Shown one piece after another: positions 1 to 64,000 of a DNA stretch of 64,000 bases (positions are counted from its first letter, which is position 1; every line of letters begins with the position of its first letter). The notes beneath the pieces are model-generated. The model ran no database searches. It worked only from the letters and a program-made list of their open reading frames with translations, and had not been told where the DNA came from. The position numbers and the translations under genes were made by a program. The stretch lies in contig CAVTNR010000008.1 of assembly GCA_963736115.1 (NCBI GenBank), forward strand, positions 96,001-160,000, given 5' to 3'. Source of the DNA: an uncultured bacterium. GTDB taxonomy: Bacteria > Zhuqueibacterota > QNDG01 > DTFT01.

Positions 1-243
1 CAATCGCTCCACGGGCTCGAACACCTGGGGATCGGTGTGGATCCGGAAAAGAACCGGTCGCATCAGACCCGCATCGAATCCGGCCGCGTTGCCGTGCTGG
101 TCATCCCGACGAACGAGGAACTTGCCATCGGCCGCGACACGGCCCGCCTTCTCTCCGGGGAGGGAAAGCCGGCCGGAGCCGCGGCCGCGGGACGGAAGCC
201 GGCGGCGAAGGCGAAAAAGCATCCGAAGACCGGGAAGGGCTGA
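1..243 (+). CDS. ackA: Acetate kinase, C-terminal fragment (runs off window start)
   Basis: Frame 1 reads GLEHLGIGVDPEKN...VAVLVIPTNEELAIGRDT, the typical AckA C-terminus, followed by a Lys/Ala-rich tail. Confidence 0.88.
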   Translation, partial: QSLHGLEHLGIGVDPEKNRSHQTRIESGRVAVLVIPTNEELAIGRDTARLLSGEGKPAGAAAAGRKPAAKAKKHPKTGKG

Positions 244-276
244 CGACTCTCCGGCACCCAACGAAAAGGATTGACC

Positions 277-774
277 ATGATCAGAATCAACCGGGAAGAG
301 GGGGGCTGGCTCATCGCCGTGAGCTGGCTTTCCGCCATCGAGGAAACGGCGCGCGACTTTCACGGCACCCGGCCCAAGGATTTCTGCGAACGGGTCTACG
401 AGCATTCCGTCGCGCATTACCTGGGCCGGCTGGGCGACGAATACGGACTGCCGATCCCGCGGACGCATTCCATCCGGGAGACCGTGGAGCAGTACATCCG
501 CATCGGCATCGCGGGCGGCCTGTTCCGGTCCGAAAGTGAATTCGAACTCTCGGACACGCATGCGAACCGGCTGGACATCACCGTCCACAACTGCGAATAT
601 CTGAAGAGCTGCCAGACCCTGATCGACGAGGGATTCACGATCAAGGACCTCACCTGCGCCCGCATCGGCTGTTTCCGGGCCGCGGTGAAGGCGTTGGCCC
701 ACATCGACTGCGACTATCAGGTCCGGTCGTTCAACCTGGACGGCGACTGCCAGGGCACGATTGAACGCGTTTAA
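277..774 (+). CDS. Hypothetical protein, V4R/MetOD1-like Cys-containing domain
   Basis: AAGGA RBS before ATG 277. The motif HNCEYLKSC...TCARIGC...C resembles V4R-clan ligand-binding domains. Confidence 0.55.
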   Translation: MIRINREEGGWLIAVSWLSAIEETARDFHGTRPKDFCERVYEHSVAHYLGRLGDEYGLPIPRTHSIRETVEQYIRIGIAGGLFRSESEFELSDTHANRLDITVHNCEYLKSCQTLIDEGFTIKDLTCARIGCFRAAVKALAHIDCDYQVRSFNLDGDCQGTIERV

Positions 775-1062
775 TCGGGCGGCCAGAAGCCCAAGCTTCC
801 GGGTGGTGTTATTTAGAATGATCGGAGTGCGGGCTTCTGGCCGCTCCGACGAGTCAAATTCGCCGTCGCTTCCCTTCAATAATTCAATAGGGATATTGAT
901 TGGTCCCGTGAAGCCTTCAATAAAATTAATCCGTTGATTGGTCCCGCAACGCGGGACGGGGCGGCGGCGATAATCCAAATTTCTTGTGAACCCCCACCGT
1001 CCGGCAAAGCCGGACCAAGCAGCCAGATGCGATTGTATTGAAGGCTTGCGGTGGGGTCACCT
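774..1062 (+). mobile_element. Palindromic MITE-like repeat family B, divergent copy, carrying 3 micro-element insertions
   Basis: ATCGGGCGGCCAGAAGCC...GGGCTTCTGGCCGCTCCGA hairpin plus ATCCAA.TTTCTTGTGA, shared with 4247-4542 and 30272-30521. Confidence 0.75.
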
Positions 1063-1079
1063 AACGCCGGAGAACGGTC

Positions 1080-2936
1080 GTGAACACCCAACTCAAGAAA
1101 CTGCTCCGGCAGGCCCGCGAGGACGCGGAGCCCACGGCCCGTCGCGAGGCCATTCTCGCGATCGGGCGCGAACGGGATCCCGCGGCCTTTCGCGCGCTGT
1201 CGGAATTCCTGAAGGACCCCTCGCCGGACATCCAGCGCGCGGCCGTGACCGGTCTCGGCCGGCAGGGAAATGCCGCGGCCGTCCCGCTGCTGGCCGGCCC
1301 GCGCATCATGCGTTCGGCCTCGACGGACGTGCGCTGGGCGGCTGTGTCCGCCCTGGGCCGCATCGGCGGACTGGACGCCGTGGAGCCCCTGGTACGAGCC
1401 GGCCGGGACGAGGAGTGGGTCGTCCGGAACCAGGCTGTCAACGACCTTCGCCGCATCCTCGCGGAAGCGGCCGCGGTCCCGGACACCCGGACCCTGAGCC
1501 TGCTCACCGTCCTGCTGGACGCCGACCGGCCCGAGATCGCCGAAATCGTTCTGGACGCGGTCGAAGCCGCGGGCGGCCGGATGCTGGATCCCATTCTCCG
1601 CGCGCTTCCGCATCACCGGTCCTCGCCGGTCTGGCGCGCCAACGCGGCGGCCGCGCTCGGTCGCATCGGAAATCCCGTCGCGGTGCCGTTTCTCGTCCGC
1701 CTGCTCGGGGACACGGACGGCCGCGTTCGGCGGAACGCGGTCGAGGCGCTCGGGCGGACCGGGGACGGCCGCGCGGCGGGCGCCGTGCTGGCGGCCCTGG
1801 AGGACATTCAGAGCGAGGTGCAGCGCGAGGCCGTCTGGGCCCTGACCCGCTTCGGCAGCCGCGGCACCGATCCCATTCATCATGCGCTCCGGCACAGTCG
1901 CAACAAGTACGTCCTGCGCGCCATGATCGCGACGCTCGGCGAAATCGGGGACGTCCGGTCCATTCCGGAAATCGTACCCTGCCTCGGCAGCACGTATTTC
2001 GTCGTGCGCGCCGCGGCCGTCAAGGCGCTGGTGAAATTCGGGGAGAAGGCCATACCGGGCCTCGTGTCCGTGCTCTCGTTCAACGGTTCGGACGTCAGAC
2101 CGCTGTTGGCCGACGCCGCGAAGGCGCTGAACCGAAGGTCCGGACGGTGCCTCCCGCCGGAATGCCGCAGGGCGGTACGCGCCCTGGCCGCGCTCGAGGA
2201 CCACCGCGCGGTCGCACTGATGAAGCGGATCGCGGCGGAGTGCGGTCCGGAGATCGCGGAAGAGGCTGAACAGGCACTGTTCCGGATCGGCACGGCCGCC
2301 TGGCAGAGGTGCTCGGCGCTCGTCTGCCTCAGGGAAATCGGGCCCCCGGCGGCGCTGAAACACGTCATCCGTTCGCTCGAAGACCCCTCCGCCAACGTCC
2401 GTCTCGAAGCGGTCCGCGCCCTGGGCCGCCTGCCGGGCGCCGGACGCGCCGTCAGGCTGTTGGCCGTTGCCGTGGCCGATCCGGATCCCTATCTCCGCGC
2501 CGAGGCGCTCGAGGTGCTGCGGCAGACCGGAGAAACCGGGCCGGACATGGCCGCATCCGCCATCCGCTGTCTCGGGGACACGGATCCGGACGTGCGCGCC
2601 GAAGCCGCGGGACTCCTGGGGAATCTCCGCGACAAGCGGGCCATTTTTCCGCTGCTCCGCCTGACAGGAGACCGGCATTGGAACGTTCAGGAGAGCGCTG
2701 AGAACGCGCTCCATAATTTCGGGAGGGAAGGGCTTCCGGCGCTTCGCCGGGGTCTGAATGACCGTTCGGCCCGGGTCCGTTTCCGTTCCTGCCGGCTGGC
2801 GGGCGAAGTCGCGGACAGGCGGTTTCTGCCCCTTCTCGACCGCATGGCGAAGCGGAAGGACGGGGACGCGGGGGCCGCGAAAGCCGCGGCCGGGGCAGCC
2901 GCCCGGATACGCGAACGCGCGGCGTCCGCAAAATGA
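1080..2936 (+). CDS. HEAT-repeat (PBS lyase-like) protein
   Basis: Many repeats of L.D....VR..A..ALG.IG over 618 aa. Confidence 0.9.
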   Translation: MNTQLKKLLRQAREDAEPTARREAILAIGRERDPAAFRALSEFLKDPSPDIQRAAVTGLGRQGNAAAVPLLAGPRIMRSASTDVRWAAVSALGRIGGLDAVEPLVRAGRDEEWVVRNQAVNDLRRILAEAAAVPDTRTLSLLTVLLDADRPEIAEIVLDAVEAAGGRMLDPILRALPHHRSSPVWRANAAAALGRIGNPVAVPFLVRLLGDTDGRVRRNAVEALGRTGDGRAAGAVLAALEDIQSEVQREAVWALTRFGSRGTDPIHHALRHSRNKYVLRAMIATLGEIGDVRSIPEIVPCLGSTYFVVRAAAVKALVKFGEKAIPGLVSVLSFNGSDVRPLLADAAKALNRRSGRCLPPECRRAVRALAALEDHRAVALMKRIAAECGPEIAEEAEQALFRIGTAAWQRCSALVCLREIGPPAALKHVIRSLEDPSANVRLEAVRALGRLPGAGRAVRLLAVAVADPDPYLRAEALEVLRQTGETGPDMAASAIRCLGDTDPDVRAEAAGLLGNLRDKRAIFPLLRLTGDRHWNVQESAENALHNFGREGLPALRRGLNDRSARVRFRSCRLAGEVADRRFLPLLDRMAKRKDGDAGAAKAAAGAAARIRERAASAK

Positions 2937-2994
2937 GAGCCATCGATTCGAATGCATGCGTTTTCGATTATCATTTAAAGTGAAGGAGAAGAAG

Positions 2995-4131
2995 ATGAAC
3001 CGAATCATGAGAACCCTGCTGTTGTGCGGCCTGGTTGCGACGGTGTTCGTGGTCCAGGGATGCGGACAAAAGGCAAAGCCGGGCGTGGTGCAATCGGCAT
3101 TCGGCGTGATGCCCGACGGCCGGGCCGTGGATCTGTTCACGCTGACGAACGGGAGCGGCATGGAGGCGAAGATCACGAATTACGGCTGCATCGTCACCCA
3201 TCTGACCGTACCGGACCGGAACGGAAAGCCCGGGGACGTGGTTCTGGGTTACGACAGCCTGTCCTCCTACCTGGCGGTGAATCCGTATTTCGGATGCGTC
3301 GCCGGGCGCTACGCCAACCGCATCGCGAAGGCGCAATTCAAACTCGACGGCAGGACGGTCCGGGTCACGCGCAATGACGGGCCCAACCACCTGCACGGCG
3401 GAAAGACCGGGTTCGACAAGGTGCTCTGGACCGCGGAACCCTCCGATTCGTCCGCGGCGCTGAAGCTGACGGTCACGGCCGCCGACGGGGAGGAAGGGTA
3501 TCCCGGGAACCTGACCGCGGTTGTGACCTACACCCTGACCGACGACAACGCGCTCCGCATCGATTACGAGGCCGTGACGGATAAACCGACCGTGGTCAAC
3601 CTGACCCAGCATTCCTATTTCAATCTGTCCGCCGATCCTTCGACGGACGCGCTGGATCACACGCTTCTCATACTGGCGGACCGGTTCACGCCCGTGGACC
3701 GGACCCTCATTCCGACCGGCGAACTCAAGTCCGTGGACGGCACGCCCTTTGATTTCCGCACACCGGTCGCGGTCGGGGCACGCATCGGCGCGGAAGACGA
3801 ACAGCTCAGGCGGGGCCTGGGATACGACCACAACTGGGTGCTGAACGGCTGGGACGGGTCGCTTCAGACCGTCGCTGAACTCGCCGATTCGGTTTCCGGA
3901 CGGACGATGGAAGTGCTGACCACGGAGCCCGGAATCCAGTTTTATTCCGGCAATTTCCTGGACGGGACGATTACGGGCAAGGGCGGTGTCGTGTACAACC
4001 GCAGGTCCGGGCTCTGCCTGGAAACCCAGCATTATCCGGATTCGCCGAACAAGCCGAAATTCCCTTCCACGGTGCTCCGGCCCGGGGAAACGTACAAGTC
4101 GACCACGGTGTATCGGTTTTCGGCGAAATAG
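2995..4131 (+). CDS. galM: Aldose 1-epimerase (galactose mutarotase) with lipoprotein signal
   Basis: Motifs GRYANRIA, HLHGG, NLTQHSYFNL, GYDHNW, CLETQHYPDSPN. RBS AAGGAG. N-terminal VVQGC lipobox. Confidence 0.93.
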   Translation: MNRIMRTLLLCGLVATVFVVQGCGQKAKPGVVQSAFGVMPDGRAVDLFTLTNGSGMEAKITNYGCIVTHLTVPDRNGKPGDVVLGYDSLSSYLAVNPYFGCVAGRYANRIAKAQFKLDGRTVRVTRNDGPNHLHGGKTGFDKVLWTAEPSDSSAALKLTVTAADGEEGYPGNLTAVVTYTLTDDNALRIDYEAVTDKPTVVNLTQHSYFNLSADPSTDALDHTLLILADRFTPVDRTLIPTGELKSVDGTPFDFRTPVAVGARIGAEDEQLRRGLGYDHNWVLNGWDGSLQTVAELADSVSGRTMEVLTTEPGIQFYSGNFLDGTITGKGGVVYNRRSGLCLETQHYPDSPNKPKFPSTVLRPGETYKSTTVYRFSAK

Positions 4132-4145
4132 GATAAACAGCTGAG

Positions 4146-4246
4146 GGTTTCAATCGGGGTTCGGTAAAGCCGGATACGGAATTCACCCTTCAGGGTTTCA
4201 TCCTGGAAAACCTCCCGCGGTGGATTGAGAAACCGCGGGAGGTTCC
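4146..4246 (-). repeat. Repeat family C (GAACCTCCC hairpin + ATGAAACCCTGAA.GGTGAA)
   Basis: Reverse complement matches 34780-34873. The hairpin alone recurs at about 21051-21085. Confidence 0.6.
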
Positions 4247-4542
4247 ATCGGGCGGCCAGAAGCCTGTTCATTCTGGTTCCAATTTTACTGGATGATCGGA
4301 GATTGGGCTTCTGGCCGCTCCGACGGGTCTGATTCTCCGGCCCCGCGATGCGGGATCAAGCTACAGATGCCGGCTATTGAAGACTTCGCCGGACCAAGCA
4401 ATGAGATTGATTCATTAATGAAGGCCCGCCGCTTGCCTTCAATATGATAAAAAATTATAATAGCTTGGTCCCGCGCAACGGGACGGCGTCCATCATCCAA
4501 GTTTCTTGTGATACCCCGCTGCTTGCGGCGGGGTCTTTCATT
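4247..4542 (+). mobile_element. Palindromic MITE-like repeat family B with 3 micro-element insertions
   Basis: Near-identical backbone to 30272-30521. Ends in a GC hairpin plus TTCAT, like IS200/IS605 right ends. Confidence 0.8.
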
Positions 4543-4687
4543 GTGAAAAGCCGGAGAAACAGAAGGCATCCCCGTCAGGCCGGGGCAAGGGGGGATGCGT
4601 TTCGAGAATGAAACCGCGTTTGCTCCGGACAGCCGGAATGCGCCGGTTCAGCAGAAAGTGTCATTACCTATCCGAAGGGAGTCCGTC

Positions 4688-5602
4688 ATGAACCGTGACC
4701 CGAAGACGGGTTTTCAGCGGGTCAGAGGGTTGTTTTCATGGGCCAGGCAGTCCGTTTTCCGCCTCATCCCCCGGCCGGTCAAGAACATCCTGAAGGGCTT
4801 TTTGCTCCGGCTGGCCGATGCAGGCCAGCGGCGGCGGCGGCGCGTTCTATTCGGTGAAAAGGCCCGTTTCGTCGCGCCTCTCTGGATCATCAACGACGGC
4901 CCGCGCGATTACGGTATATTCCGGCGGAATGGGGATGAGTTTTTCAATATTTTCACCGGGCAATGCGGGTTGAAAAATACGGACCGGATATTCGACATCG
5001 GATGCGGCGCTGGCCGGAAAACCATCCCCCTTCTTGATTTCGTGGATCCAGGCTCCGGCGGGTACGACGGACTCGACGTATACCAGCCCCATGTCGACTG
5101 GTGCAGGAAAACCATGCAGGCCGAGTATCCCCATTTCCGTTTTCATTTCAAGGATATCTGGAGCAAGCTGTACAATCCAACCGGCAGGCTGAAAGCGGCA
5201 GAGGTCCGGTTCCCCTTTTCGGACGCGTCGTTCGATTTTATCATCATGGGATCGGTGTTCACCCACCTGTTCATGGACGACACCGCCCATTACATTTCCG
5301 AGATCGGACGGGTCACGCGGCGCGGGGCCAGGGGGATGGTTTCATTTTTTCTGCTGAATCCCGAATCCGAGAAACTGATCGGGGAAGGGCGGTCCGAGGT
5401 GAACCTGGTCCATGATGACGGATCCGGATGCAAAGCGGACAATGCCGAGCGGTATGAGAGCGCGGTCGGGCACGACGAACGGAAGATCCGGACACTGTTC
5501 GCCGCCCAGGGGTTTGACGCGCGCCCGTTTTACGGGTCCTGGTGCGGCCGGAAGGATTTTCTCAGTTATCAGGACGTGGTCCGGATTGAAAAGGTCCGGT
5601 GA
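4688..5602 (+). CDS. Class I SAM-dependent methyltransferase
   Basis: Motifs IFDIGCGAG, FPFSDASFDFI, SVFTHL, GSWCGR...SYQD. GGGAG RBS before ATG 4688. Confidence 0.85.
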   Translation: MNRDPKTGFQRVRGLFSWARQSVFRLIPRPVKNILKGFLLRLADAGQRRRRRVLFGEKARFVAPLWIINDGPRDYGIFRRNGDEFFNIFTGQCGLKNTDRIFDIGCGAGRKTIPLLDFVDPGSGGYDGLDVYQPHVDWCRKTMQAEYPHFRFHFKDIWSKLYNPTGRLKAAEVRFPFSDASFDFIIMGSVFTHLFMDDTAHYISEIGRVTRRGARGMVSFFLLNPESEKLIGEGRSEVNLVHDDGSGCKADNAERYESAVGHDERKIRTLFAAQGFDARPFYGSWCGRKDFLSYQDVVRIEKVR

Positions 5603-5710
5603 CATGAAAGGCGACGACTTCATCTTGAAATTCGTCCCTCTGCCGTTCGGCCGCTTCGGAGCCGCCGGGCTGAAGAATGGAACCATTCCATGCCGCATCA
5701 GGAGGATCTC

Positions 5711-7978
5711 ATGAAGAAAACTGTGATCATGACCGCTGCGGCCGTGCTGGCCGCATTCGCATGCGGGTGCGGCCGGAAGGCCCCTGTCCGGATCGATCTC
5801 GTGGACGGGTGGAAATTCAGCGCCGGCGACAGTCTACTCTGGGCTTCTCCCGAATTCGACGATTCCGGGTGGAAGCCGATCCGGCCGGACCGGCTTTGGG
5901 AGGAGCAGGGCTGGACGGGCTATGACGGGTTCGGCTGGTACCGCGTGCGGTTCTTCCTGCCCGGTTCCCTGAAGGCATCGGCGTTTTTCCGGGACAGCGT
6001 GGAGGTCGTCCTGGGCCGGATCGACGATACGGACCAGGCCTTCTTGAACGGCCGCCTCATCGGGCAGAACGCGGCGCTGATGCCGGACGTGCCGCCCGGG
6101 CCGTTCACAGGCAGCCGGCAATCCTATGCCTGGGTCCGCCGGTACGCCCTGGCCGCGGAAGATCCGCGCCTGTTCTGGGACCGGACCAACACGCTGGCCG
6201 TCCGCGTCCACGACCACGGCGGGGGAGGGGGATTGTATTCCGGGATTCCCGCCGTTCGGGTAAGAGCGCTTACCGATTTCGTTCTGATAGACGACAGCGG
6301 GTCGCCTTTTGAACCGACGGAGAAGGGCGGTTTACGGAAGACGGTTTTCCTCAGCAATCTCTCGCCGGACCTGCGGTTCGCCGGGACGATCGATATCCGG
6401 GTCGAGCAGTCCGAACCGCGAAAGGTCCTGTTCCACGGCACGAAGCAGGCGGTTCTCGATCCCCTTGCCGGTTTCTCGCAGAGCTTCGTCTTCGACGCTC
6501 CTTCCGGGACGCCCGCAGCCGTGACCGTGGCTTTCCGGGATGACGCCTCCGGCCAGTCCGTGATCCGCCGGTCCGAAGTGCCGTACATCCTCACGCCGCT
6601 GCCGCCGGATGAACCCCGCATCAACGGCGCGGGGATTTACGGGCAGCGACCCGGACGGCCCTTCCTTTACCGCATCGCGGCGACCGGCCTCAGGCCCATG
6701 ACCTTCGACGCGGACGGGCTCCCGGAAGGATTAACAATAGCCCGGGATTCCGGAATCATCCGCGGCCGGGTTTCGGCTGAAGGCACTCATGTCGTCCGGT
6801 TGCGCGCGAGGAATGCCCTGGGCGAGGCTTCCCGGCCCATCAAAATCGTCATCGGCGACCGCATCCAGCTGACTCCGCCCATGGGATGGAATTCCTGGAA
6901 CTGCTGGGGCCTTGCAGTGGATGATGAGAAGGTCCGCGCAGCGGCCGACCGGTTCATTGACACCGGACTGGCCGACCATGGATGGACTTATGTGAACATC
7001 GACGACGGCTGGGAAAGGGAGGCGCGCCTGCCGGACGGCGGCATCACGGCCAACCGAAAATTCCCCGGCATGAAAAAGACGGCGGATTACGTCCATGACC
7101 AGGGGCTGAAAATCGGCATTTATTCCTCGCCCGGACCGTTGACCTGCGGCGGCTATCTCGGAAGCTGGGGGCACGAGGAACAGGACGCCCGGACCTGGGC
7201 GGCATGGGGGATCGATTACCTGAAATACGACTGGTGCTCCTACGGCACGCTGGCGAAGGACGACGGCCGCGAGGAGCTCATGAAGCCGTACCGGGTGATG
7301 CGCCGCGCCTTGGACCGCCTCGATCGGGACATTGTGTTCAGCCTCTGCCAGTACGGCATGGGAAACGTCTGGGAGTGGGGTGACGAAGTCGGGGGCAATC
7401 TCTGGCGCACGACCGGGGACATCACAGACACGTGGAAGAGTATGTCCGGGATCGGGTTCAGCCAGACCGTTCAGGGGCCGTTCGCCGGATCCGGCAGATG
7501 GAACGATCCGGACATGCTGGTGGTGGGCTGGGTCGGCTGGGGACCTGCCGTCCGCCCGACGGGGCTGACCGCGAGCGAGCAGTACACGCACATCAGCCTG
7601 TGGTGCCTGCTGTCCGCTCCCCTCCTGCTGGGATGCGACCTGACCCGGCTCGACGCGTTCACTCTGAACCTGCTCACCAACGACGAAGTGCTGGCGGTGA
7701 ATCAGGATCCCCTGGGCCGCCAGGCCGGCCGTATTTCGGATTCGGATTCCATCCAGGTTTGGGCCAAGCCGTTGGAGGACGGATCCTTCGCGGTCGGCTT
7801 GTTCAATCTCAGCCTTCGGGATCGCAAGGGTTCGGTTTCGTGGGACCAGTTGTCTGTTCGAGGAACCCAGCGGGTCCGGGATCTCTGGAGACAGAAGGAC
7901 CTCGGGTTGCATGCCAAAGGATTCAAGACGGGAATACCCGGACACGGCGTCGTCCTGATCCGGATTGCGGGCGCGTGA
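5711..7978 (+). CDS. Alpha-galactosidase GH27 lipoprotein with N-terminal jelly-roll and Ig-like domains
   Basis: Motifs TPPMGWNSWN, NIDDGW, DYLKYDWC, WRTTGDI, WNDPDML. RBS GGAGG. Confidence 0.92.
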   Translation: MKKTVIMTAAAVLAAFACGCGRKAPVRIDLVDGWKFSAGDSLLWASPEFDDSGWKPIRPDRLWEEQGWTGYDGFGWYRVRFFLPGSLKASAFFRDSVEVVLGRIDDTDQAFLNGRLIGQNAALMPDVPPGPFTGSRQSYAWVRRYALAAEDPRLFWDRTNTLAVRVHDHGGGGGLYSGIPAVRVRALTDFVLIDDSGSPFEPTEKGGLRKTVFLSNLSPDLRFAGTIDIRVEQSEPRKVLFHGTKQAVLDPLAGFSQSFVFDAPSGTPAAVTVAFRDDASGQSVIRRSEVPYILTPLPPDEPRINGAGIYGQRPGRPFLYRIAATGLRPMTFDADGLPEGLTIARDSGIIRGRVSAEGTHVVRLRARNALGEASRPIKIVIGDRIQLTPPMGWNSWNCWGLAVDDEKVRAAADRFIDTGLADHGWTYVNIDDGWEREARLPDGGITANRKFPGMKKTADYVHDQGLKIGIYSSPGPLTCGGYLGSWGHEEQDARTWAAWGIDYLKYDWCSYGTLAKDDGREELMKPYRVMRRALDRLDRDIVFSLCQYGMGNVWEWGDEVGGNLWRTTGDITDTWKSMSGIGFSQTVQGPFAGSGRWNDPDMLVVGWVGWGPAVRPTGLTASEQYTHISLWCLLSAPLLLGCDLTRLDAFTLNLLTNDEVLAVNQDPLGRQAGRISDSDSIQVWAKPLEDGSFAVGLFNLSLRDRKGSVSWDQLSVRGTQRVRDLWRQKDLGLHAKGFKTGIPGHGVVLIRIAGA

Positions 7979-8136
7979 AAATTCCTTGCAATATTAAAAG
8001 AATGCGGACTTTGAGGCGCGGTAGGCATGTGTTATAATTTCAAGGTCTTACGTGCCGGGACAAGTGTATTGCCGTTGACTGAGGCATGCCATTTGCACGG
8101 ATTACAATACACTAAAATTAAGAAATAATCAGAAGG

Positions 8137-8529
8137 ATGCATTTGAACACGGACCATAAAAAAACTCCCTTTAAAACATGCCCCGTCTGTAAGGCTGTTT
8201 GGGATAGTCGGGATGATTTCATCTCCGACCCCGACATCAAAGTCGGCGGGTATCAGGTAAATTTCGATAACTGCCGGCTCGGCTTTTTCCTCTTCAATCA
8301 CATGACGTGCAGGAATACGCTGGGCGTGAAAGCCTCCGATTTCCTGGACCTGCACGACGGTCCGGTTTACGAGAAACAGCTCGTCGGTACCGGGGAGTGC
8401 CCGGGCTACTGCCTGCATCAGAGCGAACTACGGCCCTGCCCGGCCAAATGCGAATGCGCTTTCGTGCGCGACGTTCTGGACCGGCTGACGCGTTGGCCGA
8501 AATCGGTGCGTCCGTCCTCTCCGACTTAA
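8137..8529 (+). CDS. Small Cys-rich hypothetical protein
   Basis: CPVC, HMTC, CPGYC and CPAKCEC motifs. GAAGG RBS and a downstream terminator. Confidence 0.75.
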   Translation: MHLNTDHKKTPFKTCPVCKAVWDSRDDFISDPDIKVGGYQVNFDNCRLGFFLFNHMTCRNTLGVKASDFLDLHDGPVYEKQLVGTGECPGYCLHQSELRPCPAKCECAFVRDVLDRLTRWPKSVRPSSPT

Positions 8530-8530
8530 T

Positions 8531-8561
8531 GAAAAAGGCCCGCTCTAGCCGGGCCTTTTTC
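8531..8561. terminator. Bidirectional intrinsic terminator
   Basis: AAAAAGGCCCG-loop-CGGGCCTTTTT between convergent genes. Confidence 0.8.
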
Positions 8562-8658
8562 ATTTTAGTTCAACGCAAGGGCTCCTGCCACTGCGAAATC
8601 TGAAATCCGCCGGTTCCGAATCCCTGCGCAGAGGCGGGAACTTCTGTGCGGAAAAAAA

Positions 8659-10146
8659 CTATTTGGAGTCCGCCCGCCGCATATCCGAATCGATTTTCTC
8701 CCGGACCCTGTCCGCGCCGCCCGTTACTCCCGGCTTCGCCGTCGACCCGGCGTTGAATTCCGCGACATCCCACCAATCGCCCGTCGTCTCGAATCGGTGC
8801 GGCCCGTAAAAGACGGGCGGCCGCCCCTCGATCTGCACCTGGACCGTCGCGTCCGAGGTGACGTCCCGGTCCAGGCTGTAGCATTTGACCTTCACCGTGT
8901 ACCGGCCCGAAGTGGCGGTCGTGGACGTGAAGGTCTCCGGCCCGAAACCCTCCTGGTCGTCGATATCCAGATATCCGTCGGAAATCGATTTGTTGCTGAA
9001 ATAGGATTCCTCGCCCGCCGGATTCCAGACGTGCAGGTCCAGGTCCGAAGTCGGCGTGTTCCAGGTCAGGGTGATCTCGATGTCGGGCGCCGCGAAATCG
9101 CCGAACACGACGAGTTCCGCGCTTTCACCCGTATTGCCGGCCGCGCTGTTGGCGCGCAGGCGGATCCGGTTCGGCCCGGACGTGATCGAGAGCGTTTCGC
9201 TGAAGGATCCGGACGACACCGTGATCTCCCGTTCAACCCCGTTGAGGGTCAGCACGGCCTTGTCGCCTGTGAAAGGCGACCGGCTGCCTGCGGCTTCCGC
9301 GAGTTCAATCATGCCCGCCAGCTGAATCACGTTGTCCGTGAAACGCGCGCTGTCCGCGGGCTGGGAGAAGGTGAATACCGGCAGGGGCCATGATGGACTG
9401 CTCAGGTCGGCGTCGATCGTGTCCGATTCGCCCGCCGCCAGATCAAATTCGACCGAGAATTCATTGTATCCGGGCAGGTACAATCTCACCGCATGGTGGC
9501 CGATGGGGACGGGGCTCACCACGGCGGGCGTGACCGCGTTCATGTTCGTGCCGTCCAGGTAGATCGAGGCGCCCGCGGGGTTCGACCGGACAGTCACGGA
9601 TCCGGGGGCCATCCCGGCTTCCCAAAGGTTGATCGGTATGGTCACCTCGTGAACGTGTTCCTCGCCGCCCATGGCGCCGGTTTCTCCCGCGTACCGGATC
9701 GTGTCGCGGCTGATGAACGCCACCACAATCAGGTTCAGGCCGATCACGCCGGAAACGGTTCCCTCCGCCCGGTCGCCGCGTATCTCGAGATTCCGGTCGG
9801 TGACCAGGGGCAGGATGGACGAATAAAAGCGTTTCCATTCAGCCCAGGAAACGGTCTGTTCGAAATCGTTCCGCTGACGGAGCTCGGTGTACCGCTGGCC
9901 CTTGGGAGAGCCCGCGAATTCGTTCCACGACCCGTAATTCGAGATGTCGAGAACCATTACGCGTACCTGTTCGATCGCGGAGGCGCGGGCTTTTTTCGCC
10001 GCGGATCCGTCCTGCCCGAGCCAGACGAAAACAGGCCGGATCCGGAAAGCGGCGGCTCCGTCCGGAGCATTCGGAGCGCGGCGTCCGCAGGCGAGGCAGG
10101 CCACGGCCGCGATCGTCAGCATCCAGAAACGTCCACGGTTCTTCAT
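8659..10146 (-). CDS. Lipoprotein with PEGA domain and C-terminal YfaP/DUF2135-like domain
   Basis: CLAC lipobox; VRSNPAGASIYLDG (PEGA); ITLTWNTPTSDLDLHVWNP...LDIDDQEGFGPE (YfaP-like). Confidence 0.8.
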   Translation of the reverse strand: MKNRGRFWMLTIAAVACLACGRRAPNAPDGAAAFRIRPVFVWLGQDGSAAKKARASAIEQVRVMVLDISNYGSWNEFAGSPKGQRYTELRQRNDFEQTVSWAEWKRFYSSILPLVTDRNLEIRGDRAEGTVSGVIGLNLIVVAFISRDTIRYAGETGAMGGEEHVHEVTIPINLWEAGMAPGSVTVRSNPAGASIYLDGTNMNAVTPAVVSPVPIGHHAVRLYLPGYNEFSVEFDLAAGESDTIDADLSSPSWPLPVFTFSQPADSARFTDNVIQLAGMIELAEAAGSRSPFTGDKAVLTLNGVEREITVSSGSFSETLSITSGPNRIRLRANSAAGNTGESAELVVFGDFAAPDIEITLTWNTPTSDLDLHVWNPAGEESYFSNKSISDGYLDIDDQEGFGPETFTSTTATSGRYTVKVKCYSLDRDVTSDATVQVQIEGRPPVFYGPHRFETTGDWWDVAEFNAGSTAKPGVTGGADRVREKIDSDMRRADSK

Positions 10147-11303
10147 CGTGACGACTCCTTCGGCCTTCGTCCCCTGCCGGTCATCGTGATTTCCGCGGTT
10201 CCGCCGATCGAAAGTCCGGTCGCGCCGACATGTTCGTCTCCGGCGTGCAGTGTGCCCTTCTCCCAGCGGGCCTCGAAGTCCAGAACCGCCCGACGGGAGA
10301 CCGGCGTGCGGATGCCCCCTCCGATTCCGACTAGACTGGCGCCTCCGGTCCCGTCGTCGTTGTCCGAAAAACGGCGGATGGAGGCGACGGCGCGCCACGC
10401 GAACGACGGGCTCACGGTCCGTCCGGCGGTGCCGGTGATCTCGAACTGGTTGACGTTCCGGTTTTTCCGCTCCAGGTCGTAGGATTCGCCGGCCCCGGAT
10501 TTGTTTTTCCCCTTCACCCGGTCCCGGACGCACAGTCTCACGTCGTACGGGCCGGCCCGGAAATCCGACCGGATCTGCAGCAGAAGACGTGTTCCCGGCC
10601 GGAAAACCCTCTCCCCTCCCCAGGTGTCGTCGCCGTACAGGGAAAGCATCGCGTCGCCGGTGAGGCGCATCTCTTTTCCCAGTACGATCGCCTCCTTTTC
10701 CGCTCCGGCCGAGACCGACACTTCCCCGCCCGGGTCGTAGGATTCGTCCACGTCCTTGAACGGCTTGTATCCGCCCTTCATCAGGCCGCACACGCCTACG
10801 CCGATAATCCACCCGTTCCATTCGGCGGCTCCGGCGGCTCCGATCTGAACGTCCGCCCCCTGGCCCAGGGTGGGGTATCGGAAGTTGAAGGCGGGCATGG
10901 CCAGAACCGACGTGACGGCGTACTCCTCGGTATTCAGGCCGCTTTTACCGGAGGGAAGGTTGACGCCGAACGTCAGGAGAATGCGATCTCTCCAGGTGAG
11001 CCAGTGACCGCCCAGTTTCATGTCCGACATTCCGGTGAGGCCGTAGTCCGCGACTGCTTTGAGAGCCCCGGATACGATCGGGGAAGACGCGGCATAAAGT
11101 CCGGCCTTCGGCCCGAGAGGGTAAAGGAAGGTCACCGGAAACGAAATTTCGGATGCGCGGTTGTCCCCCGCGCGCCACGCCTGGTAGGAGAACCCCCCTG
11201 CGGCGAGCCGTTCCGTTTGGAGCCTGTCAATCGTTGTCTGACCGAAAGCCGCGGCCGCCCATATCAGCACCGCGCACCCGGTGACACGTGCCCGTCGTTT
11301 CAT
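10143..11303 (-). CDS. Secreted protein, probable outer-membrane beta-barrel
   Basis: Signal peptide (AAAFG), Gly/aromatic-rich alternating strands, overlaps next gene. Confidence 0.6.
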   Translation of the reverse strand: MKRRARVTGCAVLIWAAAAFGQTTIDRLQTERLAAGGFSYQAWRAGDNRASEISFPVTFLYPLGPKAGLYAASSPIVSGALKAVADYGLTGMSDMKLGGHWLTWRDRILLTFGVNLPSGKSGLNTEEYAVTSVLAMPAFNFRYPTLGQGADVQIGAAGAAEWNGWIIGVGVCGLMKGGYKPFKDVDESYDPGGEVSVSAGAEKEAIVLGKEMRLTGDAMLSLYGDDTWGGERVFRPGTRLLLQIRSDFRAGPYDVRLCVRDRVKGKNKSGAGESYDLERKNRNVNQFEITGTAGRTVSPSFAWRAVASIRRFSDNDDGTGGASLVGIGGGIRTPVSRRAVLDFEARWEKGTLHAGDEHVGATGLSIGGTAEITMTGRGRRPKESSR

Positions 11304-11317
11304 GGCGGATCCCTCCC

Positions 11318-12808
11318 TCATTCCGGCGGCAGCGGGATGCTGAGTTCGAAACTGGCGCTGTTGCCGAAGGCCGGCTGCTCCTGCTCCTGGGTCGGCTTGC
11401 GCTGGTCCACGCCCGGCAGGAATCCCCGGTCGAGGAGATCCGCCGTGTCGAACATCCGGTCCACCCACGGCGCGGCCGGTGGAAGAGTCGGAGCGGACGG
11501 CCCCGGCCCGTTGCCGGACCCGGTTCCATTCCCTGCAGTCCGGGCCGCCGGAGGCGAGGATTTCGTTTCCTTCGCGGTTTTCTCCGTTGTTTCCAGCTCC
11601 GTTCCAGCCCCGGCGGTTCGGGTTTCGGCCTCGGGGCCGGTTTCGTCCCCTGGCGACCGGAAACTTCTCTCCAGATCCGCGACCGGAGTCATGGAAACGG
11701 TCAGACGGTCGGCCCGGTCGATTCCCTCCGACGCAGGTCCGTAGCCCGGATCGAGTTCCGCCGCTTTCCGGAATTCCTTTCCGGCGTCCAAATACATCCC
11801 GCGGTCCTCAAAATCGAGGCCGCGGCAATAGGCGAGGAAAGCGAGAAAGTTTTCCGTGGCCACGGGCGCGATGGCGTCGCGTTCCGCCTGGGTCGGCTGT
11901 ATGCCCAGCCGGTCCAGGACGGAGAAAACCAGGTCCTTCTCGAGATTGAAGAACGCCTTCCATTTCCCCTGCACCCGGCTGGACACGGCGGCCCTGTCCT
12001 TTTCGACGGTCACGCATCCGGCGTCCAGTCGGACCGTCTCTTTCGCGAGATCCAGGAAAGATCCCTGGATCAGCCGGGAGGCGCCCAGCAGGCGTCCCAC
12101 CCTGGGCGCTGACCCCTCCGCCACCATGCCTGAAGCGCCCAGACCCAGCTCCTCGAGCATTTTCTGCATGCGGATCCGTTCGACCACGGTCAGGGCCTTC
12201 ACCTTCGACAGGTCGGTGATCATCATGTCGGCAAGCCCCTTGCGGACGGGATCCAGATCGCGCCTTTTGCCGAGGTTCCTGAAGTACAGCACGGCGACGC
12301 CGCTGTCGGACAGCGCGGCGGCTTCGATCGACGATTCCGAGGCCAGGGCGGCTTTCGCCTCCTCCTGCATCCGAATTCGGATCAGGCGCGTCAGCCTCGC
12401 CTCGAGAAGCCCGGACATCCGTCCGCCCCGGTCCATTTCCGTGTAGCGGCGGTAGATGTCTATCGCGTGGGGATAGTCTTTCAGGGTTTCGTACAGCGTG
12501 CCGAGGTAGAAGAGGGTGCGGCCGTCCGTGGAATCCGAGACGAAGGATTCGAGCAGAAACCTGCGGGCGTTCTGGAAGTCGGGTTTACGGTAATACGCGA
12601 TGCCCAGGTCCCGGCAGACTTCGGCGTTTCCGGGGTCCTCCGCACGCGCGGTTTCGAGCCATCGAACGGCTTCTTCGAACCGGTCCTGTTTCAGGAAATC
12701 CGCACCCCGGCGGTGGGCGTTGGAAGCGGCGCAGTTTGCGAGCAGTAGCGCGATGCCGGTGACGGTAAGGATCAGGACGGAAAGGCGGATTCCATTTCGA
12801 GCGGTCAT
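11318..12808 (-). CDS. TPR lipoprotein with CsgG/HfaB/TolB-N-like domain
   Basis: LLANC lipobox, TPR helices, VAVLYFRN...GLADMMITDLSKV...VVERIRMQKMLEE...VGRLLGA. Confidence 0.78.
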   Translation of the reverse strand: MTARNGIRLSVLILTVTGIALLLANCAASNAHRRGADFLKQDRFEEAVRWLETARAEDPGNAEVCRDLGIAYYRKPDFQNARRFLLESFVSDSTDGRTLFYLGTLYETLKDYPHAIDIYRRYTEMDRGGRMSGLLEARLTRLIRIRMQEEAKAALASESSIEAAALSDSGVAVLYFRNLGKRRDLDPVRKGLADMMITDLSKVKALTVVERIRMQKMLEELGLGASGMVAEGSAPRVGRLLGASRLIQGSFLDLAKETVRLDAGCVTVEKDRAAVSSRVQGKWKAFFNLEKDLVFSVLDRLGIQPTQAERDAIAPVATENFLAFLAYCRGLDFEDRGMYLDAGKEFRKAAELDPGYGPASEGIDRADRLTVSMTPVADLERSFRSPGDETGPEAETRTAGAGTELETTEKTAKETKSSPPAARTAGNGTGSGNGPGPSAPTLPPAAPWVDRMFDTADLLDRGFLPGVDQRKPTQEQEQPAFGNSASFELSIPLPPE

Positions 12809-12995
12809 GCCTCCTCCCTTTGAACGCAGGTAATCCGTCAATATACGAAAACGGAGGTTCAAACCAAAGCCGGAAAAATGCGGCGGCCGATGGCGTTCAT
12901 TCGACCGACCCTTTTTTCACATTGCCCATGCGGCTGAAAATCGTTATATTTTCATTATTCCTTTCGTCCATTCCCACAAAACCGGAGGTTCTCCC

Positions 12996-15035
12996 ATGCG
13001 CCCGCAAATCCGAATCGGAATTCTGATCGCCTGTATCGCGGCCCTGCACTGCGGGCCCCGGTCCGGGGACGGCGCGGGCCCGGTCCGTCCGGAATCCCTG
13101 AAACAGAGAAATGAACGCATGGCCTGGTGGCGGGAGGCGCGCTTCGGCCTCTTCATCCACTGGGGCGTGTATTCCGTCCCCGCGGGCATATACCGGGGCC
13201 GGCCCGTGGACGGCATCGGCGAATGGATCATGAACAACGCCCATATTCCATGCGCCGAATACCGGCAGTACGCGAAACAGTTCAATCCGGTCCGGTACGA
13301 CCCGGACGCCTGGGTCCGGCTGGCGAAAGAGGCGGGGATGAAATACATCATCATCACCTCCAAGCACCACGACGGATTCGCCCTGTTCGATTCGAAGGTG
13401 ACCGAATGGGATGTGGTCGATGCCACGCCCTACGGAAAGGACCTTCTGAAACCGCTGGCTGAAGCCTGCCAAAGGCACGGCCTGCGGCTCGGGTTCTATT
13501 ATTCGCAGGCTCAGGACTGGAACCATGCCGGCGGATCCGCCATCGGCGGGCATTGGGACAAGGCGCAGGACGGCGACATGGACGCGTATATCCGGAACAT
13601 CGCGGCCCCGCAGGTGCGGGAGATACTTTCCAATTACGGCCCGGTGTCCGTGCTCTGGTGGGACACGCCTGAGGGCATGACCAAGGAAAGGGCGGATACG
13701 CTCCTGCCCCTGCTCGATCTCCAGCCCGGCATCATCTGGAACAACCGGCTGGGCGGCGGATACGAGGGGGATTCGGAAACACCCGAGCAGTTCATCCCAG
13801 CGACAGGATTTCCCGGCCGTGACTGGGAAACCTGCATGACCATGAATGACACCTGGGGATTCAAGAGCACGGATCGCAACTGGAAGAGCGGCCGGACACT
13901 GGTCCGGAACCTGGTCGATGCCGCGTCCAAAGGCGGCAACTATCTGCTGAATGTCGGTCCGACATCCGAGGGTTTGATACCCGAACCTTCCGTCGAGAGA
14001 TTAAAAGCCATCGGCAAGTGGATGCGGGTCAACAGCGAGTCCATTTACGGCACGCAGGCGAGCCCCTTCCTGTTTCTTTCGTGGGGACGGTGCACGCAGA
14101 AATCGGTACCCGGCGGAACCCGCCTCTACCTGCACGTGTTCGACTGGCCCGCGGACGGAAAACTGACCGTGCCGGGCATCGCCAACCGGCCGAAGCAGGC
14201 GTACCTACTGTCCGATTCCGTCAGGACGGCCCTGCCTGTCGAACGGGAGGAGGACGGGCTCGTTGTGACTCTCCCGTCCGCCGCGCCGGAACCGGACGTT
14301 TCCGTCGTGGTTCTGGATGTTCATGGGAAGCCCGAAGTGGTCTATCCGCCGGGCCTCGTTTCGGAATTCGGATCCTTCACAGATTCCATGGACGTGTCGA
14401 TCGCGCCTATCGGCCGGCGTCTCGATGTCCGATATACACTGGACGGGAGCGCGCCCTCCGCTTCCTCAGCGAAAGTGAAAGGCCCGATACGGTTACGGGA
14501 AACCACGACGGTTTCGGCGCGCGTCTTCAAGGCCGGCCGGCCGGCGAGCGGCGTGACCCGAAGTACCTTCGAAAAAGTCGCGCCAGTGCCGGCCGTGCAG
14601 CGGACCGGCGAGGCGCCGGGTCTGGCTGTTACCTGTTATGAGGGCGACTGGTCCGTACTGCCGGATTTCCGAAAAATCAAACCGGTTCGGCGCGGCACCA
14701 GCGCGGATTTCGACATCACCGGCAGGAAGACAGACGATAAATTCGGATTCGTGTTCGAGGGACTCGTCCGAGCGCCGAAAACCGGGCTGTACGCGTTTTT
14801 CACGGAATCGGACGACGGCAGCCGCCTGCTGATCGGCGGCAGGCCCGTTGTCGAGAACGACGGCCTGCACGGCATGGAGGAGAGACGGGGGGAGATCCCC
14901 CTGGAGGCCGGACTGCATCCGATACGCGTGGAGTTTTTCGAGAAAACGGGCGGCGAGGGCCTGGTCGTGTCCTGGCTTGGGCCGGGCGTGCCAAAGCAGA
15001 AGATTCCGGCGGAGGCGCTGTTTCGGGGGCGGTGA
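12996..15035 (+). CDS. Alpha-L-fucosidase GH29 with C-terminal chitobiase/FN3-like and PA14 domains
   Basis: Motifs RFGLFIHWG, TSKHHDGF, WETCMTMNDTWG, LLNVGP, VRYTLDGS, ESDDGSRL...NDGLHG. Confidence 0.93.
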   Translation: MRPQIRIGILIACIAALHCGPRSGDGAGPVRPESLKQRNERMAWWREARFGLFIHWGVYSVPAGIYRGRPVDGIGEWIMNNAHIPCAEYRQYAKQFNPVRYDPDAWVRLAKEAGMKYIIITSKHHDGFALFDSKVTEWDVVDATPYGKDLLKPLAEACQRHGLRLGFYYSQAQDWNHAGGSAIGGHWDKAQDGDMDAYIRNIAAPQVREILSNYGPVSVLWWDTPEGMTKERADTLLPLLDLQPGIIWNNRLGGGYEGDSETPEQFIPATGFPGRDWETCMTMNDTWGFKSTDRNWKSGRTLVRNLVDAASKGGNYLLNVGPTSEGLIPEPSVERLKAIGKWMRVNSESIYGTQASPFLFLSWGRCTQKSVPGGTRLYLHVFDWPADGKLTVPGIANRPKQAYLLSDSVRTALPVEREEDGLVVTLPSAAPEPDVSVVVLDVHGKPEVVYPPGLVSEFGSFTDSMDVSIAPIGRRLDVRYTLDGSAPSASSAKVKGPIRLRETTTVSARVFKAGRPASGVTRSTFEKVAPVPAVQRTGEAPGLAVTCYEGDWSVLPDFRKIKPVRRGTSADFDITGRKTDDKFGFVFEGLVRAPKTGLYAFFTESDDGSRLLIGGRPVVENDGLHGMEERRGEIPLEAGLHPIRVEFFEKTGGEGLVVSWLGPGVPKQKIPAEALFRGR

Positions 15036-15046
15036 AAGGAGGAATG

Positions 15047-15421
15047 GAACGCGGACCTTCGGCGGATGAGACGGATTTGAACGGATCAGAAATGTGGAAT
15101 AGGATAATTGTTTCAATCAAATGAATGTCATCTTCGCATTATCACAAATGTCATCCCCAGCAAAGCTGGACCAAGCTATTAGATTGATACATCGTTGAAG
15201 GCCCGCATTCTTTTAACGGGGATCCAGGGGACGGGTGCGGGATGGGAAGGAACACGGATCGCGCGGAGGGGCGGATTGGCGCGGATCGAGAATGATCAAT
15301 CGGGTAATGCATTCATTATAATCAATGTCATCCCCGCATTCTTTTAGCGGGGATCCAGGGGAGAGGTGTGGGATGGGAAGGAACGCGGATTGCGCGGATG
15401 GGACGGATTTCTCCGGATCAA
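15047..15421 (+). repeat. Duplicated ~90-bp unit (REP-like GTCATCCCCGC hairpin + CGGAT 9-mer runs); one copy carries a micro-element
   Basis: AATGTCATCCCCGCATTCTTTTA.CGGGGATCCAGGGGA...GGGATGGGAAGGAAC.CGGAT at about 15147 and 15324. Confidence 0.75.
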
Positions 15422-15495
15422 GAATGAAGAATAGAGTGATTCATTGATTTGGTTTCCCGCTGATGACGGGCAATAGCTAACGGGAGGCGACGGAG

Positions 15496-16053
15496 ATGCC
15501 GTCCGAGTGGATCATCGAAGAAGTCGAGGGGCTCTACAGCATCATCCGGCTCAAGGTTCTGCGAAAAACCGAGGGCGTGGATTTCGACATTGTCCCGATT
15601 CTCCAGATGAAAACGATCGCCGCCGTGGACCGGGTCATACACCGGTCCGGCGCGCTATCGCCCGGAAGCACGGCCGGCGTGGCGCGTCCCTGGTACATGC
15701 ACCAGAACCAGGAGGATCACCTGCTGGTCCTGCACGGCGCCAGGACCGTGGAACTCTGGTCCGCCGGGCATCCGGCGCCGGCCCGGTTCCATGTCACAGC
15801 GGAAGGCGTCCGGCGGGAAGGCGGCTCCGCCACGGACGGGCCGGCCATGCTCGCATGGCCGACCGCCGTGTTCCACCGCATTGAGAGCGACCCGGTGACC
15901 GGATCCGCTTCGCTCAATTTCGCGGTCCGTCATTCCGGTTACAGCGTGCTCACCAATTTCAACATATACGATCTGGATCCGGCGAACGGCTCCCATCGGG
16001 TGATCCGCGAAGGCCGCCTGGATCAGCCGGAGGACGTCAACCGGAACAGCTGA
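15496..16053 (+). CDS. Cupin-like hypothetical protein
   Basis: WYMHQNQEDHLLVLHG...VFHRI His pattern. GGAG RBS. Confidence 0.7.
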   Translation: MPSEWIIEEVEGLYSIIRLKVLRKTEGVDFDIVPILQMKTIAAVDRVIHRSGALSPGSTAGVARPWYMHQNQEDHLLVLHGARTVELWSAGHPAPARFHVTAEGVRREGGSATDGPAMLAWPTAVFHRIESDPVTGSASLNFAVRHSGYSVLTNFNIYDLDPANGSHRVIREGRLDQPEDVNRNS

Positions 16054-16080
16054 ATCTGTCAGCGAGCGCATTCCCCCGCG
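16052..16080 (+). repeat. Truncated left end of repeat family A
   Basis: GAATCTGTCAGCGAGCGCATTCCCC matches 53890 and 60262. Confidence 0.65.
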
Positions 16081-16523
16081 ATCCCGTTCCGGCCGGCCTG
16101 CGGTAGTAATCGTCCTCACTGTATATTCCGTCCGGAACACGCTCTCGTTCGCGCTCCCGGTCCGGCCGCGGTCTTCCTGACGGCTGAGCCGCGTTTCCCT
16201 CTTCTTTCTCTCGTTTCTCAAAACGTACCCAAAAATTCCAAATGTAAAAAATCGTGAAACATCGTCACAGCGGTCCCGTATATGCCTCTGTACCAGGAGG
16301 CTGATATGGCGACTGTCATCCGACAAATACTGAGAAACGACACCGAACACCGCTGGTTTATCATCACGCTGATGTCCGATCCGGCCAGCCGGTTCCAACC
16401 GTCCGGCGATTCCGCCGATCGCTCGCCGTCCGACCCTCCACAGATCAAATCCCATTGCGAACCATTTCAGGATCATCCCGTTCCATCGGGGAACGAAACC
16501 ATTCACCCGGATAGGAGGAAACC

Positions 16524-16907
16524 ATGAAAACCGGAAAAATCACGCTGATTCTGGCTGCCGTTCTGCTGGCTGTCGGAGCCGCCTGGGCGGACACGCCCGC
16601 CACAGCGGTCGCCTCTCAGGAAAAGGGCATCGGCAAGGTCGAAGGGCTGATCGTCGACGCCCAGACCGGACAGGCGGTCCAGGATGTGTACGTGGCCATA
16701 GACGGCTGTCTCAATGCCGCCATGACCAACGAGCGGGGCCAGTTCTTCATTCAGGAGGCTCCGGCCGGAACCTGCATGATGAAAATCGCGAAGCGGGGAT
16801 ACAAGCCCGTGGATATGCAGGTGCAGGTGGAAAAGAAGAAAAAGAACGTATACACCGTGCGCATCAAGGAAGCTCCGAAAGCGGCTCCGGTCGAGGAACA
16901 GTCCTGA
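16524..16907 (+). CDS. Secreted carboxypeptidase-regulatory-like domain protein
   Basis: Signal peptide (AWA), G.VEGLIVDAQTG...TNERGQFFI...GYKP, AGGAGG RBS. Confidence 0.8.
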   Translation: MKTGKITLILAAVLLAVGAAWADTPATAVASQEKGIGKVEGLIVDAQTGQAVQDVYVAIDGCLNAAMTNERGQFFIQEAPAGTCMMKIAKRGYKPVDMQVQVEKKKKNVYTVRIKEAPKAAPVEEQS

Positions 16908-16922
16908 GCGGAACTGGCGACT

Positions 16923-16956
16923 AAAGTGCCGGGTCCCTGCAAGGTGCCCGGCACTT
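16923..16956. repeat. REP-like palindrome AAAGTGCCGGG...GGTGCCCGGCACTT
   Basis: Second copy at about 17460-17494 and a half copy at about 17053-17067. Confidence 0.6.
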
Positions 16957-17162
16957 CCAGGCGTTTTCAGGTCTACACTGTGCGCCGCACTTTAAAGGGA
17001 TATCCGTCACCCCGGCTTCGGCCGGGGTTTTTTATGGCCGGATCGAAAGAATGTGCCCGGCACTTCCAAACACATCCGGACGCTTGATTTGAGGGACGGG
17101 CCGCAGTATATTAAGACGGAAGCAACAGCAGCATTTCATGAAGGCAATTGAAGGAAGGAGGC

Positions 17163-17456
17163 ATGATGGGTTACGCGGGAGCGGGAGCCAGTACTGCGGC
17201 GGCTCAGGCCGCCATCGCCCAGGCCGTACGGGCATCGGGCGCGATCGTCCGGGTCAAGCCGGAGGCGTTTCTGAAGATCCTGTCGCGTTCCGAAGAGCCG
17301 CTAATCGTCACTGCGCCCGGAGGCGTCTTCAAAAAGCACTTCCAGTACATGACCGGATACAAGGGATTGATATTTCACACCCAGTCCCCTGAGCCGCTGT
17401 CTCTACCCATGCGCGCCGAAACCGTGGCCGCTGAAAAGATCTGGATTCCCGCGTAA
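17163..17456 (+). CDS. Small hypothetical protein
   Basis: AAGGAGG RBS and a natural-looking 97-aa product. Confidence 0.7.
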   Translation: MMGYAGAGASTAAAQAAIAQAVRASGAIVRVKPEAFLKILSRSEEPLIVTAPGGVFKKHFQYMTGYKGLIFHTQSPEPLSLPMRAETVAAEKIWIPA

Positions 17457-17475
17457 GGAAAAGTGCCGGGCATCT

Positions 17476-18639
17476 TCAAGGTGCCCGGCACTTTTCGATG
17501 CGGTCCCGGAAATCCCGCAGAAAACCCCGCATCCGTTCCATGGACGCGGCCGGCAGATCGAACGGCCGGTAATTCTCCAGGTAGTGGGGGATGGGGAGGA
17601 TCACGAAGCGGTTCGACCAGACTCCGGCCTGCGCGGCGCCCTCGAGAGCCGGGGACCAGCGGTCGAACACCCAGACGGGTACGGCATCCATGTGTTCCAG
17701 GGACCGCACGCATTCACCGGATTCCAGCCACTGCCGTTTCAGCGTGAAGCTGAAGATCATGCCGCCGTCCCGGTTCGGTGTACGCTGATTGGATATGAAG
17801 TTCCCGAGCGAATACACGACCAGCCGGTCGGCCGTCCGGCCCCGCCTGTCCGTGCGCCTCATTTTTTCCCACCTCTGTAGCACGTGCGGATGCCCTCCGA
17901 GTACCACATCCGCTCCCTCATCGAATAGGAAACGGGTCCACCGGATCTGGCTGGAATCAGGCTCCGTCCGATATTCCGCGCCGACATGCAGAATGGCCAG
18001 GATGAAATCAGGATCCGCGGCTGCAGCGAAACGCATGTCCGATGCGATCGTTGCCGAATCCAGGACGGACACGACGCACCCGGCCGGTATCTTGCCGTTG
18101 GTGCCATAGGTGTAGGAGACAAAGGCGAGCCTGATGCCGCGGCATTCGACGAACTGCACGCTGTTCCGGACGTAATCGGAGGAGTCTCGATATGTGCCGA
18201 CATGCCTGAGGCCGAGGCTGTCCAGCACATCCAGAGTGCGGATCATGGCGTCACGGCCCTTGTCCGGGCTGTGGTTGTTCGCCGAGTTGAGCAGATCGAA
18301 ACCGGCTTCCTTCAGGCCGCGGGCCAGATCGTCAGGCGCGCCGAAGGCGGGGTAGCCGGAGTACCGGTCCTTCCGCCCGGGGAGAGTGGTTTCGAAATTG
18401 CCCACCGCGATGTCCGCGGCGGATACCAGATCCTGCACGTAACGGAACACGGGTCCGAAATCGTATACCCCGCGGGTTTCGTCCCAGGCTGCCTGAAGCT
18501 GGCTGTCGTGCGCCATGATGTCGCCAACCGCGGCCACGGTGACACTATCCGCGTTTCCGCCTTCCCGGAACCATTTTTGGCCGGCCAGCGGGGCTGCGGC
18601 CAGGAGCGCGGCGTATGCTGTCAGTAGAAAGAGTCGCAT
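17476..18639 (-). CDS. CapA family metallophosphoesterase-like protein
   Basis: Motifs AVGDIMAH, GNFET, ANNHSPD, SYTYGTNG, GGHPHVLQ, YSLGNFISNQ. Confidence 0.9.
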   Translation of the reverse strand: MRLFLLTAYAALLAAAPLAGQKWFREGGNADSVTVAAVGDIMAHDSQLQAAWDETRGVYDFGPVFRYVQDLVSAADIAVGNFETTLPGRKDRYSGYPAFGAPDDLARGLKEAGFDLLNSANNHSPDKGRDAMIRTLDVLDSLGLRHVGTYRDSSDYVRNSVQFVECRGIRLAFVSYTYGTNGKIPAGCVVSVLDSATIASDMRFAAAADPDFILAILHVGAEYRTEPDSSQIRWTRFLFDEGADVVLGGHPHVLQRWEKMRRTDRRGRTADRLVVYSLGNFISNQRTPNRDGGMIFSFTLKRQWLESGECVRSLEHMDAVPVWVFDRWSPALEGAAQAGVWSNRFVILPIPHYLENYRPFDLPAASMERMRGFLRDFRDRIEKCRAP

Positions 18640-18789
18640 TTCAGTTAATTTAAGATATCCGATCGACCGAATCAAGAGCGGAACTCCCGTTAGCCGAAGG
18701 ACCCGCCTTCGGGAGGTCCGTCTTTTCCCTCGCATCGGTCCAGGTTCCATTCGGTTTGCTTTCAATCCGGCAATTCATTATATTACTTC

Positions 18790-19833
18790 ATGCGGTATGT
18801 CCTGCCATTGACCGTATTCCTGTTTCTCGCCGTCTGCCCACTGGTTGGACAGGAGCCCGGAGTCCGCGTCATCCGGGTCCTGGCAACGGACCGGCTGGTT
18901 CTGGAAACCGGAGATACCGTTCGCACGGCCTTCGCTGAGGAGCCCTTTCAGAACGATCCGGATACGGTGCGCGGACAGTTTGCGGAATTCTTAAAAGCGT
19001 GGATGATCGTTCTGGCATCCAGCCGGATCTGGCGGGTGGAACACCTCGCATGCCCGGATTCCGCGGCTGGTGACAGCCCCGCGATTTTGAGCTCCTCCCG
19101 CTCCGTTCCGGTCATCCGCCTCAATGAGTATCTGCTCGAACAGGGTTATGCGGTTTTCCGCGAGGAATGCGACACGACCGGAAGGGCGGCCTGCTTCGCC
19201 GCCTCCAGGGCCGCCCGGAAATCCCGGCGGGGCGCGTACCAAAGCCGGAAATCGATGATGCCGGAACGAACGGTGATCGCGGCGGATTGGTACTTTCCAT
19301 ACCGGATGGCTTCGATTCAGGCCATCGGAAACCGGACGCATTTTATCGCCGAGTTCGGACGCTATTATATAATCACCGGACCCGGTCAGGATAATTACGA
19401 CCTAACCTGGGCAACGGACGACCCCGGACGGAAGCCGGCCTGGTACACCTGGACCCGTGTGGAAATCCAAGGTCGCAGATGGGGATGGATGGTTGGCGTA
19501 CTTTACGCATCCGATTGGGCGACGGTTCCCGGGCTGCCCATTCCGCTCTGGGGCGTGAGGTGGGGCGACATGGAACGCTGTTATTGGGCCCTGGACTTCG
19601 CTCTCTTTGTTCCCGTTTCCATGCGTTTCAATTACTGGCTGCGCCATCCGGTTTCCAAATGCTGGATAGGAATCAGCCCGGGCGTGTTCATGAACAGTGA
19701 TAATGAAGGGATCGCCTGGCAGATCGGAGCGGATCTGCCGCTTTTTCCCCATATTCTTCTGAAACCTCAGGCCATTTTCCCGAAAGAGTTACGCGGGGGA
19801 TTCTTCCGGATGGGAGTCGGGTGTGCGCTTTGA
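18790..19833 (+). CDS. Secreted protein with thermonuclease (SNase)-like domain and aromatic-rich C-terminal region
   Basis: LNEYLLEQGYA...ARKSRRGAY resembles the SNase C-terminal helices. Confidence 0.6.
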   Translation: MRYVLPLTVFLFLAVCPLVGQEPGVRVIRVLATDRLVLETGDTVRTAFAEEPFQNDPDTVRGQFAEFLKAWMIVLASSRIWRVEHLACPDSAAGDSPAILSSSRSVPVIRLNEYLLEQGYAVFREECDTTGRAACFAASRAARKSRRGAYQSRKSMMPERTVIAADWYFPYRMASIQAIGNRTHFIAEFGRYYIITGPGQDNYDLTWATDDPGRKPAWYTWTRVEIQGRRWGWMVGVLYASDWATVPGLPIPLWGVRWGDMERCYWALDFALFVPVSMRFNYWLRHPVSKCWIGISPGVFMNSDNEGIAWQIGADLPLFPHILLKPQAIFPKELRGGFFRMGVGCAL

Positions 19834-20395
19834 TCGATTGAGTGCGGGAATTCGAAGGATTTTCCCGGCGATCGCTGTATTGATTTTTCTCGGGACGGGC
19901 TCGGGGTCCGCTTCGGAAAAAGTGGTTGTGGCTGAGGTCCCGGACACCGGTGTCTTTCGAACGACAGACGGACGAATTTTCCGGCTGGCTTGCGTGACCG
20001 CGCCCTCGGTCCGCGATCCGGATCCGGTCATGGCCGTTTTCGGCCGTCGGGTGCGGCGCGAGGTTTCCGTGTGGATGCGACATGGCCGTTTCCGCATTGA
20101 GCCGGAACCAGCCGCATGTGCAGTCAGCGACACGCCGGCAGTGCACGTCTGGAGAAGCCAGGACCCTGTCACCAGGACGATCAACCGCCTTTTTCTTCAG
20201 AACGGATTCGGATTTTTCTCGTGTGACACCTGCAGAATCGGTGCGTCTGCACAAACGGACGGCATGCCGGAATCCGGGGGCGAGGGCGGGGAATTTAGGA
20301 TGCAGCGGATAAAAGAATACCGTGATGCCGCGGAAAAGGCGTTCCGAAAAAGAAAAGGACTCTGGAACAGTGATCTGTACGGCAAGCTCAGGTAA
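19823..20395 (+). CDS. Secreted thermonuclease (SNase)-like protein
   Basis: DGRIFRLACVTAP, INRLFLQNGFG, AAEKAFRKRKGLW. Confidence 0.65.
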   Translation: MRFDRLSAGIRRIFPAIAVLIFLGTGSGSASEKVVVAEVPDTGVFRTTDGRIFRLACVTAPSVRDPDPVMAVFGRRVRREVSVWMRHGRFRIEPEPAACAVSDTPAVHVWRSQDPVTRTINRLFLQNGFGFFSCDTCRIGASAQTDGMPESGGEGGEFRMQRIKEYRDAAEKAFRKRKGLWNSDLYGKLR

Positions 20396-20437
20396 CGCGC
20401 CTCCCGGGAGAGGCCGGCCGACTCCGGGGGAAGCGGC

Positions 20438-20950
20438 ATGAACGCGCAGGCCGGCATGATTTTTTCTAATATCCGTCTGCTGACCGCAGCGGACCTCCCG
20501 TCCGTTCTGGACGCGCAGCGGGAGTCCTACGGCGCGGCTCTGATCGAGGATGAGGCGGTTTTCCGGGAGCGGATGAGGATTTTTCCGGCCGGGATGCTCG
20601 GTGCGATCTCCGGTGAAACGCTTGCCGGATACGCGGTCTGCCATCCCTGGATTTTCGGCAGAACCGTGCCCTTGAACTCGGTGGTCCTGGAGATCCCGGA
20701 GGGTCCCGACTGCCTGTACATCCACGCTGTGGCCGTACGCCCGGCTTTCCGCGGCGCTCATATCGGCGGGTGGCTCGTGGCGGCGGTGATGGAAGTGGGG
20801 ATCATCGCCGGACTCCGGCGTTTCACCCTGACCGCGGTTCAATCGTCGGAGAAATTCTGGGAGCGGTTCGGTTTCCGTCCGGCGGATCGGATCGAGACCG
20901 TGGAGGGGGTCACGGCCTCTGTGATGACGATGGACAGAACGGCCGGGTGA
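20438..20950 (+). CDS. GNAT family N-acetyltransferase
   Basis: LYIHAVAVRPAFRGAHIG, FWERFGF. Confidence 0.88.
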   Translation: MNAQAGMIFSNIRLLTAADLPSVLDAQRESYGAALIEDEAVFRERMRIFPAGMLGAISGETLAGYAVCHPWIFGRTVPLNSVVLEIPEGPDCLYIHAVAVRPAFRGAHIGGWLVAAVMEVGIIAGLRRFTLTAVQSSEKFWERFGFRPADRIETVEGVTASVMTMDRTAG

Positions 20951-21164
20951 TAAGTAATGAAAAACGCTCCGGGAGGTTCCAAACCTACCGGAGCGTGGGA
21001 CCAATTTATCACATTCTCGGAATGTTGAAGGCCCGGAGCGTTCACGCGAAGAACCTCCCGCGGGTTTGCACGAACCCGCGGGAGATACTCCGTCCCGATG
21101 GAACCGGCGGTCATCAAACGCCCGGATTCCGGATTTAACCGCCTTCAGTGAGCGATACGCCCGC

Positions 21165-21845
21165 ATGACCGCAATTCTGCTGATAGGTTTTCTCGCCCCG
21201 GTTCTGATCGCCGTCGGCCTTCTGGGTTTTAAAAACGTCCAATTGACCTTCCTGTTGTACCAGGGCCTCTATTGCATCGGGATCCCGGTCGCGGACCTTG
21301 TCTTCTTCCGCCGGCTGTCCGCCGCTCAGATCGGGGAAAAACTCGGTGTCCGTTTCGGCCGGAAGCCGGTTCTTCAGGGGGTCCTGATCGGGATCGCGGT
21401 CATGATCCTGATGACGGCTTTTTTCGTCCTTCTCCGGAATGTCCTCATCGACCCGGATGCGATCAGCACCCTGCTCCGGGATTGGCGGATCGGCCGGAGC
21501 CAACTGCTGGTTTTTCTAATTGTCATGTCTTTCGCAAATCCGGTCGTCGAGGAACTGTATTGGAGGGGGTATTTCTTCGACCGCCTGAAAAACCGGATGT
21601 CCGCCGGCCGTTCGGCAGTGCTTTCCTCGTTTTTCTACGCTTCCTACCATTTCGTCACAACGGCCAGCCTGTTCAATCTGAACATCGGGCTTTTATTCAC
21701 GACGGTCATTTTCGGGGCGGGTGTATTCTGGGGGATCTTGAGGGAAAAGTCGGATTCCGTGATTGGTCCGGTCATCATTCACATGGCGGCTGATTGGGCG
21801 GTGATGATCGCCTATTTTCTCTACATACACGACCGGCTGGGCTGA
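21165..21845 (+). CDS. CPBP (Abi/CAAX) intramembrane metalloprotease
   Basis: EELYWRG, FYASYH, HMAAD motifs with several TM helices. Confidence 0.88.
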   Translation: MTAILLIGFLAPVLIAVGLLGFKNVQLTFLLYQGLYCIGIPVADLVFFRRLSAAQIGEKLGVRFGRKPVLQGVLIGIAVMILMTAFFVLLRNVLIDPDAISTLLRDWRIGRSQLLVFLIVMSFANPVVEELYWRGYFFDRLKNRMSAGRSAVLSSFFYASYHFVTTASLFNLNIGLLFTTVIFGAGVFWGILREKSDSVIGPVIIHMAADWAVMIAYFLYIHDRLG

Positions 21846-21902
21846 GCTGTCCGTATAGAAAAACGATTACCTTCTTTCAAATAAAGGTAATCGTTTATTT
21901 TC

Positions 21903-21931
21903 GTAGGGGCGACGCGCCGCGTCGCCCCTGC
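21903..21931. repeat. GTAG-type REP palindrome
   Basis: GTAGGGGCGACGCGCCGCGTCGCCCCTGC between convergent genes. Confidence 0.7.
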
Positions 21932-21972
21932 GATGGCTTGAAGCGTCCGACGGCTTCGGAATACGCAAACAA

Positions 21973-22829
21973 TCAGGCGCTTTTCCGTCTCAGTTTCCCC
22001 ATCGCGCTGACGTAGCATCCCTCGGGATCGGCCACGGCCTTCAGGCAGTACAGGCTCCGGTATTTCCGCTCCTCGGGCTCGGAGCGGTCCGAGACGTCGG
22101 CCAGCGCGCCCCACGGGCAGGCCAGGCACTGCTCGGGCTGGCGGTCCAGAAGCGAGGCCATGCGCACCGAGACGAGCGCCTTCTCGTCCGTCCACCGCCA
22201 TCCCCATCCGCGGCCCTGTGTTTCCACCTGCTTCGGATGCGAGACCACGATGCGGCCCCTGTCCTCACGGATTTCACCGGTCATTTCCACTTTCATTTTC
22301 GCGGTAAAACCGAACGACGCCATCAGGCCGGGGGACACGCGGACGTAAACCGGCCCGTCCACGGGCTCGACGCCGATGAACCCGTTCCGCAGGACCAGCA
22401 GATACCCCCTCAGCCGGAGCCGCGACCGGTCCGGGAGAACGGTTTTTTCGAACCAGGGCTTGACCGTGGCAATGCGGCCCGCGACCTGCGGCCTGCCCCG
22501 GACCGCTTTTTCGATCCACGCCTCGTACGCCTCCAGATCGTCGAGAAAGGCGTCGTACGCCTCTCCTTCGATGAGGCGTTCGGGCTGAAAGTGGAGCTTG
22601 TCCTCCGCGTAATGGGTGCAGCCTTTGCATTGCGGCCCGGCATGTTGAAACCCTGCGGACAGCGGCCGCCTTTTTCCAGCTTCACGCAGTGCCAGACGAA
22701 ATAGAGACAGCCCGATGGCCAGCATTTCTTTTCGCGCAGAACGTGATAGGCCGACACGGCGCCGCTGAACCGGCGGTGCGCCTCCTGCCGGCACCGGAAC
22801 ACGTCGGTGCGTTTCAGGGGATTGATCAC
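21973..22829 (-). CDS. Cys-rich hypothetical protein with one apparent frameshift near 22630
   Basis: N-part (VINPLKRTDVFRC...CWPSGC...C...C) lies in the frame of ORF 22410..23009 and continues as CKGCTHY...CLAC...LYCLK in the frame of ORF 21973..22833. GTG start overlaps the upstream stop. Confidence 0.6.
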
Positions 22830-23734
22830 ACATTCTCCCTGCCGGAAAAATCGAGCTCGCTTTCGGAAGCGCCGTGTTCCAGTTCGTACAGCGATTTCCG
22901 TCTCGATTCCAGATCCAGGATTTCCTCTCCCCGGTATTCCGCGGCCGTCTGGAGCACTCCGGCCTGCTCCATCGCCGCCTGGAACAGGGGCTCGGCTTTG
23001 CGCCGCCACTCCGGGTCCCGGAGGGGATGGTGGTCGTACAGGATGCGCCGGCTTCCGGATTCGGAAATCAGGCGGCGCATCCGGCGGATCAGCTGAGACG
23101 TGGCGGGCCGCCGGACACCGCGCTCGGCCGGATTCGAGTCCGGGCCGTCGAGGTACAGCACCGACGGCTTCGCGGACGCGAGAAACAGCGCGGTCGGTTC
23201 CGGATAGACGCCCTTCGCGGCCGAGGAAAATGCGAACGATTCATCGTCTTCGGTGACGACCAGCGGGATGGCGGCCTCGCGGGGGTCGGCCGGTCCGGCC
23301 GGGACGAAGTCGCCGAAGGCGATGCGGCAGGCGCCGGCGGAGAAGGCGGTTCCGTCCGCGAATACGATTTCCTCGCACAGGTTCCGCGCGGTTTTCAGGA
23401 AAGCGAAGGCGCGGGTGCGGCTTTCAGGGGAGAGACAGAGATTGGGATTCTTCACCAGGAGCCGCTTGCCCTTCATCCATTCGGGCGACTCGAACCGGAC
23501 ATGCTCCGGATCCCAGCGGGTGACGGCGATGATGCGGGCGGTCTTGGCGAACAGCGAGATGCGGCTGAGCGCCTTGTCCAGGCGGTCGGTTTCAAGGGGG
23601 TGGGGCGGAAGGCCGCGGCGGCGTTCCGCCAGGACGGCGCCGGGATCGATCAGGATTCCGGCGCCGCGGCCTTCCACGAAAGTGGCCATCGAACGGACGC
23701 CCATGGAGTCCGCGGCGAGCGGGATGATCTGCAT
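22826..23734 (-). CDS. UPF0282-like metallo-beta-lactamase-fold protein
   Basis: MQIIPLAADSMGVRSMATFVE, ILIDPG, GLPPHPLE, DHHPLRD, TAAEYRG...LESRRK. Confidence 0.75.
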   Translation of the reverse strand: MQIIPLAADSMGVRSMATFVEGRGAGILIDPGAVLAERRRGLPPHPLETDRLDKALSRISLFAKTARIIAVTRWDPEHVRFESPEWMKGKRLLVKNPNLCLSPESRTRAFAFLKTARNLCEEIVFADGTAFSAGACRIAFGDFVPAGPADPREAAIPLVVTEDDESFAFSSAAKGVYPEPTALFLASAKPSVLYLDGPDSNPAERGVRRPATSQLIRRMRRLISESGSRRILYDHHPLRDPEWRRKAEPLFQAAMEQAGVLQTAAEYRGEEILDLESRRKSLYELEHGASESELDFSGRENV

Positions 23735-23813
23735 GTCGAGCGTCGCTCCCGTAAATGAAAAGGGTTTTGGCGGCCGCGGCCGCCAAAACCCGGACTTCCG
23801 CGTTCCGGAGGGT

Positions 23814-25073
23814 TTACGTCCCGATCTTCCAGGACGAGAGGTATTCCTTCTGCTCCTCGGTGAGCTCGTCGATGCGCACGCCCATCGATTCAAGCTTCAG
23901 CCGGGACACCCAGTCCTCGATCTCGGCCGGGACGTCGTAGACCCGCGTCTCCAGCTTGCCCGCATTTTGGACGACCCATTCGGAGCACATCGCCTGGGTC
24001 GAGAAGCTCATGTCCATCACGCTGGCGGGATGCCCCTCGGCCGCCGCGAGGTTGATGAGCCGGCCCTCGGCCAGCACGCGCAGGCACCGGCCGTTCGGCA
24101 GAACGAATTCATCGACGTTCCGGCGCACCCCGGTGCGCGTTTCTTTTGCCATCTTTTTCAGCGCGTCCAGGTCGATTTCAACGTTGAAGTGGCCTGAATT
24201 CGCGAGAATCGCCCGGTCCTTCATGACCTCGAAATGCTCCTTGCGGATCACGTGGATGTCGCCGGTCAGGGTGCAGAAGAGGTCCCCGATCTTCGCGGCC
24301 TCGTCCATGGGCATGACCGGGAATCCGTCCATCGCGGCCTCGATGGCCTTGATCGGGTCGACTTCGGTCACGATCACGTGCGAACCCATGCCCTTGCAGC
24401 GCGCGGCGAAGCCGCGGCCGCACCAGCCGTACCCCGCCACGACGACCGTCTTGCCCGCGAGCAGGATGTCCGTCGCCCGGATGATGCCGTCCACCGTGGA
24501 CTGCCCGGTGCCGTAGCGGTTGTCGAACAGGTTCTTGGTCTTGGCGTCGTTCACCGCAACGACGGGGATTTTCAGCGAATGGTCGGCGGCCATGGCGCGC
24601 AGGCGGATCACGCCCGTGGTCGTCTCCTCCATGCTACCGAGGATTTCCTTCGTCTGGTCCGGGTAGTCGAAATGAATGGTGGACACGAGGTCGGCGCCGT
24701 CGTCCATGGTCACATGGGGCCGGACCTCGATGGCCGTTCGGATGTGGCGGTAGTACATGTCCTTGTCCTCGCCGCGCACCGCGTGCACGGCGATGCCGTA
24801 TTCCTTCACCAGCGCGGCGGCCACGTCATCCTGGGTGGAGAGCGGATTGGAGGCCACCAGGCAAACGTCGGCTCCGCCGGCCTTGAGGGTCCGGACGAGG
24901 TTGGCGGTTTCGGCGGTCACGTGCAGGCACGCGGACAGGCGCTTGCCCGCGAACGGTTTTTCCTTCTCGAAGCGCCTGCGGAGCAGATTGAGAACGGGCA
25001 TGTCCTGGTCGGCCCATTCGATGCGGCGCTTCCCTTCCGCGGCGAGCCCGGGGTCCTTGATTTCAAAATTCAT
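23814..25073 (-). CDS. ahcY: Adenosylhomocysteinase
   Basis: ACLHVTAET, SNPLSTQD, EETTTG, FDNRYGTGQS, GHPASVMD. Confidence 0.97.
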   Translation of the reverse strand: MNFEIKDPGLAAEGKRRIEWADQDMPVLNLLRRRFEKEKPFAGKRLSACLHVTAETANLVRTLKAGGADVCLVASNPLSTQDDVAAALVKEYGIAVHAVRGEDKDMYYRHIRTAIEVRPHVTMDDGADLVSTIHFDYPDQTKEILGSMEETTTGVIRLRAMAADHSLKIPVVAVNDAKTKNLFDNRYGTGQSTVDGIIRATDILLAGKTVVVAGYGWCGRGFAARCKGMGSHVIVTEVDPIKAIEAAMDGFPVMPMDEAAKIGDLFCTLTGDIHVIRKEHFEVMKDRAILANSGHFNVEIDLDALKKMAKETRTGVRRNVDEFVLPNGRCLRVLAEGRLINLAAAEGHPASVMDMSFSTQAMCSEWVVQNAGKLETRVYDVPAEIEDWVSRLKLESMGVRIDELTEEQKEYLSSWKIGT

Positions 25074-25198
25074 TATTATTTCCTTGTTTTAAGATGATGC
25101 CCGTGCCGCATCCGGCGGGAAATGCCGTTCCTGCGGCCGGATCGGCGGACCTGCAAGGCCGGACCCGGCCGGCTCCGGTCCGGCCGGGACGGGTCAGA

Positions 25199-26335
25199 CT
25201 AGGCCTTGATCAGCTCTTCCGTGCGGTCCGTCTTTTCCCAGGTGAATTCAGGCTCGGTCCGTCCGAAATGGCCGTAAGAGGCCGTCTTGCGGTAAATCGG
25301 GCGGCGCAGGTTCAGACGCTCGATGATGCCCTTCGGCCTGAGGTCGAACACCTTCTTGACCTTGCGTTCGAGCTCGGCGTCCGACACCTTGCCCGTTCCC
25401 TGGCTTCGGACAAGCACGGATACCGGCTCGGCCACGCCGATGGCATAGGCGAGCTGCACCGAGCACCGGTCCGCCAGACCCGCGGCCACCACGTTCTTGG
25501 CGACCCAGCGGGCGGCGTAGCATGCCGAGCGGTCCACCTTGGTCGGATCCTTGCCCGAGAAGGCGCCGCCGCCGTGGCTCTCGTATCCGCCGTAGGTGTC
25601 GACGATGATCTTTCGGCCGGTCAGCCCCGTGTCGCCGTGGGGCCCGCCGATGACGAAGCGGCCGGTCGGGTTGATGTGGGTTTTCAGCTTCTTCGGGTCC
25701 GTGAGCTCCGCGGGCAGAACCGGCAGGATCACCCTCTCGAGCACGTCCTTCCGCAACTGCTCGATCGACGGGTCCGGATCGTGCTGGGTGGAGATGACGA
25801 CGGTGTCCACGGCCACCGGCTTGTGTCCCTCGTACAGGATGGTCACCTGGCTCTTGCCGTCCGGCCGCAGGTAGGGAAGAATTTTCTCCTTGCGCACATC
25901 GGCCAGCCGGCGCGTCAGCTTGTGGGCCAGCATGATCGGAAGGGGCATGAGTTCCGGCGTTTCATTGGCCGCGAAGCCGAACATCATGCCCTGGTCGCCC
26001 GCGCCCTCGCGGTCGACGCCCATCGAAATGTCGCCGGATTGCCGCTGAATCGTGTTCAGCACGGCGCAGGTCTCGTAATCAAAGCCGTAGTGCGCGTTGG
26101 TGTACCCGATGTCCATGACGACCTTGCGTACCAATTCGGGAATGTCCACGTAAGTTTCCGTCGTGATCTCTCCGCCCACCAGGACCATGCCGGTCGTCAC
26201 GTAGGTTTCGCACGCCACGCGGCCCTTGGGGTCGTCGGCCATCACGGCGTCGAGAACCGCGTCCGAGATCTGGTCCGCGACTTTGTCCGGATGCCCCTCG
26301 GTCACCGATTCGGAAGTGAAGGGATGCAGTTCCAT
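25199..26335 (-). CDS. metK: S-adenosylmethionine synthetase
   Basis: [35 protein letters not shown]. Confidence 0.97.
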
Positions 26336-26364
26336 TGAAAACTCCTGTTCAGGGGGTGAGGCCG

Positions 26365-27429
26365 TCACTGGCCGAGTTTTTTCTTGAGAAAATTGATGTT
26401 CTCGATCTCCGTCGGGTCCGCGCCGTTCAGCACCGCCAGGTACAGGCTGACCACGTCGCCGAGATGCACGAGGTAGAGCAGGCGTTCGAAGGCCGTCGCG
26501 CCTTTGGCCTGCGCCTCGAACGCCTTGCCCCGGTTCTTCTCCACCAGGCCGCGGATGACGTTCATTCTCAGCTTGACGCGCGGGTGCTCGTCCGGCGAGC
26601 GCAGCAGCACCGCGGCCAGCGCGCCGTAATACGGTTTCGTGGCGGCCAGCCGCTTCCATCCCACGATCTCGTTATGGCACATCTCGGGGACGGCCAGGAC
26701 GGCCGCGTGGATCTTGCTGTTCTCGTTAAACTGACATTTCCATCGGAAGCCGACGGATTCGAGCGACCCTTCGGCCGCGGAGATCAGCGGGAACCGGCCC
26801 TTGAGTTTTTTCGCCAACTGGGCCGCCGCGTTGCTTTTATTCTTCAGATCCGCCAGTTTCGCGCTTTCACGGGTCATGAACGCGGCCGCGCGGTTAAAGG
26901 CCTCTTTTGATACGGGGCTCACTCCGAACCCGTCGAAAATTTGGAGCAGGACTCCCAGGCTGAAGCCCAGGGCCGAACGCGGTGGGTATCCGGCCGGTAT
27001 GAGAACCCGGTCGAGATGTTTCGATTCCGCGATTTCCGCGATGCGGCCGCCGGAGGTGACGCACAGCACCCGGCAGCCCCGCCCGACGGCCTGCTCCGTC
27101 GCGGAGAGGGTCTCCTCTGTGTTGCCGGAATAGCTCGACGCGATGAACAGGGTTCCGCTGTCCGCGAAAGCGGGCAGGTCATAGCCCCGGTTCACGGTCA
27201 TCGGCACCCGCAGGCCCGCGCCCAGGACGGACTTGAGGATGTCGCCGGCAATGGCCGACCCGCCCATTCCGCTGAACACGATGTTCCGGATCGAGCCGAA
27301 ATCGATGGAAACGGGCGACGCCTCGGCGATGGCCCAGCCTTTTTTCAGCTGATCCGGGAATTCAAGGATCTTGGGAAACATGGAGGACCGATCGGCGGTC
27401 CGGATGGATTTGATGTTGAGGGTGGCCAT
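26365..27429 (-). CDS. Bifunctional phosphoglucose/phosphomannose isomerase
   Basis: [35 protein letters not shown]. Confidence 0.92.
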
Positions 27430-27693
27430 TCATTCCTCGTGAAATTTGTCGTTCAGGAGTTTCTCGATGGCGTCCAGGACCTCGGTCTCCTGGGGCCCCT
27501 TGGCGCGAAACGTGAGACTGCTGCCCTGTTCCGCGGCCAGCATCAGGACGCCCATGATGCTCTTGGCGTTGATCGAATTGCCGTTCTTGATGACCTGCAC
27601 CTCGGCGTCGAACCGGGAGGCGGTTTCCACCAGAAGGGCCGCCGGCCGCGCGTGCAGGCCGAGTTTGTTCTGTATCTTTAGTGTGCGTTCCAT
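27430..27693 (-). CDS. ptsH: Phosphocarrier protein HPr
   Basis: GLHARPA and NAKSIMGVLML. Confidence 0.95.
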   Translation of the reverse strand: MERTLKIQNKLGLHARPAALLVETASRFDAEVQVIKNGNSINAKSIMGVLMLAAEQGSSLTFRAKGPQETEVLDAIEKLLNDKFHEE

Positions 27694-27758
27694 GTGGTCT
27701 TTCAAATTAATAAAACTTTCTATTTTAGCAAATCTTTTGAATAAAATCAAGAACAATG

Positions 27759-27787
27759 TTGACATTGAATGAATTTGTCAGTATATT
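27759..27787 (+). promoter_or_regulatory. Sigma70 promoter for hppA
   Basis: TTGACA-N17-TATATT. Confidence 0.65.
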
Positions 27788-27881
27788 TATCGTCTAAATT
27801 TGTGTTTTCGGGCATACCCTAAGTCATTGGTATACCTGAAAATAGAATCCATCCCTTTCCACAAGGAGGTTTAATCCACCT

Positions 27882-30187
27882 ATGCTGCAAGGTCTGACCC
27901 CGTTTGAACAGGTGGCGATTCTGTGCGTTCTCGGCATCGCCATCCTGGGTCTGCTCTACGCGCTGATGCTGCGCAGGCAGATTCTCAAGGAAGACCGCGG
28001 ATCGGCTAAAATGATCGAAGTCTGGACCGCGATCCGCGACGGCGCCGACACCTATCTGAAGCGCCAGCTCAAGTCCATTCTGCCGCTGATCGGGATCCTG
28101 GTCGTGGCCCTCTTCCTCTCCGTGTACATCGTGCCCCCCTCCGCCGAGGCGATGGAACGCTTCGCCGGCCTGCCCGAGGAGACGGTCCGGCTGATCATCG
28201 GTTTCGCGCGGGCCGTGGCCTTCGTCATGGGCGCCGGCTTCTCCCTGATGGTCGGTCAGCTCGGCATGCGCATGGCCGTGCAGGCCAATGTGCGCGTGGC
28301 CGCCGCGCGCCCGCAAGTCGTTCGGCGACGCGCTGCGCATCGCCTACCGCGCCGGCACCGATCACCGGCATGCTGACCGACGGCCTGGGGCTGTTCGGCG
28401 GCACCATCGATCTTCATCGTACTCGGCATCGCCGCTCCCGACGCCCTGCTCGGCTTCGGCTTCGGCGGCACGCTGCTGGCGCTGTTCATGCGCGTGGGCG
28501 GCGGCATCTACACCAAGGCCGCCGACGTGGGCGCCGACCTGGTCGGCAAGGTCGAAGCGGGCATCCCGGAGGACGACCCGCGCAATCCGGCCGTCGTCGC
28601 CGACCTGGTCGGCGACAACGTCGGCGACTGCGCCGGCATGGCGGCCGACATCTTCGAATCCTACGAAGTGACCATCGTCTCCGGCCTGATCCTCGGCCTG
28701 GCGCTGTTCCACTGACCGGCCACATGGAATGGATCATCTTCCCGCTGCTCGTGCGCGGCATCGGCGTGCTCTCTCGATCATCGGCACGTACGTGGTGACG
28801 GGCGGACCGGGAAAGAGCGGCGACGCCATGACAGGCCATCTTCCGCGGCTTCTTCACGTCGGCCGCCATCTCGATCGCGCTGTTCGGCGCGCTGGCTTAC
28901 TTCTACATGTCCGGCATGCCCGGCGGCTGGTGGCGGCCCTTCGCGGCCGTCGCGATCGGCGTGATGCTGGCCATCGCTCATCGACCGGCTGACCGAGTAC
29001 TTCACCGGCACCCACAACGCGACCGGTCAACGAGATCCGGGATGCCACGAACACGGGTCCGGCCACGCTCATTCTGCACCGGCCTCGCCGTGGGTTTTGA
29101 ATCGACCGTCTGGTCGGTCCTCGTCATCGCCGCTCACCATCTTCGGCTCCATCCTGATCTTCGGAACCATGGATGGCTTCGTTCACCGAGACGGTCACGT
29201 ACATCCTGTACGGCGTGGCCATGACCGGCATCGGCATGCTGACCCTGACCGGCAACAACGTGGCCATGGACTCGTTCGGTCCCATCGCGGACAACGCGAA
29301 CGGCATCGGCGAGATGGCCTGGTCCGGCAAGAAGGACAAGTCGACCGTCGAGGCCCGCCAGATCATGGCCGACCTGGACGCGGTCGGCAACACAACCAAG
29401 GCCATCACCAAGGGCGTGGCCATCGGCTCCGCGGTCATCGCGGCCGTTTCTCTGTTCGGATCGTTCATGACCGACGTCTCGCAAGATCGGATCCCATGGC
29501 GCTCGCGATCGGCATCCGCGTGTCAGAGCCCATCGTGTTCGTGGGCATGCTCATCGGCGGGGCCCTGCCGTGGCTGTTCTCGTCGTTCTGCATTCAGGCG
29601 GTCAGCCGCGCGGCTTCGCTGATCGTCGAGGAAGTGCGGCGCCAGTTCAAGGCCGGCGTGCTGGAGGGCAAGGTGAAGCCCGATTACCGGGCCAGGCGGT
29701 CAAGATTTCCACCACCGCGGCGCAGAAGGAGCTCGTCAGTCTGGCCCTTCTCGGCGTCGTGACCCCGGTGGTCGTCGGCCTGGTGTTCAAGGTCGAGGCG
29801 CTGGGCGGGTTCCTCGCGGGCATCATCGTCTCCGGTCAGCTGCTGGCCGTGTTCATGTCGAACGCCGGCGGCGCCTGGGACAATGCCAAGAAAATGATCG
29901 AGGACGAACCCCGCGACCCGAAGAAGAACACCGGCAAGGGTTCCGAGCGCCACAAGGCGAGCGTGGTCGGCGACACGGTCGGCGATCCCCTGAAGGATAC
30001 GGCCGGACCGGCGCTGAACCCGATGATCAAGGTCGTGAACCTGGTGTCGCTGATCATCGCGCCCATCGTGGTCCAGTACCAGGAACTCGGCTGGGCCGGA
30101 TGGGTCGTCGTCGGCGTGCTGCTGGCCGGCCTGGTCTGGGCGATCGGAAACAGCAAGAAACCCGTGCCGTCTCTCGTGAAGAAGTAA
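27882..30187 (+). CDS. hppA: Membrane H+-translocating pyrophosphatase (K+-independent type), split by about ten frameshifts that are probably read errors
   Basis: [37 protein letters not shown] and [10 protein letters not shown] occur in order across frames. Confidence 0.88.
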
Positions 30188-30271
30188 AAAAGCGGCATCC
30201 GGTTTTTCAGGACGTTTTCGAGGGCGGCCCCGTTTCTGGGGCCGCCCTTTGTTTTTCAGCGGGATTTTTCT

Positions 30272-30521
30272 ATCGGGCGGCCAGAAGCCTGGTCATTCTG
30301 GTTCCAGTTTTTCTGTATGATCGGAGATTGGGCTTCTGGCCGCTCCGACGGGTCTGATTCCCCGGCTTCGCCGGACCAAGCAATGAGATTTGCTCATTAT
30401 TGAAGGCCCGCCGCTTGCGGCGTCCATCATCCAAGTTTCTTGCGATACCCCGCTGCTTGTCTTCAATAATTCGTAAATAGAATAGCTTGATCCCGCGAAG
30501 CGGGCGGCGGAGTCCTTCATT
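30272..30521 (+). mobile_element. Palindromic MITE-like repeat family B with 2 micro-element insertions
   Basis: Aligns with 4247-4542. Confidence 0.8.
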
Positions 30522-30569
30522 ATTTCCCCTGTTCACCGCGCGGCATTATTTAAAAGGCCGGAGGATGAC

Positions 30570-30984
30570 ATGAAATCCCACACCGAGTATCTCTGGTTCC
30601 AGACGAAATCGAAGCGCGAGCTCGTTCGCATCACGGACGAGGTCGAGACCGCGGTGCTGAAATCCGGCGTCCGCGAGGGCATGGCGCTCGTGTCCGCGAT
30701 GCACATCACGGCCGGCGTGATCGTGAACGACGACGAGCCAGGAATCCAGACGGATTTTGACGCGTGGATCGAAGGGTCTCGCGCCGTTCCGGGAGGATTA
30801 CCGGCACCACCGCACCGGGGAGACGAACGGGGACGCGCACCTGAAAAGCATTCTCGCGCATCACCAGGTCATTGTCCCGATCACGGCCGGCAAGCTCGAC
30901 CTCGGCCCCTGGCAGCAGATCTTTTACGCGGAGTTCGACGGGAGGAGGAAAAAGCGGTTGGTCATCAAAATCATGGGGGAATAG
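30570..30984 (+). CDS. yjbQ: YjbQ/UPF0047 family protein, frameshift near 30775
   Basis: [14 protein letters not shown], then [14 protein letters not shown] and [14 protein letters not shown] in another frame. Confidence 0.85.
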
Positions 30985-31003
30985 AAACAGTTCATGGGGA
31001 AAA

Positions 31004-31096
31004 AGTTTATAGTTCATGGTTCATAGTTCATAGTTGAAAAGAACAAAGACTTATCATTATCCTCCGTCTTTTTCTATGAACTATGAACTATGGACT
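31004..31096. repeat. Inverted arrays of heptamer AGTTCAT / ATGAACT
   Basis: About 4 units, a spacer, then about 3 reverse-complement units. The same arrangement occurs at 49271-49498 and 54661-54783. Confidence 0.8.
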
Positions 31097-31125
31097 GTTT
31101 AAGCGATCAACTTCAAGCTCCAAAC

Positions 31126-31160
31126 AAAAAAGCCTCCCGGCACCAGCCGGGAGGCTTTTT
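31126..31160. terminator. Bidirectional intrinsic terminator
   Basis: AAAAAAGCCTCCCGG-loop-CCGGGAGGCTTTTT. Confidence 0.8.
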
Positions 31161-31186
31161 AAAAAAAATCCAAAATCAGAAACGGG

Positions 31187-32227
31187 CTACTTGCCCTCTT
31201 TCCTCAGGGCTTCCGCGGTCTTGAAGGCCGCGTCGCTCTTTGCCTTCATCTTCATGTTCCCGTACGCGGCGGCCAGGTTGGTCCAGGCCTGCGAATTGTC
31301 GGGCTTGACCTGGGTCGCCTTCTCCAGAAACGGGATGGCTTCGGTGTACTTCTTCAGCTGGAGATTGGCCGTCCCGACCATCATGTTCGCCTCGAAATCG
31401 TCGGGATTGGTGGCGATCACACGGGTGAAATACCCGAGCGCCTTCTCGTAATTGCTCTGCAGGATGTACAACCGGCCCATGTTGTAGAGCAGGTCGGTGT
31501 CGTTCGGGGACTGGTCCAGGGCCTTCTGGTAGGTGTCGATGGCCCTGTCATTCTTGCCCAGCAGGTCCCAGGAGAAAGCCGTGTAGGTCAGCGCGTCCTT
31601 GTATTCCTTGGAGGTCGGGAGCGCCTTGGCGAGCACGCGTTCCATGGCGGAGACGCATTTCTCGTACTGCTTGCCTCGGTAATACAGCAGGCCCAGCGAA
31701 GTCTGAATGTCCAGCTCGGTCGAATCGACCGTAAGGGCCTTCCGGTAGGTCTCGATCGCGAGGGAGTCCTTTTCCATCTGCATGTAGGTGTAGGCCAGGT
31801 TCTTGTAGGCGTCGGTCCGTTTCGGCAGGAGCTCAGAGGCCAGCTGGAACTGGGCCGCTGCATCGGGCAGTTTCCCTTCCTTGATACGGCCGACTCCGAG
31901 GTTGAAGATATCCGCGTAGTATTTGCCCCGGTAGCCCTCGATGTCCACGGCGTGCGCGGGATTGACGGCCAGGCTTTTGGTGAAGGCGTCATTCATTTCG
32001 CGGTACATGCCCTTGGCGCCGTATGCCTGTCCCATGACGAAATAGGCCTCGTAATTGTCCGGGAACTGGGCGACTGCGAGCTGGCACTGCTCAATGGCCT
32101 TGTCGTAGTTGCTCTGCTGCATGTACACCTTTGCCGATGTGGTGTAAGTGTCCTGACAGCCCGTCCAGACGGCGATCAGCCCGAGCAGAGAAAGCGCGGC
32201 CGCGATCCGGAAAAACGGTTTGTTCAT
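31187..32227 (-). CDS. TPR-repeat lipoprotein
   Basis: WTGC lipobox, tandem TPRs, GGAGG RBS. Confidence 0.88.
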   Translation of the reverse strand: MNKPFFRIAAALSLLGLIAVWTGCQDTYTTSAKVYMQQSNYDKAIEQCQLAVAQFPDNYEAYFVMGQAYGAKGMYREMNDAFTKSLAVNPAHAVDIEGYRGKYYADIFNLGVGRIKEGKLPDAAAQFQLASELLPKRTDAYKNLAYTYMQMEKDSLAIETYRKALTVDSTELDIQTSLGLLYYRGKQYEKCVSAMERVLAKALPTSKEYKDALTYTAFSWDLLGKNDRAIDTYQKALDQSPNDTDLLYNMGRLYILQSNYEKALGYFTRVIATNPDDFEANMMVGTANLQLKKYTEAIPFLEKATQVKPDNSQAWTNLAAAYGNMKMKAKSDAAFKTAEALRKEGK

Positions 32228-32276
32228 GAACCGACCTCCTGGGAGAGTGATTTTTGGGACAATTGAAAAGACATTT

Positions 32277-32305
32277 AATTTACGTTGATGGATATGAGTT
32301 GTCAA
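32277..32305 (-). promoter_or_regulatory. Sigma70 promoter for the TPR gene
   Basis: TTGACA-N17-TAAATT on the minus strand. Confidence 0.6.
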
Positions 32306-32408
32306 GAATATTTTTGAAAAACGTGTTTTTTTTGCAGACAATCCACTTGATAATCCTGGAAAGATTTCATATATTCGACCCATCCTGTTCAATAACCGGT
32401 TCCGAGGC

Positions 32409-33137
32409 TTGATTACTAGTCACGTAACTCCCCAAAAAACAGCATCCAAGCGCATCGGATGCCTGCTCATTCATGGTTTTACTGGTACTCCGTGGGTTTT
32501 TCAGGAATTAAAGTCCTATCTTGAGGAAAAACAAGTAATTGTTTCGGATCCACTTCTGCCCGGTCATGGTACGACTCCGGAAGACCTGAACCGGATCCGA
32601 TGGGAACAGTGGGCCGCATGCGCAGCCGAAAACCTGGAAGGTCTTCGATCCAGGTGCGATTCCCTGTTCATTGCCGGCCTTTCAATGGGAGGGGTAATCG
32701 CTCTGCGCACGGCTCAGAACCGGCCTTGCGACGGTGTCATCACGATGTCCGCGCCTTTCCGCTTCAGCCGTTCCATGACCGCTTTTATCCCGATTCTCAG
32801 GCTGTTCAAGCGGAGCTGGAGAAAATCCGGCCCGAAGGAGCACCAGAAGGAGGAAGTGGGTTATGACCGGTATCCGCTTAATGCACTGAACCAGATGATG
32901 CGGATGATGAGGATTGTGCGGAAGGACATGACGCGGTTACGGGTTCCCCTGCTGGTTCTGCATTCAAAGGGAGACCGCCGCGTTCCGGTTTCGGACAGCC
33001 GGGAACTGTTCGATGCCGCCGCATCGGAGCGCAAGCGGATCCGCCTGCTGGACCATCCCTGCCATGTCATCACCAAGGGCTTGGATCAGGAACTGGTTCT
33101 GAAAAGTGCGTGGGAGTTTATCCGGGAAAACGCATAG
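32409..33137 (+). CDS. Carboxylesterase (alpha/beta hydrolase, Est/YvaK-like)
   Basis: HGFTG, LPGHG, GLSMGG, with C-terminal D and H. Confidence 0.88.
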   Translation: MITSHVTPQKTASKRIGCLLIHGFTGTPWVFQELKSYLEEKQVIVSDPLLPGHGTTPEDLNRIRWEQWAACAAENLEGLRSRCDSLFIAGLSMGGVIALRTAQNRPCDGVITMSAPFRFSRSMTAFIPILRLFKRSWRKSGPKEHQKEEVGYDRYPLNALNQMMRMMRIVRKDMTRLRVPLLVLHSKGDRRVPVSDSRELFDAAASERKRIRLLDHPCHVITKGLDQELVLKSAWEFIRENA

Positions 33138-33243
33138 CGCGGCTGCGCAGAAAAGAACGGTCGTGCCGTGTTGCCGATTCAGTTACGAAAGAATGTTTAA
33201 GCTGATGATTTACAGGATATTGAGAGGGATGACTCTGCGGGTT

Positions 33244-33663
33244 TCAACGAAACATGGCTTTAATGCTTCCCCAGGTGTGCTTGATTCCGGACTGGCCTTC
33301 AGCGGATGCGATGACATCGAAAACCTGGGAATTTCCGGAACGGTCGACGAGGATCAGGCGGTAATAGAGGGTGTTGACTCCGGTCTTGAAAATCGTGTTG
33401 TCCCGGTACGAGTAGGTGCGTCTCTGCCAGGAATCGCCGGAAGCTGCTGTTTTTCCTATATGAATCCAGCGGGTCCGGTCGCTGCTTCTCTCGATTTCGA
33501 AGCGGGCCAGGTTGGATTCCTCCTCGGTCGACCAGACCAGAACGACTGCGCTCTGGTCCCGTGTCGCGTAGAATTCGGAGACGCGTGTGGCTGCCCGGCC
33601 GGCCGCCAGTGCCAGTAAAATCAGTAAGAAAACCGGTATGCGGATTTGAATGTGGGGACGCAT
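33244..33663 (-). CDS. Small secreted FN3-like protein with C-terminal TWGSIKAMFR motif
   Basis: Signal peptide; LVWSTEEESNLARFEIERS...YSYRD...YYRL. Confidence 0.78.
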   Translation of the reverse strand: MRPHIQIRIPVFLLILLALAAGRAATRVSEFYATRDQSAVVLVWSTEEESNLARFEIERSSDRTRWIHIGKTAASGDSWQRRTYSYRDNTIFKTGVNTLYYRLILVDRSGNSQVFDVIASAEGQSGIKHTWGSIKAMFR

Positions 33664-33789
33664 GATAAAAATCAATTTATCGCAAGAGCATGATAAAGTC
33701 AAGGACTTTTTGGAACGGTTGATCCCGGGAACCGTATAACCAGTGGTTCAGACGGGGGCGTTCCGAAACAAAACGCCGCGAAGGAACCC

Positions 33790-34638
33790 ATGTCGAGAAG
33801 AATGAAAAACAGAGCCAATCAATCACTGGACCGCTATCTGCAGGAGATCGGCGAAGTCCCTCTCCTCAGCCCCGAGCAGGAGATCGACCTCGCCCGGCGG
33901 ATCAAGAAGAACGACCAGGATGCGCTGGAGAAACTGACCAAGGCCAACCTCCGTTTCGTGGTCTCCGTGGCCAAGCAGTACCAGAACCAGGGCCTTTCGC
34001 TCGGCGACCTGATCAACGAAGGGAACCTCGGCCTGATCAAGGCCGCCAAGCGTTTCGACGAAACGCGCGGCTTCAAGTTCATCTCCTATGCGGTGTGGTG
34101 GATCCGCCAGTCCATTCTTCAGGCGCTGGCCGAGCAGAGCCGGATCGTGCGCCTCCCGCTGAACCGGGTCGGCGCCCTGAATAAGATCGGCAAAGCGTTC
34201 AGCAACCTCGAGCAGGAATTTGAGCGGGAACCGAGCGCGAGCGAGATCGCGGAAGAGCTCGAAATGACGGCGTATGAAGTCTCGGACACGCTGAAGATTT
34301 CCGGACGGCACCTGTCGATGGATGCGCCGTTCAACCAGGGCGACGACAACCGCCTGCTCGACGTGATCGAGGACGACCAGCAGCAGCCGCCGGATGACCT
34401 CCTGCTCAACGAATCCCTGCGCATGGAGGTTCAGCGCGCCCTGACCACGCTCTCGGACCGCGAGGCCGAAGTGATCAAGCTCTACTTCGGGCTGGAGCGT
34501 GAGCACCCGCTTACGCTCGAGGAGATCGGCGAGAGGTTCAACCTGACCCGCGAACGCGTGCGCCAGATCAAGGAAAAAGCCATCCGACGGCTGAGGCACA
34601 CGTCCCGCAGCCGCATGCTGAGAAGTTATCTGGGGTAG
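33790..34638 (+). CDS. RNA polymerase sigma70 factor, RpoD/SigA family (short FCB type)
   Basis: [44 protein letters not shown]. Confidence 0.95.
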
Positions 34639-34659
34639 AAAGCAGGCCAGCGGCTTTTT

Positions 34660-34777
34660 GAATCTGATCGCTCGCGCATTCCCCGTCGCTTGCGGCGGGG
34701 TAAGCGAGCGAATATATAATATATTTTCTTCACTACAGATAGAAGATTCCCCGCGGCTTGCCGCGGGGAATCTTCAA
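34660..34777 (+). mobile_element. Repeat family A (IS200/IS605-like two-hairpin MITE), no insertion
   Basis: GAATCTG...CCCCG.CGCTTGCGGCGGGGTAAGCGAGCGAATAT...CTACAGATAGAAGATTCCCCG hairpin...CTTCAA. Other copies at 53890 and 60262. Confidence 0.8.
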
Positions 34778-34972
34778 AAGAACCTCCCTCGGGTTTTAAC
34801 GACCCGCTGGAGGTTTTTTTGTCATGAAACCCTGAAAGGTGAACTCTCTGGTTTCGGCTTGTTTCGGCTTTACACGTAAATAAAGAATTTTTATCACCTG
34901 ATAACAGGCCTATTTGCTTGAATTATATAAATTAAGGTCGTTTCCCGGTATGGAATGCCTCCTTCTTTGTCC

Positions 34973-35001
34973 TTGACAATACCATGTAAAATACTTAAAT
35001 T
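34973..35001 (+). promoter_or_regulatory. Sigma70 promoter for the M23 gene
   Basis: TTGACA-N17-TAAATT. Confidence 0.6.
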
Positions 35002-35072
35002 TGCTAAAATTTGTTTCTATAGAAAACAACCCTGTCCTCCATCATTCTGAACCGGATCGCGCGGGAGACGGC

Positions 35073-35993
35073 ATGCTGAACGAGAAAATCCGTTTGCTGT
35101 ATTTTTCCAGAGGGACAGGTCTCAGGCAGTTCAGTCTCAACCCCAAGCAGTTCTACACCTATTCCGCGGCAGGCGGTTTCGCCCTCCTTCTTGTTCTGAG
35201 CATCGGCATTCATCTCATTACCGGGCTTTTCCACGACATCCGCATTGATTCGCTGAAGCAGAACCGGGACGAACTGCAGAAAGAGCTGATCGCGATGAAG
35301 GAGAAAATCGCGGTCCTCAACGGGTATGTGTCCGAGGTCGAGAATACGGGGGACATGCTCCGGAACGTGGCCGGGTTGCCGGCCATCGACCAGGACGTCC
35401 GGCAGGTCGGCGTCGGCGGACCCTACTCCGCCAATATCCCGGAATACCAGTATCTCAATGACGAGGTCAGCCGCACGGCCGCGGAGGCCAGGAATGATCT
35501 GAACAAGATCGAGCGCGAGATCCGGCTCGAACGGGCAAGCCTTCAGGAAATCAACCTGCTGCTCGGCGAACAGAAGACGCGCGCGGAACAGCTCCCCAGC
35601 ATACGCCCGATTCTCGGCGCGAAGGTCATTGAGAATTTCGGTCTGAGGATGGATCCTTTCCTCGACAAGATCGCGTCACATGAGGGAGTCGACGTTCCCA
35701 TGCCCCTCGGAACCAAGGTGCTCGCCACGGCCGCTGGAACGGTCAAGGTCGCGAAGACCATATACACGCCGTACAAGAGTTACGGCATGGAAGTCGTGAT
35801 CGACCACGGGTATGGATTCGAAACACGGTACGCCCACCTTTCCAAGATTCTCGTTTCACCCGGACAGCGCGTCAAGAGATGGCAGGCCATCGGCGAGGTC
35901 GGAGAAACAGGGAGGGCTACCGGTCCCCACCTCCATTACGAGGTTATGAGCTCGGGAAGACCCATCAATCCCTCATTCTTCATGTTCAACTGA
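35073..35993 (+). CDS. M23 family metallopeptidase with TM and coiled coil
   Basis: HEGVD, YAHLS, TGPHLHYEV. Confidence 0.92.
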   Translation: MLNEKIRLLYFSRGTGLRQFSLNPKQFYTYSAAGGFALLLVLSIGIHLITGLFHDIRIDSLKQNRDELQKELIAMKEKIAVLNGYVSEVENTGDMLRNVAGLPAIDQDVRQVGVGGPYSANIPEYQYLNDEVSRTAAEARNDLNKIEREIRLERASLQEINLLLGEQKTRAEQLPSIRPILGAKVIENFGLRMDPFLDKIASHEGVDVPMPLGTKVLATAAGTVKVAKTIYTPYKSYGMEVVIDHGYGFETRYAHLSKILVSPGQRVKRWQAIGEVGETGRATGPHLHYEVMSSGRPINPSFFMFN

Positions 35994-36127
35994 ACTCCCG
36001 GCCTTTCCCGGAATGGTCAGCCGCTGAGATTTTTCTTGGCGGCTTTTTTTTGTAACTTTTTGTCATCCGGCACGTATGCACAAATGAGGCAAACCGTGCA
36101 GATTCCGCTGACAACCAGGATAAAGCC

Positions 36128-37420
36128 ATGAGAATCAAAAACTTAATTATAATTCTGCTATTGGCGGGTATTACGGCCGCTTCGGGCGGTGATAAATCCG
36201 AGGCAGTCACGCTTCCGAACGGAATGACCGTGATTCTGCATCCTTTTCCGCACACGAACGTGACCTGCGTGGCCCTGTTCGCGAAGGCCGGTTCCATTTG
36301 CGAGACGGATTCCACGGCCGGCATCACGCGTTTCATGGAAAAATCGCTTTTCCGGATGACCCAAAACAGAAGCGATGTGCGCGCCGATATCGATTCATAC
36401 GGAGGCGATTTCCAGTCGGGCGTCAACCAGGATTTCGCGGTATTCGCGGTCACGGCCAGCGGCGCGTTCCTGTTTCCCATTCTCGATCTGTTCGATGATG
36501 TCATCCGGGACGCGCGGTTCAGCGACTCGCTCGCCGCGGATGTCCGGTTGGAGCTGACCCGGCGTCTGGAGGAGGAACGGAAGAATCCGGACGTCCGGAT
36601 TCTCTCCCGGTTCCTGTCCCTGGCTTTCCGCGAACATCCCTATCGGTTCATGCCGCACGGGTCCGCTGAAGGATTCCGCGCCCTGGAGGCCGCGGACATC
36701 CGCCGTCACTACGAACAGTCGTTCGTGCCGCGGAATCTCGTGCTGGTGGTCACCGGGCAGTTCGAACGCAAGGAACTGATCGGGCGGCTGAAGAACCGAA
36801 TCGGCCGCTTCGAACGGAAGTCCCCGGCCCTTCCCGCATGGCGGCCAGAACCCTCCCATACCGCGGCCGTGGACGTGCGTGAGCGGCACGGATTCGGTCC
36901 GAACGTGGCTTTCGTGGCGGTCGGCTGGCCCGCGCCGGCCGTGTCCGATCCGGCCACGTATGCGATGGACGTGCTTGTCACCGCTCTCGGAAACGGGCAG
37001 AGTTCCAGGCTCAACCGGCAGGTCCGTGTTTCCGCGCCGTCCCTGTATGCCGTCTGGTCGGATTACCGGACGCCCCGCGATCCGGGCTTCATCCGCATCA
37101 TGGCGGCCTGCCCGCCGGCGGACGCGGATTCGGTGCGCAGCGCCATTCTCCGCGAGGTCCGGATTCTGCGGGACGATCCGATGCCGGAGCCGGAGATGGC
37201 GAGGGCCAAACGCATGCTCACGGCAACGGAATCGTTCAGCCGCGAAGGCGCGACGGATTACGCCAATTACATCGGTTACTGGGCGACCATGGCCGATCTC
37301 GATCTGGCGCGGCAGTACCTCAAGAGGATCCGAGCCGTCCGCCAGGAGGACGTGCGCAACACGGTCCGGACTTTCATGACTGACGAACAGCGTATTTCCA
37401 TCATCCTGATGCCTGAATGA
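36128..37420 (+). CDS. M16 peptidase-like protein lacking HxxEH
   Basis: TLPNGMTV, AGSICE...GITRFMEKSLF, HPY, LGNGQSSRL. Confidence 0.85.
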   Translation: MRIKNLIIILLLAGITAASGGDKSEAVTLPNGMTVILHPFPHTNVTCVALFAKAGSICETDSTAGITRFMEKSLFRMTQNRSDVRADIDSYGGDFQSGVNQDFAVFAVTASGAFLFPILDLFDDVIRDARFSDSLAADVRLELTRRLEEERKNPDVRILSRFLSLAFREHPYRFMPHGSAEGFRALEAADIRRHYEQSFVPRNLVLVVTGQFERKELIGRLKNRIGRFERKSPALPAWRPEPSHTAAVDVRERHGFGPNVAFVAVGWPAPAVSDPATYAMDVLVTALGNGQSSRLNRQVRVSAPSLYAVWSDYRTPRDPGFIRIMAACPPADADSVRSAILREVRILRDDPMPEPEMARAKRMLTATESFSREGATDYANYIGYWATMADLDLARQYLKRIRAVRQEDVRNTVRTFMTDEQRISIILMPE

Positions 37421-37439
37421 ACAGGGCCGGAGAAAGCCG

Positions 37440-38732
37440 ATGAAGATCCGATGGATTGTGCTGATGACGGCGGCCGGCGTTCTGATCGCGGCCGGATGCG
37501 CGAGGCGGTCCGGCGTCAAAACCGTCGTTCTGGAGAACGGCCTGCGCGTCGTGATCACGGGCATTCCGTCGCCCGTGGCGGCGGCCGTGGTCTGGCTGGA
37601 CTACGGCGAGCGGGACGGCGCGCCCGGAACGGCCCGGGCCGTCAACCGCATGCTGCTGGGCGGCACGGAGATCCGGACCCGGAACCAGATTTTCCGGGAG
37701 ATCGAAAGCGCGGGCGGCTGGATCGGCGTGGAAACGGGCCTCACCGGTTCGATCATGGTGCTTCAGGCGCCGGCCGAGGAGTTCACGTCCTGTTTTGCCA
37801 TTCTTGCCGAATGCCTTTCGAGGTCGACTTTCGACAGCACGGAGCTCGCGGCCGAGGGCGGATTTGAAGAGGGCGGCATCGGATTCGCCAAGATCCTGAG
37901 GAAGAAGCAGAGGAAGGATTCGGCCATTCGTTCCGTCCTGTTTCCCGATTCGCCCGCGGGCGCGCCGGGCAAAAAGAAAACGAGGTCCGTGACGGCTGAT
38001 TCCGTATCCGCTTTCGCGGCCTCGCATGTGCGTCCCGAACGGATGATCATCTCCATCGCGGGCGAATGCGACTGTAAAACCGTTCTGAAATCCCTGAAAT
38101 CGGCCTGGAGCGCCAGACAGGCAGCCGTGCCGTTTCCTGCTTTCGAACCAGGAGCCGCGGCCCCCGGGCCGGTTCCTGGAACGGTGCGGACCTCGCGATC
38201 CGCGGGCCCGGGCCGCGGGGACAGCCTGTTCGTGGCCCTGAGAACCTCCATCCCGTACGGTTCGGATTTTCTGATGGAATACCTGGTCGGCCTGGCCCTA
38301 TCGGCAAAACAGGACGGACTGCTGGCGCGGGCCGCGTCCGGAGGGGCCGCTTCGGCCGCGGGTCTCGAGCTGGATTTTTATTTCCAGAACGAAGCCGACT
38401 ATGGATACTGGGTCGCTTCCGCCGTTCCATCCGAGGGAAAGGCACCCGGAGCGATAAGACGCCTGGAGGATCTCATCGCGGAAGCGGAACGGAACGGGAT
38501 TTCCGAACCTGTTTTCAGCACCGCGCGGCGGCGGCTCGAATCCGCTTTCGCCATCCGTTCCCAGTACACGCTGAACCACGCGTATTTCGGCGCACTGGCC
38601 GAAAGGCTCGACCTTCCTTACCGATCCATATCCGATCTGCAGAAAGCCGCGGCTTCAATGACGCATGCACAGCTGAACGGACGGCTCAAGGACATTTTGC
38701 CGAGGCTGAGAATTCTGGTTTCGGGAGGATAA
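37440..38732 (+). CDS. M16 peptidase-like lipoprotein lacking HxxEH
   Basis: AAGC lipobox; VLENGLRV, GTARAVNRMLLGGT, RPERMIISIAG. Confidence 0.8.
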   Translation: MKIRWIVLMTAAGVLIAAGCARRSGVKTVVLENGLRVVITGIPSPVAAAVVWLDYGERDGAPGTARAVNRMLLGGTEIRTRNQIFREIESAGGWIGVETGLTGSIMVLQAPAEEFTSCFAILAECLSRSTFDSTELAAEGGFEEGGIGFAKILRKKQRKDSAIRSVLFPDSPAGAPGKKKTRSVTADSVSAFAASHVRPERMIISIAGECDCKTVLKSLKSAWSARQAAVPFPAFEPGAAAPGPVPGTVRTSRSAGPGRGDSLFVALRTSIPYGSDFLMEYLVGLALSAKQDGLLARAASGGAASAAGLELDFYFQNEADYGYWVASAVPSEGKAPGAIRRLEDLIAEAERNGISEPVFSTARRRLESAFAIRSQYTLNHAYFGALAERLDLPYRSISDLQKAAASMTHAQLNGRLKDILPRLRILVSGG

Positions 38733-38775
38733 GGGCGGCGGGCCGAAAGCCGACGCTGTTTACCGGCATTTCTCC

Positions 38776-38815
38776 AAAAAAAAGGAACCTTCTTCAGGAA
38801 GGTTCCTTTTTTTTT
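38776..38815. terminator. Bidirectional intrinsic terminator
   Basis: A8-GGAACCTTC-TTCAG-GAAGGTTCC-T9. Confidence 0.8.
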
Positions 38816-38866
38816 ACAGGTCATAGGACCCCGGGGTTGACCCGGGGTCGGTTCATGCGGCTTCCG

Positions 38867-39409
38867 TCAGCGCGAGACGAATGATTTCAGAAAGCGGAAA
38901 AGCTCGGAAACGCGTTCATCGGCCGGCGCCGCGGATGGTCCGGTGAACAAAAGGTTGTAATAGCGGTCCGCGCACGGTTTATTGAAGCCGATGCACAGCG
39001 GATAGCCCAGTTTTCTCGCGAGGTAAATTGCGGTCAAAGAAAAATCCGGATCCAGGTCGAGCAGGGTGTCGAAGGCCCCGAGGTTCAATCCGGCCAGCAC
39101 CTGGGAGCTTCGAATCTGGTTGATCGTGTTCTTCTTCAGGTGGAGGTAGAGCACGGGCCTGCCGAGATCCGGCCCGCCGGATCCGTCGGGCGCGCCGGGA
39201 CTGATGAAGGTGAAGCGGCCCGCGGGAAACACGGCGTCCAGCTGGCGCATGGTCCTGGCCGTGAGCTTGTGACCGGCCGCGGCGGGAAGCACCACGAGCA
39301 GGCGGGCCGACTTTTTCAGCGTTTTCTTGAATTCAAGCGGAAGGGTGCGCGCGAAGGGCCGCGTGAAGGAACGGACGATTCTTTCCTGTATCTGATCTCG
39401 CAGGTTCAT
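38867..39409 (-). CDS. Hypothetical protein (weak resemblance to the GT9 N-terminal half)
   Basis: FDTLLDL...LCIGF...YYNLL; follows the anti-sigma gene. Confidence 0.6.
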   Translation of the reverse strand: MNLRDQIQERIVRSFTRPFARTLPLEFKKTLKKSARLLVVLPAAAGHKLTARTMRQLDAVFPAGRFTFISPGAPDGSGGPDLGRPVLYLHLKKNTINQIRSSQVLAGLNLGAFDTLLDLDPDFSLTAIYLARKLGYPLCIGFNKPCADRYYNLLFTGPSAAPADERVSELFRFLKSFVSR

Positions 39410-39428
39410 GAAAAACAATATAAGAAAT

Positions 39429-39959
39429 TCATCCGCGTTTATCAACAGGCACTTGCCGGAATCGGCGCAGGAGGGCGTCCCAGAGAACCGCGAAGGCCAT
39501 GGCCGCAAGACAGGACATAAGCCCCCGGCTGTAACCGTCCGGTTCCACGGGCAGGGAACCGGACGCATCCGCGATCCAGGCTGAGCCTGCTCGTACTGCC
39601 TCATCCGCGAACCGCAGTGCCGCAATTGCCGCCTGTTTGAGCCGCTCCGGCATCCAGACCGCATACACGGCCGTAGCGGCCGCGGCAGCGCCGGACAGGG
39701 CCAGGACGGACGCCCACGGCATGGGATCGCGTTCAGGCCGGAGGGTTTCCGTTTGCGCGATAACCGATCTGAAAAAGGAACCGTCCAGGCCGAAGCAGGG
39801 TTCAGCTGTTTCCAGAACGTCGAAAAGCCTGCGGTAACGGGCGGCCGTCTCGCGGCACGCAGGGCATACGGCCAAGTGACGATTCTGAGAGCGGGTTTCA
39901 GCCCGGCCCAGATCCGCCGAGGACTGCAGTTCCGCGTCGCTCAGGTGTTCATTGCGCAC
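39429..39959 (-). CDS. Zinc-finger anti-sigma factor (ZAS) with TM helices
   Basis: HLS...HLAVCPAC; overlaps the sigma gene end. Confidence 0.78.
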   Translation of the reverse strand: MRNEHLSDAELQSSADLGRAETRSQNRHLAVCPACRETAARYRRLFDVLETAEPCFGLDGSFFRSVIAQTETLRPERDPMPWASVLALSGAAAAATAVYAVWMPERLKQAAIAALRFADEAVRAGSAWIADASGSLPVEPDGYSRGLMSCLAAMAFAVLWDALLRRFRQVPVDKRG

Positions 39960-40528
39960 AGTTCCTCCTTGGGAACAACGGCCAGCAGCCGGTTTTTCAG
40001 CAGTCGTCTCGCCCGGAACAGCCGGTTCTTCACGGTGCCTTCTGGCATGTCCATGGCCCTGGCGATTTCCGCGATCTGCATGCCGTCCAGATGAAACAGG
40101 GTCAGGATGAGGCGGTAACGGACCGGCAGGCGGCCGATTTCGCGGTGCAGGCTCGAAACCAGGCCCGGATCCGGGCCTTCATTTTCCTCATCCCCGGCCG
40201 GTTCCGCGGGCCCGCCGTCCGGCAGTCGTGCGTCGGTCCACGACACTGGTTTTTTCTTCTCGAGATAATGGATGCAGGTGTTCACCGCGATTTTCGCGAT
40301 CCAGGTGGAAAACCGGCTGTCGCCGCGGAAACCGTCGAGCCCCGCGTACACCTTCAGAAAAATGTCCTGGCAGAGATCCTTCCGGTCCTCGTGATCGTCC
40401 ACGGACCGGGCCACGATGTGCATGACCAGCCGCACATGTCCGGCCATCAGGTCCGAAAAAGCGTCCTTTTCCCCTTGCCGGATGCGGGCAATCAGGCTGT
40501 CCGTGTCGTTTCGGTTCTCGGGCTTCAC
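39941..40528 (-). CDS. ECF sigma factor
   Basis: DLCQDIFLKVY, FSTWIAKIAVN, GTVKNRLFRAR. Confidence 0.93.
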   Translation of the reverse strand: MKPENRNDTDSLIARIRQGEKDAFSDLMAGHVRLVMHIVARSVDDHEDRKDLCQDIFLKVYAGLDGFRGDSRFSTWIAKIAVNTCIHYLEKKKPVSWTDARLPDGGPAEPAGDEENEGPDPGLVSSLHREIGRLPVRYRLILTLFHLDGMQIAEIARAMDMPEGTVKNRLFRARRLLKNRLLAVVPKEELCAMNT

Positions 40529-40535
40529 ATTTTAT

Positions 40536-40563
40536 TAGACCGGTTTCGGGTTGAAAGGTTGCA
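40536..40563 (-). promoter_or_regulatory. ECF promoter (autoregulatory) for the sigma gene
   Basis: TGCAACC-N16-GTCTA on the minus strand. Confidence 0.75.
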
Positions 40564-40585
40564 TGTTATTTTTTTGCGCGGGAAA

Positions 40586-40613
40586 TGCAACCTTCCGGCT
40601 TTTCGCCGGTCTA
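40586..40613 (+). promoter_or_regulatory. ECF promoter for the divergent membrane protein gene
   Basis: TGCAACC-N16-GTCTA, identical boxes and spacing to 40536-40563. Confidence 0.75.
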
Positions 40614-40670
40614 TTCATACAGAGACGCAGAGATCGAAAGTAATCGTTCATTCAAAACAAGGAGACCGAC

Positions 40671-41060
40671 ATGGATCATTTTGAACTCACTCCCGTTCTC
40701 GTGATGGGCGTCATTTTCTGGGGGATCATCGCCATACTCCGCGAAGTGTCCCAGAACAAACTGCGGCACCGCATCGTGGACAAGGGCATGGACCCGGCTG
40801 AAGCCAGCGCCCTGTTCCGCAGTGCCTCGGTCGCGCCCCGGTGGACCAGTCTGAAATGGGGAATGGTGTTGACCGGCATCGGACTCGTGCTCCTGATCGG
40901 CCAGCTGATCCCCGCGGATGTTTCGGAGGAGGCGACGATCGGCGCCATGATGGTGGCTGCCGGCCTGGCCCTGCTGGCGTTTCATTTCGTGATGAGCAAG
41001 GCTGTCGCCGCTTCGGACAGCATCGAACCGGCCGGCAAGGCGGAAAGCCGGAAACGGTAG
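40671..41060 (+). CDS. Small membrane protein (DUF6249-like)
   Basis: Three TM helices, IVDKGMD, LKWGMVLTGIG; AAGGAG RBS. Confidence 0.75.
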   Translation: MDHFELTPVLVMGVIFWGIIAILREVSQNKLRHRIVDKGMDPAEASALFRSASVAPRWTSLKWGMVLTGIGLVLLIGQLIPADVSEEATIGAMMVAAGLALLAFHFVMSKAVAASDSIEPAGKAESRKR

Positions 41061-41121
41061 GATGATCAGCTTCGACGCACCTGAAAGGTGCGTCGAAGAT
41101 TCTTTTTGCGCAAACCCGCAG

Positions 41122-41158
41122 AAAAAAAGCGGAGAGGATGAGATCCTCTCCGCTTTTT
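41122..41158. terminator. Bidirectional intrinsic terminator
   Basis: A7-GCGGAGAGGAT-GAG-ATCCTCTCCGC-T5. Confidence 0.8.
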
Positions 41159-41176
41159 GCTGTATCTCAGATCTTG

Positions 41177-41398
41177 TCAGGACTTCTGTTTCTTCGGATT
41201 GAACTGAATCGTGTAGAAGACGCCCATGATCAGCAGAAGAACACCCCACCAGATGCCCGCATGCAGTTCGTTCAGGACCACCGGATTTTCGGGGGGATTG
41301 AAGTATCCGTAAATGCCGGCGCCCAGGATCATGACTCCGTACACGTCCAGGAGCAGTCCGATCGCGAACCAGATCGAAAACAGTTGTTGTTTCGCCAT
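41177..41398 (-). CDS. Small 2-TM protein accompanying the SSS transporter
   Basis: SIWFAIGLLL...LHAGIWWG; 10 bp downstream of the transporter. Confidence 0.75.
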   Translation of the reverse strand: MAKQQLFSIWFAIGLLLDVYGVMILGAGIYGYFNPPENPVVLNELHAGIWWGVLLLIMGVFYTIQFNPKKQKS

Positions 41399-41407
41399 GT
41401 CTCACCC

Positions 41408-43210
41408 CTACCAGAAAATGATGTTCAGGATCACGAAGATCACGGCCACGACGCCCGCCCAGAAGATGGAACGCTTGTAGAACGGGAAATGGCCTTCCGA
41501 CGGAATCACGGTCTGGCCGTAGACCAGGCCGGTCAGTTCCTTGTCCGGTTTGGGTTTGGTCAGCAGGCTGACCACGACGGTGACGACCACGCAGATCACC
41601 CAGCACCAGAGCGCGCGGTACATGTTTTCGGCCATGTCCGAAATGGGCATTGTCGGTATGACCGTTCCGGCCGGAGCCGAAGCCTTCAGGGCCATCCAAT
41701 CCTGCATTTTGCCGTGCGCGGACGGAGAGAAGGCCATGTACGCCAGAAACGAGGCGTCCACGAACTTCACCCAGGCCCACATCCCGATCGACGACAGCGT
41801 GCCCGCGAGCAGTCCCCAGAATCCGCCGGCCGGGGTGGCCCGCTTCCAGAGCATGCCGAGGATCACCGTGCCGAACAGGGGCGCGATGAAGAAGCTGAAA
41901 AGCGCCTGCACGTAGTCCATGATGCTCTGGAACTGCATGACGAGATAGGCGGTGCCGATGCTGACCAGCACGCCGAGCAATAGTGCACCAACGGCCGACC
42001 TTCACGTAGTGCTGATCGCGATTTCTGCTTGGCCAGCGGACGGTAGATGTCGTAGGTCCACACGGTCGCGAACGCGCTTACGTTGCCGGCCATGCCCGAC
42101 ATGAAGCCCGCGATCAGCGCGGTGATGCCGAGGCCCAGCAGTCCGGGCCCGCAGTACCGCGCGAGCATGAGCGGGAGCACCTCGTTGTAGCTGTGGCCGC
42201 CGGTCGCGATCGCCTCCGCTTCCCCGACCAGCTTGAAGGGCAGAACACCGAGGCCCAGGAGTCCCGGAAGAATGACGATGAACGGGACGCACATCTTGAA
42301 CGCCGCGCCGATGATCGGCGCCAGCTTGGCGGATCGCAGGTCCTTCGCGGTCATCACGCGCTGGACGACCAGGAAGTCGGTCGTCCAGTAACCCATCGAG
42401 ATGATGGCGCCGAGGCCGAATACGATGCCGATCCAGTGGATGCCCATGGGATTGTCCGAGAAGGATCCCATGGTGCGCCAGAGATGGGTGTAGTCGCCGC
42501 CCGGGAAATTCTGGTGGATGCGGGCCACGAGTCCGTTCCAGCCGCCGGTCTCCACGAGGCCGACGATGGGGATCAGCAGGGCGCCGAGCCAGATGAGGAA
42601 GAACTGGAGCACCTCGTTGAAGATCGCGGAGAGCAGTCCGCCGAGCATGACGTAGGCGGCCACGGTGAGCGAAGACACCCAGATGCTGAAATGGATGTCC
42701 CAGCCGAGCACCACTTTCATCACGAGGGCCATGGAGTACATGTTGACGCCGCTCATGAAGACGGTCATGAGACCGAACGAGACGGCCGACAGCCGAGCGT
42801 GCCCCATTGCCGTACCGGAGCTGAAGATAGCCGGGAACGGAATGGGTCTTCGAGATGTAGTAGAACGGCATCATCACCACGGCGAGGAACAGCATCGCCG
42901 GAATGGCGCCGATCCAGTACCAGTGGGTGGCCAGGATGCCGTACTGGTAGGAGGCGGCCGCCCATCCCATCAGTTCGAGGGAGCCGAGGTTCGCGGCAAC
43001 GAAGCTCAGGCCCGCGACCCAGGCGGTCATCTCCCGTCCGGCCATGAAGAAATCCTCGCCGGTTTTCGTGTGCTTCTTGAGCATGACGCCGATTCCGATG
43101 ACCAGCAGAAAGTAGACGACGATGATGAGTACGTCGATGGTACTCATCTTCAGCAGCGACCCGGATGTTCCCAGGTTCGCCGCGGCGCAGAGTGCCAGGT
43201 GACCGATCAT
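41408..43210 (-). CDS. Sodium:solute symporter (sugar-type), frameshifts near 42800 and about 41980-42030
   Basis: DFFMAGR, SVPGYLQLRY, GYWTTDFLVVQR, AGFMSGMAGNVSAF, TVILGMLWKR across three ORFs. Confidence 0.87.
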
Positions 43211-43265
43211 ACGCGGTTTCGCCTTCTTTTATGAGAGTGGGGGTGATGGGAAGCGAACTCCGGAC

Positions 43266-43294
43266 AATTTATAACGGTTCGGAGAGAATGTCAA
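43266..43294 (-). promoter_or_regulatory. Sigma70 promoter for the SSS gene
   Basis: TTGACA-N17-TAAATT on the minus strand. Confidence 0.6.
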
Positions 43295-43317
43295 GTGGGA
43301 AATCGATTAAGGTAACG

Positions 43318-43380
43318 ATGAAGGACACTGCCGCCCGCGCCGGGTATCGCAAGTAACTTGAACGATGGACGCCGCCCGAT
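43318..43380 (-). repeat. Internally deleted copy of repeat family B
   Basis: Reverse complement reads ATCGGGCGGC|GTCCATCGTTCAAGTTACTTGCGATACCC...GTCCTTCAT. Confidence 0.65.
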
Positions 43381-43481
43381 TAAAAAGCGGTTGATTTCGA
43401 GTAAAACTTTAATAAATTGCGTCATATTATGGAGTTGCCCTTTCAGCGTTTCATTCCCGGATTTTCAGTTCGAGGTCAGAT

Positions 43482-46400
43482 ATGAAGCGTACGCTTCGCG
43501 CAGTCGCGGGAATCCTATTCGCGGTCGCTGTGTTATTATCCTGCGGCCGTGGCACGCCCGACTCGTCCCTGGCGCTCCGGCCGGATCGGCTCCGGTGCGA
43601 ATCTTTGCGGAATCCCGAGGGTATTTCGGAACCCGCGCCCAGGCTGTCCTGGTCCCTGGCCAGCGCGGCCCGCGGACGTTATCAGACCGCTTTTCGCATT
43701 CTTGCGGCCGCTTCCATGGAAGCGCTCCGGCAGGACCGGGGCGATGTCTGGGACTCGGGGCAGGTCCCGGCCGTCCGAACGGCTTCCGCGGTCTACGCGG
43801 GCCGTCCGCTTCAGAGCGGCGAACCCGTGTACTGGAAGGTCAAGGTCTGGGACAGGGACGGAAGTGAATCGGACTGGAGCGATCCGGCCTTCTGGATGAC
43901 CGGGCCGCTGGGATCCTTCCGGTGGAAAGCGGACTGGATCGGCATGGAAAAGCCCCTGGCCGGGGACAACCCGGCAGGGCCGCGGCCGCGCTGCTCCGCG
44001 AGGATGCTCCGAAAGGAATTCGACGTCCCGGCCGGCCTGAAACGGGCCGTCGTGTTCTACAGCGGACTCGGGCTGAGCGTGCTCAGCCTGAACGGCCGGC
44101 GGGTCGGGGACGAGGTGCTGTCGCCGCCGCTTTCGGATTATTCGAAACGCGTGACCACGGTCACGCACGACGTCACGCCCCACTGCATCCCCGGCCGCAA
44201 CGCGATCGGCGTCATGCTCGGCAACGGCCGCTATTTTCCGCCCAGACCAGACGGAGGCGGAGGTCCTCCGCCGTATCCCAAACTCATTCTGCACCTCCGG
44301 CTTGAATTGGAGGACGGTTCGATCCGTGAAATCGTCAGCGACACGACCTGGACCCTCACCGCGTCCGGACCGATCACGGCAAACAATGAATTCGACGGGG
44401 AATTCCACGACAGCCGCAGGGAAATACAGGGATGGGACAGCCCCGGATTCGACGATTCCGGCTGGATGTCCGCCCGCCGGGTGACCGGCCCGTCCGGCCG
44501 CCTGACCGGCAGGCCCATCGCGCCGATGCGGGTGATCCGGACCCTGAAGCCGGTTCGGCAGACGGCCGGCCCGAAGGGCGCTTTTATCTGCGATATGGGC
44601 GAAAACGTCGCGGGATGGGCGCGAATCACCCTGCGTAAGCCGGCGTCCGGCGCCGCGGTTCGGCTCCGTTTCGCCGAGACCCTGAGGCCGGACGGGGAGC
44701 TTGACACCCGGAACCTGCGCACCGCGCTTGCCGAGGACATGTACATCTCCCGGGGAGACAGCGTCGAGACTTGGGAGCCGAAATTCACCATACACGGATT
44801 CCGGTATGTGGAGGTCTCCGCGGCCCGGGGCTGTGAGCTGGACTCTTCGAGCATCGAGGGCCGCGTCGTGCACGACGACGTCGAGCTCGTCGGCTCTTTC
44901 ACATGCTCGAGCCCGGTGGTGAACCGCACCTTCCGCAATGCCGTGCGCGGCATTCTCGGCAATTACCGGAGCATGCCCACGGACTGCCCCCAGCGCGACG
45001 AGCGTCAGGGCTGGCTCGGCGACCGGCTTGCGTCCTCGCTCGGGGAAAGCTATGTCGCGGACGTGCACGCCCTGTACACGAAATGGATGGACGACATCCG
45101 CGACAGCCAAACGGAAACGGGATCCATTCCCGACGTCGCCCCGCCTTTCTGGAAAGTGTACACAGACAATGTTTCCTGGCCCGGCGCCTATATCTTTTTC
45201 GGCGACATGCTCCGGGTCCAGTACGGCGATTCGCTGATCGTGCGGCGCCATTATCCCGCCATGGCGGCCTGGATGCGGCACATGAAGCGATATCTGTCCG
45301 GCGGCCTGATGCTCAAGGACACCTACGGCGACTGGTGCGCGCCGCCGGAATCGCCCGGTCTCATCCACACGGCCGATCCGGCGCGCATCACCCCGCCCGG
45401 CCTCATCGGCACTGCGCTGTACTGCGGGGAGGCGGAACTCATGCGGTCGTTCGCGCACCTGACGGACGCTCCGGACGACGCCCGGGAGTGGGCCGAACTC
45501 GCGAAGGACCTGCGGGAGGCACTGAACAGCCGGGTGTGGGACGCGGCCGGGCGCACATACGGAAACGGTTCGGTCACCTCCAACCTGCTCCCGCTGGGTC
45601 TCGGGCTGGCGCCGGAACAGGCGGCCAAAGAGGCGATGGCGCGCATTCTGGAGCGCATCCTGGGCGATTATGACGGCCACACGGCCGTCGGCCTGGTCGG
45701 CAGCCAGTGGCTGATGCGCACCCTGAGCCGGAACGGCAGGCCGGACGTCGCGCTCCTTCTCGCGGAAAACACGACCTACCCGAGCTGGGGGTACATGGCC
45801 GAGAAGGGCGCGACCACGATATGGGAACTGTGGAACGGGGACACCGCCGATCCCTCCATGAATTCCGGCAACCACGTCATGCTGCTCGGAGACTTCATCC
45901 CCTGGCTTTTCGAGGACGCGGCCGGCATTCGGCCCGACCCGCTCCTGCCCGGGTTCAGGCACATTCTCATGCGGCCCATGCCCGCGGCCGGACTGACTTC
46001 GGCCCGCGCCTCGCTCGAGTCGCCGAACGGCCTGATTGTCAGCGACTGGCGAATGGCGGACGGACGCTTCGAATGGTCCGTCGAAGTGCCGCCGAACGCG
46101 GAAGCCGAGGTTTTCGTGCCCGCGGCATCCGAAAAGGACGTGCGTGAGGGGGGGAGGCCGGCCGGGAAGTCAGAGGGCGTCCGGTTCGTCCGGATGGAAA
46201 ACGGCCGCGCGGTGTTCGCGGTCGGTTCCGGCAAATACCGCTTCACGTCCGCAAGCGCGGCGCCGGCCGGTCCGGCCAAGACTGCGGTCTCGACGCCCGC
46301 GATCCATCCCTCCGACACTTCCATCGCCGTGCCGGGAACCGCACAAATCCGAATGGAATGCCGCACACCGGGCGCGGAGATCCGGTACACGCTTGACGGT

Positions 46401-46964
46401 TCCGACCCCGACAGCCGGTCTCCCCTGTACGCCGAGCCCTTCGAGACCGACAGTCCGGTTCTCGTGTCAGCGGCCGCTTTCAAACCGGGAATGGAGCGGA
46501 GCTATATCCGGCGATCCCGCATCGACGTGTACCGCCCCGAATCCCACGGCTTGTCCTGTTCCCTGTACGAGGGATTCTGGAACGCGCTTCCGGATTTCAG
46601 CCGGCTCCGGCCGCGCCGGACCGTGTCGCCCGCGGGGATCAGCCTGAACGCGGTTCCGCGTCCTGCGGACGGTTTCGGCCTGGTGTTCACGGGATTTCTG
46701 AACGCGACCGCTGAGGGGGATTACCGCTTTCGCCTCCTTTCGGACGACGGCAGCCGGCTTGATGTGGACGGCAGGACCGTGGTTTCGAATGATTCGGTGC
46801 ACGATGTCTCCGAGGCCTCGGGTTCGGTGCGGCTGTCCAAAGGCCGGCACAGCGTGCGGCTGGAGTACTTCGATGCTCGGGGCGGCGAGTCTCTGCGTCT
46901 CGACTGGGAAGGGCCCGGCATCCCGGCGGGCCGGGTGCCCCGGTCCGTCCTGTCCCCGAAGTAA
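43482..46964 (+). CDS. Alpha-L-rhamnosidase GH78 lipoprotein with chitobiase/FN3-like and PA14 domains
   Basis: PTDCPQRDERQGWLGD, YGDW, GATTIWELW, SGNHVMLLG, SDDGSRL. Confidence 0.93.
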   Translation: MKRTLRAVAGILFAVAVLLSCGRGTPDSSLALRPDRLRCESLRNPEGISEPAPRLSWSLASAARGRYQTAFRILAAASMEALRQDRGDVWDSGQVPAVRTASAVYAGRPLQSGEPVYWKVKVWDRDGSESDWSDPAFWMTGPLGSFRWKADWIGMEKPLAGDNPAGPRPRCSARMLRKEFDVPAGLKRAVVFYSGLGLSVLSLNGRRVGDEVLSPPLSDYSKRVTTVTHDVTPHCIPGRNAIGVMLGNGRYFPPRPDGGGGPPPYPKLILHLRLELEDGSIREIVSDTTWTLTASGPITANNEFDGEFHDSRREIQGWDSPGFDDSGWMSARRVTGPSGRLTGRPIAPMRVIRTLKPVRQTAGPKGAFICDMGENVAGWARITLRKPASGAAVRLRFAETLRPDGELDTRNLRTALAEDMYISRGDSVETWEPKFTIHGFRYVEVSAARGCELDSSSIEGRVVHDDVELVGSFTCSSPVVNRTFRNAVRGILGNYRSMPTDCPQRDERQGWLGDRLASSLGESYVADVHALYTKWMDDIRDSQTETGSIPDVAPPFWKVYTDNVSWPGAYIFFGDMLRVQYGDSLIVRRHYPAMAAWMRHMKRYLSGGLMLKDTYGDWCAPPESPGLIHTADPARITPPGLIGTALYCGEAELMRSFAHLTDAPDDAREWAELAKDLREALNSRVWDAAGRTYGNGSVTSNLLPLGLGLAPEQAAKEAMARILERILGDYDGHTAVGLVGSQWLMRTLSRNGRPDVALLLAENTTYPSWGYMAEKGATTIWELWNGDTADPSMNSGNHVMLLGDFIPWLFEDAAGIRPDPLLPGFRHILMRPMPAAGLTSARASLESPNGLIVSDWRMADGRFEWSVEVPPNAEAEVFVPAASEKDVREGGRPAGKSEGVRFVRMENGRAVFAVGSGKYRFTSASAAPAGPAKTAVSTPAIHPSDTSIAVPGTAQIRMECRTPGAEIRYTLDGSDPDSRSPLYAEPFETDSPVLVSAAAFKPGMERSYIRRSRIDVYRPESHGLSCSLYEGFWNALPDFSRLRPRRTVSPAGISLNAVPRPADGFGLVFTGFLNATAEGDYRFRLLSDDGSRLDVDGRTVVSNDSVHDVSEASGSVRLSKGRHSVRLEYFDARGGESLRLDWEGPGIPAGRVPRSVLSPK

Positions 46965-46988
46965 GCGTGTTTGATAAGGACGGCCGTC

Positions 46989-48575
46989 ATGCGGAGACTT
47001 CACATTCCGAAAATCGTCCGGCTCGCGACAGCCGTTCTGCTGGTGCCGGTCTTCCTCTACACCGCGTTTCAGCTCATCCAGCGGGGACGGGAGGAGGACC
47101 TCATCCGGAGTATTTACGAGCGCCAGCTCGAAAGCCTGCTGTTCTCCGTGAACCAGCACTGCTGGGACTCTGTCCGCGCCATGGAATCGGAACTCGCCGC
47201 CGGCCTCGAAGCCCCGGAGGGCCGCAACTCCCTGGACCGTTTTTTCTTCCGGCACCCGGTCGCGGTCGGCGCGTTCGCCGCCGGATCCGGCGGCGCCGGC
47301 ATCCGGATCTGGTGGAACGGCGGGCCGGAGGACGCTTCCGGAACGCCGCGGCCGGATGCGGGCCGATGCATCCTCGAAGCCCTGCGGCCGGAGCAGGCCG
47401 AACTGGATAAGCGCACGGACCGGGCGAGGGAGGGATACACCAAGCCCCTGACGATCCCTTGGCCGGGCGATGACGGCCGTCCGCTCAGCCTGCTCTTCTT
47501 TCCGTCCGTTTCGGACCGGCGCACGGGCTTTCACGGCTTCATTCTGGACGACGGCCAGTTCGCGGTCGAAGTGGTCGGACGCAAGTTCACGGAAATGGAC
47601 GAGGCCGATCTGGTGTTCGGCGTGCGGCGGAGGGAAAGCGGCGCGCTCCTCACCCGGACCCAGGACGCGGGCGCGGTGTCGTTCGAAAAGAACGAGCCGC
47701 TCTGGGTTCTGCCCCATCTCGACCTGGTCACGGCCATCCGCGGGAAAACAATCGCCGAAATTTCCCGCGTCCGGACGCGGGTGAATCTCGCCTTTCTGGC
47801 GCTTGTGAACGTCATCCTGATTCTCGGGTCGGCCGCGCTGATCCGGAACATGACGCGTGAAATCCGGCTGGCGCAGATGAAAACCGATTTTGTGGCCAGC
47901 GTGTCGCACGACCTGCGCACGCCCCTCTCGCTCATCCGGATGTACGCCGAAACACTGGAGCTGGGCCGGGTGCGGGGCGAGGACCGGAAACGGGAATACC
48001 ACCGCACCATCGTGGCGGAAGCCTCGCGGCTCACGCGCCTCATCAACAACATCCTCGACTTTTCCCGCATGGAGTCGAAGCGCAAGGAGTTCCGGCCGGT
48101 CCGCACCCGTCTTCAGCCGGTCGCGGCCGAGGTGGCCGGGATGTACGAATTCCACATGAAACAGATGAACGCGACGCTGAACCTGGACGTGGACCCGGAC
48201 GTGCCGGAAATCGACGCGGACCCGGAAATGGTCACGCAGGCTCTGGTCAACCTCATCGACAACGCCGTGAAATTCAGCCCGGAGCCGAAGTGGATCCGGG
48301 TGGCCCTGTCACACGACGCGTCGGGCGCCCTGCTGTCCGTCGAGGACCGCGGCCCGGGCATCCCCGAGGCGGAACAGAAGCGCGTGTTCGACAAGTTCTA
48401 CCGCGTCGGGCGGGCCGGATCCGGCGCGCCGCACGGCAGCGGGCTCGGGCTCAGCCTGGTGAAGCACGTCATGAACCTCCACCGCGGACAGGTCCGGCTC
48501 CGGAGCCGGACGGGGGAGGGAAGCCTGTTCACGCTGGTTTTTCCGTTTCCAGCCAAGACCCACGGAGGCGTATGA
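46989..48575 (+). CDS. Membrane sensor histidine kinase
   Basis: Two TMs, SVSHDLRTPL, NLIDNAVKF, DRGPGI, GSGLGL. Confidence 0.93.
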   Translation: MRRLHIPKIVRLATAVLLVPVFLYTAFQLIQRGREEDLIRSIYERQLESLLFSVNQHCWDSVRAMESELAAGLEAPEGRNSLDRFFFRHPVAVGAFAAGSGGAGIRIWWNGGPEDASGTPRPDAGRCILEALRPEQAELDKRTDRAREGYTKPLTIPWPGDDGRPLSLLFFPSVSDRRTGFHGFILDDGQFAVEVVGRKFTEMDEADLVFGVRRRESGALLTRTQDAGAVSFEKNEPLWVLPHLDLVTAIRGKTIAEISRVRTRVNLAFLALVNVILILGSAALIRNMTREIRLAQMKTDFVASVSHDLRTPLSLIRMYAETLELGRVRGEDRKREYHRTIVAEASRLTRLINNILDFSRMESKRKEFRPVRTRLQPVAAEVAGMYEFHMKQMNATLNLDVDPDVPEIDADPEMVTQALVNLIDNAVKFSPEPKWIRVALSHDASGALLSVEDRGPGIPEAEQKRVFDKFYRVGRAGSGAPHGSGLGLSLVKHVMNLHRGQVRLRSRTGEGSLFTLVFPFPAKTHGGV

Positions 48576-49252
48576 GCCGAATACTCATCGTCGAGGACGA
48601 GAAGAAAATGGCCGAGGGAATCCGGGACAACCTGGAATTCGAGGGTCATTCGGTGCGCATTGTCGACACCGGAGAGAAATGTCTGGAAGCCGTCCAGTCC
48701 GATCCGCCGGACCTCATCCTGCTCGACGTCATGCTTCCGAAAATGTCCGGATTCGACGTCTGCAAGGCCCTGCGGCAGAAAAAGATACGCACGCCCGTCA
48801 TCATGCTGACGGCCAAGGGCCAGGAGATCGACAAGGTGCTGGGGCTCGAGCTCGGCGCGGATGACTACATCACCAAGCCATTCAGCCTGCGAGAGCTGAT
48901 CTCGCGCATCAAAGCCGTGCTCCGCAGGAGCAGTCCGGACCGCGAAGCGCCGGGTGTGTGCAAAATCGGCCTGCTCGAGGTGGACTTCGGCCGGTACACG
49001 GCCACGGACGCGAAGGGGCCGGTGGATCTGTCGCACAAGGAATTCGAACTGCTCCGGTATTTTCTCGAGCACGCCGGACAGATCGTCAACCGGGACCAGC
49101 TGCTCGACCGCGTCTGGGGGTACGACATTTACCCGAATTCCAGGACCGTGGACAACTTCATCGTCCGCCTGCGCAAGAAAATCGAGTCCAATCCCTCCCA
49201 GCCGAGACACCTGCTGACCGTGCACGGGTTCGGGTACAAGCTTGTCTTGTAG
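48572..49252 (+). CDS. OmpR-family response regulator
   Basis: ILIVEDE, LLDVMLP, GADDYITKPF, RTVDNFIVRLRKKIE. Confidence 0.95.
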   Translation: MSRILIVEDEKKMAEGIRDNLEFEGHSVRIVDTGEKCLEAVQSDPPDLILLDVMLPKMSGFDVCKALRQKKIRTPVIMLTAKGQEIDKVLGLELGADDYITKPFSLRELISRIKAVLRRSSPDREAPGVCKIGLLEVDFGRYTATDAKGPVDLSHKEFELLRYFLEHAGQIVNRDQLLDRVWGYDIYPNSRTVDNFIVRLRKKIESNPSQPRHLLTVHGFGYKLVL

Positions 49253-49270
49253 GTCGACTGGGATCAAAAA

Positions 49271-49498
49271 AGTTCATGGTTCATGGTTCATAGTTCATAG
49301 TTTAATGAAAATGGGAGCGGGTCCGATATGCCCGCATCTTTTTGCGGGCCATCGGACAAATCCATGAAGATGTCCGAAAGCCTCGTCCGCTTCACGGTTT
49401 CGGCCGCTTCACGGTTTCGGCCGCTTCGCGGCCTCAACATTTCGGACCTACAACTATGAACCATGAACTATGAACTATGAACTATGAACTGTGAACTC
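49271..49498. repeat. Inverted heptamer arrays enclosing a 17-bp tandem repeat
   Basis: (AGTTCAT)n ... CCGCTTCACGGTTTCGG x2.5 (49387-49430) ... (ATGAACT)n. Confidence 0.75.
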
Positions 49499-49664
49499 TT
49501 GACCGCCTGCGACGGGCAAGCTGTTACATTATTATACACAACCGTGACACGCGTGATACGGAAACCGCTTACTTTTAAGGGCTTTCGCGCGTACCGGTCC
49601 GAAGGCGGAAAAAGAGGGGCCTGCGCCGGTCCGCTGTTGAGAACCTGACACCGGAAAATCCGAA

Positions 49665-50693
49665 ATGCTTTTTCACCGACATCTTCCATTCCGTTCCTCC
49701 GCGACCCTGTCCGGGATTCTCCTGCTGTCCGCGGTGTCGGCGCTGCGCGGCCAGGATTTCAGATGTGAACTGGATTTCAGCGGACCGTGGAAATTCGAGA
49801 TCCGGGACGACCCGCGGTTCGCGGATCCTTCGTACGACGATTCCGGCTGGGAGACGGTCAAGGTGCCCGACCTCTGGGAAAACCACGGTTTTCCGGGTTA
49901 CGACGGTTACGCCTGGTACAGGCTTGAGTTCGAGGTTTCCACTTCCCTGAAAAACCGTCCCCTGTTCCTGAAGCTGGGCGCCATCGACGACATCGACCGG
50001 ACCTACCTGAACGGCGTGCTGGTCGGCGGCCAGGGCGAATTTCCGCCGCAGGTCAAGACAGCCTGGAACGTCAAGCGCATGTACCGCGTTCCGCCCGAAT
50101 GCGTCCGGTACGGCGGCCGGAACGTGCTGGCCGTGCGGGTGTACGACCTGTGGATGGGCGGCGGCATCGTGGAAGGCGAGGTTGGTCTGTTTTCCAAGAT
50201 CAAGAACCCCGAGCTCGACCATCCGCTGCACAGGGGCTGGAAATTCGCGACCGGCGACGGCCCGGCCAGGGCCGCGGTCGAATTCGACGACTCGAAATGG
50301 GAGACCGTGGACCTGCCCGCCTACTGGGAGTCATGCGGCCACCCGGACTACAACGGATTCGCGTGGTACCGGAAAACGTTCGAGATTCCCGCGGAACTGG
50401 CCGCGGAGAAACTCATTCTACTGCTCGGCCGCATCGACGACGCGGACCAGACCTATCTCAACGGCGTGATGATCGGCCAGACCGGCCGCATCAAACTCGA
50501 AGAGGAAGCCTGGTGGGGCTCCTACATGGCCGAGCGCGCCTATTACCTGCCCGATGACCTGCTGAGGCGCGGCAAACCGAATGTCATCGCGGTCCGCGTT
50601 CTCGACACGGGCGCGGGGGGCGGCGTCTATCAGGGCCCGGTCGGCATCATGACGCGCCAAAAATACCTGCGTTACCAGAACCGCGGCAGATAA
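49665..50693 (+). CDS. Secreted protein with two galactose-binding/beta-galactosidase jelly-roll domains
   Basis: Twice WKF..GD....A...DDS.W...P..WE..G...Y.G.AWYR...LG.IDD.D.TYLNG...N..AVRV.D...GG. Confidence 0.85.
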   Translation: MLFHRHLPFRSSATLSGILLLSAVSALRGQDFRCELDFSGPWKFEIRDDPRFADPSYDDSGWETVKVPDLWENHGFPGYDGYAWYRLEFEVSTSLKNRPLFLKLGAIDDIDRTYLNGVLVGGQGEFPPQVKTAWNVKRMYRVPPECVRYGGRNVLAVRVYDLWMGGGIVEGEVGLFSKIKNPELDHPLHRGWKFATGDGPARAAVEFDDSKWETVDLPAYWESCGHPDYNGFAWYRKTFEIPAELAAEKLILLLGRIDDADQTYLNGVMIGQTGRIKLEEEAWWGSYMAERAYYLPDDLLRRGKPNVIAVRVLDTGAGGGVYQGPVGIMTRQKYLRYQNRGR

Positions 50694-50706
50694 ATCCACC
50701 CTCCCC

Positions 50707-51729
50707 ATGATCCGGCTCAGGATCCTCTCCCCCAGACGCTCCACGGACCGGCATTTCCGGTTCAGGCGGCCCGGTCTTTTCCGCTTCCGCGTATCGGAAG
50801 AGGAATGGACGGATGCCGTCCGCGGGCGCGTCATTCCGGTTCGTCTCTACCGACCGGTTTCCGCTCCGGGCCCGAGGCCGGCCGTGTTCTTCTCGCACGG
50901 GCTGGGCGGCTCCGCGGATTCATACGATTATCTCGGACGGCACTGGGCCGGTCACGGATTCCTGTCCGTTCATCCCGTGCACGCGGGCACGGATAACCGC
51001 ATTTTTACCGGCCCCCTGGATGCGGCCGAAGCCATGCGGCGTGCCGCGGCCGATCCCGGACAATGGCTGTCGCGGCCGGAGGACATCCGGTTCTGCGCGG
51101 ACCGGATGTTGCGGATGTCCGCCGATCCTTCCTCCCCCTGGCGCGGGAGCGTCGATCCGGAACGGCTCGCGGCAGCGGGCCATTCAATGGGCGCCACCAC
51201 GGCGCAGGCCTGCGCGGGCCGTCTGCTTCGCGACGGGGCAGGGAACCCGCGGGGTTTCAGGGATGAGAGAATGCGCGTCTGCCTCGCCCTGAGCCCCTCT
51301 TCAGGGGGGCCTGAGCTTGCGGCCGGGGAGTACGGAGATTTCCGTGTTCCCTGCATTCACATGACCGGAACGCGGGACGCCAGCCCGATCGGCGGCACGC
51401 GGCTGGAACACAGGCGGGTGCCCTATGACGCCATCCGAAGCGGCGACCAGTTTCTGGTGACCTTCCGGGATCTGGATCACATGGCCTTCACGGAGCGCAG
51501 GCGTTCGGCTGACCGCGTCCGGCCGAGACGTCCTCTCTTTCGGAATTATTTTGCCGGAAAGAGGGATGGGCGGACCGTTCAAATCCAGGCGTTTCACGAA
51601 GGCATCCGGGCCGCGGCCACCGCTTTTCTGTGCGCGTTCCTGGCAGGCGAAGTTGATACGGCCGAGTGGCTTCGGTCCGGCGGGCTGGCGGAGCTTCTCG
51701 GAGACGCGGCTGCGGTGGAGATGAAGTGA
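50707..51729 (+). CDS. Alpha/beta hydrolase (predicted dienelactone hydrolase-like)
   Basis: FSHGLGGS, GHSMG, TGTRD, DHMAF. Confidence 0.82.
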   Translation: MIRLRILSPRRSTDRHFRFRRPGLFRFRVSEEEWTDAVRGRVIPVRLYRPVSAPGPRPAVFFSHGLGGSADSYDYLGRHWAGHGFLSVHPVHAGTDNRIFTGPLDAAEAMRRAAADPGQWLSRPEDIRFCADRMLRMSADPSSPWRGSVDPERLAAAGHSMGATTAQACAGRLLRDGAGNPRGFRDERMRVCLALSPSSGGPELAAGEYGDFRVPCIHMTGTRDASPIGGTRLEHRRVPYDAIRSGDQFLVTFRDLDHMAFTERRRSADRVRPRRPLFRNYFAGKRDGRTVQIQAFHEGIRAAATAFLCAFLAGEVDTAEWLRSGGLAELLGDAAAVEMK

Positions 51730-51944
51730 CGGACTCCGGATAAAAAAAATGGAAGACGGATTGAACGGATGCCGTCGCAATGCGGGACCCATCGATGAAA
51801 CTTTTATGAGCACTGAAGGCTGGCGGCGCGGAATGACACGGATAAAGAATGGGGATGGGGTTATTCGATGATTCGGTTCCGTTCAAACTCCGCCTGGTAT
51901 GAACGAATGGAGCAAGGACGGACTTTCAGAGCCGCGAAGTCAGG

Positions 51945-51968
51945 GTAGCCGCACCCTTCAGGGTGCGT
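51945..51968 (+). repeat. GTAG-type REP hairpin
   Basis: GTAGCCGCACCCTTCAGGGTGCG. Confidence 0.5.
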
Positions 51969-52065
51969 GTTAAAAAAACGAATCTCATTGCTTTGCTCCC
52001 GCGTTGCGTGGAATAAGTGAGCGATCAGATTCATAGGATGAATGTTTTAAACCAGAGGTCGGAGT

Positions 52066-53247
52066 ATGAATCGTAACAACAACGCTTTTTTTCCCGCACC
52101 CGGCGAGGCGGACAACATTCATTTTCTGAATGTGAATGAGGATGACTGCATGCGGTGCGGCAAATGTGAAGGCGTCTGCCCGACGGGCGCCATCGCGCGA
52201 ACCCTGCCGGAGACTCCCTGGTGCGTTCACCACATCCCCAATCCGGCGGCCTGCATCGCCTGCGGTCAGTGCCTGAAGGGGTGTCCCGAATCCGCGATTC
52301 AGGAGACCGTCTCTTTCATGGATGAAATCCGGCGGAAACTCGCGGATCCGGACGTGGTCACCGTGGCCATGCCCGCGCCGTCGATCCGCTACACGCTGGG
52401 GGAGGCGTTCGGGGACGACGCGCCGCGGTACGAGGCGGGCCGGATGTTCGCCGCGCTCCGGAGGCTCGGATTCGACAAGGTCTGGGACGTTGAATTCGGC
52501 GCGGATCTGACGATTCTGGAGGAAAGCGCCGAACTTCTGGGCCGGATTCGGGGCGAGCTGGACCGGCCGCTGCCTCTCCTGACCTCGTGCTGTCCCGGAT
52601 GGGTCCGTTTCGTGGAAACGTACCATCCCACGCTCATCCCCAACCTCTCAACCGCGCGTTCCCCGGCCCAGATGCTCGGCGTGATCGCCAAAACCAGGGG
52701 CGCGTCGCAGATCGGAGTGAGCGCGGACAATCTCTACACGGTCCAGATCATGCCCTGCATCGCCAAGAAATTCGAGGAATTGAGGATCGAAAACGCGAAG
52801 TCCGGATTTCGGGATATTGACGCCACGATCAATACGCGCGAGCTCATCCAGTGGCTCAAGGACTCGGCCGTGGATTTCGACGTCCTGCCGGAAGAGCAGG
52901 CGGATGATCCTTTCCGCGCATCCACCGGCGCGGCGACCATCTTCGGGGCGACCGGCGGCGTCATGGAAGCCGCGCTCCGCCGCGTGACGGAAGAACTGGA
53001 CGGAAGACCGCTGGAAAACGTGGAATTCCGATCCGTCCGGGGTACCGAAGGGGTTCGTGAGGCGGAAATCACGGCGGGCGGACAGACGTTCAAGGTCGCG
53101 GTCGTGAGCGGCGCGATCAACGCCGGTCCGGTCTGCGCGGCCATCAAGGCGGGAACGTCCCCCTACGCGGCGGTCGAAGTGATGGCTTGTCCGGGCGGCT
53201 GTCTCAACGGCGGCGGTCAACCCATTGAAAAAGAATATACAACTTGA
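52066..53247 (+). CDS. hydA: [FeFe]-hydrogenase group A large subunit (2x[4Fe-4S] + H-cluster domain)
   Basis: CMRCGKCEGVCP, CIACGQCLKGCP, TSCCPGW, MPCIAKKFE, EVMACPGGCLNGGGQP. Confidence 0.95.
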   Translation: MNRNNNAFFPAPGEADNIHFLNVNEDDCMRCGKCEGVCPTGAIARTLPETPWCVHHIPNPAACIACGQCLKGCPESAIQETVSFMDEIRRKLADPDVVTVAMPAPSIRYTLGEAFGDDAPRYEAGRMFAALRRLGFDKVWDVEFGADLTILEESAELLGRIRGELDRPLPLLTSCCPGWVRFVETYHPTLIPNLSTARSPAQMLGVIAKTRGASQIGVSADNLYTVQIMPCIAKKFEELRIENAKSGFRDIDATINTRELIQWLKDSAVDFDVLPEEQADDPFRASTGAATIFGATGGVMEAALRRVTEELDGRPLENVEFRSVRGTEGVREAEITAGGQTFKVAVVSGAINAGPVCAAIKAGTSPYAAVEVMACPGGCLNGGGQPIEKEYTT

Positions 53248-53260
53248 TGCGAGGTCTCTG

Positions 53261-53878
53261 ATGAGTGAAGCCATCAATGAAAAACGGACGGTCACCCGCC
53301 GCGATTTTCTCAAGATATCAGGCGTCATTTCCGCGCTGATCGTGACGGGCATCAAGTCCGCCGCGCACGCGGCGCAGAAGGCGGTTGAAAACTTTCTGGC
53401 GCGGATAGAGGCCGCGTACGCGCAGGATGCCGCAATGCCCCTCCGCAAGTCGCAGGACAATCCGCAGCTGCAGAGCCTGTACGCGGACTTCCTCGGCCGG
53501 CCGCTCGGCGGGATGTCCGAAAGCCTTCTGCATACCAGCTACACGGACCGTTCCTCGGCCGTCTCCGTGGCACGGCCGGGGGCCGTCCGTTCCCTGCCCG
53601 AGTCTCCGGTGATCGAGTCGGTCTATCCGAATCCGTTCAACGCATCGGCTGAAATCGAATTCCGCATATCCGCGCCGGGAATGGTATGGCTCGCGGTTTT
53701 CAACGCCGCGGGACAGCGGGTGCGCTCGCTCGCGGAAGAGCGCATGCCGGCGGGAGACCACCGGATCCGGTGGGACGGAAAGGACTCCTACGGCAGGAGC
53801 GCCCCGTCCGGGATATACATCGCCCGGCTTGTATCGGGATCGCGGACGGCCGCGATCCGCATGACGCTGATGAAATGA
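53261..53878 (+). CDS. hydB: [FeFe]-hydrogenase small subunit with Tat signal, fused to a FlgD-Ig/T9SS-type C-terminal domain
   Basis: TRRDFLK; RIEAAYAQD...RKSQDNP...LY..FLGRPLG...LLHTSY; then YPNPFNAS...VFNAAGQRVRSL...WDGKD...SGIY..RL...MTLMK. Confidence 0.9.
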   Translation: MSEAINEKRTVTRRDFLKISGVISALIVTGIKSAAHAAQKAVENFLARIEAAYAQDAAMPLRKSQDNPQLQSLYADFLGRPLGGMSESLLHTSYTDRSSAVSVARPGAVRSLPESPVIESVYPNPFNASAEIEFRISAPGMVWLAVFNAAGQRVRSLAEERMPAGDHRIRWDGKDSYGRSAPSGIYIARLVSGSRTAAIRMTLMK

Positions 53879-53889
53879 TGCCGAATGAT

Positions 53890-54137
53890 GAATCTGACAG
53901 CGAGCGCATTTCCCGGCTTCGCCGGACCAAGCAACCGGATTCTTTCTCATTGAAGGCCCGCGGCTTGTCTTCAACAAGCAGGCATATAATAGCTTGATCC
54001 CGCGCAGCGGGCCGCGGGGTAAGCGAGCGAATATCAGATGTCTCTTCTCTACAGATAGAAGATTCCCCGCCGCTTGCCTTCAAACAGAAGGCATATAATA
54101 GCTTGGTCCCGCGAAGCGGGCGGCGGGGAGCTTCAAT
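53890..54137 (+). mobile_element. Repeat family A with 3 micro-element insertions
   Basis: Matches 34660-34777 once 53912-53956, 53968-54011 and 54077-54120 are removed. Confidence 0.82.
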
Positions 54138-54222
54138 GGCGGAAGGCGGAAGAAAGCCGGATGATCCTCGCCCGTATGCTTTGAACCTTGAACTTTGAAC
54201 TATTACTGGAGGGAGGGCTTCC

Positions 54223-54669
54223 ATGGACTTCGACTCTTTTATGTCCCGTTATTTCTGGATCGTCCTTCCCGTTTTCTGGGTTCTCATGTGCCGGCTGGTC
54301 GCCCGGATAAGCGGATGGAATGCCCTGGCCGAATCCTACGCGGCCCAGTCCGACGCCACTGGAACGATTCTCCGGTTCCAGAGCGGTTCCTTCCGCTGGA
54401 GCGCCAATTACAGCGGGCTGCTGAATGTCGGAGCGGACAGCAGCGGACTGCACCTGTCCGTGATCATGTTTTTCAAGCCCGGGCATGCGCCGCTGTCCAT
54501 CCCGTGGAGCGACATTCGGGCCGAACCGCATGGCGTGTTCACGCCGGCGGTGCGCCTGACCTTCAGCCGCAATCCGAAATGTCCGCTTTTCATTTCCGGA
54601 AATCTGGCGCAGAGGATCGCAACGATGAGCGGGGGAGGGTTTACGGTGCCGGCGCAAAAGAGTTCATAG
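54223..54669 (+). CDS. Membrane-anchored hypothetical protein
   Basis: GGAGG RBS, N-terminal TM, SGWNALAESY, GHAPLSIPWSDI. Confidence 0.72.
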   Translation: MDFDSFMSRYFWIVLPVFWVLMCRLVARISGWNALAESYAAQSDATGTILRFQSGSFRWSANYSGLLNVGADSSGLHLSVIMFFKPGHAPLSIPWSDIRAEPHGVFTPAVRLTFSRNPKCPLFISGNLAQRIATMSGGGFTVPAQKSS

Positions 54670-54783
54670 TTGATAGTTCATGGTTCATAGTTAGAAAAAC
54701 GTGAAATGTAGCTCTGTTTTTCACTATGAACCATGAACTATCAACTATGAACTGTTTTTTTGTTAACCATGAACTATGAACTT
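54661..54783. repeat. Inverted heptamer arrays
   Basis: AGTTCAT x4 followed by ATGAACT x6 or more. Confidence 0.78.
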
Positions 54784-54793
54784 TTTTTGATAT

Positions 54794-54830
54794 AAAAAAG
54801 CCCCGCCGGTACCGAAACAGGCGGGGCTTT
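54794..54830 (-). terminator. Intrinsic terminator downstream of ligA
   Basis: AAAAAAGCCCCGCC...GGCGGGGCTTT. Confidence 0.7.
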
Positions 54831-54964
54831 CATCCCAGAGAAGGAGGAGGGAACGTTCAATGCCGGAGATTTCGCAATCCATCCGAAATCACCATTAAGA
54901 TACGAATGACGCCCCTCCGCGGTGTTGTTTTTCTGTCATTTTTTGTATTCAATCGTCACGCAGC

Positions 54965-57013
54965 CTACAGGCTGATTTTCAGTTGTCCGCCGGCCTGCGG
55001 TTTTCTCCGTTTCGCCTTTTCCAGCCGTCCGACGAAGGTGTCCTCGTCCATGATCGGGATGCCGAGGTCGAGCGCCTTCCGGTATTTGGATCCGGGCTCC
55101 GCGCCCGCGAGCACGAAGTCGGTGTTCCGGCTGACCGATCCCGTGACCACGCCGCCTTCCGCCTCGATGCGCCGCGCCGCTTCCTCTCGCGTGAAGCCCT
55201 GGAGCGTTCCGGTCAGCACGAAAATACGGCCTTGAAAAACGCCGCCTTCGGACGGCTTTTTCCGTTCCTGCTCCGTCCGGACGCCCGCGGTTTTCAGCTT
55301 TTCCAGAACCTTCCGGTTGCCCTTCCGTGAAAAGAACTGCGCGACGCTGTCCGCGATGACCGGGCCGACGCCCTCCACAGCGGCCAGTTCCTCGGGCGAC
55401 GCGGCCGCGATCGCGTCGATGGAGCCGAAACGGTCCGCGAGCAGGGACGCGACGTTTTCACCCACGTGCCGGATGCCCAGGCTGAACAGCACCCGGTCGA
55501 GCGGCCGCTGTTTTGATTTTTCGACCGCGGCCGTGAGGTTGGCCGCGCTTTTCTCGCCCATGCGGTCGAGCGACGCGAGCTTTTCACGCTTCATCGCATA
55601 GAGGTCGCCGAAATCCGAGACCAGACGGTTTTCGAGGAGCAGGCGGACCACCGCGTCTCCGAGCCCGTCGATGTCCATGGCGCCGCGCGAGGCAAAATGC
55701 GTGATCCGGCGGAGCACCTGGGCGGGGCAGGCGACGTTTTCGCACCGCACCGCGACCTCGTCCTCGGTCCGTGAAACCGGCGAGCCGCAGACCGGGCAGT
55801 CCGCCGGCATTTCGAAGGGCCGAGAGTCTTTGTGCCTTTTCGCGAGCACGACGGACGCGATCTTGGGGATAACGTCGCCGCCCTTTTCGATCAGAACGGT
55901 GTCGCCTTCGCGTATGTCCTTGCGCCGGATTTCCTCCTCGTTGTGCAGTGTGGCGCGGCTGATCGTGGACCCCGCGAGGAAAACGGGAGCGAGTTCGGCC
56001 ACGGGCGTGATCGCGCCGGTCCGGCCGACCTGAAAGTAGATTTTTTTCAGCACGGTCGCGGCCTGGCGCGCCTTGAACTTGTAGGCGACGGCCCAGCGCG
56101 GGCTTTTGGCCGTCACGCCCAGCCGCTCCTGCTGGCCGATGGCGTTGACCTTGACGACCACGCCGTCGATCTCGAAGGGGAGGCTGTCGCGCCGCTCCTC
56201 CCAGCCGCCGCAGAACTCGACCACTTCCCACATGGATTTGCACAGGGCCGAGTGGCGGCTGACCGGAATCCCCAGCTCGCGCAGAATGTGCAGGCGGTCC
56301 AGCTGGGTGCCGGCCGGGACGTCCGCGATCAGCGCGTACGCGGTGAACTGGAGCGGCCGCCGGGCCACCGCCTTCGGATCCTGCAGTTTCAGCGTGCCGC
56401 CCGCGGCGTTGCGGGGATTGGCGAAAAGCTTCTCGTCCAGTTTCTCCTGGTCCCGGTTCATTTTCTCGAATCCGGCCTTGGGGATGTACACCTCGCCCCG
56501 CGCCTCGACGTCCGCCGGCAGTCCGGGATCCGCGAACAACCGGAGCGGGATGGAGCGCACGGTCTTCAGGTTTTCCGTGATGTCGTCTCCGCGTTCGCCG
56601 TCCCCCCGGGTCGCGCCGCGGACGAACCGGCCGGCCTCGTAGACCAGGCTGACCGCGATGCCGTCGAATTTGAGCTCGGCCACGTACTCGACGGGCTCGT
56701 CCGGAAGCGCGTTCCGGATCCGCTTTTCGAACTCCATCAGCTCGTCGGTGGAATACGTGTTCGAGAGGCTCAGCATCGGCGCCGCGTGCGTCACCGCAGG
56801 GAATTCCTTCGTCGGCGCGCCCCCGACACGGCGGGTGGGCGAGTCCGGGGTGACGAGGTCCGGCCGGGCCGCCTCCAGGTCCGAGAGCCGGGCCAGGAGC
56901 CGGTCGTATTCCCGGTCCTGAATCTCCGGATCGTTCAGCACGTAATAGCGGTGATCGTGCCTGCGGATCTCCTCGCGGAGGGATTCGATCTCTTTTTCCA
57001 TGTCGGAAGGCAT
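54965..57013 (-). CDS. ligA: NAD-dependent DNA ligase
   Basis: ELKFDG, ATRGDG, RNAAGG, QVGRTG, zinc finger, BRCT. Confidence 0.97.
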   Translation of the reverse strand: MPSDMEKEIESLREEIRRHDHRYYVLNDPEIQDREYDRLLARLSDLEAARPDLVTPDSPTRRVGGAPTKEFPAVTHAAPMLSLSNTYSTDELMEFEKRIRNALPDEPVEYVAELKFDGIAVSLVYEAGRFVRGATRGDGERGDDITENLKTVRSIPLRLFADPGLPADVEARGEVYIPKAGFEKMNRDQEKLDEKLFANPRNAAGGTLKLQDPKAVARRPLQFTAYALIADVPAGTQLDRLHILRELGIPVSRHSALCKSMWEVVEFCGGWEERRDSLPFEIDGVVVKVNAIGQQERLGVTAKSPRWAVAYKFKARQAATVLKKIYFQVGRTGAITPVAELAPVFLAGSTISRATLHNEEEIRRKDIREGDTVLIEKGGDVIPKIASVVLAKRHKDSRPFEMPADCPVCGSPVSRTEDEVAVRCENVACPAQVLRRITHFASRGAMDIDGLGDAVVRLLLENRLVSDFGDLYAMKREKLASLDRMGEKSAANLTAAVEKSKQRPLDRVLFSLGIRHVGENVASLLADRFGSIDAIAAASPEELAAVEGVGPVIADSVAQFFSRKGNRKVLEKLKTAGVRTEQERKKPSEGGVFQGRIFVLTGTLQGFTREEAARRIEAEGGVVTGSVSRNTDFVLAGAEPGSKYRKALDLGIPIMDEDTFVGRLEKAKRRKPQAGGQLKISL

Positions 57014-57203
57014 GGGGGCTCCTGCATGCGGGGTGGGCGGTGACCCCATAAACTATCACAAAATTTATTCTTAGTCAACAAAATATTTCTTGTTTTCGCG
57101 CGTTTTAAGTAGTATCTTACTGCCCGCGTTTTTGGGCGACGGACCCAAAAGCGGTTTTTTATGCCTTGTGCCAAACAGGAAAGGTGAATAAAAACAACCC
57201 ACT

Positions 57204-59282
57204 ATGTTTACCGACCTCCAGAAACTGCGAAACATCGGGATCAGCGCGCACATCGATTCGGGCAAAACCACGCTCACTGAGCGCATCCTGTTCTACACCA
57301 AGAAAATCCACGCCATCCACGAGGTCCACGACAAGGAGTCCGGCGCCACCATGGATTCCATGGACCTGGAACGCGAGCGCGGCATCACCATATCCTCCGC
57401 CTCCACGAACGTGGAATGGAAGAAATACTCGATCAACATCATCGACACGCCCGGCCACGTGGACTTCACCATCGAGGTCGAGCGGTCGCTCCGCGTCCTC
57501 GACGGCGCCATTCTCGTTCTGTGCGCCATCGGCGGGGTGCAGTCGCAGTCCCTGACCGTGGACCGCCAGATGAAGCGCTACAAGGTGCCGCGCATCGCTT
57601 TCATCAACAAGTGCGACCGCATGGGCGCTGACCCCGACCGCGTCGTCAACCAAATGAAGGACAAGCTGGGCGACAACGCGGTGCTGATGCAGATTCCCAT
57701 CGGCCTCGAGTCGGCCTTTGAGGGCGTCATCGACCTGATCCGCATGAAAGCGCACTATTTCGACGGGGCGAACGGCGAAATAGTGAGGGAGGAGGAAATC
57801 CCCGCCGCCCTGGTGGAGAAGGCGAAAGCCAAGCGCGACGTGATGCTCGACACAGTGTCGCTGTTCAGCGACCGCCTCATGGAGGCGTACCTCGAGGACC
57901 GGGTCGAAGAGGACATGATCCACGAGGCCGTCCGGAAGGGGACGCTCTCGCTCGGCCTCACCCCGGTGTATGTCGGGTCCGCGTTCAAGAACAAGGGCGT
58001 TCAGCTCCTGCTCGACGCGGTGCTGGCCTATCTGCCCGGCCCCGCGGACGTGAAGAACACGGCCCTGGACCTGGACCACGAAGAGGCGCCGGTCGAGCTG
58101 AAGTCCGATGTCGAGGCGCCGCTGGTCATGATCGCGTTCAAGCTCGACGACACCCGGTACGGCCAGCTCACCTACGTCCGGATCTATCAGGGGCACGTCC
58201 AGAAGGGCGACGAGATCACGAATTCCAGGACGGGTAAAAGCGTCCGCGTCGGCCGCCTCATCCGGATGCACGCAGACGAGATGGAGGATATCACGGAGGC
58301 GGGCGTCGGGGACATCGTGGCCCTGTTCGGCGTGGATTGCGCGTCGGGCGATACGTTCACCGGCGGCGGCGTCCGGTACGCCATGACCTCGATGTTCGTG
58401 CCGAACCCCGTCATTTCGCTTTCGCTCAAGCCGAAGGACAACAAGTCGCTCGAGGGCATGGCGAAGGCGCTCAACCGGTTCACGAAGGAGGACCCGACCT
58501 TCCAGACCTACGTGGACCCGGAGAGCAACGACACGATCATCCGCGGGATGGGGGAGCTCCACCTCGACATCTACATCGAGCGGATGCGGCGCGAGTACAA
58601 GGTCGAACTCGAGACCGGCGCGCCCCAGGTGGCCTACCGCGAGAGCATCTCGCGGAGCGCCGATTTCGACTACACGCACAAGAAGCAGACGGGCGGCTCC
58701 GGACAGTTCGGCCGGGTCTGCGGCCGCATGGATCCCTTCCACGAGGGAGAATTCGAATTCGCGGACGAGATCAAGGGCGGCTCGATTCCCCTGGAATTCA
58801 TCCCCTCCTGCCGGAAGGGATTCGAGGCCTGCCTCGCCAAGGGGTCGATCATCGGGTTCCCCATCGTGGGCGTGAAAGTCACCCTCAACGACGGGAATTC
58901 GCATGCGGTCGATTCGTCCGACGTAGCGTTCCAGCAGGCGGCCATCGGCGCCTTCCGCCAGGCCTACGGCAAGTGCAAGCCCGTCATCCTCGAGCCGATC
59001 ATGAAGGTCGTCGTGGAGTGCCCCTCCGAGTACCAGGGCACGGCCCTCGGCACCATCAACCAGCGGCGGGGCATCATCCACAGCGCGACGGAGGACAAGA
59101 ACTTTACCGTCATCGAGTCCGAAGTGCCGCTGGCCGAGATGTTCGGCTATTCCACCGTCCTGCGGTCCGCGACCCAGGGCAAGGCCGAATTCACGATGGA
59201 ATTCTCCCAGTACAAGAAAGTGCCGGAATCCATATCCGAGGAACTGATCAAGAAATACGCTGACAAGGCCAAAGGCCGCTAA
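57204..59282 (+). CDS. fusA: Elongation factor G (stand-alone, spdEFG1-like)
   Basis: [39 protein letters not shown]. Confidence 0.96.
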
Positions 59283-59319
59283 CCCCGGTCCACGGACCGT
59301 CATCCGAAAGGCTTTACGA

Positions 59320-60030
59320 ATGGTAAAAAAAGAACTGAACCAGAGAAGCCCCATCCGTGTCCTCGAGAAGTCGATTCACGGGGGACTGGGTCGGGGCAAC
59401 CTCGGAGTATTTGCATCCAAGAAGGGTGTGGGGAAGACCGCCTGCCTGGCGCATGTCGCGCTCGACTGCCTGCTCCGCGGGGAAAAGGTCCTGCACGTGT
59501 CCTTTTCGGACAACCCCAGTCACATCGAGAGCTGGTACGAGCACGTCTTCCAGGAGATGGCGGCGACCTTCCGGCTCGAGGACGTGAGGGACGTGCACGA
59601 CGAAATCGTTTCCAACCGGCTGATCGTTCATTTCCGGCAGGCCGACCGCACGTTGCAGCAGGTCCGCTCGCACATGGACACGGTCACCGCGGGCTCCGGC
59701 TTCACGCCCGCCGTCATCATCGTTGACGGATTTTCGTTCACGGCCGCGAACGACGCGGACTGGGCGATATGGAAGGAAATCGCGGCCGAACGTAAAGTCG
59801 AGATCTGGTTTTCCGCCTCCCTGCCCCCGGGCGAAATCGTCACGGACGATTCCGGCATTCCGGCGCCGGTGGCCGCGGGCAAGCGCTTTTTTTCGGTGAT
59901 CATTCAGCTCCAACCGATGCAGGACCACATCGATCTGAAACTGCTCAAGGACCGCGACAGCGTCGATCTCGAGAAACTCCGCCTCAAGCTCGATCCGAGG
60001 ACACTCCTGATCGCGAATCACCGCGCGTAA
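59320..60030 (+). CDS. RecA/KaiC-like P-loop ATPase domain protein
   Basis: GGLGRGNLGVFASKKGVGKT and IIVDG. Confidence 0.8.
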   Translation: MVKKELNQRSPIRVLEKSIHGGLGRGNLGVFASKKGVGKTACLAHVALDCLLRGEKVLHVSFSDNPSHIESWYEHVFQEMAATFRLEDVRDVHDEIVSNRLIVHFRQADRTLQQVRSHMDTVTAGSGFTPAVIIVDGFSFTAANDADWAIWKEIAAERKVEIWFSASLPPGEIVTDDSGIPAPVAAGKRFFSVIIQLQPMQDHIDLKLLKDRDSVDLEKLRLKLDPRTLLIANHRA

Positions 60031-60123
60031 CCGGCCGTAAAAGCCGCCGGCGCGTGACCGGCCGCCCAGTGTCCGTTGTTCCCCGGCCCTGAGCCGTGCC
60101 GCCTGCCCGGCTGTTCCCGGAAT

Positions 60124-60163
60124 AAAAAAAGCCGCCCCCTGGTTGGGGCGGCTTTCGTTTTTT
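60124..60163. terminator. Bidirectional intrinsic terminator
   Basis: A7-GCCGCCCC-loop-GGGGCGGC-TTTCGTTTTTT. Confidence 0.75.
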
Positions 60164-60261
60164 CAGATGACGGCCGGAGCTTCGGGTCCTTGGAACTTCG
60201 GGTGCCTGGAATACGGGAACCCGTGAACGCGGGATCGGCGGATTTTTCCCGAGCGGCGGCC

Positions 60262-60418
60262 GAATCTGTCAGCGAGCGTATACCCCGGAGCTTGCCTTAG
60301 CAGGCATCTGTAGATTGGTCCCGCGCAGCGGGACGGGCTCCGGGGTATGCGAGCGAATATAAATTGTCTTTTCTCTACAGATAGAAGATTCCCCGCCGCT
60401 TGCGGCGGGGAGCTTCAA

Positions 60419-60419
<1 letters not shown>
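60262..60419 (+). mobile_element. Repeat family A with one degenerate micro-element insertion
   Basis: Same backbone as 34660 and 53890. Confidence 0.8.
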
Positions 60420-62362
<1,943 letters not shown>

Positions 62363-62381
62363 GAAGACGCCTCCCTTTTCC

Positions 62382-63869
62382 TTATGCGTTGAACGTGATC
62401 GTGAAACGCGCCCCGCGCGCTCCGCCCGCCCCGACCGGTCCGCCGCAGCCGTGGTTCACGTCGATCGTGCCCTTCAACTGCTGGGTGAGGCTGCGTATCA
62501 GCTGCATGCCGAGTGTCTCGCTGCGGTGCAGATCGAACGAATCGCCGAGCCCCACCCCGTCGTCCATGACGGTCAGGGCGACCGTGTTGTCGGCGCCCTT
62601 CGCGCAGTCGATGCGGATCGTTCCCTTCCGGTCGTCGGGAAAGGCGTATTTCAGCGCGTTGGTGACCAGTTCGTTGACGATGAGGGCGCAGGGAATGCCC
62701 TTGTCGATGCTCAGCATGACGTTCTCGAATCGCGTGTCGATGCGCACCTTCTGGAGCTGGGTGCCGTACGAGTTGGCCAGGTGGCCGATGAGGTTGCGCG
62801 TGTATTCCGAGAAGTCCACGTGGACCATGTCCTCCGACTGGTACAGCTTTTCGTGGATCAGCGCCATCGAACGGATGCGGTTCTGGCTCTCCACGAACAT
62901 GTCCAGGGCGCCGGTGTCCTTGATCTTCCGCGACTGCAGGTACAGCAGGCTCGAGATGACCTGGAGGTTGTTCTTGACCCGGTGGTGAATCTCCTTCAGC
63001 AGAACCTCCTTCTCCTGCAGGGACTCCCTCAGCTTGTTCTCAACCCGGATCCGCTCGAAAATCTCCTGCATGAGCTCCTGGGTGCGCTCCTGCACCCGCT
63101 TTTCCAGGTTCTCCTGCGCCCGGGTGAGGGCGTGGTCGCGCTCCTGAATCTGCGAGAGCATCTCGTTGAACCCGTCGATGAGCTGGCCGACCTCGTCGCG
63201 GCTTTTCTTCTCCACCCGGATCGAATAGTCGTTCTTCAGGGACACCGTGAAGGCCACCTCGGCGAGGTTCTGAATCGGCTTGGCGATCATCTGCTGCAGC
63301 CGCGACGCGACCGAGAAGGAGATCATGGCCGAAACCAGGATCATGATCAGCGCGATGAGGCCGTAGCGGGTGAATCGCGCGTGCATCTCCTGAAGGTCGT
63401 ACTTGATGTACACCGTGCCGATCCGGTCCTCCTCCAGCAGGACGGGCCGGGTCAGAATCAGGTGGTCCCCGGTGAAGACCTCCTGATCGACGGCCGAGGC
63501 CGGCGGAAATTCGGGCTTGGCGTTCTCGCGCAGATAGGTCGCGAACACCTGGCCGTCCGGCTTGTAGATGCAGGCCGACACGATGTGCTTCTGCGCGAGC
63601 AGGGCCGAGAGAATCTCCTCAGCGGTGCGGCCGTCGTCGAAGGCGAGCGCGGCGGTGCTGTTCCGGCCGATGATCTCGGCCGTGACGGTCAGCTCGCGGA
63701 GCACCGTGCGGCGGAAGGAGATCCGCTCGTACACGATGAACGCGGAGCAGGCCACGCAGAGCGCGATGGTCGTCGTCAGCAGGTCGATCAGCGTCAGCTT
63801 ACGCTTGATCGACAGGTGCCTAACGGACCGGAACAGGTCCGGCATATGTTCAAGTGCGCTTTTTTTCAT
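62382..63869 (-). CDS. Membrane sensor kinase (periplasmic CHASE8-like, HAMP, HisKA_2)
   Basis: NSTAALAFDD, DEVGQLIDGFNEML, EIHHRVKNNLQVISSLL, NELVTNALKYAF. Start could be a few codons downstream. Confidence 0.92.
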   Translation of the reverse strand: MKKSALEHMPDLFRSVRHLSIKRKLTLIDLLTTTIALCVACSAFIVYERISFRRTVLRELTVTAEIIGRNSTAALAFDDGRTAEEILSALLAQKHIVSACIYKPDGQVFATYLRENAKPEFPPASAVDQEVFTGDHLILTRPVLLEEDRIGTVYIKYDLQEMHARFTRYGLIALIMILVSAMISFSVASRLQQMIAKPIQNLAEVAFTVSLKNDYSIRVEKKSRDEVGQLIDGFNEMLSQIQERDHALTRAQENLEKRVQERTQELMQEIFERIRVENKLRESLQEKEVLLKEIHHRVKNNLQVISSLLYLQSRKIKDTGALDMFVESQNRIRSMALIHEKLYQSEDMVHVDFSEYTRNLIGHLANSYGTQLQKVRIDTRFENVMLSIDKGIPCALIVNELVTNALKYAFPDDRKGTIRIDCAKGADNTVALTVMDDGVGLGDSFDLHRSETLGMQLIRSLTQQLKGTIDVNHGCGGPVGAGGARGARFTITFNA

Positions 63870-64000
63870 GAGATGGTCTTATCCGGGTCTATTTTTGCAA
63901 ATTACATGCCATAAATAAATGCTTTGCTTTATTTTAGGGGTGTTCTTAATTTGTGGAATACAGGCATTTCGTCCGTGTGGAGGCCATACGGATAAGGACA

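Follow-up and report, generated by a model that had tools for sequence, protein, structure and literature searches.

A short mobile repeat with a REP-style 3′ half, inserted precisely and preferentially at hairpins

The genome of an uncultured bacterium of the Zhuqueibacterota (G000) carries a dispersed 43–47-nt element that occupies precise sites, some of them found both filled and empty, favours hairpins and a 5′-flanking G, shows covariation between its first base and an internal tag, and differs in its positions between species. The element has moved since the species of the genus split. On the evidence of its sequence, we see an even chance that it is a REP-like, non-autonomous single-strand element that would be moved in trans by an HUH-Y1 enzyme. 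It was first noticed in a 64,000-nucleotide stretch of one contig, referred to as the window herein, by a reading of the sequence alone; the 14 copies listed there are all present, within 1–2 bases of the ends given (Table 1).

Results

Anatomy, copy number and distribution

The unit consists of YCTTCAA, an AT-rich stretch, AATAGCTTGRT, the hairpin CCCGC-NNN-GCGGG and zero or one purine. Its 5′ end is YCTTCAAT, the AT-rich 5′ arm spans ~30 nt, and the one constant small hairpin is at the 3′ side. The 3′ half, in which the tag AATAGCTTGRT is followed directly by the 5-bp GC hairpin, is a REP-style module of conserved tag and adjoining hairpin. The tag reads TTGGT or TTGAT and stands at offset 0 from the stem in 142 of 150 copies. 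Covariation of the stem, described earlier for CCCGC/GCGGG, CCGGC/GCCGG and CCAGC/GCTGG, was borne out genome-wide and extends to GCCGC/GCGGC. A 5′ hairpin (CCTTC..GAAGG) is limited to one subfamily (CAGAAGG); the 5′ part folds with z<-2 relative to shuffles in only 16 of 138 copies, and in most folds no better than shuffles. The YCTTCAA and GCGGG ends are not inverted repeats of each other. TATAAT is present in many copies and lacking in many subfamilies, and the left junction creates a TTGYCT that lies 14–15 nt from it.

Scanning the genome with a strict pattern (CTTCA[AT]-N14-26-TTGRT followed by a perfect hairpin) returned 150 matches, versus 3, 7 and 5 in three Markov-shuffled genomes. 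An nhmmer profile scan gave 179 matches at E<=0.01 and recovered 14/14 window copies, those at 20987-21031 and 60295-60337 as weak or partial matches. Copies are spread over 27 of 31 contigs. The element also occurs in relatives of the genus and in another family, and both of its ends are conserved across families of one order. No Rfam family matches it, and no match was found among IMG/VR contigs; the sequence-only reading recognised no described element.

Table 1. Element copies and empty target sites in the window (^, junction or insertion point)
Feature	Position	Strand	Context
Outer copy	874..961 (own parts 874-914 and 958-961)	+	split by nested copy; first hairpin loop of family-B host repeat
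Inner copy	915..957	+	nested in outer copy's hairpin loop (GAAG^); 3′ end GCGGG+A
Copy in second family-B hairpin loop	1000..1044	-	junction CCCCACCGCAAG^ on own strand; orthologous G002 hairpin empty
Outer copy	4337..4424 (own parts 4337-4340 and 4384-4424)	-	split by nested copy
Short-type inner copy	4341..4383	-	nested at GAAG^ of outer copy's hairpin
Copy at CCGCCGCTTG^	4436..4483	+	matching site empty in family-B copy at ~30420
Copy, stem CCAGC/GCTGG	15156..15201	-	3′ foot of hairpin CCCCGC..GCGGG^G (own strand); paralogous unit empty at 15332/15333
Empty target GTCATC^CCCGCATTC	15327..15341	+	insertion point 15332/15333
Degenerate copy	20987..21031	-	adjoins terminator-like hairpin, between GNAT gene and Rce1-like gene
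Copy, stem CCGGC/GCCGG	30361..30406	-	foot of first hairpin, third family-B copy
T/A-type copy	30460..30504	+	CTGCTTG^ in second hairpin of third family-B copy; site empty in copy at ~4530
Copy	53912..53956	-	foot of first hairpin, ~110-nt composite host repeat
T/A-type copy	53968..54011	+	CGCGGCTTG^, loop of same composite-host hairpin as 53912..53956
C/G-type copy	54077..54120	+	at CCGCCGCTTG^; subfamily also with 5′ hairpin CCTTC..GAAGG
Degenerate copy	60295..60337	+	5′ motif damaged, 3′ half intact; first hairpin loop of second composite host
Empty target hairpin CCCCGCCG-CTTG-CGGCGGGG	60391..60410	+	insertion point 60402/60403

Filled and empty sites and turnover between species

The boundaries of the element are known to the base from natural filled/empty pairs. 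Insertion at the target CCGCCGCTTG^CGGCGGGG is seen at 54077-54120, with the vacant site at 60402/60403; for GTCATC^CCCGCATTC, the filled site is 15156-15201 and the vacant one 15332/15333. These pairs, named in the sequence-only reading, proved exact, and the sites at 4436 and 30460 are, as it said, each empty in the other family-B copy. Absence of a target duplication also held: none was seen at the filled/empty pairs, and when the unit was deleted in silico a paralog spanning the junction was found for 116 of 150 copies, many of them gapless at 95-100% identity. S6-CTTG-S6 hairpins were empty in 39 cases and filled exactly after CTTG in 33. A different family of the order has an AT-rich host site of unrelated sequence, TTCTTTTG^GTWCTTTTCTT, for which three genomes together gave 20 empty and 24 filled instances.

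Comparison within the genus revealed turnover. In G000 and G002, the family-B host copy at one orthologous locus bears different elements, and these lie at different positions; another target site has a copy in G001, has none in G002 and occurs in both states in G000. G001 also has a different element copy at the same kind of site as 15156..15201. Some copies are old and vertically inherited; that at 20987..21031 is common to G001 at the orthologous site and is therefore old.

We think it unlikely that the element's own jumps are rare and that most of its ~180 copies stem from a few insertions in multiplying host repeats (the ~110-nt composite, the ~290-nt family B and REPs) or from gene conversion that carries the filled state from one host copy to another. 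Such an origin would agree with the concentration of 138 sites in only 31 flank classes (the three largest hold 57, 25 and 15), with the finding that in 92 of 93 copy pairs with at most two differences both members belong to the same flank class, and with the presence or absence of the family-B host repeat itself at orthologous loci. Of the three largest classes, two show a correlation between element and flank distances (r 0.53 and 0.44; 0/500 permutations), but the largest class is uncorrelated (r 0.08; reached by 74/500 permutations). Different subfamilies and both Y/R types at the same host position, and filled sites that differ among orthologous and paralogous host copies, also speak against it, and one copy pair differing by a single base has unrelated flanks. 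The 31 distinct contexts and the second host in the other family still require many separate insertions. Much of the copy number may come from co-amplification with host repeats rather than from the element's own jumps; host hitch-hiking complements the HUH-Y1 mechanism rather than replacing it.

Target preference

The base 5′ of the element is G in 128 of 150 copies genome-wide and A in 6. The preference for G noted in the window thus extends to the genome; the sole window exception is the C that precedes the 874..961 copy. Bases upstream of this G vary (CTTG, GAAG, CAAG, GCAG, CGGG). A strict hairpin test, which asked for a perfect stem of at least 5 bp with the junction in the loop or at the foot, was passed by 79 of 138 sites and, counting independent flank classes, by 16 of 31, versus a random-site background of 13-14% (14% of 4000 random ORF-free G sites). 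The sequence-only reading had the element inserting only into palindromic repeats; the enrichment in palindromes is confirmed genome-wide, but "only" was too strong. Some host hairpins are unique and terminator-like. Copies also nest in their own hairpin loops, and head-to-tail arrays are formed.

At the S6-CTTG-S6 hairpins, 33 copies fill CTTG^ and only 2 fill CAAG^, which a bare G rule leaves unexplained; the 33:2 asymmetry would also fit a single orientation inherited within a host repeat. Orientation relative to GC skew is balanced: judged by a 50-kb window with the copy at its centre, skew being a proxy in this draft genome, 83 copies are on the G-rich strand and 81 on the C-rich one. The window copies are intergenic, and genome-wide, ORFs of at least 150 aa overlie just 56 of the 179 copies, although they cover 91% of the genome. 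Among window ORFs of at least 60 aa that overlap copies, four spanning ones compared with Pfam match no family, while five of six neighbouring ORFs compared do. These figures are consistent with the earlier statement that no copy lies in a gene, and fall short of a genome-wide proof of it.

Guide-like covariation

Covariation links the first base of the element (Y) to the R in the GRT directly 5′ of the hairpin. Among 138 copies the pair is C/G in 89, T/A in 44 and other in 5 (Fisher p 7e-30); over G000 and the loci of related MAGs together, C/G occurs in 133, T/A in 90 and other in 9, so that 223/232 are complementary. Both compensated states were found for three identical internal sequences and in 5 of 112 sequence clusters. 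Since the Y of hetero-tandem copies mismatches the R of the upstream neighbour, the pairing lies within one element. The -1 base is a purine facing the tag T in 134 of 150 copies, and with the Y1-R complementarity the left junction R^YC therefore mirrors GRT.

As set out in the published account on which we draw, a tetranucleotide 5′ of a REP palindrome selects the cut by complementarity; in its C^T case, C pairs with G4 and T with A3, and guide mutants shift the cut predictably. The excision product that it describes is a single-strand circle together with an exact donor joint. The Y1-R covariation, new here, appears to follow the same geometry as the selection of C^T through GTAG by REP transposases, and as such gives the HUH-Y1 idea one new line of sequence support. 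In this scheme the -1 contact would be a G.T wobble. Even T/A-type copies are followed by a host C at the right junction, so that the guide rule leaves the right cut and the 3′ side of the target unexplained.

Search for a cognate enzyme

Three genes of the genome score above the NCBIfam cut-off for REP-associated tyrosine transposases (RAYTs; 90, 88 and 134 bits versus 80). Each has a GTAG- or GAGT-tagged REP family of its own on its flanks (78, 58-73 and 11 motif matches), and the element was at none of the three within the stretch read, G000 being 87% complete so that an unassembled gene is possible. It was likewise absent within the stretch read at eight further RAYT-like loci from G001, G002 and G026. 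The C19-type RAYT alone has orthologs throughout the genus (four genomes, 70-77% identity), and the nearest sequences in element-bearing genomes of the other family are no closer to it than 36%; such patchy conservation is odd for an enzyme with so conserved a substrate.

A Y1 transposase or IS110 gene flanked by the motif, as envisaged by the sequence-only reading, was not found in the genome, nor was any gene between inverted element copies. Only 3 of 143 right-end-like sites lack a nearby left end, and all three are degenerate short copies. With no orphan ends and no enclosed gene, the element is non-autonomous, as proposed earlier together with its single-hairpin form. Mobilisation by IS110/IS1111 was rejected on the grounds of a single IS110 gene with unrelated flanks and ends and of 31 different flank classes. 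The earlier suggestion of HUH-Y1 mobility is thus strengthened by a covariation that fits the published guide rule, and weakened by the want of a cognate gene and of a GC-skew strand bias.

These last two points would suit an enzyme outside the HUH-Y1 class, either a structure-specific tyrosine recombinase that works on folded single strands, as an integron integrase does, or an unrecognised protein conserved in the order, with the Y1-R pairing serving only to rebuild a hairpin over the joined ends. The joined ends would form an 8-bp stem, GRT-CCCGC / GCGGG-A-YC, formally like the attC that a cassette circle rebuilds from its joined ends; no RAYT is linked to or co-distributed with the element. 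The genome does contain an integron integrase match above cut-off (345 bits versus 265), with two element copies ~270-420 bases beyond its 3′ end, but this match is split into two frames with a stop inside it. Of 61 relatives, 22 have integron integrases above cut-off, the element being absent from many of these, and none was found in G003, G023 or G026, all of which carry it. No attC core sites are present in the 45-nt element, its copies are scattered instead of standing in an array next to intI, and its junction is G^Y where integron core sites join at G^TT; for IS110, unrelated ends and diverse targets misfit sequence-programmed targeting. On balance we regard an enzyme outside the HUH-Y1 class as improbable.

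It is highly doubtful that the element is no transposon at all but a selected functional module (a protein-binding or promoter-like site plus a stabilising hairpin) placed in intergenic hairpins by recombination: conserved ends across families, old vertically inherited copies, the TATAAT and TTGYCT motifs and the T/A type, which on the other strand reads ATCAAGCTATTA (close to the IHF core), would agree with it, but the motif spacing, the many subfamilies without TATAAT, the disruption of the IHF-like core in the C/G type and the lack of an Rfam match do not, and a binding site leaves exact single-base boundaries, self-nesting, head-to-tail arrays and Y1-R covariation unexplained.

Discussion

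A model for movement

In the HUH-Y1 reading, for which the single-strand chemistry, the enzyme class and the circle are all inferred, an enzyme of the RAYT or IS200/IS605 kind would be supplied in trans and would cut the top strand twice, on the left at R^Y and on the right behind the hairpin and its zero or one purine. The guide would be the G-R-T that precedes the hairpin, its T facing the purine 5′ of the cut, its R pairing with Y1 and its G with the second base, C. In the excised circle, the same three pairs would extend the hairpin over the joined ends (GRT-CCCGC...GCGGG-(A)-YC). The element could then be rejoined 3′ of an exposed G in single-stranded folded DNA, this G being the last loop base before the 3′ arm or part of a ...CGGG 3′ foot resembling the element's own end. 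Under this scheme no duplication would arise and exact excision would be possible.

More tentatively, we propose that the element may be a minimal self-guided single-strand transposon: a single hairpin together with a guide of three bases, which by pairing with the first bases of the element would bring both ends together in one continuous stem. It would be a parasite of a host HUH (or other) enzyme and would home to folded hairpins of any kind, its own among them, joining 3′ of an exposed G.

Comparison with known systems

A classical MITE was rejected, as the element has neither terminal inverted repeats nor target site duplications. Integron attC sites share with it complementary ends that rebuild a hairpin on joining and recombination acting on folded single strands. 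They have the core consensus RYYYAAC / GTTRRRY and are 57-141 nt long; the element has no such cores, is far shorter, carries no gene, is dispersed over the contigs and does not follow intI in its distribution, and was rejected as an attC site.

Cyanobacterial small dispersed repeats (SDRs) resemble it as very small repeats lying precisely inside other repeats. Those of heterocystous cyanobacteria reportedly nest in themselves with a conserved fold and are said to be 21-27 nt long; we know of no enzyme for them, nor of a report of a REP-like tag-plus-hairpin module or guide covariation. The element is longer and occurs in a different phylum. An exact insertion of SDR5 inside HIP1 has been described.

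With IS200/IS605 elements, in particular IS608, the element shares the absence of target duplication, an exact donor joint and insertion 3′ of a fixed base. In IS608, the guide also lies 5′ of the hairpin foot, and the single-strand circle predicted for the element would have abutted ends in the same way. In contrast to that family, the element has one constant hairpin rather than two subterminal ones and one fixed target base (the -1 G) rather than four or five, its pairing reaches across the cut and partly into the element, and neither a tnpA-bearing parent with its ends nor a TnpB was found. It also lacks a replication-strand bias (83:81), whereas IS608-type insertion occurs on the lagging-strand template.

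The closest likeness is to REPs and their RAYTs: a short extragenic palindrome directly preceded by a conserved tag, in high copy number, with vertical persistence alongside turnover, single-copy RAYT genes in the same genome, and, by sequence, complementarity of one tag position to the base that would follow the cut (C^T under the A3G4 rule). REPs inside small palindromes have been noted before, for GTAG-23 of T. roseum. The element differs in its tag, TTGRT versus the GTAG or CGTC of REPs, in its AT-rich arm ending in YCTTCAAT, in that no RAYT gene is flanked by it, and in having boundaries fixed by natural filled/empty pairs. It also moves as a single hairpin, unlike REPINs, for which doublets were found to excise and no singlets were. 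If the self-guided reading is true, the element would provide the first natural base-resolution record of insertion and excision of a single REP-like unit, and TTGRT would be a distinct tag class beside GTAG and CGTC.

A short repeat with fixed ends and a narrow distribution

The window corresponds to G000:C8:96001-160000 of the source draft genome (G000; 3.34 Mb, 60% G+C, 31 contigs, 87% estimated completeness), and all 14 copies of the element listed in the sequence-only reading were recovered in it, with ends within 1-2 bases of those first reported. From 5' to 3', each unit consists of Y-CTTCAA(T), an AT-rich stretch of ~12 variable bases, (A)ATAGCTTG-R-T, a stem-loop and then zero or one purine, where Y is the first base and R the purine of the GRT directly 5' of the hairpin. 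The stem-loop has a 5-bp stem and a 3-base loop, mostly CCCGC-GNA-GCGGG, and compensated stem variants (CCGGC/GCCGG, GCCGC/GCGGC and CCAGC/GCTGG) are found in the genome. Since some copies are unambiguously nested, as where a TCTTCAA...GCGGGA unit interrupts the host hairpin GGTCCGGCGAAG^CCGG (^ marks the insertion point), both ends could be fixed: units begin with Y and finish on the stem G or on one added A or G. Folding found no general structure in the 5' part of the element, and the variable middle showed no consistent complementarity to the target when inspected by eye. One subfamily, YCTTC-AAMCA-GAAGR (window 54077-54091 and relatives), carries a second small hairpin, which takes in the first base, at the extreme 5' end; the remaining subfamilies have different internal palindromes or none. 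We class the element as REP-like, with a new tag, 5' arm and defined insertion rule.

The genome contains 150 instances of the motif with a perfect hairpin, versus 3, 7 and 5 in three Markov-shuffled genomes, and a profile made from the 138 clean copies gave 179 genomic matches at E<=0.01, all 14 window copies included. The strict pattern is present in 9 of 61 related genomes: all four of the genus (101, 64, 53 and 46 matches), with a single match in the sister genus and 4, 4, 15 and 1 in two other families of the order. It was absent from all 30 genomes of other orders of the phylum, and a control pattern read backwards gave no match in any genome scanned. Among the matches listed from a scan of 185,579 species genomes, almost only the same MAGs appeared as among the relatives, together with at least one further MAG holding a true copy and three single matches that are possibly due to chance. 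IMG/VR contigs contained no match. In keeping with the impression that the element is not a described one, Rfam gave no match in the window at gathering score and one chance-level match (E 0.33) near 53838, and in published text the matches listed for element 10-mers were only primers and unrelated sequence, supplementary repeat lists being outside the scope of that search.

The element inserts precisely and without target duplication

When each unit was deleted in silico and the joined flanks were used as a query, a junction-spanning paralog was found for 116 of the 150 copies, many of them gapless at 95-100% identity. S6-CTTG-S6 hairpins occur 39 times empty and 33 times with a unit exactly after CTTG. 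Precise empty sites therefore exist within the genome, and they were also found between species of the genus and in another family, where the host is very different, an AT-rich site between two hairpins; in three genomes of that family the site TTCTTTTG^GTWCTTTTCTT is empty 20 times and filled 24 times. No target duplication was seen at any filled/empty pair inspected, as had been proposed. Contigs from two public sequencing runs, each containing 6% of the sampled words, gave thin and patchy coverage with no joint at any copy, too little to bear on empty alleles or circles.

Turnover was followed at four orthologous loci among species of the genus, whose flanking genes share ~84-90% DNA identity (Table). 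At window 775-1062, the first hairpin of the source genome holds a nested pair and the second a reverse copy, while in G002, another species of the genus, the first hairpin has a reverse copy at its foot and a different forward copy in its loop, and the second hairpin is empty. The degenerate copy at window 20987 is old, since it is present in G001 too.

Table. Host repeats, orthologous sites and enzyme genes (G000, source genome; G001-G003, other genomes of the genus; L numbers, extracted loci)
Feature	Location	Locus	Strand	Remarks
Family B, ~290-nt composite repeat	window ~775-1062, 4245-4545, 30270-30530			
~110-nt composite host repeat	window 53890-54140 and 60270-60420			
Family-B host (~290 nt), orthologous site	window 775-1062			present in G000 and G002, absent from G001 and G003
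Family-B copy with its three elements	window 4245-4545			wholly absent from G002
GTCATC^CCCGC site	window 15150-15340			one G000 unit filled, next empty; G001 filled by a different copy; G002 empty
Degenerate copy	window 20987			common to G000 and G001
RAYT gene	G000 C2:71373-71915	L002		
RAYT gene	G000 C19:57396-57902	L003		
RAYT gene	G000 C17:75009-75746	L001		
Integron integrase match over curated cut-off	G000 C12:324986-325908	L114 (~1500-2423)	minus	two frames, stop inside
IS110-family gene	G000 C14:88161-88577	L004		

Insertion favours hairpins

Of the 150 units, 128 directly follow a G (A 6, C 10, T 6). Grouping the 138 clean sites by related flanks gave 31 flank classes, and G stands at -1 in 24 of the 31 class representatives, as read by eye. 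Under a strict test, which demanded a perfect stem of >=5 bp with the junction in the loop or within one base of the foot, 16 of the 31 classes passed versus 576 of 4000 random ORF-free sites after G (14%); a looser folding measure separated the two less well (24/31 classes versus 64% of random sites). The suggestion that the element inserts only into palindromic repeats thus stands as a marked enrichment in hairpins, but not as an exclusive rule, the remaining classes failing the strict test.

Two kinds of site recur: directly before the 3' arm, after the last loop base (CTTG^, GAAG^, CAAG^, GCAG^), and at the 3' foot of hairpins that end in ...CGGG^, similar to the element's own end. The element also targets itself, both in its loop, which gives nested copies, and at its 3' end. 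Units are also found arrayed head to tail, up to four of them within one loop in G003; in that host loop (L056:851-1040), two identical units are accompanied by a third that is internally deleted and a fourth that is degenerate. Such an array could be produced by repeated insertion at the 3' end of the preceding unit or be a rolling-circle-like product. Genome-wide, S6-CTTG-S6 hairpins show a strand asymmetry, 33 insertions after CTTG versus 2 after CAAG on the other strand, which the preference for G does not explain. Orientation relative to GC skew is unbiased (83:81).

Copies are intergenic in the window. There, none of four tested copy-spanning ORFs, drawn from ORFs of >=60 aa overlapping copies, had a Pfam family versus five of six tested neighbouring ORFs, in agreement with the earlier view that no copy lies in a gene.

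The commonest host is the ~110-nt composite, with two GC hairpins bearing CTTG loops, AGCGAGCG arms and a TCTACAGATAGAAGA spacer, and ~40 motif matches in the genome. Family B combines a long inverted pair (GGCCAGAAGCC / GGCTTCTGGCC) with two CTTG hairpins; its 20-base motif occurs 25 times in the genome, and it has no match in Rfam. Orthologous sites also differ in whether they hold family B, which lies ahead of the next gene's ribosome-binding site and after a stop codon or a terminator hairpin. At window 15100-15420 lies a tandem pair of ~175-nt units, each a hairpin CCCCGC..GCGGGG followed by GGATCCAGGGGA and CGGAT-rich repeats, and the number of units varies between species of the genus.

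Of 93 near-identical copy pairs, 92 share a flank class, and in two of the three largest classes the distance between elements correlates with that between their flanks. Hitch-hiking with host repeats, or a strong preference of subfamilies for particular sites, may therefore underlie much of the copy number. The element itself is mobile without duplication, biased to hairpins and non-autonomous, which bears out the original observation beyond what reading the sequence could tell. In uncultured bacteria, one tiny element that nests in the hairpins of others can build up dense mosaics of intergenic repeats, which matters for annotating and assembling such genomes.

The first base covaries with a guide-like position

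Comparison of Y with R, two bases before the stem, gave C/G in 89, T/A in 44 and other combinations in 5 of the 138 clean copies, and 133, 90 and 9, respectively, when related MAG loci were added (232 copies). Three letter-identical internal sequences are each found with both compensated states, and 5 of 112 sequence clusters hold both, which indicates that the Y/R change occurred several times. Read as its reverse complement, the left junction R^Y-C matches the G-R-T beside the hairpin, with the C at position 2, the G and the T invariant and the -1 purine facing T. Were the ends joined, the G-R-T pairs would prolong the stem (GRT-CCCGC...GCGGG-(A)-YC). In mixed tandems, the Y of the downstream unit mismatches the R of the upstream unit, and the pairing therefore belongs within one element.

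Candidate enzymes and mechanism

We searched for a Y1 or IS110 gene flanked by the motif, and none was found in the source genome. Three genes in the source genome exceed the NCBIfam cut-off for REP-associated tyrosine transposases (RAYTs), and a second RAYT model picked out these and no others. Each has its own flanking REP family, repeated across the genome (GGTAGCCGCAGCC.., GTAGGTCCGAAATGCC.. and GGGAGTGCCGCG.. for the C2, C19 and C17 genes, respectively). Element copies also occur within copies of the first two of these families. No gene flanked by the element was found in the source genome, including its RAYT loci, or at RAYT-like loci in relatives, and inspection by eye found no transposase-like gene between inverted copy pairs. 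The genome contains no orphan element ends, and a right-end-only pattern gave no sign of extra ones in five relatives, where matches were not individually cross-checked. Among ORFs <=2 kb from copies, the largest paralog clusters (23 and 12 members) are long multi-domain proteins, and one of the two contains the window's histidine kinase.

A single-strand mechanism of the HUH-Y1 type is the best-fitting explanation, held here with moderate confidence because of the anatomy, the guide-like covariation and the presence of RAYT genes in the genome. No enzyme is linked to the element, and some predictions of this mechanism do not hold; the lack of orientation bias, the asymmetry between CTTG and CAAG and the sharing of flank classes by near-identical copies also count against a simple RAYT account. 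Only one RAYT type is common to the whole genus, the other family has no close ortholog, and RAYT distribution (three queries, 31 genomes) does not separate element-bearing from element-free genomes.

As a mover of the element, an integron integrase was rejected: the gene in the source genome is split, and although 22 of 61 relatives have such a gene over cut-off, their distribution does not match that of the element; no obvious cassette array was seen upstream of the C12 gene. A composite host repeat with two element copies lies shortly past the 3' end of that gene. IS110 was likewise rejected, the sole IS110-family gene having unrelated flanks. This gene lies in an AT-rich stretch beside a small ORF region and is unrelated to the element. 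The source genome gave no match to Y2/IS91 transposases and nothing over cut-off for TnpB.

Comparison with known systems

In published accounts of IS608, four bases on the 5' side of each hairpin foot select the cut sites by base pairing; the excised element is a single-strand circle, the donor is rejoined exactly, and insertion occurs 3' of the target with no gain or loss. A REP transposase is reported to cut between C and T, the C pairing with G4 and the T with A3 of GTAG, and in one system guide mutants shift the cut as predicted (PMC8266576). That account demonstrates TnpA-REP cleavage and joining in vitro, and describes the pathway of REP dissemination as still not established (PMC8266576). 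The sequence of the element fits the geometry of REP transposases: the +1 base is complementary to the third base of TGRT, and the -1 base faces the fourth. REPIN work reports excision of doublets, with none of singlets seen. REPs inside small palindromes were noted earlier (PMC3733652), and in cyanobacteria one tiny repeat is described as inserted exactly within another. The element supplies what REP and REPIN systems lack, namely natural filled and empty sites by the dozen, with base-exact boundaries, as well as turnover between sister species and a compensatory change tying the first base to the guide position, which makes the guide model simply testable with oligonucleotides.

Follow-up and report, generated by a model that had tools for sequence, protein, structure and literature searches.

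We report here a predicted heterodimeric [FeFe]-hydrogenase of the Desulfovibrio type, HydAB, which has a Tat signal on its small subunit HydB only and in which HydB ends in an additional Ig-like domain of the T9SS type A/FlgD_ig type. The fusion of Tat signal, HydB and tail is real and conserved, not an assembly artefact, and the tail is under purifying selection. The best explanation, to which we give an even chance, is that HydAB passes through Tat and then through the T9SS to the cell surface. The two genes lie in the window, by which we mean the whole 64-kb stretch of DNA that was analysed, from an uncultured anaerobe, and their features are as follows.

52066 to 53247, forward strand: hydA (393 aa), large subunit of the [FeFe]-hydrogenase (ORF, PF02906, Fer4, TIGR02512, match to 1HFE_L)
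53261 to 53878, forward strand: hydB, small subunit with C-terminal sorting-type domain, 205 aa from ATG (ORF, GAGG, N-termini of homologs)
53261 to 53365, forward strand: predicted Tat signal peptide, HydB residues 1-35, with TRRDFLK, a hydrophobic stretch and AHA-A (TIGR01409, RR conservation, alignment to 1HFE_S)
53366 to 53554, forward strand: Fe_hyd_SSU domain with the motifs RKSQDN and LLHT, residues 36-98 (PF02256, profile match to 1HFE_S)
53555 to 53608, forward strand: flexible 18-residue linker, residues 99-116 (pLDDT, poor conservation, dN/dS)
53609 to 53875, forward strand: predicted Ig-like beta-sandwich of the T9SS type A/FlgD_ig type, residues 117-205, ending in MTLMK (TIGR04183, PF13860, AF2, Foldseek)

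The HydA and HydB subunits

HydA is predicted to be a complete large subunit of a group A [FeFe]-hydrogenase, with two [4Fe-4S] ferredoxin motifs and no signal peptide. Pfam profile scans matched PF02906 (5.8e-81) and two Fer4 stretches (residues 23-43 and about 59-80), and HydA passed the NCBIfam group A model TIGR02512 with 436.1 bits (cut-off 405.95). The H-domain motifs L1 to L3 (TSCCPGW, MPCIAKKFE and MACPGGCLNGGGQP) align to the large subunit of D. desulfuricans without large gaps, and 1HFE_L was matched at an E-value of 2.7e-120 over HydA residues 13-387. The alignment to the Desulfovibrio enzyme (DdH) begins at residue 13, and no further domains are found N-terminal to the ferredoxin-like domain; in the ORF translation the N-terminus is hydrophilic and carries no hydrophobic signal. 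HydA shares 360 of 393 and 340 of 365 positions with its counterparts in two other MAGs, L001 and L002. A FastTree analysis of 76 HydA rows placed the window, L001, L002 and L013, a locus from Leptospiraceae, in one four-row clade with an SH-like support of 100, and L013 is the sole locus among these rows with a canonical split Tat-HydB.

The gene for the PF02256 subunit, hydB, lies directly downstream, with a gap of 14 nt between the hydA stop and the hydB start. We consider the ATG at 53261 a likelier start than the TTG at 53225 (ORF 53225 to 53878, 217 aa), since the ATG lies past the hydA stop (TGA, 53245-53247), GAGG is located 6 nt upstream, and the homologs begin at the same Met; a start at the TTG would overlap hydA. 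The Tat model TIGR01409 of NCBIfam scored 18.3-18.4 against a cut-off of 16.7, and the Pfam model PF10518 (TAT_signal) stayed below its cut-off (19 versus 22.7). Of the 16 fusion homologs, 15 are complete at the N-terminus, and every one of these keeps the twin arginine; only four of the 16 give a TIGR01409 match at E<=0.01. The Tat region of HydB aligns with the signal of 1HFE_S. The hydrogenase domain that follows was matched by the Pfam model PF02256 at 68.5 bits (cut-off 24, 4.9e-19), a profile of the HydB alignment (A1) gave a match of 4.4e-23 to 1HFE_S that spans residues 4-118 of the 123-residue chain, and the dN/dS of the domain is 0.11-0.20. The linker is weakly conserved among the homologs, with a dN/dS of 0.41-1.0, and the pLDDT of the AF2 model falls below 50 over residues 86-112.

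These results agree with the first-pass annotation of this DNA, which had described HydA as having intact L1-L3 motifs, two ferredoxin clusters and no signal peptide, and the next gene as having the Tat motif TRRDFLK and a hydrogenase small-subunit domain: the motifs, the Fer4 matches and the hydrophilic N-terminus bear out the former, and the scores of TIGR01409 and PF02256 above their cut-offs the latter.

The C-terminal Ig-like domain

The tail of HydB is 89 residues long. That it is a T9SS-type/FlgD-Ig domain in frame with the small subunit, as the first-pass annotation had claimed, was confirmed by two profiles: the T9SS type A sorting domain TIGR04183 of NCBIfam scored 26.7-26.9 against a cut-off of 23, and the Pfam family PF13860 (FlgD_ig) scored 37.4 against a cut-off of 27 over residues 154-200 of the 217-aa form. 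All four families that it had named for a scan, PF02256, TIGR01409, TIGR04183 and PF13860, are each above their own cut-off on HydB, and the onset that it had put at about 53597 is close enough to what we found, as the fold begins at 53609 and the YPNPFN motif at 53624. TIGR04183 was also matched at E<=0.01 in 16 of 16 fusion homologs (best 1.5e-09), and it scored 28-34 bits on the deep homologs P0016, P0040 and P0048. The related model PF18962 (Por_Secre_tail) stayed below its cut-off on HydB (17.6 versus 27), which we count against the surface route; precomputed annotation places it in 6 of the 16 fusion homologs.

In the AF2 model, the tail is predicted to form seven strands (residues 117-203, pLDDT >90) that pack into a compact 3+4 sandwich at the extreme C-terminus. 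A Foldseek search with this predicted structure returned FlgD as the best matches (3osv and 7bhq, 9.3e-05), together with PorZ (5m11), PorU (6za2) and the NucA CTD (8glk_D, TMt 0.63). The last of these is the NucA CTD bound within a T9SS complex. T9SS CTDs are often not interchangeable between species, and they depend on a C-terminal motif and on a glycine conserved in the loop Lb3b4 (PMC11285876). G151 of HydB, which falls between strands 3 and 4 as read from the predicted strands only, is invariant in the 16 homologs, and the last residue, which matches the P. gingivalis motif by predicted position only, is lysine in 15 of 16 and arginine in the remaining one. The dN/dS of the tail (0.16-0.24) is similar to that of the hydrogenase domain.

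The closest relatives of the tail, at most 54% identical to it, terminate unrelated secreted proteins with Sec-like signals, such as peptidases, CotH, PD40, multicopper oxidase and DUF362 proteins, and the organism-labelled carriers of similar tails belong to Latescibacterota, Ignavibacteria, KSB1 and Bacteroidota. Such a spread over unrelated proteins fits a sorting tag that is portable. FlgD_ig is also found as an internal repeat in numerous proteins other than T9SS cargo, which form the majority of the best 150 representatives, and this we count against the surface route. Atlas matches of low score (0.75-0.79) were all CTD cargo of FCB phyla and serve as leads only.

A loose Tat regular expression flagged 5 of 148 tail-bearing representatives; two of the five are HydB homologs, and another, P0117, has a CTD end, yet a Sec-like n-region. 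Applied to 120 longer tail-bearing proteins, it flagged nine, and the SRRxFI consensus was present in P0214 only, after a long n-region. P0214, a DUF362 protein of the Tat type whose tail is similar, hints that other cofactor proteins may take the same route from Tat to the T9SS; TIGR01409 gave no report on it at E<=0.01.

Reality of the fusion and possible routes of export

The fused architecture was found in 16 of 27 matches of a protein search, which represent 16 clusters at 90% identity, the most distant of them 44% identical to the window protein; such recurrence goes beyond chance. At 50% identity it is present in four clusters, which are ∼40% identical mutually and 40-44% identical to the window protein, and the clusters with the fusion come from several independent sources. 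The first-pass annotation had proposed a search for the same architecture in related MAGs, and such MAGs were found: L001 and L002 have the fusion in the same gene order with conserved synteny, and no indels separate the junction region in the window, L001 and L002. The apparently longer HydB of L002 was rejected as a case of an extra domain, for its reading frame merely runs on through a scaffold gap of 100 N. It could be argued that the fusion is the product of a frameshift or a chimeric assembly, or that the tail is a decaying relic, because frameshifts and in-frame TGA codons do interrupt genes of the window, namely those for the H+-PPase (27846-30187) and an SSF symporter (41180-43228), so that indel errors or pseudogenes exist in this sequence. 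Against this, the architecture is uninterrupted in the 16 clusters, in the four deep representative clusters and in both MAGs, the junction is free of indels, and the tail keeps a dN/dS of 0.16-0.24. An artefact is therefore very improbable.

Rather than reaching the surface, HydAB might be an ordinary periplasmic hydrogenase whose retained tail has a role within the periplasm, such as docking a redox partner or tethering the enzyme to peptidoglycan or to the outer membrane, with no translocation across the latter. All its features but the tail are those of the periplasmic DdH, the FlgD_ig fold is common outside sorting tags, and no T9SS genes or other tagged proteins are present in the 64 kb. 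Moreover, the known cargo described in the accessible text of the T9GPred preprint do not carry Tat signals: 102 experimentally known T9SS cargo led there to the rule 'Sec signal, no Tat signal', with which the Tat signal of HydB conflicts, and we count this conflict against the surface route. However, TIGR04183 is matched as well as the FlgD_ig model, in 16 of 16 homologs; the nearest relatives of the tail terminate unrelated proteins with Sec-like signals, which is unexpected for a dedicated partner-binding module; and the linker is relaxed and disordered, as are the linkers that join the CTDs of known cargo in the portion of PMC4804311 available to us. We regard a purely periplasmic enzyme as unlikely, but as an alternative to be taken seriously. 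The evidence that points to the surface would equally suit an enzyme that is exported by the T9SS together with HydA and then released, free or on outer-membrane vesicles, to act remotely, for example in making H2 from reduced minerals or Fe(0) for the community. Extracellular [NiFe]-hydrogenases with such a role are reported for the corrosive Methanococcus maripaludis in the accessible parts of PMC11452385 and PMC7848899. The evidence here does not separate anchoring from release, and release offers no obvious energetic return to the producing cell; we hold it to be improbable.

The content of the window bears on these routes. The first-pass annotation had noted that no maturases and no cytochrome partner are in this window, and this holds: radical-SAM, HydF and cytochrome families had no match among the 49 ORFs scanned, and among the six-frame ORFs of 50 aa or longer, all but one lack even a single CxxCH. 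Neither T9SS nor Tat nor HydEFG genes are present in the 64-kb window, and no T9SS components were found in L001 or L002 either. An NCBIfam scan found no T9SS tail on 32 other protein C-termini of the window, and an HMM of the tail built from alignment A1 had no other match when the ORFs of all six frames were searched in the window, L001 and L002. There is no gene for an electron partner near hydAB in the window. The lack of T9SS components in these three sequences, and of further tails on the 32 C-termini and of an electron-partner gene in the window, are counted against the surface route. Rfam and tRNA scans of the window gave no match. As for the host, 16 of the 120 matches listed in a search with EF-G are organism-labelled (11 'bacterium', 3 KSB1 and 2 Calditrichota), and KSB1 and Calditrichota, at 75-76% identity, are the nearest named groups among the matches listed, by identity ranking and not by phylogeny. 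KSB1 and Calditrichota are FCB-type bacteria.

We return to the reading in which HydAB takes Tat and then the T9SS to the cell surface. It is suggested by the whole-length matches to DdH including the Tat signal, and by the clade that HydA forms with L013; by a tail that lies at the extreme C-terminus, passes TIGR04183 and PF13860, and resembles PorZ, PorU and a T9SS-bound CTD; by the invariant G151 and the C-terminal K/R, the purifying selection and a fusion kept over deep divergence; by similar tails on unrelated secreted proteins; by the nearest named relatives of EF-G (identity ranking); and by the capacity of the T9SS to move folded proteins, which pass through a 36-strand barrel as described in the accessible text of PMC9251779. 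By homology, HydA would be loaded with Fe-S clusters and the H-cluster and would bind HydB while still in the cytoplasm, and the folded dimer would, like DdH, pass the inner membrane through Tat with the RR signal of HydB, by the 'hitchhiker' mechanism. In the periplasm, the Ig-like CTD on its disordered linker could be the T9SS type A sorting signal that carries the folded holoenzyme through the outer-membrane translocon. The tag would then probably be cleaved, and the enzyme anchored on the cell surface or vesicles, or released, as with cargo of P. gingivalis and F. johnsoniae. There the enzyme would turn H2 into electrons for a partner outside the cell, or the reverse, and extracellular exchange of H2 or electrons is a reasonable inference.

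Diderm bacteria are known to have hydrogenases in the cytoplasm, in the inner membrane and in the periplasm. In the literature searched, which lay outside subscription journals, we found no paper on a hydrogenase with a T9SS tail or on a Tat-dependent T9SS cargo, nor a case of T9SS export of a non-covalent heterodimer, the last of which is counted against the surface route. It is conceivable, at slightly less than an even chance, that HydAB, assembled and loaded with its metal cofactors, is the first natural cargo to use Tat at the inner membrane and the T9SS at the outer membrane, that the untagged HydA hitchhikes twice, that a small FCB-type lineage has an extracellular H2 metabolism, and that the T9SS exports non-covalent complexes. 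If so, a surface or secreted [FeFe]-hydrogenase would change models of H2 exchange, of electron uptake from minerals and electrodes and of syntrophy in uncultured anaerobes, and the T9SS would accept Tat substrates together with hitchhiking partners. Current T9SS cargo predictors, which reject proteins with Tat signals under a rule such as that worded in the T9GPred preprint, would miss the whole class. The tag could also serve as a natural template to display oxygen-sensitive metalloenzymes on cells.

Comparison with known systems

The window HydAB is ∼55% identical to the periplasmic HydAB of Desulfovibrio (1HFE). As in DdH, the large subunit has two ferredoxin-type clusters, an H-domain and no signal peptide, and the Tat signal sits, together with the RKSQDN...LLHT belt, on a small subunit of its own. 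The first-pass annotation had drawn the comparison with Desulfovibrio HydAB and its Tat signal on HydB, and the matches to both DdH subunits support it. It had also stated that the Desulfovibrio HydB ends soon after LLHT, and this is indeed so: the canonical small subunit is a precursor of ∼120 aa with ∼30 residues after LLHT in 1HFE_S and 21 in L013, whereas the window HydB has 113, continuing into the linker and the 89-residue Ig-like domain at the point where the DdH subunit ends. Unlike DdH, the window hydAB has no cytochrome c3 gene nearby, and its host degrades polysaccharides, is probably of the FCB type and differs in this from the sulfate-reducing Desulfovibrio.

The tail shares its fold family with the Ig-like domain of FlgD (PF13860; 3osv, 7bhq), which gave the best Foldseek matches and whose Pfam cut-off was passed. 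In contrast to FlgD, HydB lacks the FlgD N-terminal region and a flagellar context, and the Ig domain alone matches. HydB was rejected as a FlgD hook-capping protein, since the equivalog models of FlgD stay far short of their cut-offs and no flagellar genes are nearby.

Like the T9SS type A CTDs (TIGR04183/PF18962) of RgpB, PorZ, PorU, mirolase and NucA, the tail is terminal, has ∼85 residues and is predicted to be a seven-strand Ig-like sandwich after a disordered linker. It has a PNPF start, and by position in the predicted strands its conserved glycine ahead of strand 4 and its basic final residue may correspond to those of the CTDs; its predicted model is structurally similar to 5m11, 6za2 and 8glk_D. 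T9SS tails usually accompany Sec signals in the accessible text of the T9GPred preprint and a JBC review, as the first-pass annotation had stated for tails of the YPNPFN type. HydB differs from known T9SS cargo in that it pairs the tail with a Tat signal instead of a Sec signal, the enzyme would be a cofactor-loaded heterodimer tagged on its smaller chain only, and the lineage of the window is outside Bacteroidota. The [NiFe]-hydrogenase of corrosive M. maripaludis is, in the accessible parts of the two reports cited above, likewise a Tat-signal hydrogenase thought to act outside the cell, but it is [NiFe] and not [FeFe], has no T9SS tag, and belongs to an archaeon without an outer membrane.

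The hydAB pair and its C-terminal tail

HydAB, an [FeFe]-hydrogenase with a Tat signal, may be routed to the cell surface by the type IX secretion (T9SS)-type tail of its small subunit, HydB. The features concerned are as follows.

52066-53247 (+): hydA, ORF of 393 aa, adjoining hydB
53261-53878 (+): hydB, 205 aa from ATG 53261; an alternative TTG at 53225 overlaps hydA
HydB residues 1-35 (+): Tat signal (TRRDFLK, hydrophobic stretch, AHA-A)
HydB residues 36-98 (+): Fe_hyd_SSU domain, 68.5 bits vs 24
HydB residues 99-116 (+): linker, poorly conserved
HydB residues 117-205 (+): C-terminal tail, passing the FlgD_ig and TIGR04183 cut-offs

ATG 53261 is the likelier start of hydB: it lies beyond the hydA stop codon (53245-53247), GAGG precedes it by 6 nt, and the homologs have their first Met at this position.

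That HydA has two ferredoxin clusters and intact H-cluster motifs but no signal peptide, as the first-pass annotation had it, is borne out. Pfam matches Fe_hyd_lg_C (5.8e-81) and two Fer4 clusters, and the score of 436.1 bits exceeds the group A [FeFe]-hydrogenase cut-off of 405.95. Alignment to the periplasmic large subunit of D. desulfuricans (E 2.7e-120, residues 13-387, one 4-residue gap) shows that all cysteine motifs of the clusters and the H-cluster are kept, and inspection of the N-terminal sequence revealed no signal peptide. The HMM scan likewise agrees with the proposed make-up of HydB as a Tat signal, a small-subunit (SSU) domain and a T9SS-type/FlgD-Ig C-terminal sorting domain (CTD): in addition to Fe_hyd_SSU, the signal passes TIGR01409 (18.3 vs 16.7), and the tail passes FlgD_ig (37.4 vs 27) and TIGR04183, the model for T9SS type A sorting domains (26.7 vs 23). 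Pfam TAT_signal (19 vs 22.7) and Por_Secre_tail (17.6 vs 27) stayed below their cut-offs. Since the HydB-family profile aligns (4.4e-23) with the small-subunit precursor of D. desulfuricans from its signal almost to its C-terminus, positions 9-120 falling on residues 4-118 of 123, the tail starts at the canonical small-subunit end.

AlphaFold2, run with a 16-sequence alignment, predicted a 7-strand sandwich for residues 117-205 (pLDDT >90) and disorder for residues 86-112; the SSU helices had low confidence, as expected without HydA. Foldseek against the PDB matched the tail to FlgD (9.3e-05), PorZ, PorU and the CTD of NucA as bound within a T9SS complex (8glk_D, TMt 0.63), and also to many generic Ig domains. 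According to PMC11285876, T9SS CTDs fold as compact 3+4 sandwiches that are both required and sufficient for secretion, and in which a b3-b4 loop glycine and a C-terminal motif are needed; G151 and the terminal K/R of HydB fit these by position only.

Conservation and lineage of the fusion

Searching with HydB gave 27 matches among 313 candidates, of which 11 share the tail only and 16, from JGI, ENA and Logan, have both Fe_hyd_SSU and FlgD_ig, at 100% down to 44% identity. RR, RKSQ.N, LLHT, PNPF, G151, WDG, SG.Y and the final K/R are invariant or nearly so in their alignment. In an exhaustive profile search of 1.84 billion representatives, the full-length single-stretch matches, among the matches listed, were P0002, P0016, P0040 and P0048; the last three are 40-44% identical to the window HydB, keep all four parts and pass TIGR04183. 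Species-representative genomes contain 177 stretches encoding relatives, and by tblastn coverage only two of the 80 kept, the MAG loci L001 and L002, reach into the tail. The architecture is found in related MAGs as well as in the 16 homologs, and the gene order of L001 is that of window 43.4-64 kb. An apparently longer HydB in L002 was rejected because the gene runs into a 100-N scaffold gap.

Comparisons among the window, L001 and L002 by the Nei-Gojobori method put dN/dS at 0.11-0.20 in the SSU domain, 0.16-0.24 in the tail and 0.41-1.0 in the linker. Frameshifts and in-frame TGA codons interrupt two genes in the window, the H+-pyrophosphatase at 27846-30187 (+) (TGA at 28374, 28713 and 28962) and the sodium:solute (SSF) symporter at 41180-43228 (-) (TGA at 42002). 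They are either pseudogenes or assembly indel errors; sequence errors or pseudogenes are thus present in the window, but do not explain the hydB fusion. These comparisons establish the domain make-up of HydB, its conservation and its homology to Desulfovibrio periplasmic HydAB (DdH; PDB 1HFE), and HydAB of the DdH type, extended by a T9SS-type sorting domain, forms a small but deep family.

Below matches at 80% identity or more, the nearest named relatives of the window EF-G among the matches listed, ranked by identity (75-76%) and not by a tree, belong to candidate division KSB1 (three rows) and to Calditrichota (two rows), 16 of the 120 matches carrying an organism label. Rfam and tRNA scans found no rRNA, tRNA or Rfam family in the 64-kb window, which encodes many secreted glycosidases (fucosidase, rhamnosidase, alpha-galactosidase), two-component systems and housekeeping genes. 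For HydA, a FastTree of 76 rows (one for the window and one for each of 75 loci, represented by the best ORF, whose match spanned 250 residues or more; 5 loci dropped) placed L013, a Leptospiraceae MAG, nearest to the window/L001/L002 trio; the SH-like support of this four-row clade is 100, though FastTree support and long branches call for caution. Among loci of the HydA set, only L013 has a canonical separate Tat-HydB, a 121-residue stop-to-stop frame with 21 residues after LLHT. The monomeric [FeFe]-hydrogenases of L005, L006, L008, L054 (Sutterella), L014 and L077 continue for ~230-250 residues after LLHT and so carry another C-terminal extension, in which tblastn found no T9SS-type tail.

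Downstream of hydB, a 345-nt gap holds two copies of a 63-nt element (53957-54019 and 54066-54128; 87% identical, 109 nt apart) with GC-rich, self-complementary ends (inverted arms 53913-53964 / 54069-54120). The window has its 17-nt core at these two sites and no others (0.01 expected). As the L001 gap is short (~95 nt) and lacks the core, the element looks like an insertion of a small REP/MITE-like repeat in the window genome. The next gene (54223-54669, +) encodes a 148-aa protein without a family match, whose single hydrophobic helix is N-terminal; it recurs in all three loci (L001 10710-11165, 128/148 identical; L002 beyond the N gap). Elsewhere, a PEGA-domain protein, an unassigned 440-aa ORF and a TPR+CsgG-like protein cluster at 8659-12862 (-); they may make up a module related to the envelope or to secretion, and their C-termini carry no T9SS tail.

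Occurrence of the tail on other proteins

A tail-only search among longer proteins gave 159 matches of 539 candidates. Among the matches listed, identity reaches 54%, and the proteins ending in the tail include PD40 propellers, CotH, M6 and subtilisin peptidases, a multicopper oxidase, DUF362 proteins, sorbosone dehydrogenases and others; 11 of the 120 are labelled (Latescibacterota 4, Ignavibacteria 3, KSB1 1, Bacteroidota 1, 'bacterium' 2). The tail-bearing proteins inspected have Sec-like N-termini. An RR motif with a terminal tail was convincing in only two of 148 HydB-profile representatives, both HydB homologs; the 4122-aa P0042 has 7 matched stretches, the best in the small-subunit part (profile 47-97, residues 3539-3589).

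Among the 120 tail matches listed, a Tat-like motif accompanies the tail only in P0214, a 471-aa DUF362 protein (SRRQFIDLS...) whose T9SS type A tail is 46% identical to that of HydB; the Tat HMM did not report its N-terminus. The 735-aa multicopper oxidase P0189 has the same kind of tail and a Sec-like N-terminus. Both proteins hint that other cofactor enzymes may combine a Tat signal with a T9SS tag, and a DUF362 + FlgD_ig Atlas cluster, with TAT_signal on 17% of members, offers no more than a lead.

Proposed export route and comparison with known systems

By analogy with DdH, HydA would mature in the cytoplasm, dimerize with HydB and leave through Tat as a hitchhiker. On the model of T9SS cargo, a T9SS could then recognise the folded tail, which would hang free on its linker, and the folded enzyme would cross the outer membrane; the tail would afterwards be removed, and the enzyme would be either anchored or released (PMC11285876). 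Such a crossing is plausible, since proteins pass the 36-strand barrel of T9SS in the folded state (PMC9251779). The main rival is a periplasmic enzyme that retains its Ig-like domain, and several points against the surface route lead to it: the 64-kb window contains neither T9SS genes nor further tagged cargo, all 102 experimentally known T9SS cargo conform to 'Sec signal, no Tat signal' according to the T9GPred preprint, and the FlgD_ig fold occurs in non-secretory contexts too. The first-pass annotation was also right that the window lacks a cytochrome partner, as no multihaem cytochrome is encoded in it.

In searches of full-text literature outside subscription journals, neither a T9SS-tailed hydrogenase nor Tat-dependent T9SS cargo turned up, and within that coverage HydAB appears new as a DdH-type enzyme with a T9SS-type sorting domain. 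The closest functional precedent in these sources comes from corrosive Methanococcus, which has an extracellular [NiFe]-hydrogenase.

Follow-up and report, generated by a model that had tools for sequence, protein, structure and literature searches.

Results

The repeat cluster and the other copies in the window

The window analysed here is a stretch of 64,000 nt from the genome of an uncultured bacterium (hereafter G000; 3.34 Mb, 31 contigs, 60% G+C, 87% complete). At 53.9-54.14 kb, between conserved genes, it contains a cluster of short repeats made up of two host hairpin repeats, denoted P2 and P1, each interrupted by a copy of a small element that we call M, and of a further, inverted copy of M. 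The P2 host hairpin (53957-54019, plus strand), recognized from the sequence, the DNA fold and the existence of empty P2 hairpins with the same flanks, has the arm CCCGCGG at 53957-53963 and the loop CTTG at 53964-53967, after which come M (53968-54011, plus strand) and the arm CCGCGGGG at 54012-54019. This copy of M reads TCTTCAA-CAAGCAGGCATATAATAGC-TTGAT-CCCGC GCA GCGGG, with T1 at 53968, CTTCAA at 53969-53974, TTGAT at 53994-53998 (A30 at 53997) and the hairpin CCCGC-GCA-GCGGG at 53999-54011. The P1 host hairpin (54065-54136, plus strand) consists of the arm CCCCGCCG (54065-54072), the loop CTTG (54073-54076), M (54077-54120, plus strand), the arm CGGCGGGG (54121-54128) and the tail AGCTTCAA (54129-54136). 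Its copy of M reads CCTTCAA-ACAGAAGGCATATAATAGC-TTGGT-CCCGC GAA GCGGG, with C1 at 54077, TTGGT at 54103-54107 (G30 at 54106) and CCCGC-GAA-GCGGG at 54108-54120. The third copy (53913-53956, minus strand; context B) abuts the P2 hairpin in inverted orientation, has the hairpin CCGGC-GAA-GCCGG and shows its head as TTGAAGG on the plus strand at 53950-53956. In the sister species G003, the orthologous spacer (L142, contig C22) lacks the entire cluster of ~245 nt (53890-54136 in the window), indicating that clusters are gained or lost as blocks.

According to the bases at positions 1 and 30 of the consensus described below, the copy at 53968 is of the T..A type, and those at 54077 and 53913 are of the C..G type. 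Two more T..A copies are present in the window, at 30460-30504 (plus strand, in the loop of a P-type hairpin) and at 4341-4383 (minus strand), so that all three TCTTCAA/TTGAT copies on which the original prediction was built are found where it had placed them. The copy at 4341-4383 is short (43 nt) and nested in the hairpin of an outer C..G copy, which begins near 4423; it is inserted after GGCGAAG and is followed by the outer 3' arm, CCGG. The remaining copies are of the C..G type: 30362-30406 (minus strand, context B), 1001-1044 (minus strand), 4436-4482 (plus strand, in a P-type hairpin loop), a nested pair at 873-961 (plus strand, inner copy 914-956, outer head at 873), and a copy at 60295-60333 (plus strand, in a P2-type hairpin) that is damaged, its head reading CCTT followed by a 4-base deletion. 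The pattern CTTCAA-N10-40-TTGRTCC matches the window 12 times against 0.15 expected, a number reached in none of 100 shuffles, and the matches divide into three T..TTGAT and nine C..TTGGT. With two further C..G copies that have damaged heads (CTTCAT beside 4384 on the minus strand, and the copy at 60295), the ratio of 3 to 11 that had been noticed originally is recovered as 3 against 9 plus 2 (Fisher p = 0.0027). The stretches reported to be shared across the two types, GGCATATAATAGCTTG between the copies at 53968 and 54077 and GGCATCTGTAG between those at 4341 and 60295, are likewise correct.

Definition and copy number of M

M is 43-47 bases long and is habitually inserted into the loops of other DNA hairpins. 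It comprises a head, YCTTCAA; an A+T-rich core of 17-21 nt; a tag, TTGRT; a hairpin, CCCGC-NNN-GCGGG; and 0-1 extra base. The consensus spans 44 profile positions, in which Y1 is followed by CTTCAA at positions 2-7, each kept in 144-147 of 148 copies; the core, of 17, 19 or 20 nt in this profile, has conserved A17 T18 and A22 T23. The tag region reads G25 C26 T27 T28 G29 R30 T31, with T28 in 143, G29 in 146 and T31 in all of the 148 copies and R30 represented by G in 104 and A in 44, and the hairpin has a 5-bp stem, CCCGC or CCGGC, and a 3-nt loop. Positions 18-23 form a hexamer that resembles a -10 box (T18 in 133 of the 148 copies, A19 in 86, T20 in 85, A21 in 102, A22 in 126, T23 in 142); many copies contain an exact TATAAT, and window examples of the hexamer lie at 53985-53990 and 54094-54099. 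It may act as an outward promoter or simply provide DNA that melts easily.

A profile built from 117 strict copies and run with nhmmer across G000 (E <= 0.01) yields 175 matches, of which 111 are C..G, 54 T..A, five T..G and two C..A; in the remaining three, position 1 is extrapolated into a truncated or rearranged/misaligned head. A loose regular expression applied genome-wide gives 164 matches (98 C/G, 47 T/A, five C/A, three T/G and 11 others, which are mostly chance occurrences that lack a hairpin), and the tag with the hairpin, TTGRT plus CCSGC-NNN-GCSGG, occurs 115 times in G000. M shows no replication-strand bias (70:62, p 0.54). Rfam 15 has no match at the gathering score anywhere in the window, and at E up to 10 the region 53850-54200 returns three matches, all at chance level. 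With respect to the features of MITEs, the head YCTTCAA and the 3' end GCGGG of M are not inverted repeats of one another, and filled sites show no duplication.

Covariation of the first base with the tag

The covariation that the original prediction had proposed from the window extends to the whole genome. The bases at positions 1 and 30 are Watson-Crick partners in 165 of the 172 scorable copies of G000, so that mismatched copies, which on that proposal should not be frequent, number only seven; Fisher's test gives p = 3.6e-36 when the relatedness of the copies is ignored. We calculated APC-corrected mutual information on 148 copies and 56 columns (the element and six flanking bases on either side), and the pair (1,30) ranked first of 1540 column pairs, with an MIp of 0.585 compared with 0.386 for the best pair of the hairpin (34/42). 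The mismatches are not enriched in the wobble combination, with five T..G against two C..A copies. The rate of deviation at this pair is similar to that at the other conserved sites, 1-4 of 148 copies per site, which fits selection at the time of copying, or later decay, rather than upkeep of each copy.

The state of the pair is not set by the target because the loops of P hairpins hold 30 T/A, 31 C/G and three T/G copies. It is nevertheless partly tied to context: 35 of the 40 copies in context B are C/G, and the filled P2 loops are mostly T/A.

Repeated switching between the two states

A maximum likelihood tree of 147 copies, built from the 42 columns other than the pair, requires 14 changes of Y, 17 of R and 19 of the joint state and thus implies ~12 joint changes, on a topology that is weakly supported. 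An independent-pairs test on this tree finds only three pairs on supported branches (p 0.25) and is underpowered. Given the weakness of the tree, we relied on shuffles within clusters and on contrasts between identical cores. When the copies are clustered on the same 42 columns at three thresholds, both states are present in five, four and four clusters, respectively. In 5000 trials in which R was shuffled within clusters, the observed number of matched copies, 141 of 147, was never attained (means 119, 112 and 100; maximum 131). Thus, as both the tree and the shuffles indicate, the T/A copies do not constitute a single clade.

Identical cores carry both states. Outside the pair, the T/A copy at C3:25260 matches two C/G copies in each of the 42 columns. 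The 17-nt core TAGCCGGCATCTGTTGC is accompanied by C/G in G000 and in the sister species G001, and by T/A in G001, G002 and G003; the core CAAGAAGGCATATAATGGC is found with T/A in G000 and with C/G in G001. These comparisons, together with the mixed clusters, show that the pair has undergone at least three separate double switches, in line with the original suggestion of more than one compensatory event, and that the covariation is not an artefact of two clades. Because many copies belong to composites that were duplicated as such (P2+M followed by P1+M), the copy numbers overstate the number of events, and single copies cannot be treated as independent events.

Insertion sites and the boundary of M

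The boundary of M can be read directly from empty and filled host repeats. For P1 (..AGAAGATT-CCCCGCSG-CTTG-CSGCGGGG-AGCTTCAA), with both flanks required, there are 17 empty copies and 10 copies with one M; for P2 (..GCGAGCGCATT-hairpin-TAAGCGAGCG), under the same requirement, 15 are empty and 10 are filled. In every filled P1 or P2 site, M follows the loop (..CTTG) and precedes the 3' arm, with no duplicated bases. M is therefore a true insertion without target duplication, and Y is exactly its first inserted base; it follows that the covarying base is the base 3' of the break. We rejected two other readings of the insertion. If Y were the last base of the target (cut at Y|C, guide TTGR), empty P loops should have a T in this position and T/A copies should end in T, neither of which is the case; if the 5' half of the hairpin were a target duplication, the two half-hairpins should be the same, but they are not alike, and the inner copy is followed by the stacked outer 3' arms.

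The base at position -1 is G in 133 of the 148 copies and A in six. The four bases that precede M vary (CTTG in 59 copies, CGGG in 44, and others) and mostly represent a few repeated hosts. At the other end, all 38 T/A copies scored have an R|C junction, which shows no covariation with R; the guide of a T/A copy therefore accounts for neither the 3' end of that copy nor the target. The guide of a C..G copy would specify a cut at G|C, and help in trans from C..G copies is conceivable.

Short copies of M occupy the hairpin of another M as well, where they follow the G of the loop and have the outer 3' arms stacked behind them; examples are the window copies at 4341-4383 and 873-961 and a three-deep case on contig 9. 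Head-to-tail copies are present as well. With regard to the hosts, P1 and P2 have a common hairpin, CCCCGCSG-CTTG-CSGCGGGG, and distinct flanks, with ~32 empty copies genome-wide; they usually lie side by side as a P2-P1 composite of ~110 nt, and the CTTCAA of the M head recurs in the P1 tail AGCTTCAA.

M in other genomes

All four genomes of the genus contain the M motif, with 130, 79, 73 and 64 strict matches. It was found in 13 of the 41 genomes searched, including, at low copy number, five genomes from other families of the order; a reversed-pattern control gave 0-1 matches per genome across the 41. The states were counted by hand from the rows shown, in searches that required a base other than C at position -1. 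Among 74 rows from G001, 51 are C/G, 22 T/A, one T/G and none C/A; the 71 rows from G002 comprise 23 C/G, 46 T/A, no T/G and two C/A; and the 63 rows from G003 comprise 39 C/G, 21 T/A, one T/G, one C/A and one other, an A..T row in GC-rich, coding-looking sequence that appears to be a chance match. The five genomes of other families contribute 40 rows, with two C/G, 35 T/A, no T/G, two C/A and one that is not an element. The three sister species obey the pairing rule, and so do genomes from other families within the order. In these other families, M resides in larger repeats with constant flanks, so that independent insertion is not established there.

These larger repeats were seen in another family of the order (L150-L154, L095, L126; G026, G028 and MAG records), where M is a module of composite repeats; in one such genome, it lies beside a long A+T palindrome (GTTCTTTTCTTC/GAAGAAAAGAAC), and in another, beside GCCATCCCGA..TCGGGATGGC. 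A motif scan of all species genomes returned at least 118 stretches, mostly chance matches; among the matches listed, six have the full M signature, all of them in MAGs of uncultured bacteria.

Candidate enzymes

G000 encodes three RAYTs that score above the NCBIfam cut-off, at C19:57.4-57.9 kb (L003), C2:71.4-71.9 kb (L002) and C17:75.0-75.7 kb (L001). Each is flanked by its own, different REP family and not by M; the three families are GTAG-GTCCGAAATGCCGAG.., GGTAG-CCGCAGC-CTTTAG-GCTGCG and GGGAGT-GCCGCGC-CCCA-GCGCGGC. Copies of M also occur in the loops of the first two of these families. No M was found beside a Y1/RAYT gene in G000 or in 20 Y1 loci of G001, G002, G003, G026 and G028; as G000 is 87% complete, a cognate gene may lie in its missing part. 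When compared with the fetched Y1 loci, only the RAYT on C19 has within-genus orthologues (70-76% identity), and the two RAYTs of G023, a genome that bears M, are only 22-31% identical to those of G000. Across the 41 genomes, the number of RAYTs (0 to 21 per genome) does not follow the number of M copies. A search for Y2/IS91-type transposases (PF04986) was equally blank in G000 and in the control genomes, so that its negative outcome carries no information.

RAYT-like genes are unusually abundant in the order, with a match in 39 of the 41 genomes and up to 21 in a single one; G001 has 11 RAYT-like genes, against three in G000. Two loci of the sister species, L004 and L006 (G001:C169 and G002:C212), carry Y1 transposase genes with high Pfam Y1_Tnp scores that are flanked by a GTAG-type repeat (GGGTAGCCCACGGC-TTCA-GCCGTGGGG) and by a second palindrome (GGAAACCGTT-GAA-ACGGTTTCC) and that have no counterpart in G000.

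Discussion

Relationship to known systems

We interpret M as a REP-like element that has one hairpin and a guide reprogrammed in nature. The TnpA-REP of Escherichia coli cuts single-stranded DNA at C|T (PMC3333891), and the rule derived from its structure is that, within the tag GTAG, G4 determines which base stands 5' of the break and A3 which base stands 3' of it (PMC3479197). The same source describes the enzyme as a monomer, from which the covalently held 5' end could pass to any free 3'-OH. In the Marinomonas system, a change of GTAG to GTGG moved cleavage to C|C (PMC8266576). M conforms to this register: TGRT abuts the foot of the hairpin, R is its third base, Y directly follows the break on the 3' side, and the combinations are A with T and G with C. 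The fourth position, T31, faces G, a wobble at best, so that M does not follow the position-4 rule by Watson-Crick pairing.

The likeness to the REP/TnpA-REP systems (the REPtron of E. coli, REPtron Mb of Marinomonas, Stenotrophomonas maltophilia) is extensive. Like M, REPs are GC hairpins repeated many times outside genes; an unpaired tetranucleotide lies at the 5' foot, and its third base is complementary to the base 3' of the break; cleavage is distant from the hairpin (as predicted for M), inverted, tandem and clustered arrangements occur, and RAYT genes are present in the genome. However, the REP tag is GTAG or CGTC, whereas that of M is TGRT, with the T of position 4 facing G. Unlike REPs, M carries upstream of the tag a core rich in A+T and a conserved head of 7 nt, no M-flanked RAYT was found, the guide is dimorphic within one genome, and single units are inserted at sites for which the matching empty sites exist. 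Accordingly, two features that define membership in a REPtron, the GTAG tag and the linked RAYT gene, are lacking in M. REPINs are likewise short, non-coding and hairpin-forming, and a RAYT is believed to mobilize them in trans (PMC3116915), as we predict for M, but a REPIN is an inverted REP doublet, itself the proposed mobile unit, whereas M is a single hairpin with a one-sided extension, and its insertion is documented for single units.

REPs have been reported within small palindromes, namely GTAG-23 of T. roseum in CCGSSCC-n3,4-GGSSCGG as well as examples from A. variabilis and H. neapolitanus (PMC3733652), and these resemble M in the P hairpins (CCCCGCSG-CTTG-CSGCGGGG) in that a repeat is lodged inside another short GC palindrome. 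They differ in bearing GTAG or CGTC tags, and, as far as the available text of PMC3733652 goes, neither covariation of an end with its guide nor nesting in the repeat's own hairpin is reported for them, and empty targets are not reported in two of the three cases.

The original prediction had named both IS608/ISDra2 and TnpA-REP as models. The second has proved to be the closer one; in IS608 and ISDra2, the guides recognize bases that lie 5' of the cut, which makes the analogy more distant. The IS200/IS605 elements and their non-autonomous derivatives share with M a hairpin with a guide 5' of its foot that selects the cut by base pairing (in M, by prediction), the absence of inverted terminal repeats and the lack of target duplication. 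The left cut of IS608 lies 19 nt 5' of the hairpin (PMC3201880), compared with ~30 nt in M. Furthermore, IS608 has two subterminal hairpins and two guides that read four bases 5' of the cut, whereas M has one hairpin at its 3' end and an unstructured 5' head; in M, the covarying base is 3' of the cut, and, unlike in IS200/IS605, no conserved target of 4-5 nt was found.

A guide-dependent model and its alternatives

The best explanation of these observations, to which we assign a probability of roughly 0.6, is that M is a non-autonomous single-stranded DNA element whose end is cut by a nuclease of the TnpA-REP/RAYT kind guided by TGRT. Under this model, a Y1 HUH nuclease of that kind would bind the M hairpin, at whose foot the tetranucleotide TGRT would serve it as DNA guide; R30, in the third position of this guide, would pair with Y1, the base 3' of the break, and C2:G29 and G(-1).T31 may add to the pairing. 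The strand would be cut at G|Y, ~29 nt upstream of the guide, which would define the 5' end of M, and the enzyme-linked 5' end would be joined to a free 3'-OH in exposed single-stranded GC hairpins, giving rise to loop insertions, nested copies and tandem copies. As a change of R would block cleavage until Y changes as well, only matched copies (T:A or C:G) would spread. The DNA guide for end cleavage, encoded by the element itself, that the original prediction envisaged is thus supported by the boundary, the register and the independence of the switches, with both enzyme and cleavage being putative; we infer the class of the enzyme, the chemistry of cleavage and the cutting of the 3' end and of the target. 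A bolder reading, which we consider possible but less likely than not, makes M a single-hairpin REP-type unit with boundaries readable from empty and filled sites, a 5' end set by its own DNA guide, several natural re-settings of that guide (A:T to G:C and back) through compensatory change, and an enzyme acting wholly in trans; an enzyme in trans would mean either a RAYT unlinked to its repeats or an enzyme that is not yet recognized.

Pairing need not imply a guide. Y1 and R30 could form a real pair in folded single-stranded DNA that closes the core loop where this loop, the host stem and the M hairpin meet in a three-way junction, with no HUH guide and with another recombinase, or replication and repair, as the agent. 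In DNA folds, the core does form a third arm beside the host stem and the M hairpin, the search for a cognate RAYT yielded none, and M is common to families whose RAYTs are not orthologous; however, a junction offers no reason why the paired base should lie exactly at the boundary or why the register should be that of TnpA-REP, and its helix would be only 2-3 pairs long and is not predicted by the energy model, so that we consider this explanation unlikely. A guide could also act in another register, that of IS608/ISDra2, with TTGR pairing with TCAA (positions 4-7), or with TTGAT as a target-like sequence, and with the mobile unit delimited in some other way. TTGAT is the target of ISDra2. Likewise, TCAA is the right-end site of IS608 (PMC3201880). 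In M, CTTCAA and TTG are nearly invariant, and TCAA and TTGA form a perfect 4-bp match in T/A copies, one that the DNA fold predicts for the copy at 30460. We nevertheless regard the IS608/ISDra2 register as very unlikely because it gives no reason for the covariation of Y1 with R30, because the comparison of empty and filled sites puts YCTTCAA inside the inserted DNA and the break 5' of Y, and because M has one hairpin instead of two subterminal ones. The pairing of TCAA (4-7) with TTGA (27-30), which is the one preferred in the fold of the 30460 copy, might explain the conservation of CTTCAA, although not the covariation of Y1.

The remaining alternatives dispense with pairing in DNA altogether. 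T..A and C..G copies could be two old lineages, the cores of which were mixed by recombination or gene conversion, and the duplication of composites as units, the partial association of state with context and the poor support of the tree are all compatible with this. Still, we give little credence to such a history: to exchange a core of 17-21 nt and yet keep both 1-base markers, one crossover has to fall within 7 bases and another within 5, and this on three or more occasions; shuffles within clusters fall short in 5000 of 5000 trials, and the pair is the top signal of mutual information; and, among the four possible transitions, only complementary states exist. It is also conceivable that M acts as a structured RNA, either a small self-cleaving ribozyme or a regulatory hairpin, with its 5' end set by an RNA helix. 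Some ribozymes cut at their own 5' end, which a precise end beside a paired base resembles, and the core of M is similar to a -10 box. The window, however, has no Rfam match at the gathering score, and its region 53850-54200 none beyond chance level at E up to 10; copies lie on both strands of the same spacer and are nested and inverted; exceptions of the U.G type are not favoured; and the empty and filled sites show insertion at the level of DNA, all of which makes an RNA element highly improbable. Among all these explanations, guided cleavage of single-stranded DNA by a TnpA-REP/RAYT-like nuclease is the one that we prefer.

Implications for the spread of REP-like elements

The spread of REPs is still described as poorly understood (PMC8266576). 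According to the same source, the guide role of the tag was shown only in vitro and only for one flexible system, and attempts to re-set the cleavage site failed for the systems of E. coli and S. maltophilia. To these observations, M adds evolutionary evidence from within a genome: complementarity is maintained between the third tag base and the base 3' of the cut, the pair has changed its state repeatedly, and the implied cut coincides with the mapped boundary of insertion. A TGRT-tagged, one-sided, single-hairpin unit is new, as are its insertion documented by empty and filled sites, its landing in hairpin loops, its own included, and a guide that exists naturally in two forms, between which it has changed several times. 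In the literature searched, as far as the accessible texts go and supplements aside, we found no report of natural covariation between a REP tag and its cleavage site, which does not prove that none exists.

M delimits a very small mobile unit whose preferred landing site is the loop side of GC hairpins, and its two natural guide states represent ready-made matched and mismatched substrates. Should the enzyme be found, the Y1:R30 pair would constitute a simple natural model for the re-targeting of HUH nucleases. If the bolder reading, with an enzyme wholly in trans, is correct, M would be a natural, minimal (43 nt) case of programmable cutting of single-stranded DNA and would offer a direct handle on the spread of REPs.

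The C..A copy G003:C82:10534 has the same unusual core variant (..AAATTTAATAAA) as the T..A copy G002:C161:5942; it may represent a step on the way from one matched state to the other, or it may simply have decayed.
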